Virus record (IMG/VR): IMGVR_UViG_3300020202_000046
Span: 1-41,181 of that record
Source of the DNA: a virus
Length of the DNA: 41,181 nt
Reading direction: 5' to 3' (one strand)
In this document: piece by piece, positions 1 through 41,181 of the stretch
Layout of the letters: every line of letters begins with the position of its first letter
Numbering within the stretch: position 1 is the first letter of the stretch
Translations under genes and position numbers: made by a program
The notes under the pieces: model-generated
The model's database searches: none
The model's input: the letters and a program-made list of their open reading frames with translations, nothing else
Told to the model about the DNA's origin: nothing

Positions 1-127
1 TTGCAATCGCCTTGTTCAATAATTCGCGGAATGCTTTTGTCACGTTCTCCGGTACGCGGTTCCACTCGTCTTTGCAAAGCTCTATCGCTGCGTCGACTTC
101 TTCGTCCGTTACGTGCCAGTTCGCAAA
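1..127. repeat. terminal direct repeat copy 1 (assembly overlap of a circular or circularly permuted genome)
   Basis: Read directly: bases 1-127 (ttgcaatcgcc...cagttcgcaaa) are identical to 41055-41181. Confidence 0.97.
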
Positions 128-343
128 CGTCCTGCCCCATTCGGCGCTTAAGCCGAGAAGCCCCTCGTTCGTGAGCCGCCACAGCGGGAACGCGGCCATC
201 AAGCGATTCAGCGCATGGTCAACCCACGCTTTTCTTTTTGGCTTGTCGTGCCTCGTGGTCTGCTCGTATTTTTGCGATATCTCTGGGTCCGCCATAGGCA
301 ACAGCGTTGCCAGTGATGTCGGTTGATTTTTGTACAATTGCAT
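1..343 (-). CDS. 5' part of a 195-aa replication-module protein (possible lambda-P-like helicase loader); continues at 41054->40810 in the circle
   Basis: Manual translation of the minus strand from ATG 343-341 stays open to base 1: MQLYKNQPTSLATLLPMADPEISQKYEQTTRHDKPKRKAWVDHALNRLMAAFPLWRLTNEG.... It is in frame (300 nt) with track ORF 40810..41097, whose listed start is an internal GTG. Alternative start is ATG 295. The L.A.FP...W..F...T.EEV pattern loosely recalls lambda P, and the gene directly follows the initiator gene. Confidence 0.5.
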   Translation of the reverse strand, partial: MQLYKNQPTSLATLLPMADPEISQKYEQTTRHDKPKRKAWVDHALNRLMAAFPLWRLTNEGLLGLSAEWGRTFANWHVTDEEVDAAIELCKDEWNRVPENVTKAFRELLNKAIA

Positions 344-1214
344 TTTTCCATACCTCGTTTTTCAAGTATTTTTCGGGATTCGGGATGTAGCGCATTTCTT
401 CCCAGCGCGCGCATTGCTCCTGGCGTTTTGGAATGTCGGCAAAAATTTCTTCAGCGCAGTCATCGCATTTTTTCTGCACCCAGAGGGTTTGCGCCTCTAG
501 CCAGTTGCCAGGCACGGGGTACAGCGCTCTGAACTTGGCAAAGTTATCCTCGGATGCTTCCGTTACGCTGGTGGGAAAATTTTGATAAAAATTACTCGCG
601 CGCGAAGAGAGAGTGTGAGTATCACTGATGTTTGGTTTATTACTAGGATTATTAGGATCACTAATGTCTAGTAATGTAGTAGAAGATGAAGAAGAAGATG
701 TAGGGGATGGAGAAATGGTATCCTTATCCTGGGTAGGCAAGGTATCCTTCTCTGGTGTAGAGATGGTATCCTTATCTTGTTCCTTTTTCCTTGGTACGCT
801 CATATTTTCCAAGGACTTAGCGCCATGAGCAGCGCGCTTATTTCTGATGTATTCATCCCTCATCATGCGTGAAGAAAAAAATAAAGGATTTTCTTCATTT
901 TTTAGTAAAAAAATCGTTAAATTTTCTGAATTTTTTTGAGAAATTGAAATAGAAAAGGATACCTTTTCTCCTTTCTTTTCTGAGCCTTTAAGCACTCCTT
1001 TTTCAACCAGTTCTTTCAATAATCGAACAGGTGCGCCAATCGCTTTTGCAATTTCTTTTAGTGGCCAACGCAATATTCCGTATTCGTCTGAATCATGCAT
1101 TAGTCCCATGACTTCTATCCATGCGCCCCTTGCCTCCCAGGAGCAGCGGCGCAGGTTAGCGTTATTGCGATAATCGGCGGGATAAAATTGCATGGCAGGC
1201 CGCTTTAACGACAT
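219..1214 (-). CDS. DUF1376 (YdaU-like) replication initiator-type protein with Ser/Thr-rich linker
   Basis: The N-terminus MQFYPADYRNNANLRRCSWEARGAWIEVMGLMH fits the DUF1376 pattern. It sits after cro and early genes, as ydaU does in Rac. It carries iteron-like repeats internally. Confidence 0.7.
   Translation of the reverse strand: MSLKRPAMQFYPADYRNNANLRRCSWEARGAWIEVMGLMHDSDEYGILRWPLKEIAKAIGAPVRLLKELVEKGVLKGSEKKGEKVSFSISISQKNSENLTIFLLKNEENPLFFSSRMMRDEYIRNKRAAHGAKSLENMSVPRKKEQDKDTISTPEKDTLPTQDKDTISPSPTSSSSSSTTLLDISDPNNPSNKPNISDTHTLSSRASNFYQNFPTSVTEASEDNFAKFRALYPVPGNWLEAQTLWVQKKCDDCAEEIFADIPKRQEQCARWEEMRYIPNPEKYLKNEVWKNAIVQKSTDITGNAVAYGGPRDIAKIRADHEARQAKKKSVG
715..963. repeat. candidate origin of replication: four GGTATCCTTNTC 12-mers flanking an AT-rich stretch, inside the initiator gene
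   Basis: GGTATCCTTATC at 717-728, GGTATCCTTCTC at 741-752 and GGTATCCTTATC at 765-776 have an exact 24-bp period. An inverted copy GGTATCCTTTTC lies on the minus strand at 963-952. The interval around 840-950 is visibly AT-rich. Confidence 0.5.
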
Positions 1215-1411
1215 GTAATCAGCCTCCCCTGGTACGATATGGCTATCCCTCGCTGTTGCAAATCAGCAGGCACCAGCGTATAGAGTTTGTCGTAATCTTT
1301 TTGACTGAGCGCTAGCGTTTTCGTGCTCGGTGAATTTTTAAAGAAGCGGTCAATTTTATTGAGCAGTACCCGCTGACTTATGCTCGCTGTTTTTTGGCTG
1401 ATTTCAAACAT
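1205..1411 (-). CDS. hypothetical early protein (68 aa)
   Basis: Track ORF. Tightly packed and overlapping with its neighbours in the leftward early operon. Confidence 0.55.
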   Translation of the reverse strand: MFEISQKTASISQRVLLNKIDRFFKNSPSTKTLALSQKDYDKLYTLVPADLQQRGIAISYQGRLITCR

Positions 1412-1854
1412 CAGCTTTCCCCTGGCTTTGCGTCTTTGGAGTCAATTTTTCTGTTGATGCTGCGCTCCAATCGCTCTGCGATTTTTTCTAAGCCGCGCTT
1501 TGCTTCAATAAATTGCTGCATCAATAAAGAGTCTTTATCTTCAGGTTCCTTCAATTTTGGCTGTTCGTGCTCTAGTTCATCGGCCATGTAATACAGGGCA
1601 TCAAAACGCCCGCAAAATCGGCACATGGTAATGATTTGTCCAAACGTTAATCGCTCATCCTTATCTGGATTAAGGCAGGCCTTTAAGCGCCCATAAGCGC
1701 TTTCCATTTTCAGATGAGGGAACAAGTAAACGGCTACTTCTTTATAGCTTTTGCTGCTGTCTTCAATCACGCTACGCAGCGCCTGAAATTCATCTTCGTA
1801 ATGCATGTTTCTTTCCTTACCCCTAAATACCCCTAATTTTTTTTCGTGACTCAT
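1411..1854 (-). CDS. hypothetical early protein in the cII/ydaT position (147 aa)
   Basis: Track ORF immediately downstream of the cro-like gene. No motif recognised with confidence. Confidence 0.6.
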   Translation of the reverse strand: MSHEKKLGVFRGKERNMHYEDEFQALRSVIEDSSKSYKEVAVYLFPHLKMESAYGRLKACLNPDKDERLTFGQIITMCRFCGRFDALYYMADELEHEQPKLKEPEDKDSLLMQQFIEAKRGLEKIAERLERSINRKIDSKDAKPGES

Positions 1855-2024
1855 CCTATAACTTCTTGTAATATATAAGCTTACAAGGATGTAAGCTTTT
1901 GCTTACAACAAATAAATAAATATGGTGGCCAGGTCATCGCTAAATTTAACCTGGAGAGTTAATAAGCCCTGGCCATAAACACTTAGGCCGCCAATGCGGA
2001 CATATAAATTTTTAGAAGCTATGA

Positions 2025-2255
2025 CTAAGCGCGTTCTTGTGAAAAAAACCTGGGATTCAATTTGTGCCTTGGGATGCCCGTTTCTCTTTCAACATCAAAA
2101 ACTCGCGCAAGAGGAACAACACCTTTTTGAACCCATTTGCTTATGGTTTGCTGTCTAATGCCAAAACGTTCACCAAAGGCTTTTTGGTTGCCCCCAAAAA
2201 GCGCAATAGCTTCTTCTATTGGGCTTATTTCGTTTTTTTCGCTCTTTTTTGTCAT
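2025..2255 (-). CDS. cro: Cro-like / YdaS-family HTH repressor (76 aa)
   Basis: IEEAIALFGGNQKAFGERFGIRQQTISKWVQKGVVPLARVFDVERETGIPRHKLNPRFF matches the YdaS/Cro pattern. Start chosen at ATG 2255-2253 (MTKKSEKNE), because the longer track ORF runs through the operator region and into cI. Confidence 0.8.
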   Translation of the reverse strand: MTKKSEKNEISPIEEAIALFGGNQKAFGERFGIRQQTISKWVQKGVVPLARVFDVERETGIPRHKLNPRFFSQERA

Positions 2256-2261
2256 GCATGA

Positions 2262-2290
2262 AAAATACAACCAATAAGTGTTATTGTCAA
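2262..2290 (-). promoter_or_regulatory. PR-like sigma70 promoter for the leftward operon
   Basis: Minus strand reads TTGACA (2290-2285), a 17-nt spacer, then TATTTT (2267-2262). The promoter is embedded in a 33-bp block that is about 30/33 identical to 4641-4673. Confidence 0.7.
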
Positions 2291-2305
2291 CACTTTTTGA
2301 GTGTT
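2277..2305. promoter_or_regulatory. operator region: three hexamer half-sites AGTGTT-N6-AACACT-N5-AGTGTT
   Basis: Read directly at 2277-2282, 2289-2294 and 2300-2305. These form two overlapping palindromes that cover the -35 of the PR-like promoter. Confidence 0.6.
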
Positions 2306-2373
2306 TGATGTTTACAACCTCTAGTTGTAGGATTTTACCCATGACACTATCAGGCCATAATCTTTTAAGCGCC

Positions 2374-3003
2374 ATGAAGGAAAGAAAGTTATCCAAGGAG
2401 CAGGTCGGCAGGATTTTGCTGGCCATGAAAGAAAAGAAAATGTCTCAGGCCGGACTGGCGGTGCTAATCGGTGTACGTCAGCAAACTATACAAAAAATAT
2501 TGGCTGGAAAGATAGGTTATTCTAACCAGATCATGGCTATTGCCCATGCACTGGACCGATCTATTGATTGGATTATGGGCGGCGCAGAAAAATTGCCAGC
2601 AGCTACCTTGGTGACTATCCTTTCTTGGATGGATATTGTAGAGTATGCAGCTTGCACGGAGCTAGATAGGGACAAGCTAGAAAAAAATAAGGAGAAAGTC
2701 CCTGTGTATAAAAAAGGATTTGAAAAATGCAAAGCGCTAAAAATTAATAACAGCTTAATGGAGCCTAAATTTAAGCCAGGCGACATTATCTTTGTTGATT
2801 TAGATAAAACGCCTAAAGATGGAAGTTTTGTAATCGCCTATAAGAAAGGTTCTTCTGAAGCCATGCTAAAGAAAATTGATTTTGATGGTGGGGATGCATA
2901 CCTCAGCTCTTTAGACAAAGATATTCCAAAAATAAAAGTTACTGATGATATTAATATTTTTGGTGTTGTTGTTTATAAGCAGCCGCCAGGCGAAGATATT
3001 TAA
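2374..3003 (+). CDS. cI: CI-like repressor: N-terminal XRE-type HTH + C-terminal S24 (LexA-like) autopeptidase
   Basis: MKERKLSKEQVGRILLAMKEKKMSQAGLAVLIGVRQQTIQKI parallels the lambda CI N-terminus. The C-terminus has NNSLMEPKFKPGDIIFVD (Ser nucleophile motif) and MLKKI (Lys). Start could also be ATG 2341. Confidence 0.85.
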   Translation: MKERKLSKEQVGRILLAMKEKKMSQAGLAVLIGVRQQTIQKILAGKIGYSNQIMAIAHALDRSIDWIMGGAEKLPAATLVTILSWMDIVEYAACTELDRDKLEKNKEKVPVYKKGFEKCKALKINNSLMEPKFKPGDIIFVDLDKTPKDGSFVIAYKKGSSEAMLKKIDFDGGDAYLSSLDKDIPKIKVTDDINIFGVVVYKQPPGEDI

Positions 3004-3034
3004 TTTTAAATAGAGGCTTAACACAGGGGAAATC

Positions 3035-3469
3035 ATGAAAAAGATTATTTTTTCGTTTCTAGCTTTAATGGTTATTGCAGGATGTGCAACCCATCGATAT
3101 GCGTATACTGAAACGCCATTAGGCGATAATTCCTATAAGATAATCTCCCGCGGCAATCCTTTTACCGCTCCGCCTAAAGTCCAAAACAAGTTCTTTAGGC
3201 GTTGCGCTGAGCTTACGCTTGATGGCGGTTATAAATATTTTACTCTTACTCCCGTGAACGAAGTGGTGGCCGCGAAGGAAAATGAGCCATCACAAGGTTT
3301 TGATTTTAGAGGGCCACCTTTACCGCAACGTACTTACATTCTAAAGATGTTTAATAGCAAGCAAAAAGGCGCGCATATGTATGATGCCAGGACTATTTAT
3401 AATAGTCTTGCCAGCAGGCGCATGATTAGACGAATGGAAGAAAGAACTTACGCCAGAAAATATTATTAA
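3035..3469 (+). CDS. lipoprotein (144 aa), cargo downstream of cI
   Basis: Signal peptide plus lipobox: MKKIIFSFLALMVIAGC. RGNPFTAPPKVQNKFFRRCAELTLDGGYKYFTL resembles the CC0125/CC1285-type lipoprotein pattern (recalled from memory). Confidence 0.75.
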   Translation: MKKIIFSFLALMVIAGCATHRYAYTETPLGDNSYKIISRGNPFTAPPKVQNKFFRRCAELTLDGGYKYFTLTPVNEVVAAKENEPSQGFDFRGPPLPQRTYILKMFNSKQKGAHMYDARTIYNSLASRRMIRRMEERTYARKYY

Positions 3470-3485
3470 CTTTTGGGAGTCAAGC

Positions 3486-4217
3486 ATGTCTCAACTAACT
3501 TATTTTAGCCATGCGAGTAATTTTACCGGATACATGGAGAAAATATTAAAAATGATCGCCAAAGATGGCTCAGGGTCTAATAAAACTGCTTTGGATTTTC
3601 CAGCTGGCAATGGTTTAATGTGTGATGGGCTAAAAAAGCAAGGATTTGCTGTTACTGGCGCCGACATCAATGGCGCGAGGAAAGATTTTGTAAAAGCGAA
3701 TTTAGAAGAGAAACTTCCTTTTTTTGATAACGAATTTAATTATACGTTGTGCTTAGAAGGCCTTGAGCATCTTTTAGCGCCAGCTCAGACCATAAAAGAG
3801 CTAGTGCGCGTTACAAAGGAAGACGGCTATATTATTATCAGCACTCCTAATATACAAAACGCTTTCAGTAGGTTTATTTTTTTATTTACTGGTGAATTTT
3901 ACCAATTTAATCCACGCTACTTTTTTAATATAAACCGAAAAGAATTATGCGACAGAGGCCATATTAGCCCTTTAAGCTATTACCAACTCGTTTATTTATT
4001 TAAACTTTATCATTGTAAACTAGTTGATGTTGAGGGTGACAGATATAAGCGTAAGGCTTTGGCTCCTTTTTACTTGGCTGTTGCGGCCATTAATTATTTG
4101 TGGTTTTTATTCAGCGGAAAGAGAAGGTTAGAAATCTATAAATTTTCTTTTTCTACGAAACTGCTATTAAGTCGTTCTATAATTTTAAAATTCAAGAAAA
4201 ACCAACCAGGGCTTTAA
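3486..4217 (+). CDS. class I SAM-dependent methyltransferase (no DNA-MTase motifs), cargo
   Basis: LDFPAGNG (motif I), GADIN, CLEGLEHL and GYIIISTPN are present. There is no DPPY/NPPY or PC motif. Confidence 0.7.
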   Translation: MSQLTYFSHASNFTGYMEKILKMIAKDGSGSNKTALDFPAGNGLMCDGLKKQGFAVTGADINGARKDFVKANLEEKLPFFDNEFNYTLCLEGLEHLLAPAQTIKELVRVTKEDGYIIISTPNIQNAFSRFIFLFTGEFYQFNPRYFFNINRKELCDRGHISPLSYYQLVYLFKLYHCKLVDVEGDRYKRKALAPFYLAVAAINYLWFLFSGKRRLEIYKFSFSTKLLLSRSIILKFKKNQPGL

Positions 4218-4263
4218 AGCTAGGGCTTAGTGACCCAAACCCGCTCTTGGCTGGCTTGTACTA

Positions 4264-4494
4264 TTATAAGTCATTAATCTCTGGAAATAAATCTCCCATC
4301 TGGACGTCGAGAACCTTGGCTATTTTTATCATGTTTCGGATGGATGCGTTTTGTTCACCGCGCTCAATGCGCCCCATATAAGTACGTCCCATCCCGGCCC
4401 TAGCGGCTAACTCTTCTTGAGACAGCCCCTTTAGCTTCCTTATTTCTATTATTCTCTCACCTATTTTTACAAGGTTTTGTTGCTTTTTATCCAT
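4264..4494 (-). CDS. XRE-family HTH protein (76 aa), divergent from the PL-like promoter
   Basis: IGERIIEIRKLKGLSQEELAARAGMGRTYMGRIERGEQNASIRNMIKIAKVL is a typical XRE HTH. ATG 4494 is preferred over the TTG start at 4536 used by the track. Confidence 0.75.
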   Translation of the reverse strand: MDKKQQNLVKIGERIIEIRKLKGLSQEELAARAGMGRTYMGRIERGEQNASIRNMIKIAKVLDVQMGDLFPEINDL

Positions 4495-4640
4495 CCGTGG
4501 AATAAGCCAAAATACACCCGATAATGCCACACCCAATAAGTGCCATTCTTTGACACATAGACAAGCATATAGTAGCCTATCAGGGGCTAAATTTCCCTTG
4601 TATTAAAAGTCTAAAAAAATATCCTTCATAAAATACAACT

Positions 4641-4677
4641 AAAAAGTGTTGACAATAACAACTTTTGGTTGTAATCT
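4641..4677 (+). promoter_or_regulatory. PL-like sigma70 promoter with operator, near-duplicate of the PR region
   Basis: TTGACA (4649-4654), a 17-nt spacer, then TAATCT (4672-4677). AAAAAGTGTTGACAATAACAACTTTTGGTTGTA aligns with the reverse complement of 2266-2298 with 3 mismatches. Confidence 0.7.
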
Positions 4678-4836
4678 GCGTTTGTTCTCTTCTGCTGGTG
4701 AATCTATCTGGAACCCTAGATAGCTTCGTGCAACCCAGCGGGAGAGGACACCCTAAAGCCAAGTAACACCATTCTTGGCGGCGGGGCTAATGCCCAAGCT
4801 GCTGCTTGTTTATAGCCTTCGTCCATAAGTGATATA

Positions 4837-4954
4837 GGCGGCAGTGGCAAGGGCACCAATGCGGTAAGCGTGCTGACACGCGGTCAGCGAATAAGGGGGT
4901 TCTTTGTTACCCCTTGATTCCACAACGCCGGCAACCAGTCCGGCTACCGCTCCA
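4837..4954 (+). ncRNA. tRNA-derived structured element C (118 nt) at the 3' end of the PL leader
   Basis: GGCGGCAG...CTACCGC-T-CCA closing helix (7 bp with one C.A mismatch). Internal hairpins: GCGTG-CTGA-CACGC (4868-4881), AAGGGG-N11-CCCCTT, GCCGG-CAACCAGT-CCGGC. Its ends are homologous to elements A and B. No ORF covers it. Confidence 0.55.
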
Positions 4955-4971
4955 CTAACTAGGGAGGATGT

Positions 4972-5310
4972 ATGAATAGCAAAGAATTAGTAGAAAAAGC
5001 ATTGAATGATGCAATACCACAAATAGTGGAAAACCTGAAAAAAGATATTCAATCCCATGTCACCTGGGAAATAAAAGAACAAATATCAAAAAATGTCATA
5101 GGGGCAGTTAACGAATGGTTTGAAAAAGAAGTTTTGCCGGAGATTAAAATTTTACTTACAACGGAAAAAGCGGGCGTGTTGGGTAGTGTTCCTGAATTGG
5201 CTAATGGAATTAATAAACTGCTAGCTGATTCTTTAATTGAAACAGCAAAGAAAAAACTAGAAAGCGAGTACAACAAGAGAGAAGTATTTAAAGCCCTTTT
5301 TGGATATTAA
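4972..5310 (+). CDS. hypothetical early protein (112 aa)
   Basis: Track ORF, first gene after the PL leader. SD is AGGGAGG, 5 nt upstream of the ATG. Confidence 0.75.
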   Translation: MNSKELVEKALNDAIPQIVENLKKDIQSHVTWEIKEQISKNVIGAVNEWFEKEVLPEIKILLTTEKAGVLGSVPELANGINKLLADSLIETAKKKLESEYNKREVFKALFGY

Positions 5311-5322
5311 TTAGGAGGATGT

Positions 5323-5502
5323 ATGGATTACAAAAAAATGTTTGAGGCAGTTGAAGCAAAGCTCGAAGCGGAATTAGCGATTTATAAAAAAATGCACAAT
5401 CAACTAAAAGCGGAAGAAAACTGGCCTTGGCTAAACTCTCATATTGACAGCAGAGAAGATTTTTTAAAATTTGCCAAAGAATTAAGGAGGATTTATGCGT
5501 AA
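5323..5502 (+). CDS. hypothetical small protein (59 aa, below the track cut-off)
   Basis: Manual translation: MDYKKMFEAVEAKLEAELAIYKKMHNQLKAEENWPWLNSHIDSREDFLKFAKELRRIYA. Its SD, TAGGAGGATGTATG, is nearly identical to that of 4972. Its stop overlaps the start of the next ORF (ATGCGTAA). Confidence 0.6.
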   Translation: MDYKKMFEAVEAKLEAELAIYKKMHNQLKAEENWPWLNSHIDSREDFLKFAKELRRIYA

Positions 5503-5938
5503 ACACAGATTAAACAGCCCAATCAGCGCAAAGAACGAGTTGGATTTGCACGTTGAGCAGCTATACAGCGAAGGACATCGCAGCTATGACGATTTAGACG
5601 AGCACGATATAGAAATACTGACCAGCATGATCATGCATCAGTGTAATCGCTCTGGGCGCTTTGAGTTTATAAGCGAAACTGACGTAGCGGATGAAGTGGC
5701 TAACCGCTTAGCGCATCTGCTGCTGGACCCACAGCCAGAAGAGGCAAAAGAGCTTATTGAAGTTATGAAGAGCGGCGCTAAGAAAATGGCCGAAAAGCGT
5801 ATTAACGAACTGCTTAATCTTGAAGCTACCTTTGAGAACTACCGGCACCCGATACATCAGCCGAGCGAAGAAGATTTGCTGCTAGCCGCGCATCAGCGGG
5901 AAGTGGCGCAAGAAATGAATGGGGGTTTATATGCGTGA
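5495..5938 (+). CDS. hypothetical early protein (147 aa)
   Basis: Track ORF, translationally coupled on both sides. Confidence 0.7.
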   Translation: MRKHRLNSPISAKNELDLHVEQLYSEGHRSYDDLDEHDIEILTSMIMHQCNRSGRFEFISETDVADEVANRLAHLLLDPQPEEAKELIEVMKSGAKKMAEKRINELLNLEATFENYRHPIHQPSEEDLLLAAHQREVAQEMNGGLYA

Positions 5939-6308
5939 GATTAAGTTTAGGTTTGTTTATAAAAGCAAAATTCCAAACGATAACGATATAAACCTTTGTT
6001 GTTTAACGCTCGATGAATTGATTGATGGAGTGCGCGGAGTAATGAGCGCACCTCGCAACCACGAAAAATGGAAGCTTGTCGCTAAAGACCAATACACCGG
6101 CCTCAAGGACAAGAACGGCAAAGATTGTTATCAAGGTGACTTAGTTCAGGATATTGATGGCCATATGTGGCGGGTATTTTGGAATAATGAATGCGCCTGC
6201 TTTGATCTTAGACTTTTAGGAGCGGATATCCCTAAGCTGAGATGTATTACGCCTACATATTTAGAGACTTGCGAAATCATCGGCATCCTCACGAAAACCC
6301 AGAATTAA
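5931..6308 (+). CDS. YopX-family protein
   Basis: MREIKFRFVY... and YTGLKDKNGKDCYQGDLV match the YopX pattern. Start is at ATG 5931 (ATGCGTGA overlap with the previous stop). Confidence 0.7.
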   Translation: MREIKFRFVYKSKIPNDNDINLCCLTLDELIDGVRGVMSAPRNHEKWKLVAKDQYTGLKDKNGKDCYQGDLVQDIDGHMWRVFWNNECACFDLRLLGADIPKLRCITPTYLETCEIIGILTKTQN

Positions 6309-6324
6309 TTAAGGAGAAATAACC

Positions 6325-6435
6325 ATGCTTAACAAAGACGCAGTAACAGCACAAGAGCGGTTAAAGAATCCGAGAAGATTTAGAGGGCTGAGCCGGTTTT
6401 TATACTGGCTAGCTACTAAGCCAGCGGGGGCCTAG
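6325..6435 (+). CDS. hypothetical small ORF (36 aa)
   Basis: AAGGAG lies 8 nt upstream of ATG 6325. It fills an otherwise non-coding gap. Confidence 0.35.
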   Translation: MLNKDAVTAQERLKNPRRFRGLSRFLYWLATKPAGA

Positions 6436-6437
6436 TC

Positions 6438-6533
6438 ATGGATGAACAAGACGACATGCAAGGCTGGGCGCATGAGCAAGAGTTAGAACATCAACGATAT
6501 TTAGAGGAGGAAGAGCAATGTTTATTGAGTTAA
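6438..6533 (+). CDS. hypothetical small acidic ORF (31 aa)
   Basis: ATG 6438. The ORF overlaps the start of the 6518 ORF. Manual translation: MDEQDDMQGWAHEQELEHQRYLEEEEQCLLS. Confidence 0.3.
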   Translation: MDEQDDMQGWAHEQELEHQRYLEEEEQCLLS

Positions 6534-13912: not shown

Positions 13913-14101
13913 ATGATTGAAAATGAAATGCTTAAACCAGGTCGATGTCTTGTGTGTAGCAGAGAGCTCAAAAACCCATTATTGGATGGAATTTGTTACG
14001 CATGCATTGAACAAATTGATGTTGATAATTTCTTAAATTGTATAGACAAAATTGACAAAATATTAACACCACCCCGCCGCGAGGGTGAAGATGCAAATTA
14101 A
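13913..14101 (+). CDS. hypothetical Zn-ribbon mini-protein (62 aa)
   Basis: CLVCS...CYAC forms a CxxC pair. A GAGGGGTGA SD lies upstream. Confidence 0.55.
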   Translation: MIENEMLKPGRCLVCSRELKNPLLDGICYACIEQIDVDNFLNCIDKIDKILTPPRREGEDAN

Positions 14102-14103
14102 AC

Positions 14104-14352
14104 CTATTCTTCTATTTTTCGCAAGCTAGATTTTTCAGCCAATATTGCATAAATCTTATCCAGCTTATTTTCTAGCCTATCTAGCTGACGGTCTTGTTGT
14201 TCCATGCCCTGCTCAACATGCACTACATCTTGCTCAACCAGGGATAAGCGTTTATCAATTGAATAAATATACCAAATAGCTGAAACAAACATCGTTATAA
14301 TAGCTATTAATGTGGTAATGTTTAAGCTAAAAGATAATTTTCTCTCTTGCAT
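14104..14352 (-). CDS. spanin-like protein (N-terminal TM + coiled coil), last gene of the lysis cassette
   Basis: The TM segment ITTLIAIITMFVSAIWYIY is followed by a heptad-rich region, LVEQDVVHVEQGMEQQDRQLDRLENKLDKIY. It lies after the holin gene. Confidence 0.5.
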   Translation of the reverse strand: MQERKLSFSLNITTLIAIITMFVSAIWYIYSIDKRLSLVEQDVVHVEQGMEQQDRQLDRLENKLDKIYAILAEKSSLRKIEE

Positions 14353-14354
14353 AA

Positions 14355-14792
14355 TTATTTCCCCCTTGGGATTACTCCCGCTATGCGTTCTTTGGTTCTG
14401 TAATAACCTAAGCCCAGCATGCCAAATAACATAGGCATTATTTGCATCATATCAATGGCAGCAGATAGCTTTATTTCTTTGCCGAAAAATGCTGCGGCAA
14501 ACATCAAAAACGGTTCAAGCACAAAATGCCACGCAAACGATATTCCGCAAACCCAGCCAAGGAAAGGTCGCCAGCCTGAATTAAATAAATTACTGCTGGC
14601 CGCCTCTATCTTATTAATTTCCTGCTGACCTTTTAATAGCTCTTGCTCACCTTTTACAAGCTCATGTTCCTGCGCTTCTCTAGCCATATTCTGAGCAATT
14701 TCTTGTTTTTCCTGCTCTGATTTATCAGGCCATATCTTATTAACGATATCCCTAAAAAATTCAATGCCAGCAGTAATCGGTTCCAATGCCAT
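14355..14792 (-). CDS. holin (3-TM, GTA-type holin family)
   Basis: QQEINKIEAASSNLFNSGWRPFLGWVCGISFAWHFVLEPF matches the Holin_of_3TMs pattern. It is adjacent to the endolysin gene. Confidence 0.7.
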   Translation of the reverse strand: MALEPITAGIEFFRDIVNKIWPDKSEQEKQEIAQNMAREAQEHELVKGEQELLKGQQEINKIEAASSNLFNSGWRPFLGWVCGISFAWHFVLEPFLMFAAAFFGKEIKLSAAIDMMQIMPMLFGMLGLGYYRTKERIAGVIPRGK

Positions 14793-14793
14793 A

Positions 14794-15186
14794 TTAATAA
14801 CTCCAAATATTAGGCCGCGGGTAATCAGGCTTTTCTAAACTGTCTAAATGAATAAAACGCCGTATTCCCTTCTGGCTTACGCCAATACCGCTAAAATCAT
14901 GCAGCACTGCCTTTTTGACCAAGCGGTAAGCTTCTTCGCCGTGTACAACAATATCCATGGCTTTGCCGGTGGTATGCGGCCCTGCCATGCCCGTGCTAGA
15001 TACTGACGTATTATGCTTTGGACAGCGGTAAGCAGAAGAAACACAAAAAGGAAAGCCAAGCTCCTCCCGAAGGATGATAATTTTTTGCATAAAACTATCA
15101 TCCATTTCCATGCCCGCTGAGCCGCAATTGCCGCACTTGCATTTAAGCTCGTCAAGCTCAAAATATTGCCAGGGTGACTTATTCAT
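14794..15186 (-). CDS. endolysin, peptidase M15A-type (D-Ala-D-Ala carboxypeptidase fold)
   Basis: FELDELKCKCGNC...VSSAYRCPKHN...GPHTTGKAMDI matches the Peptidase_M15_3 pattern (H, D, H metal ligands). Confidence 0.75.
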   Translation of the reverse strand: MNKSPWQYFELDELKCKCGNCGSAGMEMDDSFMQKIIILREELGFPFCVSSAYRCPKHNTSVSSTGMAGPHTTGKAMDIVVHGEEAYRLVKKAVLHDFSGIGVSQKGIRRFIHLDSLEKPDYPRPNIWSY

Positions 15187-16031
15187 TATGAGGCAGCCGC
15201 CGTTGTGTAAATATAATCAACCGTTGTGCCTGCGCCTGGATCAGCGCTAAACGTAATATCTAGCGTATTTGTGCCAGGCAGCGCTTTAGTAATTGATACA
15301 GAGTTGGTCGAGGTTCTAATAACTGCAGAACCTTTAGACGCAGCCGTTAAACCTGTTGCAACAAATTGGTTAGTGGTTCCACCTCCTCCATAAGTTGCTG
15401 TTGTGTTAGAGATAATGCGGTGACCGGCATCCGCCACCAAACCAGCAGTACCGCTTGCTTTGACTAAGTTATTATTCACAAGAGCTGCCGGTGCAACTGC
15501 AAAATTAGCTGTAGCAGCAGCAGGATCGGGAATGCTCACTACGGAAGCCTGCCCCATGGCGGCATTGCTAATTGTCGTTACGGTATCGCCCGTGTTAGCA
15601 ACAGCGGCAACTTTTAAACTGCCCTTGGCCTCTGTAGCCGGAAAAGAAGATAACGCGCCTGCTGTGCCCGATAAACCGGCATTGATATTGCCAGGATTCG
15701 TGGCAGTCGATGAACCGTTTTTAATGCCACCCTCTGTGTTTGAAAATGTAGCGATGTAGTTGGCAATAGTGGGTAATGCCACATCGGCCATCACGGAAAC
15801 AAGCGTAATAATACCGCTGCTAATTGATGGCTTAAAAAAGCCTACATCAGTGTCATATTTAACCAATACAATATCTGTTAACAAGATGCCGCCCTGAGCG
15901 GACGTATTTTGATGATTCAAAAATCCTGCTGTCGTTACTTCGCTTAATGTATCATCACACACCACTCTTACGATGCGTGGGTTAACGCCGATTTGACCGG
16001 CCACGTCAATTGTAATGTTTGAAATTGTCAT
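15186..16031 (-). CDS. tail fibre/virion surface protein (281 aa, Thr/Ala/Gly-rich)
   Basis: Track ORF. Called on composition and on its position at the distal end of the fibre cluster. Confidence 0.45.
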   Translation of the reverse strand: MTISNITIDVAGQIGVNPRIVRVVCDDTLSEVTTAGFLNHQNTSAQGGILLTDIVLVKYDTDVGFFKPSISSGIITLVSVMADVALPTIANYIATFSNTEGGIKNGSSTATNPGNINAGLSGTAGALSSFPATEAKGSLKVAAVANTGDTVTTISNAAMGQASVVSIPDPAAATANFAVAPAALVNNNLVKASGTAGLVADAGHRIISNTTATYGGGGTTNQFVATGLTAASKGSAVIRTSTNSVSITKALPGTNTLDITFSADPGAGTTVDYIYTTAAAS

Positions 16032-16062
16032 TTTATTTATTCCTCATAGTTAAAGTTAAAAA

Positions 16063-16323
16063 TTATTTTTTACAATACGGAGTATTTGTCTCACCGTCCC
16101 AGCACGAGTAATCTATTTCATAGCGTTGCCCGCATGGCGCTGACAATAAAAGTGTCGCCAGCAATAATTTTGTAGTGACGCCCACTTCTTTTGTTTTGCT
16201 ATTGAAAAAACTGGCATGTGGGATATGCCGATACGGGTTACGTTTAGCTTCTTGAGCCTCATAGGCCAGCCTTTTTTGGTAGCGCAACTCGCGCTTAGGA
16301 ACCGTTGTGTCTCGTATTGGCAT
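16063..16323 (-). CDS. hypothetical membrane protein (basic N-terminus, one TM, Cys-rich tail)
   Basis: Track ORF. KLLLATLLLSAPCGQRYEIDYSCWDGETNTPYCKK is its C-terminal part. Preferred over the overlapping alternate-frame ORF 16113..16346. Confidence 0.4.
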   Translation of the reverse strand: MPIRDTTVPKRELRYQKRLAYEAQEAKRNPYRHIPHASFFNSKTKEVGVTTKLLLATLLLSAPCGQRYEIDYSCWDGETNTPYCKK

Positions 16324-16338
16324 ATTAATTTTCTCAAG

Positions 16339-17961
16339 TTAGGCAATTATGTCATCAGATGCTAACCACGTATTGACGCCGGTTTTAAAAAAGGTGACTT
16401 TCCCGAATTGCGCGGAAATTTTTGGTGTAGCCCCCACTGTGCTTTGAATTGTTACGCCAACAGCCCCTACGAAATCTACTTGCCCTGCTCCTAATTGAGC
16501 AAATTCAAGTGAAGTCCCTACTGGAAAAGCAACACTGGCGTTAGTTGGTATCGTGATCGTTTGCGCTGCAACATTAGCGCAAATATGGAATTTCCCGTAA
16601 TCCCCTAAAACCAGCGTATACGCGGTTACTGTAATGGCTGAAATCGTATCCGGTGCGAGCATTGCCCCTGTAATTGATTGATCTACTGCCCCCGTTGCAA
16701 CATTTTGAAATCGGGCAATAGTAAAGTTGGTGCCGGAATGAGGGACAATAGTGGTCGGATAACTAATCGCATCAACGGTTATATCCCACGGATTTCCCGC
16801 TTCGGTTAAATCGTGAAAATCTAATGTTCCTGTTCCTAAATTAGGGCAATTTGTTATTTTAAAGGGCGGTAACCCTAATACTCCAAAAGATAAATTGCCA
16901 TTTAAGGTATCGATACCCAAACCATCTAAATATATAATTGGCACACCAGCACTTACAAATCCTTCGTTAAATGTTAATGACCCCGTAATTAATTTTGATT
17001 GAATCAATACGCGGCTAGGGTTTGATATTGTTAAATTAGTTGCTTGCGTGTCATTTAAAATCTGAATATGATCAATAACATCAATTGACGCCCCAGTTGG
17101 AAATACACAATTTTTAGCGCGTAAAGCAGAGCCGTCATATCTAATACTAGAGCCACCAACCAGATTAACAGTTCCCGTAAGTCCCAAATCCTCCATATCT
17201 AAATGTGGGTTAACGGTCGCATCCCACTCCGTTTGGTCTATAGTAATTGCTCCCGATAAGACAGATACTTGATTTCCAAAACCTGTACGCTCAATACTCG
17301 GTTTTAAAGCAATCGCTCCTGTGTGTGTTCCTGGCGTATATAAAATTGTACTTTGCCCGATAACGGCTTTAGTCTCTGCGTAGGCAGCGGTATAAGGACG
17401 TTGATAAGAGCCATTGCCTGCTTCGCTAGCACTTCCATCGGGGGATGCAAAAATTAAATTTGGAATGGGGTTATCCGTATTTAAAGACTGGCCGCCGCTA
17501 ACCCTAACCTGAACTGCTGGCGTGATTTGCGTTACCGTGAATTCTAAATCAAAAGTCTGCTCAGGCCCTACCGTAACGGATGGCATGCCACTGATATCTA
17601 AATTTCCATCAATTTTTGTTAAATTAGCATTAAAACCCGTTATATTAACGAGTCTACCTTCTCGGCTTGTGTTAAGCGGAGGGCTTCCCATGGCAGCATA
17701 AATCAGTGCCGCGCTATTAAGCGTATAGGTCTGGCTGCCATCTGGCGGGTTTAGCAAAATAATCGTATTGATTAACTCAGCGCCGGTTAAAGCGTCAGAT
17801 GTTGTTTTTGTGGTAAAGGTTTTGGCGCGGCCAGTGTTTGCTATTTCATTAAGCGTTGCGCCAACATCTGGGCTATTTGCGCCCGTTGCAACGGCTATTT
17901 TCATGGAACCCGTTAACGAGCTTTCAGGAGCAGGAAGCCCCCATATTGTTTGGTCAGCCAT
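16339..17961 (-). CDS. tail fibre / tailspike-like protein (540 aa)
   Basis: Track ORF. Long and beta-rich with Thr/Gly/Asn-rich composition, inside the fibre cluster. Confidence 0.5.
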   Translation of the reverse strand: MADQTIWGLPAPESSLTGSMKIAVATGANSPDVGATLNEIANTGRAKTFTTKTTSDALTGAELINTIILLNPPDGSQTYTLNSAALIYAAMGSPPLNTSREGRLVNITGFNANLTKIDGNLDISGMPSVTVGPEQTFDLEFTVTQITPAVQVRVSGGQSLNTDNPIPNLIFASPDGSASEAGNGSYQRPYTAAYAETKAVIGQSTILYTPGTHTGAIALKPSIERTGFGNQVSVLSGAITIDQTEWDATVNPHLDMEDLGLTGTVNLVGGSSIRYDGSALRAKNCVFPTGASIDVIDHIQILNDTQATNLTISNPSRVLIQSKLITGSLTFNEGFVSAGVPIIYLDGLGIDTLNGNLSFGVLGLPPFKITNCPNLGTGTLDFHDLTEAGNPWDITVDAISYPTTIVPHSGTNFTIARFQNVATGAVDQSITGAMLAPDTISAITVTAYTLVLGDYGKFHICANVAAQTITIPTNASVAFPVGTSLEFAQLGAGQVDFVGAVGVTIQSTVGATPKISAQFGKVTFFKTGVNTWLASDDIIA

Positions 17962-17966
17962 AAAAT

Positions 17967-18149
17967 TTACTCCACTTGAAAAATATATTTATCACCATCA
18001 GGTGTAACCATTTGCGCTTCAGTTAAAGATTCAACCCAAAAGGTATGTTGCGGCGGCGGAAAATCCCCTGCTTGCGAGTAATTTTGCACAAACATGCTTT
18101 TAACCAATGGGCTATCGTTAATCCCTGTAGGAAAATTATGAAATGGCAT
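17967..18149 (-). CDS. hypothetical virion-module protein (60 aa)
   Basis: Track ORF, packed between the fibre genes. Confidence 0.45.
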   Translation of the reverse strand: MPFHNFPTGINDSPLVKSMFVQNYSQAGDFPPPQHTFWVESLTEAQMVTPDGDKYIFQVE

Positions 18150-18474
18150 AGAATTTCACGCCTATCTCGGCTGTCGTGTTATTGGTAATGGCGCTAATGG
18201 TATCGCCACTTTTAACAATCCAGGCGGCAGGATTTTGTTCTGAGTTTTTATCGTCCACGGCTGCGCCTGGAAGCTCTGCCGTGGCGTTATGAGCAAACCA
18301 AACGCTTGCGCCAGGTTCGACTGAAAACACCGCCAGCCATCTTGTCGCTACCGTTGGCACCGTAAACGTTTGCGCAACGGTGGTAGCTAGCGTGGTGCTA
18401 AATTTATTATCGCAAGGCGGCAATCCGAATGTGTTTTGACCACTTAAATCTCGTTGCATTAATAGCTGTGTCAT
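18136..18474 (-). CDS. hypothetical virion-module protein (112 aa)
   Basis: Track ORF in the tail gene cluster. Confidence 0.55.
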   Translation of the reverse strand: MTQLLMQRDLSGQNTFGLPPCDNKFSTTLATTVAQTFTVPTVATRWLAVFSVEPGASVWFAHNATAELPGAAVDDKNSEQNPAAWIVKSGDTISAITNNTTAEIGVKFYAIS

Positions 18475-18483
18475 AAAATCCTC

Positions 18484-20835
18484 TTAATAGCGAATGTAAA
18501 AATTAACGACGGCGTTACGGGGGCGGGTGTTGTAGGAGCCTGATGAACTTGTCGCGTCTGTAATATGATCGCTAAAGCAACTTACTGTATCGCCGCTTTG
18601 TGGTAATTGATTAGTGGCACGGTCATAAGTATGATAGTGCGACAAGTTATCGTCATACTGGAATGTGCCCACCATCATGCCATTAATGTTGTCTACCAAA
18701 CTCCATCTGAAATCTTTATCAATAGTCTGGTTCGGGTCTAAGCCTTGCAAATACATGCCTCTGAAATCAGGTACAGCAAAATATTTTTGATTAACAAGGT
18801 AACGTATTTTATCAGCAACAATATTAGCGGTATCAGCAGCCACTAATTCCACTTTAATGCCTGTTCTTCCGGAAGGGGCCGGATCGGTTCCCGCCCCATC
18901 TTTTGTAAACCAGGCGTAGTAGCCTGTTGTCGATGAATTAAATATAAAATAAGAGCCGGCCGTAATGGCTGATGCTGCGGTAGCAGTGACCAATGACACT
19001 TGCCAGCCGTTTAATACGTTGCTGGTTTTTTGTGCAACATTGGCGGCTGTGTCACCTGCGGCTAAATTGATTTTAATTCCTGTGCCCCCGCCAGGTGGAA
19101 CAGTTTCATTGGTAATTTGATACCAGACAAAAAATTCAACCGGCGCTCCGCTATGATAGCTAAAGAATTTAAAATACTTTCCAGCCCCGCCAGGATTGGC
19201 CAATGATGAGGCCGCCACACATCCTATTCTGGTAATTTCTTGAAGAAGCGTAGACCCTACGCGCATCTGAGCAATCGCAAACCCAGAAGTATTGGCGGTG
19301 GCGGCAGTGACAGCCCCTCTTTCTAAGTTTTGCAATAAAATCTCAGTAGTTCCCAGCCATGCAGATTGCGTGTAGTAAGCTGCATTACCTGTGGCTATTG
19401 TTTGAAAAGTGAATCCAGTGGCTGGCGTCCCATCCGCTGTGGCAGTAACAGAACCGGCAGTATTGGTATGTATTGCAAAAACACCTGTAGTGCCGCGCCA
19501 AACAGTGACATATTGCGGCCCAGTGCCCCACTTTGGCACTGCGCTGGCATCAATCCACCACTTGGCCTGTAACCGGCTATAAGGGACGCCATACGCAGAA
19601 TATCCGGCAGTTTCATATTGTGTGCCGTCGGCATTGAGTTCACGCTTTGGATCTATATCATTTTTTGTTGAGATTCTTACATTGCTAATAACTGAATCAT
19701 CGTAAACATACCCTTGCGGCCCAAGCTCAAGCGGCAAATAAAGATTTGCATTGTTATAATTGGGCACAGGCAGAAGCCCTGGCAACGACTTTAAAAATTC
19801 CGCATCTGTCGTGATTGGAAAAGACGTAATATTGGCCTCACCAATCGTCAATACGACGTTATCAATGCTGATATCAGAGACTTCATCTACGGGGTAGCGT
19901 ATTGCAATCTGGATAAAATCATCGTTATTAGCGCCAATCGTTTTACTGGTATTCGCGCCAAAGACAAACGAGTTATTAAATATCTGATAGGTCGAGGATA
20001 ATGTCGCCGATGCTATTTCTTTTTCTTCTTGTGGGCTAACGCCTGAACCCGTACCATAATTCTTAATATAATAAAATAATAAAGTCGCACTACTGCCGCT
20101 GTTAGTTTTGGCGGTGACCGATAGCGTATATTTTTGCGTAGCGGAAGCGAATTTGTTTACATCTAAAAACTTGATGCGCACATCTTTATAATCGCCACCA
20201 CTGCCTACGGATTCTGTGACTACACGCAAGGCATAGCGAGGGCTAGCGGTAGGATTCGTGGTAAATGAGCCAAAGCGTACAAAGGTTACAAAATCACTGG
20301 ATGTTGCGCCTTCTGGCCGCTCAAACGTCCAGCCACCTTGCGCAATATCCGTTATCGCTTCCCGTATTTCTCCTGCTTCATAATCTGTGGTTTCCGGTAA
20401 ATCATGGTGCATCAAAAATTGGCCGTTGGGCACATAGTTGACCATGGTAGTGCTTTCGTCTTCACCCTCTCCTACGCCAGGCGGCCATGCTTCGCGGGTA
20501 AATTGTTCGAAATCGTCTTCATCCAATACCTGAATATAATAAAGCTCTACGATATCGGAGGAATCGCTCTCGTACGGCAGATAGTAGGGGATAATGTCAT
20601 TACCATCGTTATCAGAGAATGTACCGATACCTGTTAAAATAACCGTGCTGCCAATAGCGGTAAAACTGTAATTTCCAGGCGTACCACTTAATTTATAAAA
20701 TGTTTTAGGGGTTGCTCGGCTATTATCCTGAAAGCCTTTTACTTTTCCGCTGCGCAGCGGTAAGCCGGTAAGCTTATCTCTGAATACCATTTGCAAAGAT
20801 GGTGCAGCGGCTACGTATCTTGGGTTAATTGCCAT
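18484..20835 (-). CDS. tail fibre protein with C-terminal tail-collar-like motif (783 aa)
   Basis: YFAVPDFRGMYLQG resembles the phage tail-collar LPDLRGRF motif. Size and position support the call. Confidence 0.6.
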   Translation of the reverse strand: MAINPRYVAAAPSLQMVFRDKLTGLPLRSGKVKGFQDNSRATPKTFYKLSGTPGNYSFTAIGSTVILTGIGTFSDNDGNDIIPYYLPYESDSSDIVELYYIQVLDEDDFEQFTREAWPPGVGEGEDESTTMVNYVPNGQFLMHHDLPETTDYEAGEIREAITDIAQGGWTFERPEGATSSDFVTFVRFGSFTTNPTASPRYALRVVTESVGSGGDYKDVRIKFLDVNKFASATQKYTLSVTAKTNSGSSATLLFYYIKNYGTGSGVSPQEEKEIASATLSSTYQIFNNSFVFGANTSKTIGANNDDFIQIAIRYPVDEVSDISIDNVVLTIGEANITSFPITTDAEFLKSLPGLLPVPNYNNANLYLPLELGPQGYVYDDSVISNVRISTKNDIDPKRELNADGTQYETAGYSAYGVPYSRLQAKWWIDASAVPKWGTGPQYVTVWRGTTGVFAIHTNTAGSVTATADGTPATGFTFQTIATGNAAYYTQSAWLGTTEILLQNLERGAVTAATANTSGFAIAQMRVGSTLLQEITRIGCVAASSLANPGGAGKYFKFFSYHSGAPVEFFVWYQITNETVPPGGGTGIKINLAAGDTAANVAQKTSNVLNGWQVSLVTATAASAITAGSYFIFNSSTTGYYAWFTKDGAGTDPAPSGRTGIKVELVAADTANIVADKIRYLVNQKYFAVPDFRGMYLQGLDPNQTIDKDFRWSLVDNINGMMVGTFQYDDNLSHYHTYDRATNQLPQSGDTVSCFSDHITDATSSSGSYNTRPRNAVVNFYIRY

Positions 20836-22598
20836 TATTGTTGGCCTCCAAAATAATTTGCCGCCTGTGGCGCGGCCATTTTTGATAATAAAGAACCAAG
20901 GAGCGGACCAATTAAAGGAGAAACGCCAGGAGCCTGTGGCGCTTTCGCCAATCTGTTTGAAAAATAATTTACGGCAGGTTTTGTACCCAAAATCTTTTCT
21001 AGCCCCACCTTTCCGGCCTGTGCGCCCGATAGAGCGGCAAGCGCGCCCACACCCGTTCCTATACCGCCGCCAAAATGATAACCACCAGCGCCGCCCAGTA
21101 TTAAAGGAAGAAGGTGGCTGCCAGAAAAGATACTTGTGTTATCTAGCGCGTTAGGATTTTTATCTAAAATCTTGCTTAATCCTTGAATGGTTTTGTTTTC
21201 ATCGGCAGAAAACATATAACTTTGCTGTTCATTGCTAAGATGCTTATATTTATTGATAAACTTATTAGCATTTATATTGTTTCCGCTATCGAACACATCG
21301 CCAAAGTAGTTCATTTTTAAAATATCTTTAGCTTTCTGATCGTCACCAAGCATTTTTGAAAACTGTTCCATTTTCTGTGTTCCATCGCCTCGCGAACTTG
21401 GCACGTAGTCTTTAACAAACACAGAGGGGTCTTGATAGTCGTTTTTCCCATTTAAAAAGGCGGAGAACTTGCTTATTTGTTCTCTTCCACCAGGGGAAAC
21501 CACTTGATTGAATAATTGGTTTTTTTCAGAGGTAATTTTATTTGCGTCGTCCCAAACACTGCCCAACGTATTTTGCAGCTTATTGCCTGAAAGATTGCTG
21601 CCGATGGCCTGCTTAATATTTGACTTTGCATAATTTACAGTCGTAAATGGCAGGCTTTTGCCCGGCGTTATTTCATTCTGATAATCTTGGTTAAGGGCTT
21701 TATTGTGTTCAATGGCATCTGTAAATGTGCCATGCTGATCCTTCATGTAATCACCCAGCATTGAAATAGAATCAGCATTGGCTCTTGCAAACCCGCTTTG
21801 CCTGCCGGACTGCTGCCTTAATTTTTCAAGCTGAGAAACCAATGAATCCACATAGGGTTTATTATCAAATTTAGCGCCTTGTTGGTCAGCTTTGGCGGCT
21901 TCCTGGGTTAATGCATCCCATGCGCCTTTTTCTTTTGCGGCGTAGCCTTGATAGTTATTTTTAGCTAAATCAAAAGCCTGGGCATTGGTTAAATCTTTAA
22001 CGTTGGACAACGATTCGCCAACATTTTTTGCCATTCCCTTTGCTGAATATTGCGATAATTTATCTAAAATGGCACCAGGCGCTTTTGGCATTAATTCTCC
22101 TGCAGCTCTTCCTGCGGGAGCGGTCAATGCGCCAGCGATTCCACCCTTAATGGGATCATCGGACTGCGTTGTTCCAAAGATGCCGCCTGTAGCCGAATCT
22201 GATAGCAGCTTTTGCACAAGTGATAATGCTTTAGCCGGTGCGACAGCTTCTTGAGCAACTGCATAAGGAGCATATTGAGCGCCACCCTGTATAAGGTTAT
22301 CGGCCAGATTAGGCTTATTAACGCCAAAAACTTCTTTTCCAAAATCTATATGCGTTTGAGCAGATGGAAATCCTGAAAGCAGGAAATTATGCAATCCCTG
22401 TCCTGCCGATGCGATACCAGAAACAATATCGGGCACGATGCGCTGATAAAGAGGCGCTGCTGCTTGCTGCGATGAATTGCCACCTTCTAGTTGAGCAATG
22501 ATAGAAGGATCCGTTACAGGCTTTAATCCTGCTTGCGAAGTATTTCCTTCCAGTTGCGCAATAATGTTAGGATCGGTTACCGGTGTCATTCGTGCCAC
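20835..22598 (-). CDS. internal virion/ejection-type protein (587 aa) with duplicated N-terminal PVTDPxIIAQLEG motif
   Basis: Track ORF. It occupies the position of the P22 gp7/gp20/gp16-type genes. The repeat was read in the translation. Confidence 0.45.
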   Translation of the reverse strand: MARMTPVTDPNIIAQLEGNTSQAGLKPVTDPSIIAQLEGGNSSQQAAAPLYQRIVPDIVSGIASAGQGLHNFLLSGFPSAQTHIDFGKEVFGVNKPNLADNLIQGGAQYAPYAVAQEAVAPAKALSLVQKLLSDSATGGIFGTTQSDDPIKGGIAGALTAPAGRAAGELMPKAPGAILDKLSQYSAKGMAKNVGESLSNVKDLTNAQAFDLAKNNYQGYAAKEKGAWDALTQEAAKADQQGAKFDNKPYVDSLVSQLEKLRQQSGRQSGFARANADSISMLGDYMKDQHGTFTDAIEHNKALNQDYQNEITPGKSLPFTTVNYAKSNIKQAIGSNLSGNKLQNTLGSVWDDANKITSEKNQLFNQVVSPGGREQISKFSAFLNGKNDYQDPSVFVKDYVPSSRGDGTQKMEQFSKMLGDDQKAKDILKMNYFGDVFDSGNNINANKFINKYKHLSNEQQSYMFSADENKTIQGLSKILDKNPNALDNTSIFSGSHLLPLILGGAGGYHFGGGIGTGVGALAALSGAQAGKVGLEKILGTKPAVNYFSNRLAKAPQAPGVSPLIGPLLGSLLSKMAAPQAANYFGGQQ

Positions 22599-23842
22599 TG
22601 CCCGTTAATTTTGTAATAGGTTTTTCCGCCAAGTGTTTTGGTGGCCTGAGCTTGAGACGCGCCTGATTGCGCAGAAGCCCCGCTAAGCTTTGCTCTTGTC
22701 TGTGACGGCGTTTGTGTTAATGCTGGATTAACTCTTTGCCTATACATATCCTGCAAAGATTTAAACTGTTGCATGGCCAGATCAGGATTAGAATCCCAGT
22801 AAGCCGGATTAGAAACATTGGCCATCAGCTTTTGCTCACTGTCAGTTGCTTGACCACCTAATGTTCTGCGCATTTCATTAGCAATGTTCGTCGCGTAATT
22901 TCTAGTAAAATTTAAATAATTTTGATAATCAGATGGTGTTTTTCCAAGGGAAGCTTGTACACGGTCTTGTTGTAATTTTGCCCGTCCCGCTAAACCCGCA
23001 TAACCTGTCACAGAATCCATGAGCGGCTGAGCGCCTTGGAATAGATTATCCAAAATAGAGGCGTATAACTGCTGATTACGCTGATTGGCTGTCAGTACTT
23101 TTTTAGCGTACGTGTCCTGTGAGGCGTTTTGAACGGCGCTAATATTGTCAGGTATTGGCGCATTCATATTGGCTGCAGGCTGGCCGCTTGCGGCCCCTGC
23201 AGGTGCTGCAGGAGTAGTCCCTGGCAACGTAATGCTGGGTAATTGTTGCTGAGGCGCGCCAGGGGAGCCTGTGGCAGATAATAAATTTTGCATGGATGGA
23301 GACACGCCCCCGCCCGCTATGCCGCTGTTAAGCAAGCCAGATTGGCCCGACATTGAACTAAAGACAGCCTGCGCTAGGCCTGGGTTGCTTTGGATTAAAG
23401 CGCTCCCTTCCGGCGTTTGTGACCAATTCCTGAAACTGTTAGAAACGCCTGTACCTGCTTTTAATAGATTGGCCTGTGCGCTTAAAAAAGGCGCTGTATA
23501 TTTAAGGCCAACATAAGGCACTTCGGCATTGGTTAAATTAGTCTGAGCGCCATACAGAGGCACTTTTGCATTAGCCTCGTTCGCCTGCGCATTAATTAAA
23601 TTAGGCTGTGCTCTTAGCATGGCTAGCTGCGCTTGCGTCATCTGTGGCGCATATTGCAATTCCACGTCTTTTAAATCATTGCCGATGGACGCGCCGCGTA
23701 ATTGCTCCGCCAGGCTTTGAGGCAAGAACTGGTTTTGAATGCCAAGCTGCTGCGTTTGCATGGCCAAATTTTTTAAGGTCTCCATGCGATTCATGCCGGT
23801 TAAAACAGGATTAGCTTGATCAAAACTTAAAAGTGGAAACAT
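22586..23842 (-). CDS. internal virion/ejection-type protein (418 aa, Gln/Ala-rich)
   Basis: Track ORF. TAATG overlap with the upstream gene. Confidence 0.45.
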   Translation of the reverse strand: MFPLLSFDQANPVLTGMNRMETLKNLAMQTQQLGIQNQFLPQSLAEQLRGASIGNDLKDVELQYAPQMTQAQLAMLRAQPNLINAQANEANAKVPLYGAQTNLTNAEVPYVGLKYTAPFLSAQANLLKAGTGVSNSFRNWSQTPEGSALIQSNPGLAQAVFSSMSGQSGLLNSGIAGGGVSPSMQNLLSATGSPGAPQQQLPSITLPGTTPAAPAGAASGQPAANMNAPIPDNISAVQNASQDTYAKKVLTANQRNQQLYASILDNLFQGAQPLMDSVTGYAGLAGRAKLQQDRVQASLGKTPSDYQNYLNFTRNYATNIANEMRRTLGGQATDSEQKLMANVSNPAYWDSNPDLAMQQFKSLQDMYRQRVNPALTQTPSQTRAKLSGASAQSGASQAQATKTLGGKTYYKINGQWHE

Positions 23843-24708
23843 TAAAACATTCCCCCTATAAGCGAACTAATCCCGCCACCCATTTGCTGATTGTAGGTAT
23901 TAGCGCCAGCGTAAGCGTTTTGCGCCTGAGCCAATAATTGCTGTAATAGGCCTTGCGACATCATTCCAGAGGCATTAAAGCCTTGATCGCTCATGTGCGA
24001 CATGCCCGTTAATCCGGTGTCGTACATACCTATGCCGTGATTTAAATAGTTGTAATAATCTTGATTCGCCAGATTATTGATCGTGCCAGCAATGTTTTGC
24101 TGCTGCATGGGACTGCCCAACATCCCGCCTGCTGCTGACGCTCGATTTGCCGCACCCTCTGCTTGCTGCGTTTGAAATTGATAGCCTGGCGATTGCTGAA
24201 AACCTGCGCCGATTTTATTCATGACTGCGCCAGGATCATTAACTAATTTATTATTTTCAGCGTTAAGCGTTCCCATGGCGGATTTGCCCGCATCAATGTA
24301 CGGGTTTAAATATTTGCCCATGGAGCCTTCAATGCTGCCCAAATAAGGATCGGCGGCATCCGAGGGATTTTTAGCAAAAAACATATTAAATAAACCATTT
24401 GCAATACCGCCCATCCTGCCGCCTGGTGTTTGGCTGCCTAATGAACTCATGAGTCCGCCGCCTCCACCTCCGCCGCCAGAACCGCCCAGCATCGACATCC
24501 AATTGCTGCCGCCCCCTCCGCTTGAGCCACCGCCCATTGAGCCGCCCATTAAGCCTTGTTGCGAGCTATAAGCCCCAGAGCCGCCCTGCGGATTAAAATA
24601 ATTCTGGCCAAACGGTACTTGACTGCCGGAACCGCCGCCCTGCGAACTATCGCCGCCTTGCGATTGCAGCATTTGCATAAGGAGCGGTAAAAAATAAGCG
24701 TATGCCAT
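23842..24708 (-). CDS. Gly/Met/Gln-rich low-complexity virion protein (288 aa)
   Basis: Track ORF. GGGSSGGGGSNWMSMLGGSGGGGGGGG tracts are present. It lies in the ejection-protein position. Confidence 0.45.
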   Translation of the reverse strand: MAYAYFLPLLMQMLQSQGGDSSQGGGSGSQVPFGQNYFNPQGGSGAYSSQQGLMGGSMGGGSSGGGGSNWMSMLGGSGGGGGGGGLMSSLGSQTPGGRMGGIANGLFNMFFAKNPSDAADPYLGSIEGSMGKYLNPYIDAGKSAMGTLNAENNKLVNDPGAVMNKIGAGFQQSPGYQFQTQQAEGAANRASAAGGMLGSPMQQQNIAGTINNLANQDYYNYLNHGIGMYDTGLTGMSHMSDQGFNASGMMSQGLLQQLLAQAQNAYAGANTYNQQMGGGISSLIGGMF

Positions 24709-24713
24709 AAAAT

Positions 24714-25004
24714 TTAACTCATGGTAAAAGTTCTAAAAGTGCCGCTTTCGTTGCCCATAAACTTGCCGGTTGTTTTATTAAAAACAAAAGAACCGATGGA
24801 GGCCGCCGTATTTAATTGCGCAATGGTCGCTGCATCTAGCTGGGGCGGCTTCCAGCCTTCATTACTCAGGGCCCGCTGTAATTCCGTGATTAATTGCTGC
24901 AACATCAAAATAAAATTTGAATTAACATTTACCGCTTTAACGTTTCCGCTTCTGTCGTCTTTCTCTACGGTAAATAAAGGCTGCGCTAAATTAGGTATGC
25001 TCAT
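24714..25004 (-). CDS. hypothetical virion protein (96 aa)
   Basis: Start moved to ATG 25004 (MSIPNLAQ), which forms an ATGA overlap with the stop of 25001..26458. The longer track ORF would overlap the upstream gene by 70 nt. Confidence 0.5.
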   Translation of the reverse strand: MSIPNLAQPLFTVEKDDRSGNVKAVNVNSNFILMLQQLITELQRALSNEGWKPPQLDAATIAQLNTAASIGSFVFNKTTGKFMGNESGTFRTFTMS

Positions 25005-26458
25005 TGGTAAATACTCACAGAGCCATCGGTGGCTAAAAATCGGCCATCGCCCCAAAAACGGAACTGGCACACAAAATCGTTGGCCTGCCCCATTCCCCAG
25101 AAATTCAACTTGTTTTGTCGAAAGCCCAGCGGGTTTAATTGCTTACTGACAATAGAGCTATAGCTCTCGCCACCATCTTTGGAGAAATTAAAATCCACGC
25201 GCTGCAAATTAGAATCAGAACCTTGCTCAATCGTGAAATTGACGTTATTGACAATAAATTGCTCAGCTTTCAGCAGCCTGATATTTTTACAAACACGAAT
25301 ACGCGGAATAACCAGACCGTCATAGGTGGTGTATTTGCTGTTTAATTCGTATAAATTGCCATCTTCAAAACTGATGAAATAATATTTATTATTAAAAAAT
25401 GTGACTGATTTGGCGGGGTGACAATTTTGATAATGGTCACACAACGTAAAGAATTTATTGGTCTTAAAATCAAATAATAGGGTCAGGCCATCGTCCGGCC
25501 AGGAAACCTGATAAAAAGGATGGCCATCTTGCTTAAAGCAAAATCCATAACAATTGGTAGGGTTCGTTAATTCAGATAGCCTGAAATTAATGCCATCATC
25601 CGATATTTGTTTAACGGAATTCCCGTCCGTGTAAATAATGGCGGGGCCCGATGATTCATTAACGCCTACCCAGACTACCAAACCGCTGATATTGCCTTTT
25701 TCTTCTGAGATAGAAACAGAACCGATAGAAGCCTGATTGGCACATCCGTAATCAATGTTATTAAAGGTGTTTTTAGTGTAAGGAAATAATTGTGTGCCGG
25801 TGTCATACCAAGGCTCGACAACGGTTTTACCAAACACCAGCAATAGATTGCCCTTGCCAGGAAAGCGCACACAGGCCATCGCTTCATCGGGCTTGGTTTG
25901 AATTTCCCCTGTACTGGCCGCATCCGCTGGAAAGGAGTGTGCGTTATTTGGAGCGGACAAGCGCCATTCAGCGCGATTAAGTGAAGGCGCGATGATATAG
26001 CCGTCCTGAAAAGTGACATAGCCAGGCGTAAAGTCCAGGCCAGAACCCGATCCAGTTACCGCTTTGCTAAACGTGTGGTTGCGATAGTCATAAACATAAA
26101 TGGATGATTTATCGCAGATAGCAATCTGATCAGCGTTATTTTCGCTGATAAAAACATCGCCTTCTGACGTTTCAATGGTGGCTATTTTTGTTTTGGATAA
26201 ATTCTCGCTAATAGAAAAAACGGCATCATCGGCCACCGCGATCATGTGGTCATAGCGCGCGCTGCTGTAAAGTCCCCTGCCCTGGCCACTGTCTGATAGC
26301 GTAACGGCCTTTTTATGGCCGGCGTATGGCACCATCCAGCCATCGGAAATAAACATATTAAAAGTTTGCTGGCTTGATATTTTGGAATAGCGCCCAAACG
26401 TTGAGGAGCCGACAATATCCAATGGTATTTCTTGCGTTCTTGCCATTAGGGCACCCAC
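25001..26458 (-). CDS. tail hub / packaged-DNA stabilisation protein candidate (P22 gp10-like, 485 aa)
   Basis: Called on size, on position after the adaptor-size gene, and on an N-terminal pattern (FNMFISDGWMVPYAGHK...GRGLY) reminiscent of P22 gp10 as recalled from memory. Confidence 0.4.
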   Translation of the reverse strand: MGALMARTQEIPLDIVGSSTFGRYSKISSQQTFNMFISDGWMVPYAGHKKAVTLSDSGQGRGLYSSARYDHMIAVADDAVFSISENLSKTKIATIETSEGDVFISENNADQIAICDKSSIYVYDYRNHTFSKAVTGSGSGLDFTPGYVTFQDGYIIAPSLNRAEWRLSAPNNAHSFPADAASTGEIQTKPDEAMACVRFPGKGNLLLVFGKTVVEPWYDTGTQLFPYTKNTFNNIDYGCANQASIGSVSISEEKGNISGLVVWVGVNESSGPAIIYTDGNSVKQISDDGINFRLSELTNPTNCYGFCFKQDGHPFYQVSWPDDGLTLLFDFKTNKFFTLCDHYQNCHPAKSVTFFNNKYYFISFEDGNLYELNSKYTTYDGLVIPRIRVCKNIRLLKAEQFIVNNVNFTIEQGSDSNLQRVDFNFSKDGGESYSSIVSKQLNPLGFRQNKLNFWGMGQANDFVCQFRFWGDGRFLATDGSVSIYQ

Positions 26459-27177
26459 CCGCCGCCTAAAAAGGCGACCGCTAAGAAATCGGGAGCTTGT
26501 CCGCTATACAGCGTTGATGATTTTTGTGTGGTTAAATCCACAGGGCTTATATAGTCAAAATCTTTGCGATACCGCATAAGGCGCTTTTCAGCGCTTTCCG
26601 GCATGGAAATGCCAAATTCTGAGCAAATAAGATTGGCCAATTCATAGCGCGCATAAACCAAGTAGCCGCGCTCATAAAATTCGCTTAAATCTACATCTGG
26701 GCTTTCGATTTCCTCTAACCCAAATTTGCCCCACACGGTCAGCGGATAAACGGCGGAAGGTCGCGGGTAAAGTGAAATGGTTGTGCCGCCTACGCCGTCC
26801 TCATCAATGGAGCGTTCAGCATGCCAGCTTGAAGGCAAGGTAGTGACATTATCCACCTGGCTACGCCCTCTAAATTGCACACGCCCCACGTTTTGCATAG
26901 CAAAGCGAACGGGGCTGTCCTCGCCGTTATTAAAGGTCAGCGTTTCAATGGCTAAAAGATTGGGCACAAAATAATCAGGCTCGCCAATCTCTGTTACCGT
27001 TTCATACTTTTTATAAAACGGTATCAGCGACATGTCGGAAATTTTGTCGGTTAGCGAATCGTTGAGCAAACTAAGGCCTGTTGACATTTGAGGGCCGGAC
27101 ACAGTCTCAAAGCCCTCAGCAACAATGCCAGCTAAAGAATAAGCCCTAGTAATTAACTCCGACGCTAAATAAGACAT
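26446..27177 (-). CDS. head-tail adaptor candidate (243 aa)
   Basis: Called on position alone, between the coat-proximal gene and the hub-like gene. Confidence 0.3.
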   Translation of the reverse strand: MSYLASELITRAYSLAGIVAEGFETVSGPQMSTGLSLLNDSLTDKISDMSLIPFYKKYETVTEIGEPDYFVPNLLAIETLTFNNGEDSPVRFAMQNVGRVQFRGRSQVDNVTTLPSSWHAERSIDEDGVGGTTISLYPRPSAVYPLTVWGKFGLEEIESPDVDLSEFYERGYLVYARYELANLICSEFGISMPESAEKRLMRYRKDFDYISPVDLTTQKSSTLYSGQAPDFLAVAFLGGGWVP

Positions 27178-27191
27178 TCATACCGCCTCTT

Positions 27192-27938
27192 TTACACGAA
27201 GTATTCGAAGCCATTAACCCAAACATCCGCATTGCACGAAGCCGCCGAGTTGATATAGCGAATAGTCGGCGCCGAGCTAACGAGTTTTGACAGTATTTTT
27301 TGTTGTCCGCCATTAAACTTTGTTGCGACAGAGCCATAAATACGCGGGCCAACCGTAGCGCTTGAAGCGCCGGGGAAAAAACTTACGTAATCGTTAGCGG
27401 TAGCCGGTGTAAACTCCGCATTAATTAACACGGGCGTGTTATCAATGGGCGGAACGCCAGTTGTTAAAGTAATGTTAGCCAAGCTTGCGCTGGTGCCATC
27501 GTTTAAGACTTTGATGGAATCATCCCAGTAATGCTGGCGTAAATTGCCATTGCCTACGACATAGCCTTTAATTAACTCAGAGCTGGAGTTGGTTAACCAG
27601 TAGCCAACAACATCAGAAATATTGTAGCCAAGCGGCATAACGGGCGTAGCAACAGTTGCAAAAGTCGTCAGCATAAAGGCTGGCGTTTTGGTGTTAATGT
27701 CAGATCCAATTTGTACTACAGCGTACCAGGTACTGGCCGCTAAAGAGCCTGTATCAAGCCCGTTAGCGCCATTCACTGCCGCATTAATAGTGACCGCGCT
27801 TGAGGTAATATCAAACGCATTACCGCTATCGCGCGCCTGGCCAGCAGCAACAGTTAAAGTTGTCGCACTGTCCCACGCTAATTGCAGGTTATTTTTATAA
27901 AGCATCGGTAAAGAAAACGCTTGCGATGAAGTAGTCAT
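27192..27938 (-). CDS. virion structural protein of unknown role (248 aa)
   Basis: Track ORF immediately downstream of the coat gene. Confidence 0.5.
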   Translation of the reverse strand: MTTSSQAFSLPMLYKNNLQLAWDSATTLTVAAGQARDSGNAFDITSSAVTINAAVNGANGLDTGSLAASTWYAVVQIGSDINTKTPAFMLTTFATVATPVMPLGYNISDVVGYWLTNSSSELIKGYVVGNGNLRQHYWDDSIKVLNDGTSASLANITLTTGVPPIDNTPVLINAEFTPATANDYVSFFPGASSATVGPRIYGSVATKFNGGQQKILSKLVSSAPTIRYINSAASCNADVWVNGFEYFV

Positions 27939-27957
27939 TTTTATTTTTCTCCGTCAA

Positions 27958-29256
27958 TTAAGAGTTAATGGGAAACAAGATACGCATGCTGTAATCTTGC
28001 ATAAGTGTGCTATCGAAAATGCAGTCATTTACGTAGCCGTCCATGTTTCCGCCAAATTGCGAACCGTAGTAGTTACGCAGTGATGCGCCCGTATCGCCCA
28101 CAGTGCTAGACGTCGGATAAGGAATTTTTTGCCCTAAGCGTGGCATTGCCAGATAAAACGCATCACCACCCACAACCAGCCCGCATTTATGGCGCGGCAT
28201 GAATTTCAATGTCATACCTGCAACAATGGCTTTGTTAATGTTTTGGTTAGCAGTTGTGCTAGAGCTGACTAAAGGAGGCGTAATATCCACGGTCACGTTA
28301 TCGCCGCTTGCGCTTGCGTCCGCAGTTACACGGAATTGCACAGGACATTCAGAAACCGCTTGACCAATGAAGGTTAAGAAGTTTAAGCCGTTAGCTGGTA
28401 GGAATTGGCCTAAATCGCCTGATTTAACTGCATCCGCGCCCGCGCCGGTAGCGCCGCTTAATACCATCTGTGTGCCAGCGGCATTAATGCTGACGACGGT
28501 TAGTGTCGTGCTTGCATTGCCTAAGTTCCCAGATTCATGAATAGGCAATAAGTTAGAACGATAAAACTTGCTATTGCCACCGGTGTAGCTGCCCAAATCC
28601 CAGGACTGCGTTAATTTATTGTTGCGGTCCGGGGTGAATTGGTTAGCACCAGTATTAATAATTGCGCTGATGGCCATGTTAGGCAGATACGTTTTTAATT
28701 CACCAGGGGCCGCGCCATATTCGTGGAAAAACGATTCCATCTGTGCGAGCTGACCAAATGAATTAATCGCTGTCACGCCATCGCCGTAAAAGCGGAAGGG
28801 CCCAGAGACGGTATTTAAAGCGCCCGTGGGAACGCTTTGACCAATGCCATTAAGCGAATAAACAGGAACGCTGCTATTAGCGTTTTTAGCCACGTTAATT
28901 TCGATAGAGGCGGATAATTGCTTAATAGCACCTTTACCAATTTTTGTCATGTAGTCTTTTAAGTTATAAATGAACTCTTGCTCATTCATCGCATACGAGA
29001 CGTTTTTAGCTTGTGTAATGGTTAAAGGGTGCAAGCGCTGTTCAGTGCTTTGGAAGGTCACAACTAGGCCGTCTGCCGTCCTAAAACGATACGGCAATTC
29101 AATATTGACGGTTGCGCCTAATTGCGCCGTCATGTTTTGAAAGTCTTTAAACTTAGTGTTTAGGGTAGAGATGAAACAATTTTGGTTTTCAAGGTGCGCT
29201 AACGCCGCTGGCTGATAAGTCGCAACTTGTTGTAAATAGTTAATTGGGTTTGCCAT
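27958..29256 (-). CDS. major capsid protein (P22-coat-size, 432 aa)
   Basis: It follows the scaffold gene in a terL-portal-scaffold-coat order. Its length is close to that of the 430-aa P22 coat protein. Confidence 0.7.
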   Translation of the reverse strand: MANPINYLQQVATYQPAALAHLENQNCFISTLNTKFKDFQNMTAQLGATVNIELPYRFRTADGLVVTFQSTEQRLHPLTITQAKNVSYAMNEQEFIYNLKDYMTKIGKGAIKQLSASIEINVAKNANSSVPVYSLNGIGQSVPTGALNTVSGPFRFYGDGVTAINSFGQLAQMESFFHEYGAAPGELKTYLPNMAISAIINTGANQFTPDRNNKLTQSWDLGSYTGGNSKFYRSNLLPIHESGNLGNASTTLTVVSINAAGTQMVLSGATGAGADAVKSGDLGQFLPANGLNFLTFIGQAVSECPVQFRVTADASASGDNVTVDITPPLVSSSTTANQNINKAIVAGMTLKFMPRHKCGLVVGGDAFYLAMPRLGQKIPYPTSSTVGDTGASLRNYYGSQFGGNMDGYVNDCIFDSTLMQDYSMRILFPINS

Positions 29257-29316
29257 CGCAAAAATCTCCGCTTATTAGTTTTAATAGCGAGGACGGTTGC
29301 GATGTGTTTTTAAGGC

Positions 29317-30042
29317 TTACGCTTGTAGGTAATCTAAACCGCGTAGCTCATTTGCACTCATCGGGCCGTCACTCGTTCCGGTATTCGATGGTGTTAATTG
29401 ATCTAACGGAGGATTAGCGCGGGGAGCGTTTCGGCCAGATTCATTCGTTTTTATCGATTGAGACCAGTTTATAATCGCTTGCACAGCCAAATGATCCATG
29501 CCTGGAGTTCGTGCGTACTGAACAATTTGCCCTGCCTGAAGAGGATTTTTTAATAAATCTTCTAAAACAGACGCGCCATTGTCGAGCGAGTTAATTAAAA
29601 TTTTAAGTTCCGGCATATTTTGTATGCCAAACGCTTTCAATTTTTCCTCAAAATCCGGCACTTGAGCTTTATGGGCTTGGATTTTAGCAAAAAATGCATT
29701 TTCTACATTCTGCATAGCACCTTGCCAGCGCATCTGCTCTGTTTGCTCGGCGACTATTCGGCGCACTTCATCCGGCGTTATGCCAGGACTCATGCCGCCT
29801 AATCCGCCTTGCGACTGAACAGGTTGCGCTTGTTGCTGAGGTTGATTTCTCTTCAATTCCTCCAGCACTTCAGCTCTGGTCTTTTGATAGGTTTCGCTTT
29901 TAACAGCGCCTACCAATTTATCTACCTGAGATTGAGGTATTAACCTTTCTTTTTCCTGTGGCTGCGCTTGTGGCGTAGCAGCAGGTACACTATTCCCAGC
30001 ATCACCTTGTGGCGATGCCCCACCTAATAATTCGTCAGTCAT
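29317..30042 (-). CDS. scaffolding protein candidate (241 aa, Gln/Glu-rich helical)
   Basis: Called on position between portal and coat, and on composition. Confidence 0.55.
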   Translation of the reverse strand: MTDELLGGASPQGDAGNSVPAATPQAQPQEKERLIPQSQVDKLVGAVKSETYQKTRAEVLEELKRNQPQQQAQPVQSQGGLGGMSPGITPDEVRRIVAEQTEQMRWQGAMQNVENAFFAKIQAHKAQVPDFEEKLKAFGIQNMPELKILINSLDNGASVLEDLLKNPLQAGQIVQYARTPGMDHLAVQAIINWSQSIKTNESGRNAPRANPPLDQLTPSNTGTSDGPMSANELRGLDYLQA

Positions 30043-30229
30043 TTTTCACCTTTATCGACTATTGCCCCGTCACGGTATGCCCCAAAAGCGCATGGGTCTC
30101 GGCTATTTCTCCGCATAGCTGCGTATGCCTCTCGTCACGTAAGAGTCCCGTAAAATAGCGCTAAAAATCCATAGCACCATTTCAGTGTATGAACATACTT
30201 CGCGCGCTATTTGCTCGCAATAAAATAAT

Positions 30230-30249
30230 AAGGGGAATTGAGGGGATAG
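30230..30249 (-). promoter_or_regulatory. late-operon motif copy 2 (minus strand CTATCCCCTCAATTCCCCTT), ahead of scaffold/coat
   Basis: Read directly. Downstream on the minus strand lie TTGCGA, a 17-nt spacer and TATGTT. Confidence 0.45.
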
Positions 30250-30266
30250 ATTTTTTTAGAGAAAAC

Positions 30267-30295
30267 GCCCACCAGAATTAATTATTTTGGCGGGC
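30267..30295 (-). terminator. rho-independent terminator candidate after the packaging operon
   Basis: The minus strand reads GCCCGCCA-N13-TGGTGGGC followed by GTTTTCTCT. The helix has a G.U pair in the minus-sense RNA but an A.C mismatch in the plus sense. Confidence 0.5.
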
Positions 30296-30302
30296 ATTTT
30301 TA

Positions 30303-30482
30303 TTAAGAGGCGCGTTTTCTGCCAGCAGCCGCCATTTTAGACATTTTTGCAGCGCCGTATTTTTTACGACCTGCCGACGCTGCAATAGCAGCCGCTGCAT
30401 CTGGTGATTTGCCAGAGCGTTCCAACTTGCCTTTTAGTTTTTGAAAGCGGCCACCGCCGCCCAGCTTCATTGATTTAGCCAT
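30303..30482 (-). CDS. small basic protein (59 aa, below the track cut-off)
   Basis: Manual translation: MAKSMKLGGGGRFQKLKGKLERSGKSPDAAAAIAASAGRKKYGAAKMSKMAAAGRKRAS. It is followed by the terminator. Confidence 0.6.
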   Translation of the reverse strand: MAKSMKLGGGGRFQKLKGKLERSGKSPDAAAAIAASAGRKKYGAAKMSKMAAAGRKRAS

Positions 30483-30654
30483 TGTTTGCCCCCATTGATT
30501 GTGTTGGCTGTGGTTTATTTGCTTTAGATAATTTATTAAAAAAATTATTAATATCAGTTTGTGTTTTTGGCCAAAAATTAAAATTAATATCTTTTATGTC
30601 TATTTTTTTAGGAAAATCTTTAAACCTGGTTTTAAGTTGTTTAATTTCTGACAT
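30475..30654 (-). CDS. hypothetical protein (59 aa, below the track cut-off)
   Basis: Manual translation: MSEIKQLKTRFKDFPKKIDIKDINFNFWPKTQTDINNFFNKLSKANKPQPTQSMGANNG. An AGGAAG SD is present. Its start overlaps the portal stop, and its stop overlaps the next start. Confidence 0.5.
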   Translation of the reverse strand: MSEIKQLKTRFKDFPKKIDIKDINFNFWPKTQTDINNFFNKLSKANKPQPTQSMGANNG

Positions 30655-32812
30655 TGTTTTCTTCCTTTGGTTTGGGTTTATTCGCCTGAATTATATCATG
30701 ATGAAGTCGTACATCCTCCCTGTCATGCTTTCGCATTTCTCCGTGGTGCCTGCTCGCCTCATGCACAACAGCAATGGCCATATCCACGTTTTTAGCCATC
30801 TTCTCCGTTTGCTGCTGCTCTAACCTTACCACTGCCTCCCGCTGCGATTCCTGGGCTTCTAATAGCAATTTAAGCCTATCGTTTTCGGCTTTGATTTCAT
30901 CAATCGATTGTTGGCCCGCATCAAGCTGGTTTTTGACTGTATCCTGCTGTATCTGATGTTCGACTTTTTTGGCCTCAATCTGATTACGCTGCACCTGCGG
31001 GTTATTCTGCATCTGCTGCATGGCCATGGCTTGTTGCTGCGCCATCTGTTGCTGCTTCTTTTGCTGAAATTGCTTAGCCATCATGCGCATTTCATCTGCG
31101 CCCGCACACTCTACGTTTTGCAGGAGGATTGGCAGGCCATCTGTGCTAAAGAATTCACCCAGCACCGGCATTGAATGCGCCAAATCGATAATTTCAGCCA
31201 AGGAGCGGGATTTTTGAATCGCAAAATTAACGCCAGGCTCAACTTTTACCCGGAATGAGTTTTCTGCGTATTGCATGCTAACGCCATTGGGCATGTTAAT
31301 CGGCGTTGATTCGCGTTTACCATCTTTATTTAATGTTGGGATAGAGCGCTTTTTAACGAGATACTTAGGAATTAAATCAACAATTATCTGGGCGCACCAA
31401 TCCCAGGATTGTAAAAATCTTACGATATAGGGCATCGCGGCTGAGTTTGATAAGGTAATGCTTTCGATAATCGCTTTACCTGACAAATCCTTATTATTAC
31501 CGCCCAGCGCTTGGTCAAAATTACCTAAAATGGTTTCTACCTTCTGCTCGCCTGCCATAAACGTGTTGGGTATCTCTGGCGGTATTGGCGCACGAACCAC
31601 GGGCGCTGGTGGATTAACAGGATTGCCGTTAACGTCCTTATCTTTGTAAATAACGACACTCGGCAATTGATTATTTTTAATCGCAGCCAAATATTCTGGC
31701 TGTGTCGGCAAACCGCCTTCTGGGAATATCCATTTACTCTGGATGCTGTCTTCCAGCTCAGAGGCCAAGCTTTGCCCTGCAAAGTTAGTCAACATCTGCG
31801 CGCCCTTGGCTTGGTAAATATACGGGCGCGTCATCTGCTGCACGGGGCCGTCTGTGCCATCCCGTAGCAATACGCTATTACCATCGACAAACACCAACGG
31901 CAGATATTTAAAGTCTGTTTCGATATAGCCTATCACCTGGTCCTCAATTAAGTGATAACGGCATATCGTGGTCATGTCGCTCATGCGGCTATCAATAATA
32001 TCGGGTATTTGCTCAAAGAGCATGGACTGCTTAGACTGCACTTCTTGCTTATATTCTTTTTTCGTCATTACTTGGCCATCCGCCAGTTCGACTATTTCAA
32101 CTTTATCTTTGCGCTTTTCGTAGTAGTAACACTCTAATAAAATATCGTTTTTATCGGTGCGATACGACCAGCTAAACTCACCCGCCTTTCTGGCAAAGCT
32201 GACGTTATTAATATCGACATCAGGGCGTTCTTTTTTAAACGCTTCTTTGGTTTTGGGGAAATACTCAAAACAAAAATCGCCATCCCCTTTGTGCGATAGC
32301 TGTGCTTTTTTATCAAAACCGCATAAGGTTGGATCAAATACCTTCATCACTTTAATATCCTGATTAAAGCTTCTGGAATGCACGTAATCAGTAGTGACTT
32401 TTAGCACGCTAAAGCCGCCGCCTAATTGGTCGGTATAAACATCGTATTCACAACCCAGCTTGTTAGAGTCGTAAAGCACATGCTTAACATAGCCCTGCAC
32501 CACTTGTATTTGTTGCACCAGTTGCGGCGTTTCCGGCATATCGTCCTGAGCGCTCACCTCAATGGATGGCTCTTGTTTAGCAAATTCACCGCGCAAGCGA
32601 GATAGCTTAGCTTCCGTAATATTAAACTCTAAATCAGGCTTGCCGAGTGCTTTTAAGAGTGCCCGCATGTTGTCGGTGAGCGCTGTCCTAAAAACAAAGT
32701 TTTTGAATTCCCAATATCTATCATAATTGGGCTTAAAGTAATCGTACGATTCTTTAATGTTTTTCTTAATGTCTTCTAATCTGTCCTGATACTTTTTATC
32801 TACTTTAGCCAT
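30641..32812 (-). CDS. portal protein (723 aa)
   Basis: It lies directly downstream of, and overlapping, terL. Size supports the call, as does the long Gln-rich helical C-terminal tail (QQKKQQQMAQQQAMAMQQMQ), which recalls P22-type portal barrels. Confidence 0.75.
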   Translation of the reverse strand: MAKVDKKYQDRLEDIKKNIKESYDYFKPNYDRYWEFKNFVFRTALTDNMRALLKALGKPDLEFNITEAKLSRLRGEFAKQEPSIEVSAQDDMPETPQLVQQIQVVQGYVKHVLYDSNKLGCEYDVYTDQLGGGFSVLKVTTDYVHSRSFNQDIKVMKVFDPTLCGFDKKAQLSHKGDGDFCFEYFPKTKEAFKKERPDVDINNVSFARKAGEFSWSYRTDKNDILLECYYYEKRKDKVEIVELADGQVMTKKEYKQEVQSKQSMLFEQIPDIIDSRMSDMTTICRYHLIEDQVIGYIETDFKYLPLVFVDGNSVLLRDGTDGPVQQMTRPYIYQAKGAQMLTNFAGQSLASELEDSIQSKWIFPEGGLPTQPEYLAAIKNNQLPSVVIYKDKDVNGNPVNPPAPVVRAPIPPEIPNTFMAGEQKVETILGNFDQALGGNNKDLSGKAIIESITLSNSAAMPYIVRFLQSWDWCAQIIVDLIPKYLVKKRSIPTLNKDGKRESTPINMPNGVSMQYAENSFRVKVEPGVNFAIQKSRSLAEIIDLAHSMPVLGEFFSTDGLPILLQNVECAGADEMRMMAKQFQQKKQQQMAQQQAMAMQQMQNNPQVQRNQIEAKKVEHQIQQDTVKNQLDAGQQSIDEIKAENDRLKLLLEAQESQREAVVRLEQQQTEKMAKNVDMAIAVVHEASRHHGEMRKHDREDVRLHHDIIQANKPKPKEENNVRN

Positions 32813-34373
32813 ATGCTGACCGCCTTAATTGTTGAATATGTGAAAATTGGTTGCCTATTTGGCTCACAACGTTTTGTTGCGAGGTTTGGCCAATCTGTAA
32901 TAAGTTCTCAAGCGTTTTATCAATGAAGCCTATTTTTACGGCGTCATAAAATGTATCGGCAATATCATCATGGGCGTGTGTGTTGTTAGCGGTTATTTTG
33001 CCCATGTGTTCAATAAATATATTGACCAGCTTGTTATCTTTGACTATCCACAGCTTGCCCTCGCTCATGAGCGACACACGACCAGAGGCCGCATAGGGCT
33101 GGGCCTCTAAGAAACGCGCTGTTTTGCTGCCAGAGGCGCGTGTACGCTCAATCTGGATAATTTTTAAGCCCTGCAGCTTGCTTAATGTTGATGAGAGCGT
33201 GACGCCGGTTGATTTCTTCTCGATTGCCGCATACATGGGCTTTACGTAGTGGCGCAAGCAGCCAGCGTAGAATTCCATGAACTCATCCTCTAAGTGCTTG
33301 GGCTCTATCCAGTCCTCGCGCAAATGAATTAAATGCAGCCCCAAAATGCCACTGCTGGCTTCTCGGTGTTTGATATCGTATAGGCCCCAAAAGCTAAACA
33401 CGGTGGGATCGTTATAGTCTTTGTCGGTTTCTGCAGTATCTGCAGTAATAAAGGTCACCAATAGCTCTGGCTCTTTATCTAAAAGCACAAAATCTTTTTC
33501 AAGATAAATAGCGCCGCCTGCGGGCTGTGGGTCTTGCTGATATTGCGCATAGAAAACGTATTTATTGAACTCGCGCATGGTTTTAAGCTGCTCTTTTGTC
33601 TTGACGTTTTCATCCAGCGCATTGCCTGCATCATCCAGGCCTTTTAAAACAACCTTTGTCCACTGATAGCCATCCCTGCCCGCTTTGAAATAAGCCGCTA
33701 AATCGGCCTCATGGAGACATTGGCCTAAGAATATTTGGGAAACGTTAGGACCGCGCACACGCTGAGCAATCGTCTCGTTATAGTTGCGTATAACGCTCTC
33801 GCGCATTGTGTCTGAATGGACTTCATCGGGTTTATGCATATCATCCATGATTAAACCGCCTGTATAGCGGCTACAGTCGGGGAAACCAGCATCCTTACCC
33901 GTGACAGCGCCTCCACTGCCAAACGCTTTAATAGCGCCGCCTCCGGTGATTTTAAAGTTATCTCTCGCTGAAGAGTCGCCATCGATTTCAATACCAAATA
34001 AGCGCCGGTATTGCGGCAGTGCTACGATGCTTTTAATGACAGCCGTATTCTTGCTGGCCTCATCATGCGAATAGCTAAGATAGAGAAACTGGCAATCTGA
34101 ATAATTTGCCCAGGCCCAGGCGACAAAGTGTTGCAGCAGTGTACTTTTGTAATGGCCTGGCGGCAGATTAATGATTAAGCGAAACGTCTCAAGATTAAAT
34201 ACCTTTGTGAGTTCTCGGCAGACTGTAATGTGATGGGATTCCCGCCCTATGGGCTGGCTTAATGAAAAGTCTCGACCCGTGCGAAACCTGAAGAATACTT
34301 GGATAAAGAAAAGCAGCGAGCCTTTTAGTTTAGCTCTAAACTCAAGTAATTCTGGATCGGTTTCAATATGCAT
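32805..34373 (-). CDS. terL: terminase large subunit
   Basis: Walker A-like LPPGHYKST and Walker B GGLIMDDMHKPDE. The C-terminal RNaseH-like nuclease region contains TFITADTAETDKDYNDPTVF. Confidence 0.88.
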   Translation of the reverse strand: MHIETDPELLEFRAKLKGSLLFFIQVFFRFRTGRDFSLSQPIGRESHHITVCRELTKVFNLETFRLIINLPPGHYKSTLLQHFVAWAWANYSDCQFLYLSYSHDEASKNTAVIKSIVALPQYRRLFGIEIDGDSSARDNFKITGGGAIKAFGSGGAVTGKDAGFPDCSRYTGGLIMDDMHKPDEVHSDTMRESVIRNYNETIAQRVRGPNVSQIFLGQCLHEADLAAYFKAGRDGYQWTKVVLKGLDDAGNALDENVKTKEQLKTMREFNKYVFYAQYQQDPQPAGGAIYLEKDFVLLDKEPELLVTFITADTAETDKDYNDPTVFSFWGLYDIKHREASSGILGLHLIHLREDWIEPKHLEDEFMEFYAGCLRHYVKPMYAAIEKKSTGVTLSSTLSKLQGLKIIQIERTRASGSKTARFLEAQPYAASGRVSLMSEGKLWIVKDNKLVNIFIEHMGKITANNTHAHDDIADTFYDAVKIGFIDKTLENLLQIGQTSQQNVVSQIGNQFSHIQQLRRSAYG

Positions 34374-34380
34374 GGCATTG

Positions 34381-34707
34381 TTAGTACTCTTTCTTGAATT
34401 TCTTGTTTAGCCTGTCTTCTGTTTCTTTAAGCTCTTTTTTAAGGGCTTCCGTCTCTGCCTTAAGCGCCTCGTTCTCTTCTGAGTTATTCATTTCAACTGC
34501 TTTTAAAATGGGAGCGATACGCGCTACCAATTCTTTATCTGCTTTAAAGCGCAATTCTGGCTCTGCTGTCTCGTCCTTTGCCAGCTTAATCAACGCCTGT
34601 ACGGGATCATGTTTTTCTTTTTGCAGCGCTGCCATCACATCGTAATAGCGTGAGCGGCTATCTTTTACGCCCTTTGGTCTACCTGCATTACCTTTTTTGA
34701 ATGGCAT
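34381..34707 (-). CDS. terminase small subunit candidate (108 aa)
   Basis: It lies immediately upstream of terL. The N-terminal FKKGNAGRPKG motif is as seen in DUF5681-type terL-adjacent proteins, and the C-terminus is a coiled coil. Confidence 0.45.
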   Translation of the reverse strand: MPFKKGNAGRPKGVKDSRSRYYDVMAALQKEKHDPVQALIKLAKDETAEPELRFKADKELVARIAPILKAVEMNNSEENEALKAETEALKKELKETEDRLNKKFKKEY

Positions 34708-34791
34708 GATTTATTTGTGTTCTAAAATTAACCAAATTTAATGATAATCGCCCAAGAAATTAATAGCCCAATTGCATAGGCAATAAGGAGA

Positions 34792-35070
34792 TTAATCATT
34801 TTTCTTTCCCTTGGCTGGCCGTCCGCGCTTCTTAGCGGCTACAGCTTTTTCAATTGCACCGCCAAGCTCTCTGCATGCGCCTGCAATTTCTTTTACAGAT
34901 GGATGTTCACCGTTCAGCTTTTGAAATTCTTCTGGTTTTGTATCAGTAGCAATCGGCTTCTCCTCCTTCCATCCCAGCCCATTGCAATCCGTACACTTAA
35001 CCAGCATATAGCCGCAGCCGCGCACTTGTTTTTGACCGTTACACGTGGAACATTTAATTATTTCAGACAC
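34792..35070 (-). CDS. DnaJ-type CxxCxGxG zinc-finger mini-protein (92 aa), first gene of the packaging operon
   Basis: CSTCNGQKQVRGCGYMLVKCTDCNGLG. GTG start at 35070. Confidence 0.6.
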   Translation of the reverse strand: MSEIIKCSTCNGQKQVRGCGYMLVKCTDCNGLGWKEEKPIATDTKPEEFQKLNGEHPSVKEIAGACRELGGAIEKAVAAKKRGRPAKGKKND

Positions 35071-35138
35071 AGAAACCCCGTTTTAAAGATATTTGGGGCT
35101 TATCTTAGGGCAGATTAAAATTGCTTAATAAGCAAATA

Positions 35139-35158
35139 CTGAGGGGAAATGAGGGGAT
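35139..35158 (-). promoter_or_regulatory. late-operon motif copy 1 (minus strand ATCCCCTCATTTCCCCTCAG)
   Basis: Read directly. It lies in the 88-bp gap ahead of the packaging operon. A TAATCT hexamer lies downstream, without a good -35. Confidence 0.45.
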
Positions 35159-35497
35159 TTATTTTGGTAATTCGGGAATCGGCATCCAGTGGGTTACTTC
35201 AGCATGCGCATAACACTTCCAGCAAGGAAGATAATCATCATATCCATTGCCATCGCATTTCCACGGTTCTTTTTCATCGCTAGCATAAAAACCCAGCCTA
35301 TCTTCTCCGGTTTTAAGTCTAAACAGAACGCATTCTTTGTGAATAGGGAGCCGCTCTTTAACGTCAATCCAGCCATCATCCACAGTCACCAGCTTTTCTT
35401 CAATAATGCAAACATGATACGGGGTGAGCCACCTGTTTAGCTTGAATTCTTCCTCAGTGTAATTTTTAAACCACGTCTTAAACTCTACTATGGTCAT
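35159..35497 (-). CDS. DUF551-domain protein
   Basis: WIDVKERLPIHKECVLF...EVTHWMPIPELPK matches the DUF551 pattern. Confidence 0.65.
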   Translation of the reverse strand: MTIVEFKTWFKNYTEEEFKLNRWLTPYHVCIIEEKLVTVDDGWIDVKERLPIHKECVLFRLKTGEDRLGFYASDEKEPWKCDGNGYDDYLPCWKCYAHAEVTHWMPIPELPK

Positions 35498-35682
35498 TTT
35501 TTTAATTCACTCCATTTGACAATGTCTCCAGAGAGCGTTTCACCTGTGCTGGTGTTTGTGCAGTACGATATATATGTTCCCGTAGCCATTAAGTCTCCGG
35601 CTCTTTTGCAAGCATCCAGAGAATCGTAAGGCACGGTAACAGTTGTACTGTAACCGAGGGCAATAATAAGCACCCACTTCAC
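35494..35682 (-). CDS. small secreted/membrane-anchored protein (62 aa)
   Basis: Hydrophobic N-terminus MKWVLIIALGYSTTV. GTG start. Confidence 0.5.
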   Translation of the reverse strand: MKWVLIIALGYSTTVTVPYDSLDACKRAGDLMATGTYISYCTNTSTGETLSGDIVKWSELKK

Positions 35683-35713
35683 CTAAAAATTCTCCATTAA
35701 TACCCAAAACACT

Positions 35714-35923
35714 CTAAACTCTGCTAGGGTCATTTTTTTCATTATCCTTTATTTCTTTAGAATCTGTTGAATAAAGTTTGGCGCTACACTTAACATTCAT
35801 TTCATTCGTATGTACGTTACCCGCCCTACCGCAAACAATGCAAGAATTTTCCCTGTCTTGAGGAAATCCCAACAAATCATTTCCAGCAGAATTATACCCA
35901 AACAAATCACCTAAAATAGTCAT
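35714..35923 (-). CDS. hypothetical protein (69 aa)
   Basis: Track ORF, contiguous with the upstream stop. Confidence 0.5.
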   Translation of the reverse strand: MTILGDLFGYNSAGNDLLGFPQDRENSCIVCGRAGNVHTNEMNVKCSAKLYSTDSKEIKDNEKNDPSRV

Positions 35924-36226
35924 CTAAAAATTCTCCACAAAAAACTTCTCAATCACGGCCTCAAACGCCTTAATATCAAACTCGCCGCCCTCGCCGCTTT
36001 GGCGGCCAATCCAGACTTTATCGGGGCGAGTACCATTTGCGATGAATAAATCGCCTATATTAATGCGATCATCCAGATTAATACCGACTACAGGAAATGC
36101 GCCAGTATTATCAGGAATTTTAAATTCCTCGCCTTGGCTCCTTTTTATGTGTTTTATGATGGCCTTTCTAAACCTTTCTTTTTCATCTGGCGTTCTGTCT
36201 TTCAGCATTTCTAATGACTCGCTCAC
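35924..36226 (-). CDS. hypothetical protein (100 aa)
   Basis: Start moved to GTG 36226 (GTGA overlap with the DUF2829 stop, GGAGGTGG SD). The track uses TTG 36241. Confidence 0.55.
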   Translation of the reverse strand: MSESLEMLKDRTPDEKERFRKAIIKHIKRSQGEEFKIPDNTGAFPVVGINLDDRINIGDLFIANGTRPDKVWIGRQSGEGGEFDIKAFEAVIEKFFVENF

Positions 36227-36429
36227 TCCACCACCTCCCAATCATCGGCCAGGACATCTTCTACCCTAAGATTATCAATTTGATGCAAAATAGATTCTCC
36301 GTTTTCCTCGGTATAAAAATACATTTCTCCTGCATTTATGAATATCGGGAAAGTTGTGCGGCTTTCACTTATTTTTCTCATAACAGGTTTCCCCGCCTTC
36401 ATCGCTTCAAGTGCTTGGCTGAAGTTCAT
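36223..36429 (-). CDS. DUF2829-family protein (Tad2-like)
   Basis: MNFSQALEAMKAGKPVMRK at the N-terminus and EDVLADDWEVVE at the C-terminus are the classic DUF2829 termini. Confidence 0.7.
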   Translation of the reverse strand: MNFSQALEAMKAGKPVMRKISESRTTFPIFINAGEMYFYTEENGESILHQIDNLRVEDVLADDWEVVE

Positions 36430-36878
36430 TTTTGAGCCTCATTAACAGGATATATTTCAGTTAGGTAACTATTTTCGATAAGATAAATAAGAAATCTAGC
36501 AGCTAAATTGGCTATATTATAATCCTGACAAAAAAGTGCAGGAACATTCTTAAATCTTTCTTCTGTGTCTCTGATGCTGATAGCATTTTCCGTTACATGG
36601 TAAGAACATTCTATTAGATTTATTCCGGTCGGAAGTTTTATCCATAGTTCGACAAATGTGAATGCTGAATAAAAACTAAGAAAATACGGGCTATTATCTT
36701 TAACCGGATCAATCAGAAGCTCTACTACATGCTCACAATCTTTGCAATCAGGCACTAGCTCATTATGGGCACAGTCTCTATCATCCCTCCAATAATGTGC
36801 ACTCTCCTGTCGCACGCCCAACGTTTTGAGGCGCTTAGCCAGCTCTAGCGACACTACCTGTTGCTCGATTGGTATCAT
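36426..36878 (-). CDS. hypothetical protein (150 aa)
   Basis: Start moved to ATG 36878 (MIPIEQQ), behind a GGAGGATTGAA SD. SLELAKRLKTLGV is a pattern common in phage hypothetical proteins. Confidence 0.6.
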   Translation of the reverse strand: MIPIEQQVVSLELAKRLKTLGVRQESAHYWRDDRDCAHNELVPDCKDCEHVVELLIDPVKDNSPYFLSFYSAFTFVELWIKLPTGINLIECSYHVTENAISIRDTEERFKNVPALFCQDYNIANLAARFLIYLIENSYLTEIYPVNEAQK

Positions 36879-36946
36879 TTCAATCCTCCGCACCGCATTT
36901 TTTACATTCTAAATTTAAATCACTCATCATTCCTCCTTATCTAAAC

Positions 36947-37052
36947 TGGAGGCGGCAGGATGGACTCGAACCATCTAGGGCGCGCGCATTAGCTTGCCGA
37001 TTGCCCACTTGTAGCTAACCAAGCGCGTGTCACCAGCCACGCCGCTACCACC
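36947..37052 (-). ncRNA. tRNA-like element B (106 nt): cloverleaf-compatible non-canonical tRNA
   Basis: Minus strand: GGTGGTAG-CG-GCGTG(GCTGGTGA)CACGC-G-GCTTG(GTTAGCTA)CAAGT-[31-nt arm closed by GGGC/GCCC]-GATGG(TTCGAGT)CCATC-CTGCCGCC-T-CCA. All helices were checked by hand. No ORF covers it. Confidence 0.6.
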
Positions 37053-37089
37053 ATAAATCATTATCCAACATTCCGGAAAAGCCGGAAAG

Positions 37090-37266
37090 TTATTTCCCCC
37101 TCACATCCCGCTCCGGTATAAACCACGTATGCCCACACTCGCACTTACGCGCATTCGGGAAGTGTATCTTGCGCCCGCTCTCTTGATGCTTGAGCTTTGC
37201 TCTGATGCGCTGCTCGCAAACGCCCTGAAGCTTGGCGACTTGTTTTGTGCTGAGTTCTTTTTTCAT
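37090..37266 (-). CDS. small excisionase-family HTH DNA-binding protein (58 aa, below the track cut-off); candidate late regulator
   Basis: Manual translation: MKKELSTKQVAKLQGVCEQRIRAKLKHQESGRKIHFPNARKCECGHTWFIPERDVRGK (HTH_17-like). Confidence 0.55.
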   Translation of the reverse strand: MKKELSTKQVAKLQGVCEQRIRAKLKHQESGRKIHFPNARKCECGHTWFIPERDVRGK

Positions 37267-37329
37267 ACTATTTGCATTAACAATATTCGTTAAAAATGCG
37301 ATCCGCGTTCATTTTGCCCAATATATTAT

Positions 37330-37557
37330 TTAGCTTGTTGAAGCATCTTTAAAATGTTCGGCCAAAACTTTTGCGATCGGCAGACAAAAATAACCACTTT
37401 TCCCTATCCAGTTGTTTATTAGTTTTTCTTCATAAGCTTTAATGAGTGATTTTAATGTCCAGCAACGAAGATTCACATATACGTGCACGAAAACGTTTTT
37501 ATCTTCCATATACTTAAGTAAGCTATTACCGGATCTTTTGTATTTTGTAGTTTTCAT
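37330..37557 (-). CDS. hypothetical protein (75 aa)
   Basis: Track ORF. Confidence 0.5.
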   Translation of the reverse strand: MKTTKYKRSGNSLLKYMEDKNVFVHVYVNLRCWTLKSLIKAYEEKLINNWIGKSGYFCLPIAKVLAEHFKDASTS

Positions 37558-37606
37558 GATATATCCCCTGTTTTGTTTTAAGTCGTTTATACTGCTGTTT
37601 AGCCCC

Positions 37607-37631
37607 GCGTTATTGCTGAGCTTGAGTACAC
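37607..37631 (-). repeat. 25-bp direct repeat copy 1 (minus strand GTGTACTCAAGCTCAGCAATAACGC)
   Basis: Identical to 37857-37881, read directly. Intergenic. Confidence 0.9.
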
Positions 37632-37643
37632 TTTTTTATTTGC

Positions 37644-37832
37644 TTAGTCGTGAGTTCTTTTATTTTTGCTATAGCGCTCTGCTAATTCATTCATCTGTTT
37701 TATATATTCGATTTCTTGTTCTTCCGGTGTTTTATATTCAGACTCATGAGCAAGCAATACATTTTTTACAGTTTCTTTAATGATCGGCTCCAAAAATTCT
37801 TTTTGTCTTTCTATTTCAGCTTTAGTTATCAT
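37644..37832 (-). CDS. hypothetical protein (62 aa)
   Basis: Track ORF with an AAGGAG SD upstream. Confidence 0.55.
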   Translation of the reverse strand: MITKAEIERQKEFLEPIIKETVKNVLLAHESEYKTPEEQEIEYIKQMNELAERYSKNKRTHD

Positions 37833-37856
37833 ACTGTTCTCCTTGATTCAGGCTCT

Positions 37857-37881
37857 GCGTTATTGCTGAGCTTGAGTACAC
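37857..37881 (-). repeat. 25-bp direct repeat copy 2, overlapping the -10 and initial transcribed region of the 37880-37908 promoter
   Basis: Identical to 37607-37631, read directly. Confidence 0.9.
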
Positions 37882-37908
37882 TATAGCGCATCGCTATAAG
37901 CATGTCAA
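37880..37908 (-). promoter_or_regulatory. near-consensus sigma70 promoter inside the leftward gene block
   Basis: Minus strand: TTGACA (37908-37903), a 17-nt spacer TGCTTATAGCGATGCGC, then TATAGT (37885-37880). Confidence 0.65.
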
Positions 37909-37916
37909 CAGGAGAT

Positions 37917-38288
37917 TCACCCTATTTTGTTCGATTGGTCAGTTTTAGAACAGTTACATCTGTATGCCTTCATAATCATCTTCCGCCTATTGTTCAAGCG
38001 CTTTCTAAGCTCTTCGTTTTCAGCTTTTAGCTTTGCGTTTGTTTCGCGCTCATCAAAATATCTATTAACGCTGGTATTTTCTAGCTCCTCAATCTTATTC
38101 CGCGCCTTGGTTAGCTTTACGCGAGTGACCATGAGTTCGTGTTTTAGTCGTTTAATTTCATGCTCGGCGCTATCTAGCATAAATTGGAATTTAAATCGCT
38201 GTCGGATATGTTCAGACGCAGTAACAACTTCATCAAGATTAACTTCTGGAAATAGCCATTTCTTCAAAAACGCTTTTATCTTATTCAC
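37917..38288 (-). CDS. hypothetical coiled-coil protein (123 aa)
   Basis: Track ORF with a heptad-rich sequence. Confidence 0.6.
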   Translation of the reverse strand: MNKIKAFLKKWLFPEVNLDEVVTASEHIRQRFKFQFMLDSAEHEIKRLKHELMVTRVKLTKARNKIEELENTSVNRYFDERETNAKLKAENEELRKRLNNRRKMIMKAYRCNCSKTDQSNKIG

Positions 38289-38698
38289 TAGCTCACCGCT
38301 TTAGCCAATATCTGGTGCGCAAGCCATAGCTTCGGCTGGAAAATGGCGACCCAGTTCCAGGTGCCTAATACAGCACAAATAGCGCAAATTGAAGCAATGG
38401 CTAATATGACGGAAATTATTATAATTGAAATAACATACTCAGGATAATCTGAAAATTCTCCGCCAAAGCTATGTTTACTTTTCCCTTCCATCATTTTGTG
38501 AACACGCGCAATTAGTTTTTTTATAACTATTGCGCCGATAATTGATGAAACCACGCAAACTAAGCCTATAACAATATTTCCGATTGCATCAATCCTAATC
38601 GCACCCAACCCAAAATTCACCGCATCCGCTGCATTATCTTTCACAATGCTTTGCAGCTGCGTGATAACTTCAACTAGCTTTGTTTGTAAATCGCTCAC
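38288..38698 (-). CDS. hypothetical multi-TM membrane protein (136 aa)
   Basis: Track ORF. Hydrophobic segments include IVIGLVCVVSSIIGAIVI and VISIIIISVILAIASICAICAVL. GTG start behind a GAGGAG SD. Confidence 0.6.
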   Translation of the reverse strand: MSDLQTKLVEVITQLQSIVKDNAADAVNFGLGAIRIDAIGNIVIGLVCVVSSIIGAIVIKKLIARVHKMMEGKSKHSFGGEFSDYPEYVISIIIISVILAIASICAICAVLGTWNWVAIFQPKLWLAHQILAKAVS

Positions 38699-38735
38699 TC
38701 TGCTTTCTCCTCTATTAAATTGCTATTTTGTTGAT

Positions 38736-39182
38736 CTAAACAGTAAATTTTACTCTCGGACAATCGTTATTCAAGCACTCATACTTCTGCTGGCTCTTTG
38801 TATCATGCCCATCTTTGCGCACATTGGCCGTCTTGCATTCAGGACAAAATATCGTCTTCACTCTATCCGTTTCTTTAATCAAGCTCAGCCAATCTTGCGC
38901 CGGCATAATCACTAGCCAATCGTGATTGTTTCGTCTGTGTGCAACGACAGGCAGCTTGTAATCACCCGCATCACGCTTAGCCTGGGCCACTGCATCATAG
39001 GCATTAAACTTTTCCGTATACTTCACTTCAAAGTGAACGCTTGGCAATGCATTACAGACAACATCGGGGCTGTCTTTGCTTCCGCAAAACTGCTGACCAC
39101 GGCGAGCGTCAAAGCCGTGTTCGATTAGCAGGTTTTTGAAATCGAGTTCCCCGCGTTTTCCTTTTTGTTTTGAATTAATCAA
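38736..39182 (-). CDS. Hjc-type PD-(D/E)xK nuclease (Holliday-junction-resolvase-like) with C-terminal Zn ribbon
   Basis: KGKRGELDF...SPDVV...HFEVKY gives the E, D, ExK arrangement. The C-terminal CPECK...YECLNNDCP forms the Zn ribbon. Confidence 0.6.
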   Translation of the reverse strand: MINSKQKGKRGELDFKNLLIEHGFDARRGQQFCGSKDSPDVVCNALPSVHFEVKYTEKFNAYDAVAQAKRDAGDYKLPVVAHRRNNHDWLVIMPAQDWLSLIKETDRVKTIFCPECKTANVRKDGHDTKSQQKYECLNNDCPRVKFTV

Positions 39183-39192
39183 TCAAATCTCC

Positions 39193-39396
39193 TCAGCTTT
39201 TAACAAACCCTTTGGCGTCACATGTTGGGCAAGGTCTTCTTTCTTGATAAATAGCAACTTTACAATCTCTACAAAAATTAATGGTATTGTTGCTTAGCAT
39301 TTTGTGTTGCTTCTCTATGTCGCAAGAACATAATTTTGAAAATCTATCTTCATCCAATTTCTTTTCGCCGTTACACTTGGGGCATACATGAATCAC
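39193..39396 (-). CDS. Zn-finger mini-protein (67 aa, four CxxC)
   Basis: CPKCNG...CRDCK...CPTCDAKG. GTG start behind an AAGGAG SD. Confidence 0.55.
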   Translation of the reverse strand: MIHVCPKCNGEKKLDEDRFSKLCSCDIEKQHKMLSNNTINFCRDCKVAIYQERRPCPTCDAKGFVKS

Positions 39397-39552
39397 TCAA
39401 ATCTCCTTCCAGCATCTAAAACAAATTTTTTTGGGGTAATCATCTAAATCATAACCAGCACAATGAGCTAATAACCCAACAGGCTTTGCATAAGGCAAAT
39501 AAAATTTATCATGCATCCCCGCCCAGCACTTGATACGATTAAGCAGGGTCAT
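39397..39552 (-). CDS. hypothetical small protein (51 aa)
   Basis: Manual translation: MTLLNRIKCWAGMHDKFYLPYAKPVGLLAHCAGYDLDDYPKKICFRCWKEI. It exactly fills the gap between neighbouring genes. Confidence 0.5.
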   Translation of the reverse strand: MTLLNRIKCWAGMHDKFYLPYAKPVGLLAHCAGYDLDDYPKKICFRCWKEI

Positions 39553-39554
39553 AA

Positions 39555-39995
39555 TTAAAAACACTCGCAACGTTTATAAATTTGCTCATGCTTAACTATT
39601 CCTTCGCAGCGCTCACAAGTCATTCTATTTTCAAATCTTTCAAGTTCTGACACCCGCTTTTCCAGCGCTTCTATTTTTTGATTAGCATTTTCAAAAACAC
39701 CAAAAACGCCAGGCTTAAAACACTTGAAACATTTAGCACAAACTCCTGGGTCGTCTGCTTTATAAACAAGCACCAAATCACTACATCGGCAATATTCCTG
39801 TTTCTTCCGCTTCACCAGCCGTCTGCATTGTTTGATATGCACTGGATGTAAAATTTTATCGCCGCCATAAACAAATATTTTATTCCCCTTAATTTTCCCA
39901 ACAGTTCTAATTAGCCGGTAAATTTCTCCCTCCTCTTTGTAGCCGTAACTAGAACAATAAACTGCCACCTTATTACCCACATTAAACTTACCCAT
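39555..39995 (-). CDS. hypothetical Cys-rich protein (146 aa)
   Basis: Start moved to ATG 39995 (MGKFNVGN), behind a GGAGGTGGTG SD. Confidence 0.6.
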   Translation of the reverse strand: MGKFNVGNKVAVYCSSYGYKEEGEIYRLIRTVGKIKGNKIFVYGGDKILHPVHIKQCRRLVKRKKQEYCRCSDLVLVYKADDPGVCAKCFKCFKPGVFGVFENANQKIEALEKRVSELERFENRMTCERCEGIVKHEQIYKRCECF

Positions 39996-40114
39996 CACCA
40001 CCTCCACCGTTTCTTAGTCATCCACCGCCAAAACATTTTCAGCTCATCGCGCATCACAAAGCACACAAGCGCAATATCAAACGCAATCAGCATTTCAATA
40101 ATTACCGTTTCCAT
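39995..40114 (-). CDS. hydrophobic mini-peptide (39 aa)
   Basis: Manual translation: METVIIEMLIAFDIALVCFVMRDELKMFWRWMTKKRWRW. Its stop overlaps the next start (TGATG). Confidence 0.4.
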   Translation of the reverse strand: METVIIEMLIAFDIALVCFVMRDELKMFWRWMTKKRWRW

Positions 40115-40239
40115 CGTATCCACCTTTTGCTACGTAAATACTCAACGACAATTTTCGCTAACCACCAAACCAGCCATAGAGCCGCATAGCCAATAAAAAA
40201 TATCGGTATCAAAATCATAAAAAGCAGTACAGCGTCCAT
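40102..40239 (-). CDS. hydrophobic mini-peptide (45 aa)
   Basis: Manual translation: MDAVLLFMILIPIFFIGYAALWLVWWLAKIVVEYLRSKRWIRWKR. A GAGGAG SD is present. Confidence 0.45.
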   Translation of the reverse strand: MDAVLLFMILIPIFFIGYAALWLVWWLAKIVVEYLRSKRWIRWKR

Positions 40240-40390
40240 TATTTCTGCTCCTCGTTTTTCTTTTCCGGTAAGTTATTTTCTTGATACATACAAACCCCTC
40301 ATTTCTTCGATTTAAGCCGCTTTAACCGCCTACCCGCCACCCACGTATTGCTTATCAGCTTTCGTAAGCGCTTGCGTAGCCAGGAGCGCA

Positions 40391-40783
40391 TTAGCGCCGA
40401 CCTTCAACCATTAACTCTCCCACTCCCTCAAGAGGAAAGCCAAGATCACTATTGACAAATTGGTTAAAAAAAACTTTTCCGCGTGATGTTATATACAGCA
40501 AATTTCCCTGAGGAAGCCTGTAGCCATGTTCATCAACCGCCACCAAGCTAATTGTTCCATCGTTATTGTTAATCAATCGCAAAGTAACTTCCGGTTCTTT
40601 GTCTTTTGGTCTTTCTGCTTTCTCTCTCATCTTTTCTGAAAACTTTAGCAAAATCTGAAACAGTGAAGGCTCATGATGCATTTCTCCGCATCCTTCACAT
40701 TTTTTTTGCTTTGGCGCTTCATCGTCTCGTCTTGGAACAGCTTGCGTTTCAGTTTCAGCTTTTTCAAAGATTTTAAACTTCAT
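40391..40783 (-). CDS. hypothetical protein (130 aa)
   Basis: Track ORF. Confidence 0.6.
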   Translation of the reverse strand: MKFKIFEKAETETQAVPRRDDEAPKQKKCEGCGEMHHEPSLFQILLKFSEKMREKAERPKDKEPEVTLRLINNNDGTISLVAVDEHGYRLPQGNLLYITSRGKVFFNQFVNSDLGFPLEGVGELMVEGRR

Positions 40784-40809
40784 GATTTTCTCCGGTTGTT
40801 GTTAAAAAT

Positions 40810-41181
40810 TTATATCAGCGCCCACACCATACGCAGTATTTCAATATCGCTGGCTTTCGGGTTTTCCTGCCGCGCCGTTTTTTCAAGCGATGTCAGCATG
40901 GTTCCGATTTCACATGCCAGCGGCATATCCCACGGTTGATTTGCATAGTGCTTATTTTTAATTCGCTTGCAGCATCCAGCGCGCGCATCAGCAAGTTCAG
41001 ATTCAGGCGACTTAGGATAAATTGTGTGCACCGGCTCATTCTTGGCTTTGCATCTTGCAATCGCCTTGTTCAATAATTCGCGGAATGCTTTTGTCACGTT
41101 CTCCGGTACGCGGTTCCACTCGTCTTTGCAAAGCTCTATCGCTGCGTCGACTTCTTCGTCCGTTACGTGCCAGTTCGCAAA
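40810..41181 (-). CDS. 3' part of the split 195-aa replication-module protein (see 1..343)
   Basis: The frame stays open upstream of the track start (41097) to the window end and continues into 343..1 via the 127-bp overlap. Confidence 0.5.
   Translation of the reverse strand, partial: FANWHVTDEEVDAAIELCKDEWNRVPENVTKAFRELLNKAIARCKAKNEPVHTIYPKSPESELADARAGCCKRIKNKHYANQPWDMPLACEIGTMLTSLEKTARQENPKASDIEILRMVWALI
41055..41181. repeat. terminal direct repeat copy 2
   Basis: Identical to 1-127. Confidence 0.97.

Follow-up and report, generated by a model that had tools for sequence, protein, structure and literature searches.

The described systems closest to the elements reported here include the tRNA-like mRNA processing signals represented by plant mitochondrial t-elements, the mitochondrial tRNA punctuation model, the MALAT1 mascRNA, and RNase P processing in the Salmonella his operon; to our knowledge, no signals of the t-element, mascRNA or his type have been described for phage operons. 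RNase P reads the acceptor/T-stem stack, the elbow formed by the T and D loops, and the 3' CCA, and the anticodon domain is dispensable. Other close systems are the tRNA scaffolds used in E. coli to express and stabilise foreign RNAs, which are processed by host enzymes and are stable, and the stable RNAs C and D of phage T4, which lie in a tRNA cluster, are processed, and consist of a tRNA frame with a non-tRNA insert. [quoted passage not shown] The DUF3800-VII RNA (RF02967) is an orphan structured RNA of phage regions (PMC5737381).

The window analysed here, a 41 kb (41,181 nt) stretch of a temperate phage, contains three non-coding, tRNA-shaped elements, denoted C, A and B, each in the orientation of its flanking genes; they are a genuine, though uncommon, form of tRNA mimicry. 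With ordinary phage tRNA genes (RF00005; ARAGORN), the family shares an acceptor, a D arm, a T arm with a UUCGANU loop, a discriminator followed by an encoded CCA, and occurrence as GC-rich islands within an AT-rich phage that are sporadic among related phages. Unlike such genes, the elements lack a canonical anticodon arm, come in three copies with one acceptor, score below threshold, and lie directly upstream of a Shine-Dalgarno sequence (SD). The likeness to the mRNA processing signals consists in a tRNA fold that, placed within a longer transcript, keeps the acceptor and T-arm features of RNase P and RNase Z substrates without decoding; those signals define mRNA ends, and the elements would do so through the predicted cleavage. 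The mascRNA model matches B with 16 bits only. Length class, D arm, T arm and acceptor-like stem recall the YrlA RNAs, but a scan of 30 window ORFs revealed no Ro60 gene, inspection of A by eye no GNCGAAN0-1G motif, and Rfam searches at E<=10 no Y RNA at the three loci. Engineered scaffolds are similarly a tRNA frame with an insert in place of the anticodon arm but are artificial; T4 RNAs C and D are alike by description and differ in lying in a tRNA cluster. The DUF3800-VII RNA shares the status of an orphan structured RNA of phage regions and adjoins one relative of the elements (L003, below), but Rfam searches of the window gave no match to any DUF3800 motif.

The three loci lie where the earlier note had placed them: C at 4838-4954 (+), A at 8454-8585 (+) and B at 37052-36947 (-). 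Common to all are a leader UGAU(U/A)UA and an acceptor GCGG(C/U)AG:CU(G/A)CCGC followed by U-CCA. The shared 5' end is captured by the motif GGYGGYAGYGGC, which has three perfect matches in the window, one per locus, and, with one mismatch allowed, seven matches, where shuffled sequence gives an expectation of 0.9. A and B agree at 27 of 28 positions of their 5' ends, including the 11-nt leader TAATGATTTAT. The 3' ends, also noted previously, are CTACCGCCTCCA in A, CTGCCGCCTCCA in B and CTACCGC-TCCA in C, and a single A/G difference separates the 3' 12-mers of A and B. The interiors are non-homologous, as had been claimed, those of A and B not being alignable. Together with the T-loops and the tRNA-like architecture described below, the shared ends support the proposal that the three loci are paralogous and tRNA-derived, apparently on the transcribed strand. 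Folding energy by itself is unexceptional, with z-scores relative to shuffled sequence of -3.2 (A), -1.9 (C) and -0.8 (B); B and C are no better than shuffled sequence.

Element C has a 7-bp acceptor, GCGGCAG:CUACCGC, with one C.A mismatch. Its start, previously set at 4837, is moved to 4838 by this 7-bp acceptor and the register of the relatives, which makes G4837 position -1; the locus itself stands. A and B each have an eighth pair, G-C. A D-like arm (4847-4862, +) is followed by the hairpin GCGUG-CUGA-CACGC (4868-4881, +), which, as the earlier note stated, has a counterpart in B, and by a terminal hairpin (4927-4944, +) whose loop, CAACCAGU, occupies the expected T-loop place and is non-canonical; C has no relevant Rfam match. 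The AU-rich leader AAGUGAUAUAG (4827-4837, +) is related to that of A and B. Downstream, the gene that comes first in the plus-strand early operon has the SD AGGGAGGA and its ATG at 4972 (4961-4974, +). About 160 nt upstream of C, a promoter/operator-like TTGACA-N17-TAATCT (4649-4677, +) is a 91% inverted copy of 2266-2298, beside cI-like and cro-like genes; it would drive the operon with C in the leader and supports the assignment of C to a position after PL.

Element A, located between recombination genes and an HTH gene, is closed by an 8-bp outer helix, GGCGGUAG:CUACCGCC, which ends in U-CCA and stacks on GGCGUG:CGCGCC. The interior holds a GNRA hairpin (8469-8480, +), a tRNA-like minihelix (8483-8523, +; tRNA model, 19.3 bits) and a 9-bp hairpin (8524-8550, +). 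The T arm, ACTGG-TTCGATT-CCAGT (8499-8515, +; loop UUCGAUU), is the one recognized earlier; it sits on the internal minihelix, and none adjoins the acceptor. In the leader UAAUGAUUUAU (8443-8453, +), which B repeats without change (37053-37063, -), the initial nucleotides are the stop codon of the DUF669-like gene; just upstream of the B leader lies a 6-bp hairpin (37071-37087). The SD AAGGAG and the ATG (8608) after A (8591-8610, +) belong to a 73-aa HTH_3 gene.

Element B, flanked by a small HTH gene and by the genes that lead to terminase, is a tRNA-like module able to form a cloverleaf. It has an 8-bp acceptor, GGUGGUAG:CUGCCGCC, with two G.U pairs and a U-CCA end; a D arm, GCGUG-GCUGGUGA-CACGC (37042-37025, -); a further stem, of 5 bp, with an oversized loop; an extended variable region; and a T arm, GATGG-TTCGAGT-CCATC (36975-36959, -), with the loop UUCGAGU, as reported before. 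Over acceptor, D and T arms, B matches the tRNA-Sec model with 30 bits (E 1.7e-4) against a gathering score of 47 bits, and its cloverleaf, at -43.5 kcal/mol, is within 0.1 of the minimum free energy (-43.6 kcal/mol). The downstream SD AAGGAGGA and start were correctly called, but the "gene" that begins with ATGATG there (36925-36938, -) is a 16-codon mini-ORF overlapping the SD and ATG (36878) of the next gene.

That these are not ordinary phage tRNA genes is borne out by the absence of any ARAGORN tRNA call at the three loci, of any Rfam match there at gathering thresholds, and, in A, B and C alike, of a canonical 7-nt loop (U33) where the anticodon should lie. The tRNA-Cys signature proposed earlier holds in part. 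A 24-nt stretch of A occurs unchanged in the variable loop and T arm of the tRNA-Cys of Pectobacterium phage PM1, and the 3' end of A, GGAACGCGCCT-ACCGCC-TCCA, matches that of E. coli tRNA-Cys, GGAACGCGCCTCCA; read in the 7-bp register that the relatives also have (G1-C72, C2-G71, G3-C70, U73), however, the acceptor fits tRNA-Gly equally well. The identical acceptor sequence is also found in true phage tRNA-Met, tRNA-Ser and tRNA-Gln, as well as Gly, and is therefore not diagnostic of isotype. The attP fragment at 12599, from which the family had been set apart as unrelated, is the 3' end of a tmRNA (ssrA) and not of a tRNA.

No close copies came out of exact-pattern scans that covered IMG/VR, JGI metagenomes and GTDB genomes. 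A pattern that fixed both the T-loop and the acceptor 3' strand recovered four distinct relatives in uncultured phages (L003, L253/L316, L265/L312 and L269/L314); because the pattern fixed them, conservation of these two parts is partly by construction. These relatives, in a few uncultured phages, are unrecognised by annotation tools and RNA databases. In the resulting comparison of only seven distinct sequences, the relatives have the same acceptor as the window elements, compensatory changes in the D and T stems, and unrelated central regions, which across the set measure 29-99 nt. The D stems are GCGUG:CACGC, GUGUG:CACAC, GCUC:GAGC, GCC:GGC and GCA:UGC; the T stems come in five versions; and all stem pairs are standard except the C.A in the C acceptor. 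Compensatory change in the closing helix, set beforehand as a test of the family, is narrowly present, acceptor pair 5:68 being C-G, U-G, U-A or C-A across the seven elements. The G.U pairs of B and L003 work on the transcribed strand only. Resemblance outside the search pattern is seen in L253, with the leader UUUGAUUU and the 3' flank UCCA-AGUUUGAAGGAGG; this relative has kept a GCC anticodon loop, but with A33. CCA is absent in L003 and L269. No element is present in phages closely related to the window phage (70-76% identity in the Sak4-like protein) or to L316 (51-63% identity in the downstream gene), so the elements are accessory and are not needed to express the neighbouring genes.

Our tentative preference is for a natural form of "tRNA scaffold", in which the elements are modules that share the transcript of an operon and are cut out of it by RNase P together with the 3' tRNA-processing enzymes. 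Each would be transcribed within a polycistronic mRNA, C in the leader of the early operon, and its 5' and 3' ends would fold into a tRNA acceptor helix ending in U-CCA, to which B would add a D arm and a canonical T arm, and C a D-like arm and the terminal hairpin; the anticodon/variable region would have been swapped for an unrelated "cargo" domain in every copy. Since the retained parts are those read by RNase P, 3' nucleases and CCA-dependent enzymes, we infer that the host tRNA-maturation machinery would cut at the first G of the acceptor and just after CCA. The putative products are a stable RNA of 105-130 nt, combining a tRNA-end mimic with a copy-specific cargo and an acceptor with U73 and Gly/Cys-type identity nucleotides that might permit aminoacylation, and a downstream mRNA beginning 10-20 nt before the start codon, with its SD freed from the CUCC of the element. 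The RNase P-type punctuation suggested in the earlier note thus fits which parts are conserved, the cleavage itself being predicted. In favour of scaffold modules are the conserved ends around unrelated interiors, the tRNA likeness, the compensatory changes and G.U pairs, the features that L253 shares beyond the search pattern, the orientation of all copies along their flanking genes with no sigma-70-type promoter or terminator consensus beside them, and, as set out below, the placement before start codons and the predicted pairing of CUCC with the SD. Counted against scaffold modules are the C.A mismatch and non-canonical loop of C, the lack of an acceptor-adjacent T arm in A, the z-scores of B and C, the absence of CCA from L003 and L269, and the element-free close relatives.

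A lesser possibility is that the elements act in cis as leaders that are not excised, whether as structural insulators, 5' stabilisers, or switches whose 3' CUCC would pair alternatively within the acceptor end, closing it, or with the SD, masking it. In each copy, the start codon follows the CCA at a distance of 17 (C), 22 (A) and 16 nt (B), with the SD in between, in agreement with the earlier observation. The CUCC-SD pairing behind the earlier idea of SD gating has predicted partner probabilities of 0.4-0.75 across the three copies (in C with AGGGAGGA, in A with GGAG); yet the thermodynamic model pairs any SD with a nearby CUCC. Five elements out of seven (A, B, C, L253 and L269) have an SD and start codon within about 26 nt downstream; among 57 true phage tRNAs whose 3' ends are similar, only 4 do (Fisher p = 3e-4). 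When independent loci alone are counted, the figure is two of four (p = 0.045). The 3' flank including the SD is conserved among A, B and L253. L265a and L003, however, have no SD directly after the element, and the CUCC...GGAG pair, read in the sequence of L253, is absent from L269, which lacks CUCC. Moreover, an insulator needs no T loops, D arms or encoded U-CCA, and homologous genes in related phages manage without the element. 

It is unlikely that the elements are decaying, non-functional tRNA genes, that is, Gly, Cys or Ser-like remnants with insertions and rearrangements, for which the sub-threshold tRNA-model scores, the GCC anticodon arm of L253 (albeit with A33), the tRNA-Cys fragment inside A, the sporadic distribution among related phages and the acceptor mismatch of C could all be cited; three independent pseudogenes would not keep leader, acceptor, U-CCA and SD spacing yet lose all else, the stems of the relatives change by compensatory substitution without broken pairs, and the interiors are well-paired hairpins rather than eroded tRNA sequence. 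We consider it improbable that the ends serve at the DNA level, as recombination linkers or termini of a mobile cassette (stop-rich leader, inverted-repeat body, SD) moving between gene junctions, with an incidental RNA fold. Every element does occupy a mosaic junction, at which homology with related phages breaks off, those phages have empty sites, several other gene-junction sequences are repeated in the genome (D2, D4, D10, D12, D19), and the conserved unit reaches past the helix on both sides, but target-site duplications and a transposase are both absent, the attP used by the integrase is of the ssrA type, the integron attC core (GTTRRRY) is absent on reading the sequence, and the G.U pairs, together with the canonical T loops, suggest that a single RNA strand is under selection. 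That the elements are tRNAs active in decoding, with an intron or an enlarged loop and maturation through splicing, is very improbable: relaxed ARAGORN calls B a tRNA with a 16-nt intron, and insertions are seen in the tRNA-model matches of contig L292 (below), but the relaxed calls are inconsistent in isotype, A, B and C lack the U33 loop, a Pfam scan of 30 window proteins revealed neither an RNA ligase nor a splicing endonuclease, and we know of no short protein-spliced tRNA introns in bacteria.

Two observations concern the scanned contigs themselves. In L003, a DUF3800-VII RNA (61.8 bits) begins directly after the tRNA-like element, with no DUF3800 protein found nearby. The viral contig L292, found by the scan, has four tRNA-model matches above the Rfam gathering score, at least two and probably three of which have anticodon-loop insertions of roughly 50 nt.

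The three tRNA-shaped elements of the window, C (4838-4954, +), A (8454-8585, +) and B (37052-36947, -), lie where the earlier note had placed them and belong to a family that is rare but real, and is more than a curiosity of one genome; it represents a variant of tRNA mimicry, not a new category of RNA. The 12-mer GGYGGYAGYGGC occurs exactly three times in the window, once per locus. The 5' ends of A and B are identical in 27 of 28 nt, including an 11-nt leader, UAAUGAUUUAU, and these two copies also have the 3' 12-mer CU(A/G)CCGCCUCCA in common, whereas C is more divergent, with the leader AAGUGAUAUAG followed by GCGGCAGUGGC and CUACCGCUCCA. The ends close an acceptor helix of 8 bp in A and B and of 7 bp, with one C.A mismatch, in C, and all three copies terminate in U-CCA. 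Each element is on the same strand as the neighboring coding genes, and two further statements of the note also stand: a start codon with a strong Shine-Dalgarno (SD) site is found 16-22 nt after each copy, and the CCUCC at the 3' end is a predicted pairing partner of that site, the SD GGAG being predicted to pair with CUCC spanning the acceptor end and the discriminator in 3 of the 3 window copies (partner probabilities 0.4-0.75). Promoter-like or terminator-like consensus sequences were not detected beside the elements on the element strand, so that sigma-70 promoters or intrinsic terminators of their own were rejected. The same applies to a small peptide starting from the ATG that overlaps the 5' ends of A and B, given that this ATG has no SD and that C contains no ATG.

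The elements resemble tRNAs but escape the tools designed to find them. ARAGORN with default settings reports 0 tRNA or tmRNA genes in the window, and Rfam yields no match there at gathering thresholds; for C, there is no tRNA match at E<=10 and no informative Rfam match, and the tRNA-model score of an internal piece of A is 19.3 bits, compared to the gathering score of 29. An anticodon arm (5-bp stem, 7-nt loop, U33) is absent from the expected place in all three elements, the anticodon-region loop of B being 8 nt or 23 nt long. With the tRNA-model thresholds not reached and the canonical anticodon arm missing, these are indeed not ordinary phage tRNA genes. Nevertheless, B contains a T arm (5 bp, UUCRANY loop; 36975-36959) 5' of the acceptor 3' strand, and its full cloverleaf is at most 0.1 kcal/mol from the minimum free energy. 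In that fold, the acceptor has 8 bp, the D arm is GCGUG-GCUGGUGA-CACGC, a 5-bp stem closes an 8-nt loop, the variable arm is long, and the T arm is GAUGG-UUCGAGU-CCAUC. In C, the place of the T arm is taken by a hairpin with the loop CAACCAGU. Element A does not form a cloverleaf: an outer helix of 8 bp is stacked on GGCGUG:CGCGCC, the interior consists of a GNRA hairpin, a T-arm minihelix (19 bits with the tRNA model) and a 9-bp hairpin, and the T arm is internal (8499-8515), not beside the acceptor 3' strand. The folding energies of B and C are unremarkable, so the case rests on architecture and comparison rather than on stability.

The association with tRNA-Cys proposed earlier holds in part. 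Positions 8494-8516 of A correspond to the variable loop and T arm of the tRNA-Cys of Pectobacterium phage PM1 (a 24-nt exact BLAST match), and the 3' end of A, GGAACGCGCCU-ACCGCC-UCCA, resembles that of Escherichia coli tRNA-Cys, GGAACGCGCCUCCA, which was verified across 5,425 genomes. The acceptor sequence, however, does not fix the isotype, because the same sequence is present in ordinary phage tRNA-Met, tRNA-Ser and tRNA-Gln.

Several specialized classes of structured nucleic acids were considered and rejected. Selenocysteine tRNAs are characterized by an 8/5 acceptor/T-stem arrangement, a 6-bp D stem with a 4-nt loop, and a UCA anticodon. At permissive thresholds, B matches the tRNA-Sec model (RF01852) with 30 bits (E = 1.7e-4), short of the required 47 bits; the alignment covers the 8-9-bp acceptor and both the D and the T arm but leaves out the anticodon arm, and B has a U discriminator. 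L003, a relative on another viral contig, scores 15.8 bits. A tmRNA combines a tRNA-like domain containing G3:U70 with a tag-peptide reading frame; pair 3:70 of the elements is C-G or U-G (8-bp register), and ARAGORN finds no tmRNA at the loci at relaxed thresholds, the sole tmRNA-like piece in the window being the attP fragment at 12599. YrlA and other bacterial Y RNAs are recognized by an adjacent Ro60 (TROVE) gene and a Y RNA model match; there is no such match at E<=10 at the three loci and no TROVE domain among the 30 window proteins scanned against Pfam. Integron attC sites carry R''/R' core sites (RYYYAAC ... GTTRRRY) and are served by the IntI integrase, and direct reading of the ends, GGCGG...CCGCC, reveals no GTTRRRY core. 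The DUF3800-I to XI RNA models have no match in the window.

Homologs of the elements are hard to find. When A and B were searched with blastn in 50,697 phage records, the 24-nt tRNA-Cys match was the sole result. When IMG/VR, the JGI metagenomes and one genome for each GTDB species were scanned for exact patterns of the A/B-type 5' end, alone or with the 3' end, the matches were GC-rich coding noise except for one real relative, L003, the sole real match in IMG/VR. The leader combined with the 5' motif gave only coding noise in IMG/VR; of the 36 JGI matches, only L126, again the L003 contig, was not GC-rich coding noise; and 77 of the 77 GTDB matches were due to chance, including two non-coding-looking ones that were checked (L199 and L205). 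The productive search of IMG/VR combined the T loop with the acceptor 3' strand (GGTTCGANTCC-N2-3-CTGCCGCY). It produced 74 matches, about half of them true tRNAs (Met, Gly and others) and 11 of them a coding gene, along with several non-coding elements lacking an ARAGORN call. Three of the latter were accepted as relatives, each present in two contigs: L253/L316 (153 nt), L265/L312 (89 nt) and L269/L314 (107 nt). Rfam has no match in L253 or L269 and only a T-arm fragment in L265. CTACCGC and UUCAA variants of the pattern recovered true tRNAs and noise only, and an ends-only covariance model recovered 5' halves only, without bridging the long insert. The hunt for homologs recommended in the note thus produced four distinct relatives outside the window, close copies being very rare.

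Other matches were set aside: L285 and L299 look like tRNA 3' fragments, and L279 and L321 have no pairing 5' strand. L292, probably another virus type, was rejected as a family member because its elements are true tRNA-model matches with anticodon-loop insertions. Four clustered genes on this contig (7779-9562) score 46-56 bits, above the gathering threshold of the Rfam tRNA model, and at least two of them, probably three, have insertions of about 50 nt in the anticodon loop; at 9442-9562, the family acceptor is present and the 5' end resembles that of element C. In the relative L003, a DUF3800-VII RNA (RF02967, 61.8 bits; 1928-2017, -) starts directly after the tRNA-like element, the only case of a DUF3800 RNA next to an element among the relatives. 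Downstream of it come a GGA-rich stretch, which weakly matches rsmX, and a hairpin resembling a terminator; no DUF3800 protein was found among seven neighboring ORFs. L265 (as well as L312) carries additional elements in which a T arm is combined with a closing helix resembling an acceptor, at 1275-1367, 1641-1766, 5020-5075 and around 5182, one of them 122 nt long (GCUGGUG...CACCGGC-CCAA), for which neither ARAGORN nor Rfam calls a tRNA; multiple non-canonical tRNA-like elements are thus present in this second genome, too.

Comparison of the seven distinct elements (A, B, C, L003, L253, L265a and L269) brings out what is conserved and what is free to change. The acceptor GCGG(C/U)AG:CU(G/A)CCGC is present in all seven and T loops are UUCGANU in all but C, the T loop and the acceptor 3' strand of the relatives being fixed by the search pattern. 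The kinship of the relatives appears to be real given the shared features outside that pattern, namely, the 5' strand, the D arm (CG-GUGUG...CACAC in L269, CG-GCGUG...CACGC in B), the L253 leader UUUGAUUU and the L253 3' flank UCCA-AGUUUGAAGGAGG. At acceptor pair 5:68, three elements have C-G, two have U-G, and one each has U-A and C-A, a compensatory series with wobble intermediates; the absence of compensatory change in the closing helix, which the note had named as grounds for refutation, is thereby narrowly avoided. Pair 2:71 of B is U-G. The D stems differ by double changes (GCGUG:CACGC, GUGUG:CACAC, GCUC:GAGC, GCC:GGC and GCA:UGC), the T stems have five different sequences, and there are 0 non-standard pairs in either stem. 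The 29-99 nt that separate the D arm from the T arm have no alignable sequence in common. In L253, a cloverleaf is near-optimal (-57.9 vs -59.0 kcal/mol), with an anticodon arm GUGGG-CAGCCAG-CCCAU (GCC, but A33), a variable region of about 80 nt, and G1-C72, C2-G71, G3-C70 and U73, which we take to be the tRNA-Gly identity set; the L003 loop is UGACCCG.

Location sets the elements apart from tRNA genes. An SD site and a same-strand start codon follow within about 26 nt in A, B, C, L253 and L269, and in L269 the upstream gene ends about 30 nt before the element; the same scans also gave 57 distinct true phage tRNAs with comparable 3' ends, and such a neighbor is present in 4 of them (Fisher p = 3e-4 when the seven elements are taken together, 0.045 when only the four loci outside the window are counted). 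The downstream genes encode unrelated small proteins. No element was found at 92 loci of phages with related terminase or Sak4-like genes, in the three closest relatives by the Sak4-like protein (L103-L105; 70-76% identical), or at the corresponding place in five other contigs encoding homologs of the gene after the L316 element. In L104 (11401-11652) and L105 (9582-9767), the slot of A, directly after the DUF669-like gene, is held by csrA. Given these related phages without them, the elements are accessory and come and go; where present, they fit precisely between two cistrons and seem to come with a leader and an SD of their own.

Which process could have shaped such a pattern? The acceptor helix, the discriminator with CCA, the T arm and the D arm are the parts read by RNase P, 3' tRNA-processing nucleases and other tRNA-end enzymes. 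In the elements, the conserved parts are those that these enzymes read and the variable part is one that they do not need, and accordingly we favor a scenario, drawn from sequence comparison, in which the elements would be co-transcribed with the flanking genes and excised by the host tRNA-maturation machinery. The RNase P substrate class is defined by cleavage at the 5' end of the acceptor helix, and what the sequence shows of its prerequisites is a stack of acceptor and T stem, a 3' NCCA and, in A and B, a U at position -1. Excision would yield two products, a stable RNA that mimics a tRNA and carries a cargo domain particular to each copy, and a downstream mRNA left with a short leader, and the cut after CCA would remove the pairing between the SD and CUCC. 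Plant mitochondrial t-elements, mascRNA and engineered tRNA scaffolds follow the same logic, with the scaffold kept and the rest free. The decay of tRNA genes, although compatible with the sub-threshold scores and the sporadic distribution, seems an unlikely source of elements that all share the leader, acceptor, CCA and SD spacing and in which the compensatory stems are unbroken; that they are intron-containing decoding tRNAs is highly improbable.

A more ambitious version, which we advance tentatively as a possibility, is that some temperate phages use the tRNA frame as an expression and processing cassette. The portable unit, consisting of the stop-rich leader, the acceptor/D/T scaffold with exchangeable cargo, U-CCA and the SD, could be inserted between any two genes; its excision by host tRNA-maturation enzymes would punctuate the polycistronic mRNA and unmask the next SD. 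The released RNAs, each with its own cargo on a chargeable acceptor end of the Gly/Cys type, might work in trans, for instance by serving as decoys for host factors or for immune nucleases recognizing tRNA ends. A leader element acting in cis only would account for the adjacency to SD sites, but seems rather doubtful in view of the tRNA-specific features and the dispensability of the elements. Linkers or mobile cassettes operating at the DNA level could explain the mosaic junctions, and other repeated junction sequences exist in the window genome, but strand-specific G.U pairs and T loops make this quite improbable.

tRNA-guided punctuation of mRNA is known from organelles, MALAT1 and a few bacterial operons. 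If processed as predicted, the elements would extend it to phage operons and provide a natural precedent for the tRNA scaffolds used in bacterial RNA expression; were the trans-acting cassette real, phages would possess both a counterpart of mitochondrial tRNA punctuation and a family of small RNAs built on a tRNA scaffold. The variable cargo domains are candidate new phage small RNAs. There is also a blind spot in annotation, with ARAGORN and Rfam missing elements that pattern scans find in four other uncultured phage lineages.

The host genome of the elements is that of an uncultured temperate phage of about 41 kb, assembled as a circle. Its first and last 127 nt (1-127 and 41055-41181) are 100% identical, which indicates that the assembly, of about 41,054 bp, is either circular or terminally redundant. 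The phage was seen in metagenomes only (ENA ERZ27257319, JGI 3300021062 and Logan SRR7004196), where its contigs are identical to the window and therefore offer no population variation; megablast of 4000-9500 against the 50,697 phage records showed no DNA-level similarity to cultured phages. A cI-like repressor (2278-3003) and a cro-like gene (2025-2426, -) are accompanied by a + strand early operon that includes YopX, a Sak4-like AAA_24 ATPase (7144-8022) and the DUF669-like protein (8026-8445); the structural genes are on the - strand. A 33-nt inverted repeat (91%) containing TTGACA (2266-2298 and 4641-4673) has one copy directed toward the cro-like gene and the other toward the early operon, probably a pair of repressor-controlled early promoters. 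Element C is located about 160 nt downstream of the TTGACA-N17-TAATCT promoter/operator at 4649-4677, and its placement after PL in the earlier note is reasonable because this is a 91% inverted copy of the cI-like/cro-like intergenic one. By contrast, the supposed attP tRNA fragment at 12599 is not a tRNA but the 3' end of a tmRNA (ssrA) (12599-12800, -; Rfam tmRNA model E = 3.7e-5; the match ends in ...GGAGUUCGAUCCUCCUCGGCUCCACCA). About 0.8 kb separates it from the integrase gene (10755-11783), and ssrA is therefore the probable integration site.

Repeated sequences are found at other gene junctions, too. A 31-nt direct repeat (94%), a repeated 5'-UTR element, occupies two successive intergenic gaps of the - strand operon (37602-37632 and 37852-37882), the upstream copy following a near-consensus promoter, TTGACA-N17-TATAGT (~37907-37879), and the second copy having no such promoter. 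Short junction sequences recur at 9772-10244, 9333-9603 and 35479-35743 (e.g., ACCACCAACGGCA..AGGTTAAATTATG, three times), which suggests tandem duplication of small genes or linker-mediated shuffling. Between B and the next gene lies a 16-codon mini-ORF (MMSDLNLECKKCGAED; 36880-36930, -), the stop codon of which overlaps the SD and ATG of that gene, suggesting translational coupling.

Follow-up and report, generated by a model that had tools for sequence, protein, structure and literature searches.

What is the structured RNA that lies directly before the first early gene of this phage, and which strands close it? The window, meaning here the whole 41,181-nt stretch of DNA that was analyzed, is a temperate phage of ~41 kb that was assembled circularly with a 127-nt terminal overlap. 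It encodes an integrase and a P22-like portal, the latter only ~20 to 23% identical to P22-like portals, and it is without a close relative among deposited phages; near and distant BLAST searches against INPHARED phages with the leader, element B, and neighboring genes gave no useful match. An earlier note on this DNA had proposed three related elements, A, B, and C, the last of which was thought to place a tRNA-shaped structure on every early transcript. We find that the third element is better framed as a shorter one, termed C' (4861 to 4954), and we consider it probable (roughly 0.7) that C' is a decayed tandem copy of an element of a phage tRNA-like RNA family, with both elbow loops (D loop GACRGUGA and T loop UKCAAUU) lost. 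That figure applies to the structural and evolutionary reading; the mechanism proposed below is held far more tentatively, and our confidence in the two blended together falls slightly short of even.

The early leader of the phage

The S24-type repressor region (2278 to 4536) has operator-like sequence copies on both sides, at 2266 to 2298 and 4641 to 4673. These copies form a 33-nt inverted repeat (91% complementary); TTGACA occurs in each of the two divergent early control regions, and the copies are probably shared operators for the S24 repressor. A candidate early rightward promoter/operator (4641 to 4677, plus strand) was recognized from sequence only, with TTGACA at 4649 to 4654, a 17-nt spacer, and TAATCT at 4672 to 4677. 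The term "PL leader" used in the earlier note is plausible on account of this arrangement inside the operator-like repeat, but it is unproven; the consensus promoter scan did not list the promoter at 4649, which is weak by consensus. RNA transcribed from 4649 would start near 4684.

A leader of ~287 nt separates the candidate promoter from the first early gene at 4972, which codes for a 112-aa product. This protein is an orphan, and other contigs with the same gene are identical copies of the window phage. The whole leader folds far better than its shuffles (z-score of -5.0), and the minimum-free-energy fold of 4680 to 4990 begins with a long 5'-terminal hairpin of ~28 bp plus an internal loop (4683 to 4750, plus strand), whose length is sufficient for an RNase III-type substrate or a 5' stabilizer. 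A site scan found no terminator-like site in the leader.

Ends and closing helix of the element

As claimed in the earlier note, GGCGGCAG is present at 4837 to 4844 and CTACCGC-T-CCA at 4944 to 4954, and the tail ends 17 nt 5' of the ATG at 4972. Between the tail and this ATG lies the SD AGGGAGG (4961 to 4967). The three interior hairpins of C likewise exist as they had been written, and its T loop is noncanonical. A search of the window for GGYGGYAG followed 70 to 135 nt on by CTRCCGCCTCCA, with one error allowed, gave exactly three matches, namely, A, B, and C, and none in 300 dinucleotide-preserving shuffles. The ends of C therefore resemble those of A and B beyond chance, and the three elements are related. 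From this near-identity it had been argued that C is closed by GGCGGCAG and CUACCGC (4837 to 4844 with 4944 to 4951) and presents the tRNA shape of A and B on every early transcript. Indeed, a helix using 4837 to 4848 reached a pairing probability (P) of ~0.9 when 4837 to 4954 was folded alone and two registers were summed. However, the closing helix in the proposed register was not borne out by thermodynamics or by the single available homologue: its pairs had P values of at most ~0.16 when C was folded alone (2 of the 7 pairs were near 0) and of 0.00 in the full leader, and it includes a C.A mismatch and a deleted base. The predicted partner of GGCGGCAG in the leader lies upstream, where 4792 to 4806 and 4837 to 4854 would form a 13-bp helix (4792 to 4854, plus strand) that takes up GGCGGCAG with a P value of ~0.99; its pair probabilities are 0.95 to 1.0 in leader context.

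Searches with known models were also negative for C. A canonical tRNA is a cloverleaf whose acceptor spans 7 bp, whose anticodon loop has 7 nt, and whose T loop reads UUCRANY; the corresponding model (RF00005) and ARAGORN did not recognize C, the latter returning nothing down to an 80% threshold and just a different, spurious parse at 70%; an Rfam scan at E values of ≤10 gave no tRNA, tRNA-Sec, or C4 match, and a scan of the whole window at the gathering threshold gave no match at all. C likewise did not match the covariance model R2 of the family described below at E values of ≤10 with filters off, and the result was the same with model R1. Folded alone, C did not stand out (z-score of -1.9 versus -3.2 for A). 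Several other candidates were tried and rejected: a miRNA match to C in the Rfam E-value scan was due to chance; an own promoter in the TAATGATTTAT flank has no -35 element and nothing in the promoter scan, and a -10 element there would place the start inside the helix; a small ORF (MAVAAW... or MVVAAW...) has no SD, and C has no ATG; and anti-SD sequestration showed small energy differences only.

The best partner of the 3' strand CTACCGC (4944 to 4950) was found to be not GGCGGCAG but GCGGTA at 4861 to 4866. Pairing of GCGGTA with TACCGC (4945 to 4950) had a P value of 0.98 to 1.0 alone; the value dropped to ~0.8 when short flanks were included and to 0.26 when the whole leader of the window was folded. 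Since a true tRNA-Tyr at another phage locus (L216) also had a P value of 0 when folded with its flanks, context folds alone cannot settle the closing helix. The re-framed element, C', has the architecture of a four-way junction on the plus strand, in which a 6-bp closing helix is combined with three hairpins. The 5' strand of the helix, GCGGUA (4861 to 4866), is preceded by AAU, i.e., U at -1 and A at -2. The D-arm-like hairpin GCGUG-CUGA-CACGC (4868 to 4881) has the D stem of the family and a loop shortened from 8 nt to 4, and it competes with UGCUGAC-ACGCG-GUCAGCG (4871 to 4889). The central hairpin CGAAU-AAGGGGG-loop-CCCCUU-GAUUC (4889 to 4920) folds and represents a variable "bottom" arm. 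The T-arm-like hairpin GCCGG-CAACCAGU-CCGGC (4927 to 4944) abuts and stacks on UACCGC (4945 to 4950), the 3' strand of the closing helix, after which comes the tail UCCA (4951 to 4954). The spacer CUAACU, the SD (4961 to 4967), and the ATG (4972 to 4974) complete the region from 4955 to 4974 and are kept with C' as one cassette.

The comparative evidence came from the leader of a second phage, L219. Window positions 4858 to 4975 are homologous to L219 positions 594 to 693, with 81% column identity up to ATGA; within the first 32 nt of the alignment, AATGCGGYAAGCGTGCTGACACGCGGTCAGCG, the two phages show a single difference, and CGGCTRCCGCTCYACTAACNARGGAGGATRTATGA follows. The proteins encoded downstream are unrelated (BLASTP E value of 11). 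C', the spacer, the SD, and the ATG thus travel as a cassette ahead of unrelated first genes in two phages. AAU precedes G1 of C' in both. In L219 the closing helix is GCGGCA/TGCCGC, a compensatory change from U-A to C-G, and the two substitutions involved, which compensate each other, are the only ones in the 12 closing-helix columns. In the alignment, all 31 cells were paired, compared with 19 to 55% in slid controls, and the L219 helix had a P value of 0.98 to 1.0 isolated and 0.85 to 1.0 in the whole L219 leader. As C' has one homologue, this covariation rests on a single pair, and a two-sequence shuffle control reached the same covariation in 250 of 500 shuffles, which does not separate it from chance. 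A T-arm-like hairpin, GCCG-AGUAAAUA-CGGC, occupies the same place in L219 as 4927 to 4944 does in the window, and most of the central hairpin is absent. GGCGGCAG has no counterpart in the L219 leader, whereas GCGGYA is kept and covaries. The comparison therefore favors 4861 to 4866 with 4945 to 4950 over the helix proposed in the earlier note, does not support the 5' boundary at 4837, placing it instead at 4861, and leaves the longer, GGCGGCAG-closed element improbable. Most simply, GGCGGCAG at 4837 is a leftover or coincidental second copy of a B-type acceptor strand; this accounts for the likeness of the ends of C, but the conserved pairing partner is another strand. Additional homologues were sought with a model built on C' and L219 (R3), which found none in 1.67 Mb of related loci, and with an 18-mer from the conserved hairpin, which gave chance or coding matches only.

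The strong structure of the leader, the 13-bp helix upstream of C', and the ability of the tail CUCC to pair with GGAG of the SD could also point to a switch, in which mutually exclusive helices (4777 to 4782 with 4798 to 4803, 4792 to 4806 with 4837 to 4854, and the closing helix of C or C') set SD access or read-through. However, the leader lacks a terminator-like site, its upstream half is unconserved in L219, SD opening energies are alike between the forms, and GC-rich GCN repeats pair promiscuously, so a switch appears unlikely. The 31 of 32 nt shared between two otherwise diverged phages make the hairpin module AAUGCGGYAAGCGUGCUGACACGCGGUCAGCG the best-conserved stretch, and it lies in the early leader before the first gene. 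In lambda and P22, the lambdoid nutL site is found in the same place. The module might accordingly be a nut- or boxB-like binding site for a protein or polymerase, with the tRNA-like frame incidental. We consider this quite unlikely, because a boxA-like sequence is absent, the loop does not resemble GNRA, the protein from the first gene is not rich in arginine, the leftward operon has no second copy, and the identity of the hairpin stem with the family D stem is a simpler account of the sequence.

The early-leader position, the acceptor-like stem, and the encoded CCA further recall the antisense RNAs C4 of P1/P7 and CI of P4 (RF01695), which are cut from an early leader by RNase P via an acceptor-like stem. 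At ~77 nt, those RNAs carry two loops complementary to their targets and lack a D/T elbow. C differs from them in having no model match and no targets: its complementarity to the window was at chance (9 ten-mers versus 8.6 expected), and the longest complementary match, of 12 nt, fell on an untranscribed strand. An RNase P-processed antisense immunity RNA of this type is thus extremely improbable for C and, as far as sequence can tell, excluded.

A family of tRNA-like RNAs in phages

Element B (36947 to 37052, minus strand) is a full member of the family, with scores of 84 bits for R2 and 30 bits for tRNA-Sec. It has an 8-bp closing helix that contains two G.U pairs and, after a CG linker, a D arm (GCGUG-GCUGGUGA-CACGC); an interior of 49 nt separates this arm from the canonical T arm (GAUGG-UUCGAGU-CCAUC). 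These G.U pairs, together with family-wide covariation of the closing helices, bear out the earlier reading of the elements as RNA on the gene-sense strand. In L216, a homologue (38% identity) of the gene 3' of B sits directly behind the genuine tRNA-Tyr, and the 3' flanks of B and of this tRNA are homologous (TTTAGATAA(A)GGRGGAAT.ATG); B therefore occupies a phage tRNA slot. The SD/ATG after B appears duplicated relative to L216, and a 16-codon ORF, MMSDLNLECKKCGAED, is found at 36926 to 36876 (minus strand), between the SD of B and the position at which the 150-aa gene actually starts.

Other features were noted around B. A 14-nt stretch of B, CCATCCTGCCGCCT (36959 to 36946), is fully complementary to a minus-strand transcript in a 288-aa gene (24411 to 24424), which is probably due to chance between GC-rich stretches in a GGCGGCAG-rich genome. 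Upstream of B lies the strongest promoter-like site seen (37908 to 37880, minus strand; TTGACA-17-TATAGT), and the first small gene that follows this site is flanked by a 31-nt direct repeat (37602 to 37632 and 37852 to 37882, 94% identical). Two Tad2-like (PF11195) small proteins are encoded at 36223 to 36429 (minus strand) and ~9368 to 9577 (plus strand), one of them just 3' of the operon partner of B.

Element A (8454 to 8585, plus strand) is a partial member, matched by R2 at its ends only (23.3 bits; E value of 5e-4). It shares 28 nt at the 5' end with B, including the flank TAATGATTTAT, and has the ends of B plus an internal T-loop hairpin at 8499 to 8515; the terminal T arm is absent. 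Its closing helix had a P value of ~0.9 in context. A lies just 3' of a gene pair, AAA_24 and an SSB-like gene ending in "...DDIPF," as family members do at 7 other loci. Loosely, A can be called a remodeled family member. Downstream, an intergenic repeat, ...CACCAACGGCA..AGGTTAAATTATG, occurs in three copies (9772 to 9802, 10033 to 10063, and 10213 to 10243) and ends in the start codons of small early genes.

Relatives were reached via the terminase gene; one of them, L233, clearly has a homologue of B, in which both the closing helix (GTTAGTAG/CTATTAAC) and the D stem covary. A model built from B and L233 (R1) matched members in L219, L125, and L246. These members lie at L219 457 to 595, L125 1729 to 1855, L246 5429 to 5593, and L233 1044 to 941 (minus strand). 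In a five-member alignment, 98.8% of cells were paired, compared with ~40% in slid controls, and 12 of 17 pairs had double changes. In the family plan, an 8-bp helix closes the element, the D arm bears the motif CGGCGYGGACRGUGAC, the interior varies, and the T arm stacks on the 3' strand of the helix. When viral contigs were scanned with a 17-nt D-arm pattern, of which the closing helix and T arm are not part, at least 120 loci were matched. Among the matches listed, at least 54 loci (within L266 to L385) had a perfect 8-bp closing helix and an adjacent 5-bp T stem with a T-like loop; in each of these, the helix begins 7 nt ahead of the motif and its far end immediately follows the 5-bp stem. 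The 54 loci contain 38 different closing-helix sequences and are 100 to 239 nt long. We estimate the chance expectation for such loci at well under one. The interiors (45 to 180 nt) are unrelated to each other, and most members are without an anticodon arm. Scans with the 14-mer GGTAGCGGCGTGGC and with a both-ends pattern gave chance or coding matches only; a 20-mer 5' motif scanned over viral, metagenome, and genome collections gave coding matches, e.g., YGGSGV glycosyltransferases, except for the L125 contig.

In tRNA, the D and T loops meet at the elbow in the G18-psi55 contact. Among the matches listed, the D loop GAC-G-GUGA was accompanied by a T loop U-U-C... in 12 of 12 cases, and GAC-A-GUGA by U-G-C... 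in 41 of 42. This covariation corresponds to the G18-psi55 contact or to its replacement by A18-G55, and formation of a tRNA elbow by the family RNAs is therefore almost certain. Among the T loops, UGCAAUU rather than UUCRANY is the commonest. The 5' flank consensus is TTTAT; among the matches listed, U(-1) is present in 32 of 54 members and A(-2) in 29 of 54, an SD-like motif lies within 30 nt in 11 of 54, and the 3' tail of the 54 is not CCA.

Several further units were observed near members or in other contigs. A second tRNA-like or family-like unit lies directly 3' of a member in L246 (5598 to 5667), where the T loop TGCAATT recurs with an aberrant anticodon loop, and in the 3' flanks of L376 and L382, which suggests tandem arrays. 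An extra interior T-loop hairpin, as in A, is present in L299, L313, and L349. In L125, a genuine tRNA-Pro is followed ~125 nt further on by a bare B-type 5' fragment (acceptor strand plus D arm, GGTAGTAGCGGTGCGGACAGCGACGCACGCG; 1462 to 1500) that directly precedes an SD. A structural scan found a 129-nt element (5580 to 5708) in L022, an unrelated viral contig; this element is closed by an 8-bp helix and contains two T-loop hairpins. L233 (1455 to 1265, minus strand) and L124 (3500 to 3716) have a common intergenic element, GATCGAAGAGCCTCTNATTGTGC ... GGTATCACCTTTTAA, followed by an SD, with GGTTCGATCCC inside the L233 copy; a scan of the L233 copy against Rfam gave no match.

Among known RNAs, bacterial tRNA-Sec (RF01852) is similar in that its model aligns over its full length with both B and the L233 member. 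In each of the two, an 8-bp acceptor is stacked on a T stem of 5 bp, 2 nt link the acceptor to the D arm, and the extra region is long; the L233 member also has a 7-nt loop, UUUCAAC, with UCA. The tRNA-Sec class itself is marked by an 8/5 acceptor/T stack, a D stem of 6 bp, and UCA in the anticodon loop. However, the scores of the two members (30.0 bits for B and 30.4 bits for the L233 member) are below the gathering score of 47 bits, C has no match, the interiors are unrelated, and most family members are without an anticodon arm. Rfam E-value scans of A and B gave sub-threshold tRNA-Sec or tRNA matches only, and no member scanned reached the threshold of any Rfam 15 family. In tmRNA, the tRNA-like domain has an acceptor/T stack and a D-loop analogue, and a long insert replaces the anticodon arm. 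Unlike tmRNA, the family is without a tag reading frame, G3.U70, or a conserved CCA, and an ARAGORN tmRNA search was negative.

Plant mitochondrial t-elements are tRNA-like structures within mRNAs beside coding regions, at which tRNA-end enzymes make mRNA ends (PMC1920247). The mode proposed here for A, B, and C' would be analogous, although t-elements belong to another kingdom and have no sequence relationship to the family. Among bacterial Y RNAs of the YrlA type, of which one is processed by RNase P, the tRNA-like part is permuted, with a closed "acceptor" stem-loop between T and D, and is accompanied by a GNCGAAN0-1G Ro-binding module and a Ro60 neighbor (PMC4201824). Those features were not found here: there was no Rfam match, the GNCGAA motif was absent, and there was no TROVE protein among ten large ORFs scanned. 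No description of the family turned up in the literature that could be searched, and it is apparently a large, widespread, uncatalogued class of phage RNA.

C' as a probable family derivative and its possible action

C' is called a family derivative because of its stem identities and its position; R2 does not match it. The stem GCCGG/CCGGC at 4927 to 4944 is among the two commonest T stems of the family, and an A/U-rich 5' flank ending in AU precedes G1 (CCAAU|G for the window, UUAAU|G for L219, and TTTAT|G as the family consensus). In L219 the C' stretch lies immediately 3' of a full member (457 to 595), and tandem and fragmentary copies of family elements occur elsewhere. The family D signature, CGGCGYG-GACRGUGA-CRCGY after a CG linker, is absent from C', in which the loop is CUGA and the linker is a single A. 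The family T loop, U(G/U)CRAYU, is absent as well, both from the 8-nt loop of C' (CAACCAGU), which is unconserved, and from its L219 counterpart (AGUAAAUA). The helix abutting the 5-bp T-type stem is 6 bp long, versus a norm of 8 bp; the 8-nt strand favored in the earlier note pairs poorly. What survives of the "tRNA-shaped" description of C is therefore the four-way junction only, since both elbow loops are missing and no tRNA model is matched. A structured derivative of the tRNA-like family does stand before the first early SD; SD proximity is not general in the family.

The loss of both elbow loops could also mean that C' is a functionless relic hitchhiking with a recently exchanged promoter-proximal cassette, its conservation reflecting recent common descent. 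The bare 5' fragment in L125, the tandem and partial copies adjoining other members, and the finding of only two homologous leaders are consistent with a relic. However, between the two phages the closing helix underwent a compensatory exchange at one pair, whereas the central arm and loops diverged or were deleted, and the 32 nt around the D-like hairpin differ at one position beside wholly unrelated genes. We regard the relic as a serious rival, if a minority one.

The sequence relationships, helices, covariation, and conserved cassette are results of the analysis; the action of C' is a proposal that we advance only tentatively. Should the decayed copy be functional, it would act in cis, as a compact junction, on an early transcript presumed to arise from the promoter at 4649. 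C' would fence the structured upstream leader off from the ribosome-binding site. Its acceptor/T-stem-like stack, with U(-1)A(-2) on the 5' side and UCCA on the 3' side, might offer a site to host tRNA-end enzymes, the features relevant to RNase P being the stacked 6-plus-5-bp helix, U(-1), and, in the window, UCCA. RNase P would cut at 4860/4861, and RNase E or exonucleases would act after 4954, which would leave the first early mRNA with a short, defined 5' end. The UCCA tail is not a family feature, and UCUA takes its place in L219; as the CCA is unconserved, the argument from RNase P and RCCA is weakened. The computed cost of opening the SD fell from 4.6 kcal/mol to between 3.1 and 3.5 kcal/mol on hypothetical processing; as SD opening energies changed by only 1.5 to 3 kcal/mol, any effect on translation could be small. 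Full members would use the same machinery through their intact elbow, releasing a stable small RNA. That they are handled by host tRNA-end enzymes is the best-supported of our inferences: they have the elbow and a 13-bp acceptor/T stack, U(-1)A(-2) tends to precede them, and they are situated in operons and in tRNA slots.

For annotation, C' indicates that common end motifs are insufficient to define an element and that the pairing partner should be checked against homologues. Plant organelles, RNA viruses, Y RNAs, and tmRNA all offer precedents for tRNA mimicry inside mRNAs. A broader proposal, which we rate as rather unlikely in its entirety, is that A, B, and at least 54 relatives are a new class of phage noncoding RNA that keeps the "top half" of a tRNA (acceptor/T stack and D/T elbow, often with A18-G55) as a scaffold for host tRNA enzymes; the hypervariable insert would be the payload (a regulator, or a decoy against tRNA-directed defenses), and C' would be a cis-acting derivative shaping the 5' end and translation of the first early mRNA. 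One genome presents three stages of the family: an intact member in B, a remodeled one in A, and a decayed one fused to a ribosome-binding site in C'. If host tRNA enzymes do cut and stabilize the family RNAs, this would be a general route by which phages achieve operon punctuation and small-RNA expression.

Follow-up and report, generated by a model that had tools for sequence, protein, structure and literature searches.

Bacteriophage T4 encodes two small stable RNAs, species 1 and species 2 (rnaC and rnaD), each about 120-140 nt long. They lie co-oriented within a tRNA cluster and, by annotation and sequence, combine a T-arm and ends of tRNA type with a large non-tRNA interior; no function is known for them. 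A tRNA body joined to unrelated cargo also underlies the engineered 'tRNA scaffold' for recombinant RNA expression and the tRNA-miRNA chimeras of the herpesvirus MHV68. Bacterial tmRNA has a tRNA-like acceptor/T domain, carries a large structured domain in the place of the anticodon and is matured by tRNA enzymes; it is marked by G3:U70, the lack of a D stem, pseudoknots, a resume codon with a tag ORF, and conservation throughout. Bacterial tRNA-Sec (RF01852) has an 8-bp acceptor stem with a 5-bp T stem, a 2-nt linker, a D-arm of 6 bp with a 4-nt loop, UCA in a 6-bp anticodon arm, a long region from the anticodon to the T-arm, and G73.

Two further groups of tRNA-shaped RNAs have been described. 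Allo-tRNAs possess a 12-bp acceptor branch (8/4 or 9/3), a long D stem with a tetraloop, a long V-arm, and a genuine anticodon arm whose anticodons vary (Mukai et al. 2017, PMC5389517). They and the irregular soil tRNAs came from soil and sediment metagenomes and from phages, where they were found as false positives of the tRNA-Sec model, and some of these RNAs, which do not work in translation, have been put forward as regulatory non-coding RNAs (PMC5389517). YrlA, which also occurs in phages, mimics a tRNA, including its T-arm, D-arm and elbow, but does not decode (Chen et al. 2014, PMC4201824). Some YrlA RNAs are cut by RNase P and receive CCA; the molecule is circularly permuted, with its ends in the Ro60-binding stem and its 'acceptor' a closed hairpin, and its gene adjoins that of Ro60 (PMC4201824).

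Here we analysed an element, B, in 41,181 nucleotides of viral DNA (the whole of positions 1 to 41,181 of IMG/VR record IMGVR_UViG_3300020202_000046, hereafter the window). The initial annotation had folded B by hand into a cloverleaf with unusual geometry, and the sequence features it described are all present at 36947-37052 on the minus strand. The features are listed below; model R1 is a covariance model built from B alone.

37052 to 36947, minus strand: full extent of element B, a tRNA-like RNA of 106 nt counting the encoded U-CCA, recognised by the sub-threshold Rfam tRNA-Sec match and by self- and family matches of model R1
36951-37052, minus strand: sub-threshold Rfam tRNA-Sec match covering B
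37053-37062, minus strand: A/U-rich leader AAUGAUUUAU, directly 5' of B
37045-37052, minus strand: 5' strand of the acceptor stem, GGUGGUAG, forming 8 bp with 36951-36958, two of them G.U
37025-37044, minus strand: CG linker and D-arm GCGUG-GCUGGUGA-CACGC, matching the family consensus save at D-loop positions 2-3
36976-37024, minus strand: variable centre (candidate payload) of hairpin, GGGC...GCCC arm and UA, not above chance
37007-37024, minus strand: hairpin GCUUG-GUUAGCUA-CAAGU, within the centre
36978-37006, minus strand: GGGC...GCCC arm, 29 nt, within the centre
36959-36975, minus strand: T-arm GAUGG-UUCGAGU-CCAUC, 5-bp stem and 7-nt T-loop, preceded by UA
36947-36958, minus strand: 3' strand of the acceptor stem, CUGCCGCC, then the discriminator U and the encoded CCA
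37071-37087, minus strand: stable hairpin UUCCGG-CUUUU-CCGGAA after a 58-aa ORF, z -4.8, local context
36880-36943, minus strand: AAGGAGG Shine-Dalgarno sequence and 16-codon mini-ORF (36930-36880), local context
8454-8585, plus strand: sibling element with the same leader, a closing stem GGCGGUAG/CUACCGCC nearly that of B, U-CCA and a Shine-Dalgarno sequence after it, and a remodelled interior

B is tRNA-shaped, as had been proposed. Its 8-bp acceptor, in which the two G.U pairs are U3.G and U6.G, stacks directly on the 5-bp T stem to give an 8/5 branch of 13 bp, and the T-arm UUCGAGU, G18G19 in the D-loop and the elbow pair are those of canonical elongator tRNAs. The acceptor, D-arm and T-arm are the parts of B that exceed chance; with the encoded U-CCA they make up the 'top half' of a tRNA. 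The anticodon-like hairpin and the extra arm, by comparison, were no more stable than shuffled sequence (z -1.6 for the hairpin; -0.5 and -0.1) and were conserved in no relative examined. The 8-nt anticodon-like hairpin of the initial annotation exists in the sequence but does not exceed chance, and of the extra arm the GGGC/GCCC closure stands, while its length is 29 rather than about 31 nt and it does not rise above chance. Within the centre, positions 29-33 can pair with 57-61 and 35-40 with 59-64 in competition with the hairpins. The latter, TTAGCT with AGCTAA, had been named as the alternative to a cloverleaf; it is possible in the sequence. The minimum free energy fold of the whole RNA (z -0.8) is no cloverleaf. 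Canonical elongator tRNAs (RF00005) have a 7-nt loop of the form Y32-U33-NNN-R37 on an anticodon stem of 5 bp. We agree that no clean anticodon can be read in B, as GUUAGCUA offers no valid U33 register. In the window, ARAGORN at default settings called no gene and Rfam gave no match at gathering thresholds; the tRNA-Sec model scored 30 bits on B against a gathering score of 47, in an alignment that deletes the anticodon arm. With the intron option and lowered stringency, ARAGORN, whose use the initial annotation had suggested, reported B as Val(UAC), placing an 'intron' of 16 nt at position 38.

Searches by megablast/blastn found no copies of B in GenBank phages, plasmids or E. coli genomes, its exact patterns (T-arm plus acceptor; D-arm) had no match in IMG/VR and GTDB genomes, and a loosened D-loop pattern gave spurious GC-rich coding matches only; because these searches came up empty, we regard B as without close relatives. 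A flanking-protein search for close relatives was likewise empty, and the window is a singleton contig. Model R1, on the other hand, retrieves L249, L217, L226, L024, L148, L120, L173 and other loci with 29-51 bits (E 4e-9 to 1e-4), against at most 26 bits on ordinary tRNAs. We sampled the family in IMG/VR by exact match to a conserved D-arm 21-mer, which yielded at least 120 contigs, from which 91 members were parsed; since most members were retrieved with this 21-mer, their D-arm invariance is partly ascertainment. The near-invariant consensus is CG-GCGUG-GAC(A/G)GUGA-CACGC, to which B is identical save at D-loop positions 2-3 (CU, not AC). The family is defined by a closing stem of 7-8 bp, the CG linker, a 5-bp D stem GCGUG/CACGC with an 8-nt D-loop ending in GUGA and, on the T side, an A followed by a 5-bp T stem and a 7-nt T-loop U(G/U)C(A/G)A..; B conforms on both sides, the latter reading UA|GAUGG-UUCGAGU-CCAUC. 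It carries 14 of the 16 invariant and all 13 near-invariant scaffold columns, compared with a median of 4 and 4 in ordinary tRNAs. A reciprocal model built from family scaffolds lacking the centre (R2) ranked B first in the window with 18.6 bits (E 0.009) through an alignment that covers only the 5' half of B and does not bridge its insert; technically, R2 and the half-scaffold HMMs are weak, the latter being too short to be powerful. Rfam does not contain the family; it was found in diverse uncultured phages but in none of the cultured phages of GenBank, and our literature search found no published description of it, although a catalogue of 10,006 anonymous IMG/VR candidates (PMC10690425) might include it. 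On these sequence comparisons, B is probably a divergent representative of a widespread family of phage RNAs, which retain the top of the tRNA and, in almost every phage, have another structured insert in place of the anticodon region.

The alignment of the 91 members gives evidence for selection on RNA structure. Pairing holds in 95.3% of the cells of the acceptor and T stems, as against 37-41% in slid controls; 14 of 19 pairs have changes on both sides, a level reached by none of 500 shuffles, and acceptor pairs 2-8 are paired in at least 89 of 91 members with all Watson-Crick types in use. Position 18 of the D-loop also covaries with position 55 of the T-loop in 90 members (A:G in 58, G:U in 32, with a single exception), and B, having G18/U55, fits this rule. 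Because the helices covary and the tertiary 18:55 contact does so too, we rejected a DNA-level or attP explanation for B. The ends are likewise of tRNA type, with a 5' leader and a 3' N73 that is sometimes followed by an encoded CCA: CCA lies in the correct 3' register in 13 of 91 members versus about 1 per offset elsewhere in the trailer. The leader is U/A-rich from -5 to -1, with U at -1 in 53 of 91, and the trailer is G-poor, so that the flanks resemble those of tRNA precursors. What is conserved in the family is the acceptor of 7 or 8 bp, the CG linker, the 5-bp/8-nt D-arm, the 5-bp T-arm and the D-loop/T-loop contact; 7/5 and 8/5 acceptor branches both occur, many members being 7/5.

The region between D-arm and T-arm is of another kind. 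It ranges from 29 to 190 nt, is lineage-specific, and falls into distinct centres in 81 of 91 members, among which no motif is shared beyond a T-loop-like GAUUCC. An anticodon-type hairpin occurs in 5 of 91 members, as expected from shuffles (5.2 +/- 2.1), hairpins with 8-nt loops of unrelated sequence in 7 of 91, and ARAGORN called none of the 91. Three members, namely L024 and L173 (loop UU-UCA-AC) and L228, appear to keep an anticodon loop, and by their sequences this minority may decode. In the sister pairs L217/L287 and L221/L230, the centre hairpins show compensatory changes, which indicates at the level of sequence that the family payload is constrained, and an identical acceptor sequence recurs beside unrelated centres, a sign of modularity. 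When the centre of B was searched for antisense or seed targets in its own phage, the best match, of 11 nt, equalled the shuffled expectation.

We also examined the surroundings of B. The hairpin at 37071-37087 and the mini-ORF with its AAGGAGG, both reported by the initial annotation, are real and the hairpin is stable, with a terminator score on the plus strand only and no U-tract after it on the strand of B. The mini-ORF sits in an insertion of about 48 nt relative to the syntenic locus L002, where it is absent and the same TTTAGATAARGGRGGAAT runs directly into the MIPIEQQ gene. Hairpin and mini-ORF are local to the phage of B and lie outside the conserved element. The slot of B is occupied by tRNA-Tyr in L002, tRNAs are also found there in L052, L053 and L079, and 14 of 91 family members have adjacent tRNAs on the same strand. 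Clustering of 2,520 flanking ORFs revealed no conserved protein partner, and the phage of B has no RNA-handling gene. As to the sibling at 8454-8585, it scores 18 bits with R1 and is strongly structured (z -3.2), and the leader AAUGAUUUAU is identical before B, the sibling and the L278 member. In 6-7 other phages, canonical family members take up the sibling's slot, which lies downstream of AAA_24 and orf139; this synteny concerns the sibling only.

Several other readings of B had to be weighed. That B is a decoding tRNA with an expanded 8-nt anticodon loop, acting as a frameshift or missense suppressor (e.g. with UAG as its anticodon) or as a Sec/allo-like adaptor, we hold to be very unlikely. 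A cloverleaf can be drawn in which a stem of 5 bp, closing an 8-nt loop, comes right after the D-arm; the 8/5 branch, long extra arm, canonical T-loop, G18G19 and encoded CCA are present, the top Rfam match is tRNA-Sec, related phages carry real tRNAs in the slot, and L024 and L173 of the same family have a canonical-looking UCA loop. There is precedent, too, in nature: the yeast mitochondrial tRNA-Thr(UAG) has its UAG anticodon in a loop of 8 nt (PMC7609411). However, GUUAGCUA contains no U33-NNN(N)-R37 register, the hairpin does not exceed chance and faces rival pairings, an anticodon arm is missing from the family at large, neither ARAGORN at default nor Rfam at its gathering thresholds calls B, and U73 differs from the G73 of Sec and Ser tRNAs. 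The long ORFs are intact in the standard code, so that a simple stop-codon recoding role is improbable, as the initial annotation had concluded; its frame of a tRNA-Sec- or allo-tRNA-like species or a frameshift suppressor, in contrast, is not supported, given the hypervariable family centre and the shuffle-level frequency of anticodon hairpins. Frameshift suppressors of this type are isoacceptors of otherwise canonical form that have one extra nucleotide in the loop and decode in +1; B has the 8-nt loop, on a body that is no recognisable isoacceptor. The same tRNA-bearing slot could suggest a decaying tRNA pseudogene or an intron-containing tRNA left behind there, in line with the Val(UAC) intron parse at lowered stringency, the singleton status of B and its deviant D-loop. 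We give this hardly any credence: scaffold helices, elbow rule, leader and CCA of B are all intact, selection acts strongly on the scaffold in at least 91 relatives, and the intron option of ARAGORN at default stringency fits 4 of 91 members at inconsistent positions, for which reason an intron-containing tRNA was rejected. Moreover, we know of no bacterial machinery for short tRNA introns.

More weight, although still clearly on the unlikely side, belongs to the possibility that B is a cis element, an RNA-processing 'punctuation' or 5'-UTR, at which RNase P and RNase Z (or RNase E) cut a polycistronic transcript, so that the 58-aa gene upstream would be stabilised or translated independently of the mini-ORF and MIPIEQQ gene downstream, with no function for the RNA cut out. 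B does lie between co-oriented genes with the Shine-Dalgarno sequence 4 nt after its CCA, no promoter is predicted directly upstream of it, an SD-like motif follows 48% of members versus 26% of controls with a gene start within 40 nt downstream in 29 of 86 (about a third), and the only conserved part, the top half, is what RNase P and RNase Z recognise as substrate. Against this, the majority of members show no tight coupling to a downstream start; an acceptor/T minihelix would suffice for cleavage, yet D-arm, elbow and a compensated centre are kept; and the in-register encoded CCA of a subset matters only to a released RNA. It also appears improbable that B is an aminoacylatable mimic, charged through acceptor identity and then either working on the ribosome in the manner of tmRNA or, away from the ribosome, donating its amino acid or titrating a synthetase or EF-Tu. 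The tRNA-like acceptor with N73-CCA, the enrichment of the CCA register in the family, and discrete acceptor types kept across unrelated payloads, as identity elements would be, speak for charging, and irregular soil tRNAs with G-1 set a precedent, being charged by HisRS and unused in translation (PMC5389517). B, however, has U3.G70 instead of G3:U70, ends in C-U-CCA and not in the C73-CCA suited to HisRS, and lacks both a resume codon and a tag ORF; the window was found to contain neither an SmpB-like nor an aaRS-like gene, and the coexistence of 7/5 and 8/5 branches in the family argues against a strict fit to EF-Tu or SelB.

On balance we consider it somewhat probable that B is a divergent member of a widespread, phage-encoded family of non-decoding tRNA-like RNAs, each consisting of a tRNA chassis and a lineage-specific payload. 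The steps beyond a structured RNA family we infer from sequence. B would be co-transcribed with neighbouring genes and released by RNase P at G1; its 3' end would be trimmed or receive CCA, which in B is already encoded, and the RNA would adopt a stable L-shaped fold. The tRNA part could then serve as a chassis for maturation and stability and as a handle for tRNA-binding host factors, with the specific activity, e.g. that of a decoy, an aptamer or a trans-acting regulator, residing in the insert. In B the insert would form two short hairpins, between which loop-loop pairing is possible (UUAGCU with AGCUAA), and B would read no codons. A tentative and rather speculative extension is that phages run a natural 'tRNA scaffold' system, in which the top-half chassis together with host RNase P, RNase Z and CCA-adding enzyme matures and stabilises a large repertoire of structured payloads that exchanges rapidly, B and the sibling at 8454-8585 being two cargos of one temperate phage. 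Acting as decoys or aptamers, such payloads could counter host defence or factors that target tRNAs.

If this reading is true, B opens the way to a large class of non-coding phage RNAs that Rfam does not list, a single exact 21-mer finding it in at least 120 IMG/VR contigs; in this class a tRNA elbow and D-arm that hardly vary are joined to a structured insert that is hypervariable. It would also extend bacterial tRNA mimicry past tmRNA, Y RNAs and the T4 species 1 and 2 RNAs, and suggest that phages use host tRNA maturation to make stable functional RNAs. The natural A18:G55 / G18:U55 elbow covariation is available for structural study. Genes of this kind are missed by tRNA finders and Rfam, and hand-drawn 'exotic anticodon loops' in such RNAs should not be taken as recoding signals.

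Finally, we set B beside the known systems; its identity as tmRNA, YrlA, tRNA-Sec or allo-tRNA was rejected, as the defining features of each are lacking. With bacterial tRNA-Sec, its best Rfam match, B shares the 8-bp acceptor and 5-bp T stem, the 2-nt linker and the long anticodon-to-T-arm region, and UCA loops occur in the family members L024 and L173; however, the D-arm of B has 5 bp and an 8-nt loop, and B has no UCA, carries U73 and scores 30 bits against the gathering score of 47. Allo-tRNAs and irregular soil tRNAs resemble B as non-canonical tRNA-shaped RNAs, from which its 8/5 branch, 5-bp/8-nt D-arm and a family without an anticodon arm set it apart. Like tmRNA, B has a tRNA-like acceptor/T domain and other sequence in the anticodon's place, but it has U3.G70, a full D-arm and no ORF, its family's insert is hypervariable, and Rfam gave no tmRNA (RF00023) match on it. 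Unlike YrlA, B has ends that form the acceptor stem, with no permutation, no YrlA match in Rfam and no TROVE/Ro60 gene nearby. The T4 species 1 and 2 RNAs share the tRNA-type T-arm and ends around a non-tRNA interior, but they reach 10 bits with R1 and 14.7 bits with R2, the latter through the T-arm only, lack the family D-arm, and are confined to T4-like phages, while the B family occurs in uncultured phages of diverse kinds and not in GenBank phages; what the two share is architecture alone. The tRNA scaffold is a laboratory design and the MHV68 chimeras belong to a eukaryotic virus system, which distinguishes both from the B family, and we found no natural bacterial or phage equivalent of the scaffold in the literature. 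In both, nevertheless, as proposed here for B, a tRNA body provides the chassis for processing and stability and the cargo lies in or beside the anticodon region, so that, if our reading is true, the engineered tRNA scaffold would have a precedent in nature in the B family.

Every pairing that the initial annotation had listed for element B, our 106-nt tRNA-like RNA, is present in the sequence, and only the extra arm, put there at about 31 nt, counts differently, at 29 nt. The parts of the RNA, as read from the sequence, are the following.

Parts of element B, 5' to 3', all on the minus strand
Window 37052 to 36947, minus strand: whole RNA, 106 nt
Acceptor 5' strand, minus strand: GGUGGUAG
Linker between acceptor 5' strand and D-arm, minus strand: CG
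D-arm, minus strand: GCGUG-GCUGGUGA-CACGC
Anticodon-like hairpin, minus strand: GCUUG-GUUAGCUA-CAAGU
Extra arm, minus strand: GGGC-21 nt-GCCC, 29 nt, then UA
T-arm, minus strand: GAUGG-UUCGAGU-CCAUC
Acceptor 3' strand, minus strand: CUGCCGCC, then U, then CCA

ARAGORN, one of the checks proposed for this cloverleaf, was run at default settings and called 0 tRNA and 0 tmRNA in the window and thus did not call B. At gathering thresholds B had no match in Rfam, and at permissive thresholds its sole match was tRNA-Sec (30 bits against a gathering score of 47), in an alignment spanning the acceptor, D and T arms with the anticodon arm deleted. The unconstrained minimum-free-energy fold was not a cloverleaf, and the whole RNA showed no excess stability over shuffled sequences (z -0.8). 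The anticodon-like hairpin (z -1.6), the extra arm (z -0.5) and both together (z -0.1) did not rise above chance either, and they face rival pairings of 29-33 with 57-61 and 35-40 with 59-64. Because of these tool and fold-stability results, the bottom half of B is without support from the sequence alone, and the top half needs outside evidence.

Such evidence came from a covariance model built from B alone on the proposed cloverleaf (R1) and searched against phage loci totalling about 1 Mb. It matched L024/L090, L148, L120, L173, L088 and L122 at 28-45 bits, while ordinary tRNAs reached at most 26 bits. Common to all matches were a closing stem that stays paired though its sequence differs, the CG linker, a nearly invariant D-arm GCGUG-GAC(A/G)GUGA-CACGC, an A ahead of the 5-bp T stem, and a 7-nt T-loop. 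The D-arm 21-mer gave at least 120 matches in IMG/VR, and R1 confirmed 46 further family members; the D-arm motif was not found in GenBank phages. No Rfam family covered the members, even at permissive thresholds, and searches of the literature yielded no description of the family; it could be listed anonymously among the 10,006 structured-RNA candidates of a 2023 IMG/VR catalogue (PMC10690425). B itself matched 14 of 16 invariant and 13 of 13 near-invariant scaffold columns, against a median of 4 and 4 and a best of 9 and 7 for ordinary tRNAs of the same loci; it departs from the scaffold at D-loop positions 2-3 only. In the reciprocal search with a family model without the centre (R2), B ranked first in the window (18.6 bits, E 0.009), with only its 5' half aligned and the 49-nt insert not bridged.

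Conservation of the scaffold was assessed on 91 parsed members, with a paired-cell test on 58 scaffold sequences. At least 89 of the 91 keep acceptor pairs 2-8 paired, with every one of the four Watson-Crick types in use; covariation is also seen in the T stem and in D stems outside the pattern-anchored set (GCGCG/CGCGU, GCGUU/AAACG). In the 58 sequences, 95.3% of cells were paired, compared with 37-41% when the partners were slid, and 14 of 19 pairs had changed on both sides, a number matched by 0 of 500 shuffles. A further covariation links position 4 of the D-loop to position 2 of the T-loop, with 1 exception across loci L209-L328: 58 members are of the A18/G55 type (A:G; D-loop GACAGUGA, T-loop UGCAAUU) and 32 of the G18/U55 type (G:U; D-loop GACGGUGA, T-loop UUCGAnU). 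This covariation corresponds to the 18:55 elbow contact of tRNA, a rule that B keeps, and thus indicates that the L-shape is conserved; G55 would not be a substrate of pseudouridine-55 synthase. The family comes in two branch versions, 8/5 with N73 and 7/5 with A73. The termini resemble those of tRNA: 53 of 91 members have U at position -1, the trailer is poor in G and rich in U, and 13 of 91 carry CCA in its proper register, versus about 1 per offset elsewhere. No spaced -35/-10 signal was found at the members. Of the cloverleaf first proposed for B, the top half is real and the bottom half does not exceed chance.

The centre, between D-arm and T-arm, behaves differently from the scaffold. 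It spans 29-190 nt, with sequences and folds unrelated among members (81 of 91 non-redundant); no common motif was found in the 91, and GAUUCC was the sole k-mer mildly enriched. Compensatory changes in the centre hairpins of the sister pairs L217/L287 and L221/L230 show that the centres are nevertheless constrained. One acceptor sequence can go with unrelated centres (7 distinct ones among the 9 members with GCAAUCG, 8 among the 9 with GACUCAG), which points to a modular chassis whose payload is exchangeable. Separately, an internal T-arm-like hairpin (for example CUGGUUCGAUCCCAG or GCGAGUUCGAUUCUCGC) lies in the payloads of L231, L239, L260 and L290 and at window 8498-8512, a tRNA-like module nested in a tRNA-like scaffold.

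Several rival explanations were weighed. B could be a true decoder with an expanded loop, akin to the Sec/allo-like or frameshift-suppressor tRNA suggested initially; that reading found no support, as the family centres hold no anticodon arm beyond chance. Right after the D-arm, 5 of 91 members have a hairpin with 4 bp or more in the stem and 7 nt in the loop, versus 5.2 +/- 2.1 in shuffled centres; 8-nt-loop hairpins resembling that of B occur in 7 of 91 with unrelated sequences, and canonical-looking loops were seen only in L173, L024 (both UU-UCA-AC) and L228. ARAGORN called 0 of 91 members. A pseudogene or intron-bearing tRNA is another rival; with introns allowed, ARAGORN fitted 4 of 91 at inconsistent positions. 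Further rivals are an aminoacylated mimic and a cis processing or punctuation element. The window has no gene for an RNA ligase, nucleotidyltransferase, Ro60, SmpB or synthetase-like protein. A gene start lies within 40 nt downstream of the family member in 29 of 86 cases. The neighbours, diverse phage accessory or replication genes without a conserved protein partner, are nearly all co-oriented. In 14 of 91 cases there is an ordinary tRNA no more than 2 kb away, and each time the two share a strand.

We also observed that L024 3880-3984 (plus strand) and L173 940-1044 (minus strand), from different phages, share the same post-D-arm hairpin, with U33, anticodon UCA and A37, together with the 8/5 branch and an extra arm that is long, at 6 bp. 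UGA decoding may persist in a minority of the family; alternatively, the ancestor of the family may have been tRNA-Sec-like. In L277, a type II hammerhead ribozyme (369-429, plus strand; 53 bits, above the gathering score) precedes a family member by about 800 nt.

The window, a singleton metagenomic contig, represents a temperate phage and is annotated with genes for regulation and integration (CI-like repressor, Cro-like protein, AAA_24, excisionase-like HTH protein, integrase) and others (Dam methylase, holin, structural genes, terminase, RusA, a Tad2-like gene, DUF551). B (63% GC in a region of about 40%) is flanked by a 58-aa DNA-binding-type ORF and a 150-aa gene (phrog_31971), with the terminase about 2.6 kb downstream. 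In the syntenic contig L002 the flanks are conserved and an ordinary tRNA-Tyr(GUA) takes its place; in other phages Pro or Phe tRNAs, or an 8/5 tRNA-Sec(UCA), lie just upstream of the downstream gene family, and phages with related terminases carry ordinary tRNAs in the corresponding region. We therefore conclude that B occupies a tRNA slot. The hairpin noted upstream (37071-37087) is real and stable (z -4.8) but scores as a terminator on the opposite strand only, with no U-tract after it on B's strand; the AAGGAGG and 16-codon mini-ORF near B are there as described. No antisense target of the centre beyond chance was found in the phage itself.

Around this slot, a 20-mer ACGTGGTTTAT(A/G)CCGGAGCG is common to window 37105-37124 (minus strand), where it encodes the C-terminus of the 58-aa ORF, and L002 3883-3902, where it is non-coding and runs straight into the tRNA-Tyr 5' end (GGAGCG); it looks like a recombination junction at the slot edge. 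Some 500 nt downstream of B, a gene of 68 aa (36223-36429, minus strand) carries a Tad2-like domain (PF11195, Thoeris anti-defence family), and Tad2-like and DUF551 genes recur close to other family members, which places B in an accessory, anti-defence-type neighbourhood. In the phage-like metagenomic contig L031, ARAGORN calls a well-formed 8/5 tRNA-SeC(UCA) with G73 (67-161, plus strand), 162 nt ahead of a homologue of the gene that follows B; this tRNA could be a phage-borne tRNA-Sec or opal suppressor.

The phage carrying B has a second family-derived RNA.

Sibling element
Window 8454-8585, plus strand: leader AAUGAUUUAU as in B, U-CCA, SD following

Its closing stem GGCGGUAG/CUACCGCC is nearly identical to that of B, and its strongly structured interior (z -3.2) is remodelled: GCGUG pairs with CGCGC beside the acceptor 3' strand, and a mini acceptor GGCUUUA/UAAAGU is nested with a perfect T-arm CUGGUUCGAUUCCAG. 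The sibling lies downstream of AAA_24 and orf139, a slot holding canonical members in 6-7 other phages. Elsewhere, window 12599-12734 (minus strand) matches tmRNA ends (27 bits, E 3e-7; GGGGUC... and ...GGGAGUUCGAUCCUCCUCGGCUCCACCA, with G3:U70 and ACCA), about 800 nt beyond the integrase (10755-11783) and antisense to a 70-aa ORF. The probable reading is an attP core with the 3' end of host ssrA rather than an RNA gene, although it may be a mini-tmRNA-like RNA.

In summary, our results show that B is a divergent member of a widespread structured phage RNA family, which retains the acceptor/T/D top half and termini of tRNA and in which a lineage-specific structured insert replaces the anticodon and variable region. 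That B both belongs to this family and does not decode is, taken jointly, highly probable. A chassis-plus-payload mechanism is a more tentative proposal, plausible rather than probable. B would be co-transcribed with its neighbours, since no promoter is predicted directly upstream of it and a promoter-like site precedes the 58-aa ORF; host tRNA-processing enzymes would mature it, and it may accumulate as a stable L-shaped RNA and act in trans via its payload, its tRNA-like handle, or both.

Among known systems, B does not show the defining features of tRNA-Sec, allo-tRNA (PMC5389517), tmRNA or YrlA (PMC4201824). Its nearest architectural analogues are T4 rnaC and rnaD, RNAs of a tRNA cluster that combine a T-arm with a large interior but have no covariance-model similarity. 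Among the tRNA-like non-coding RNAs, the finding brings to light a large class of phage tRNA mimics whose core is hypervariable, absent from Rfam and not found in the literature searched.
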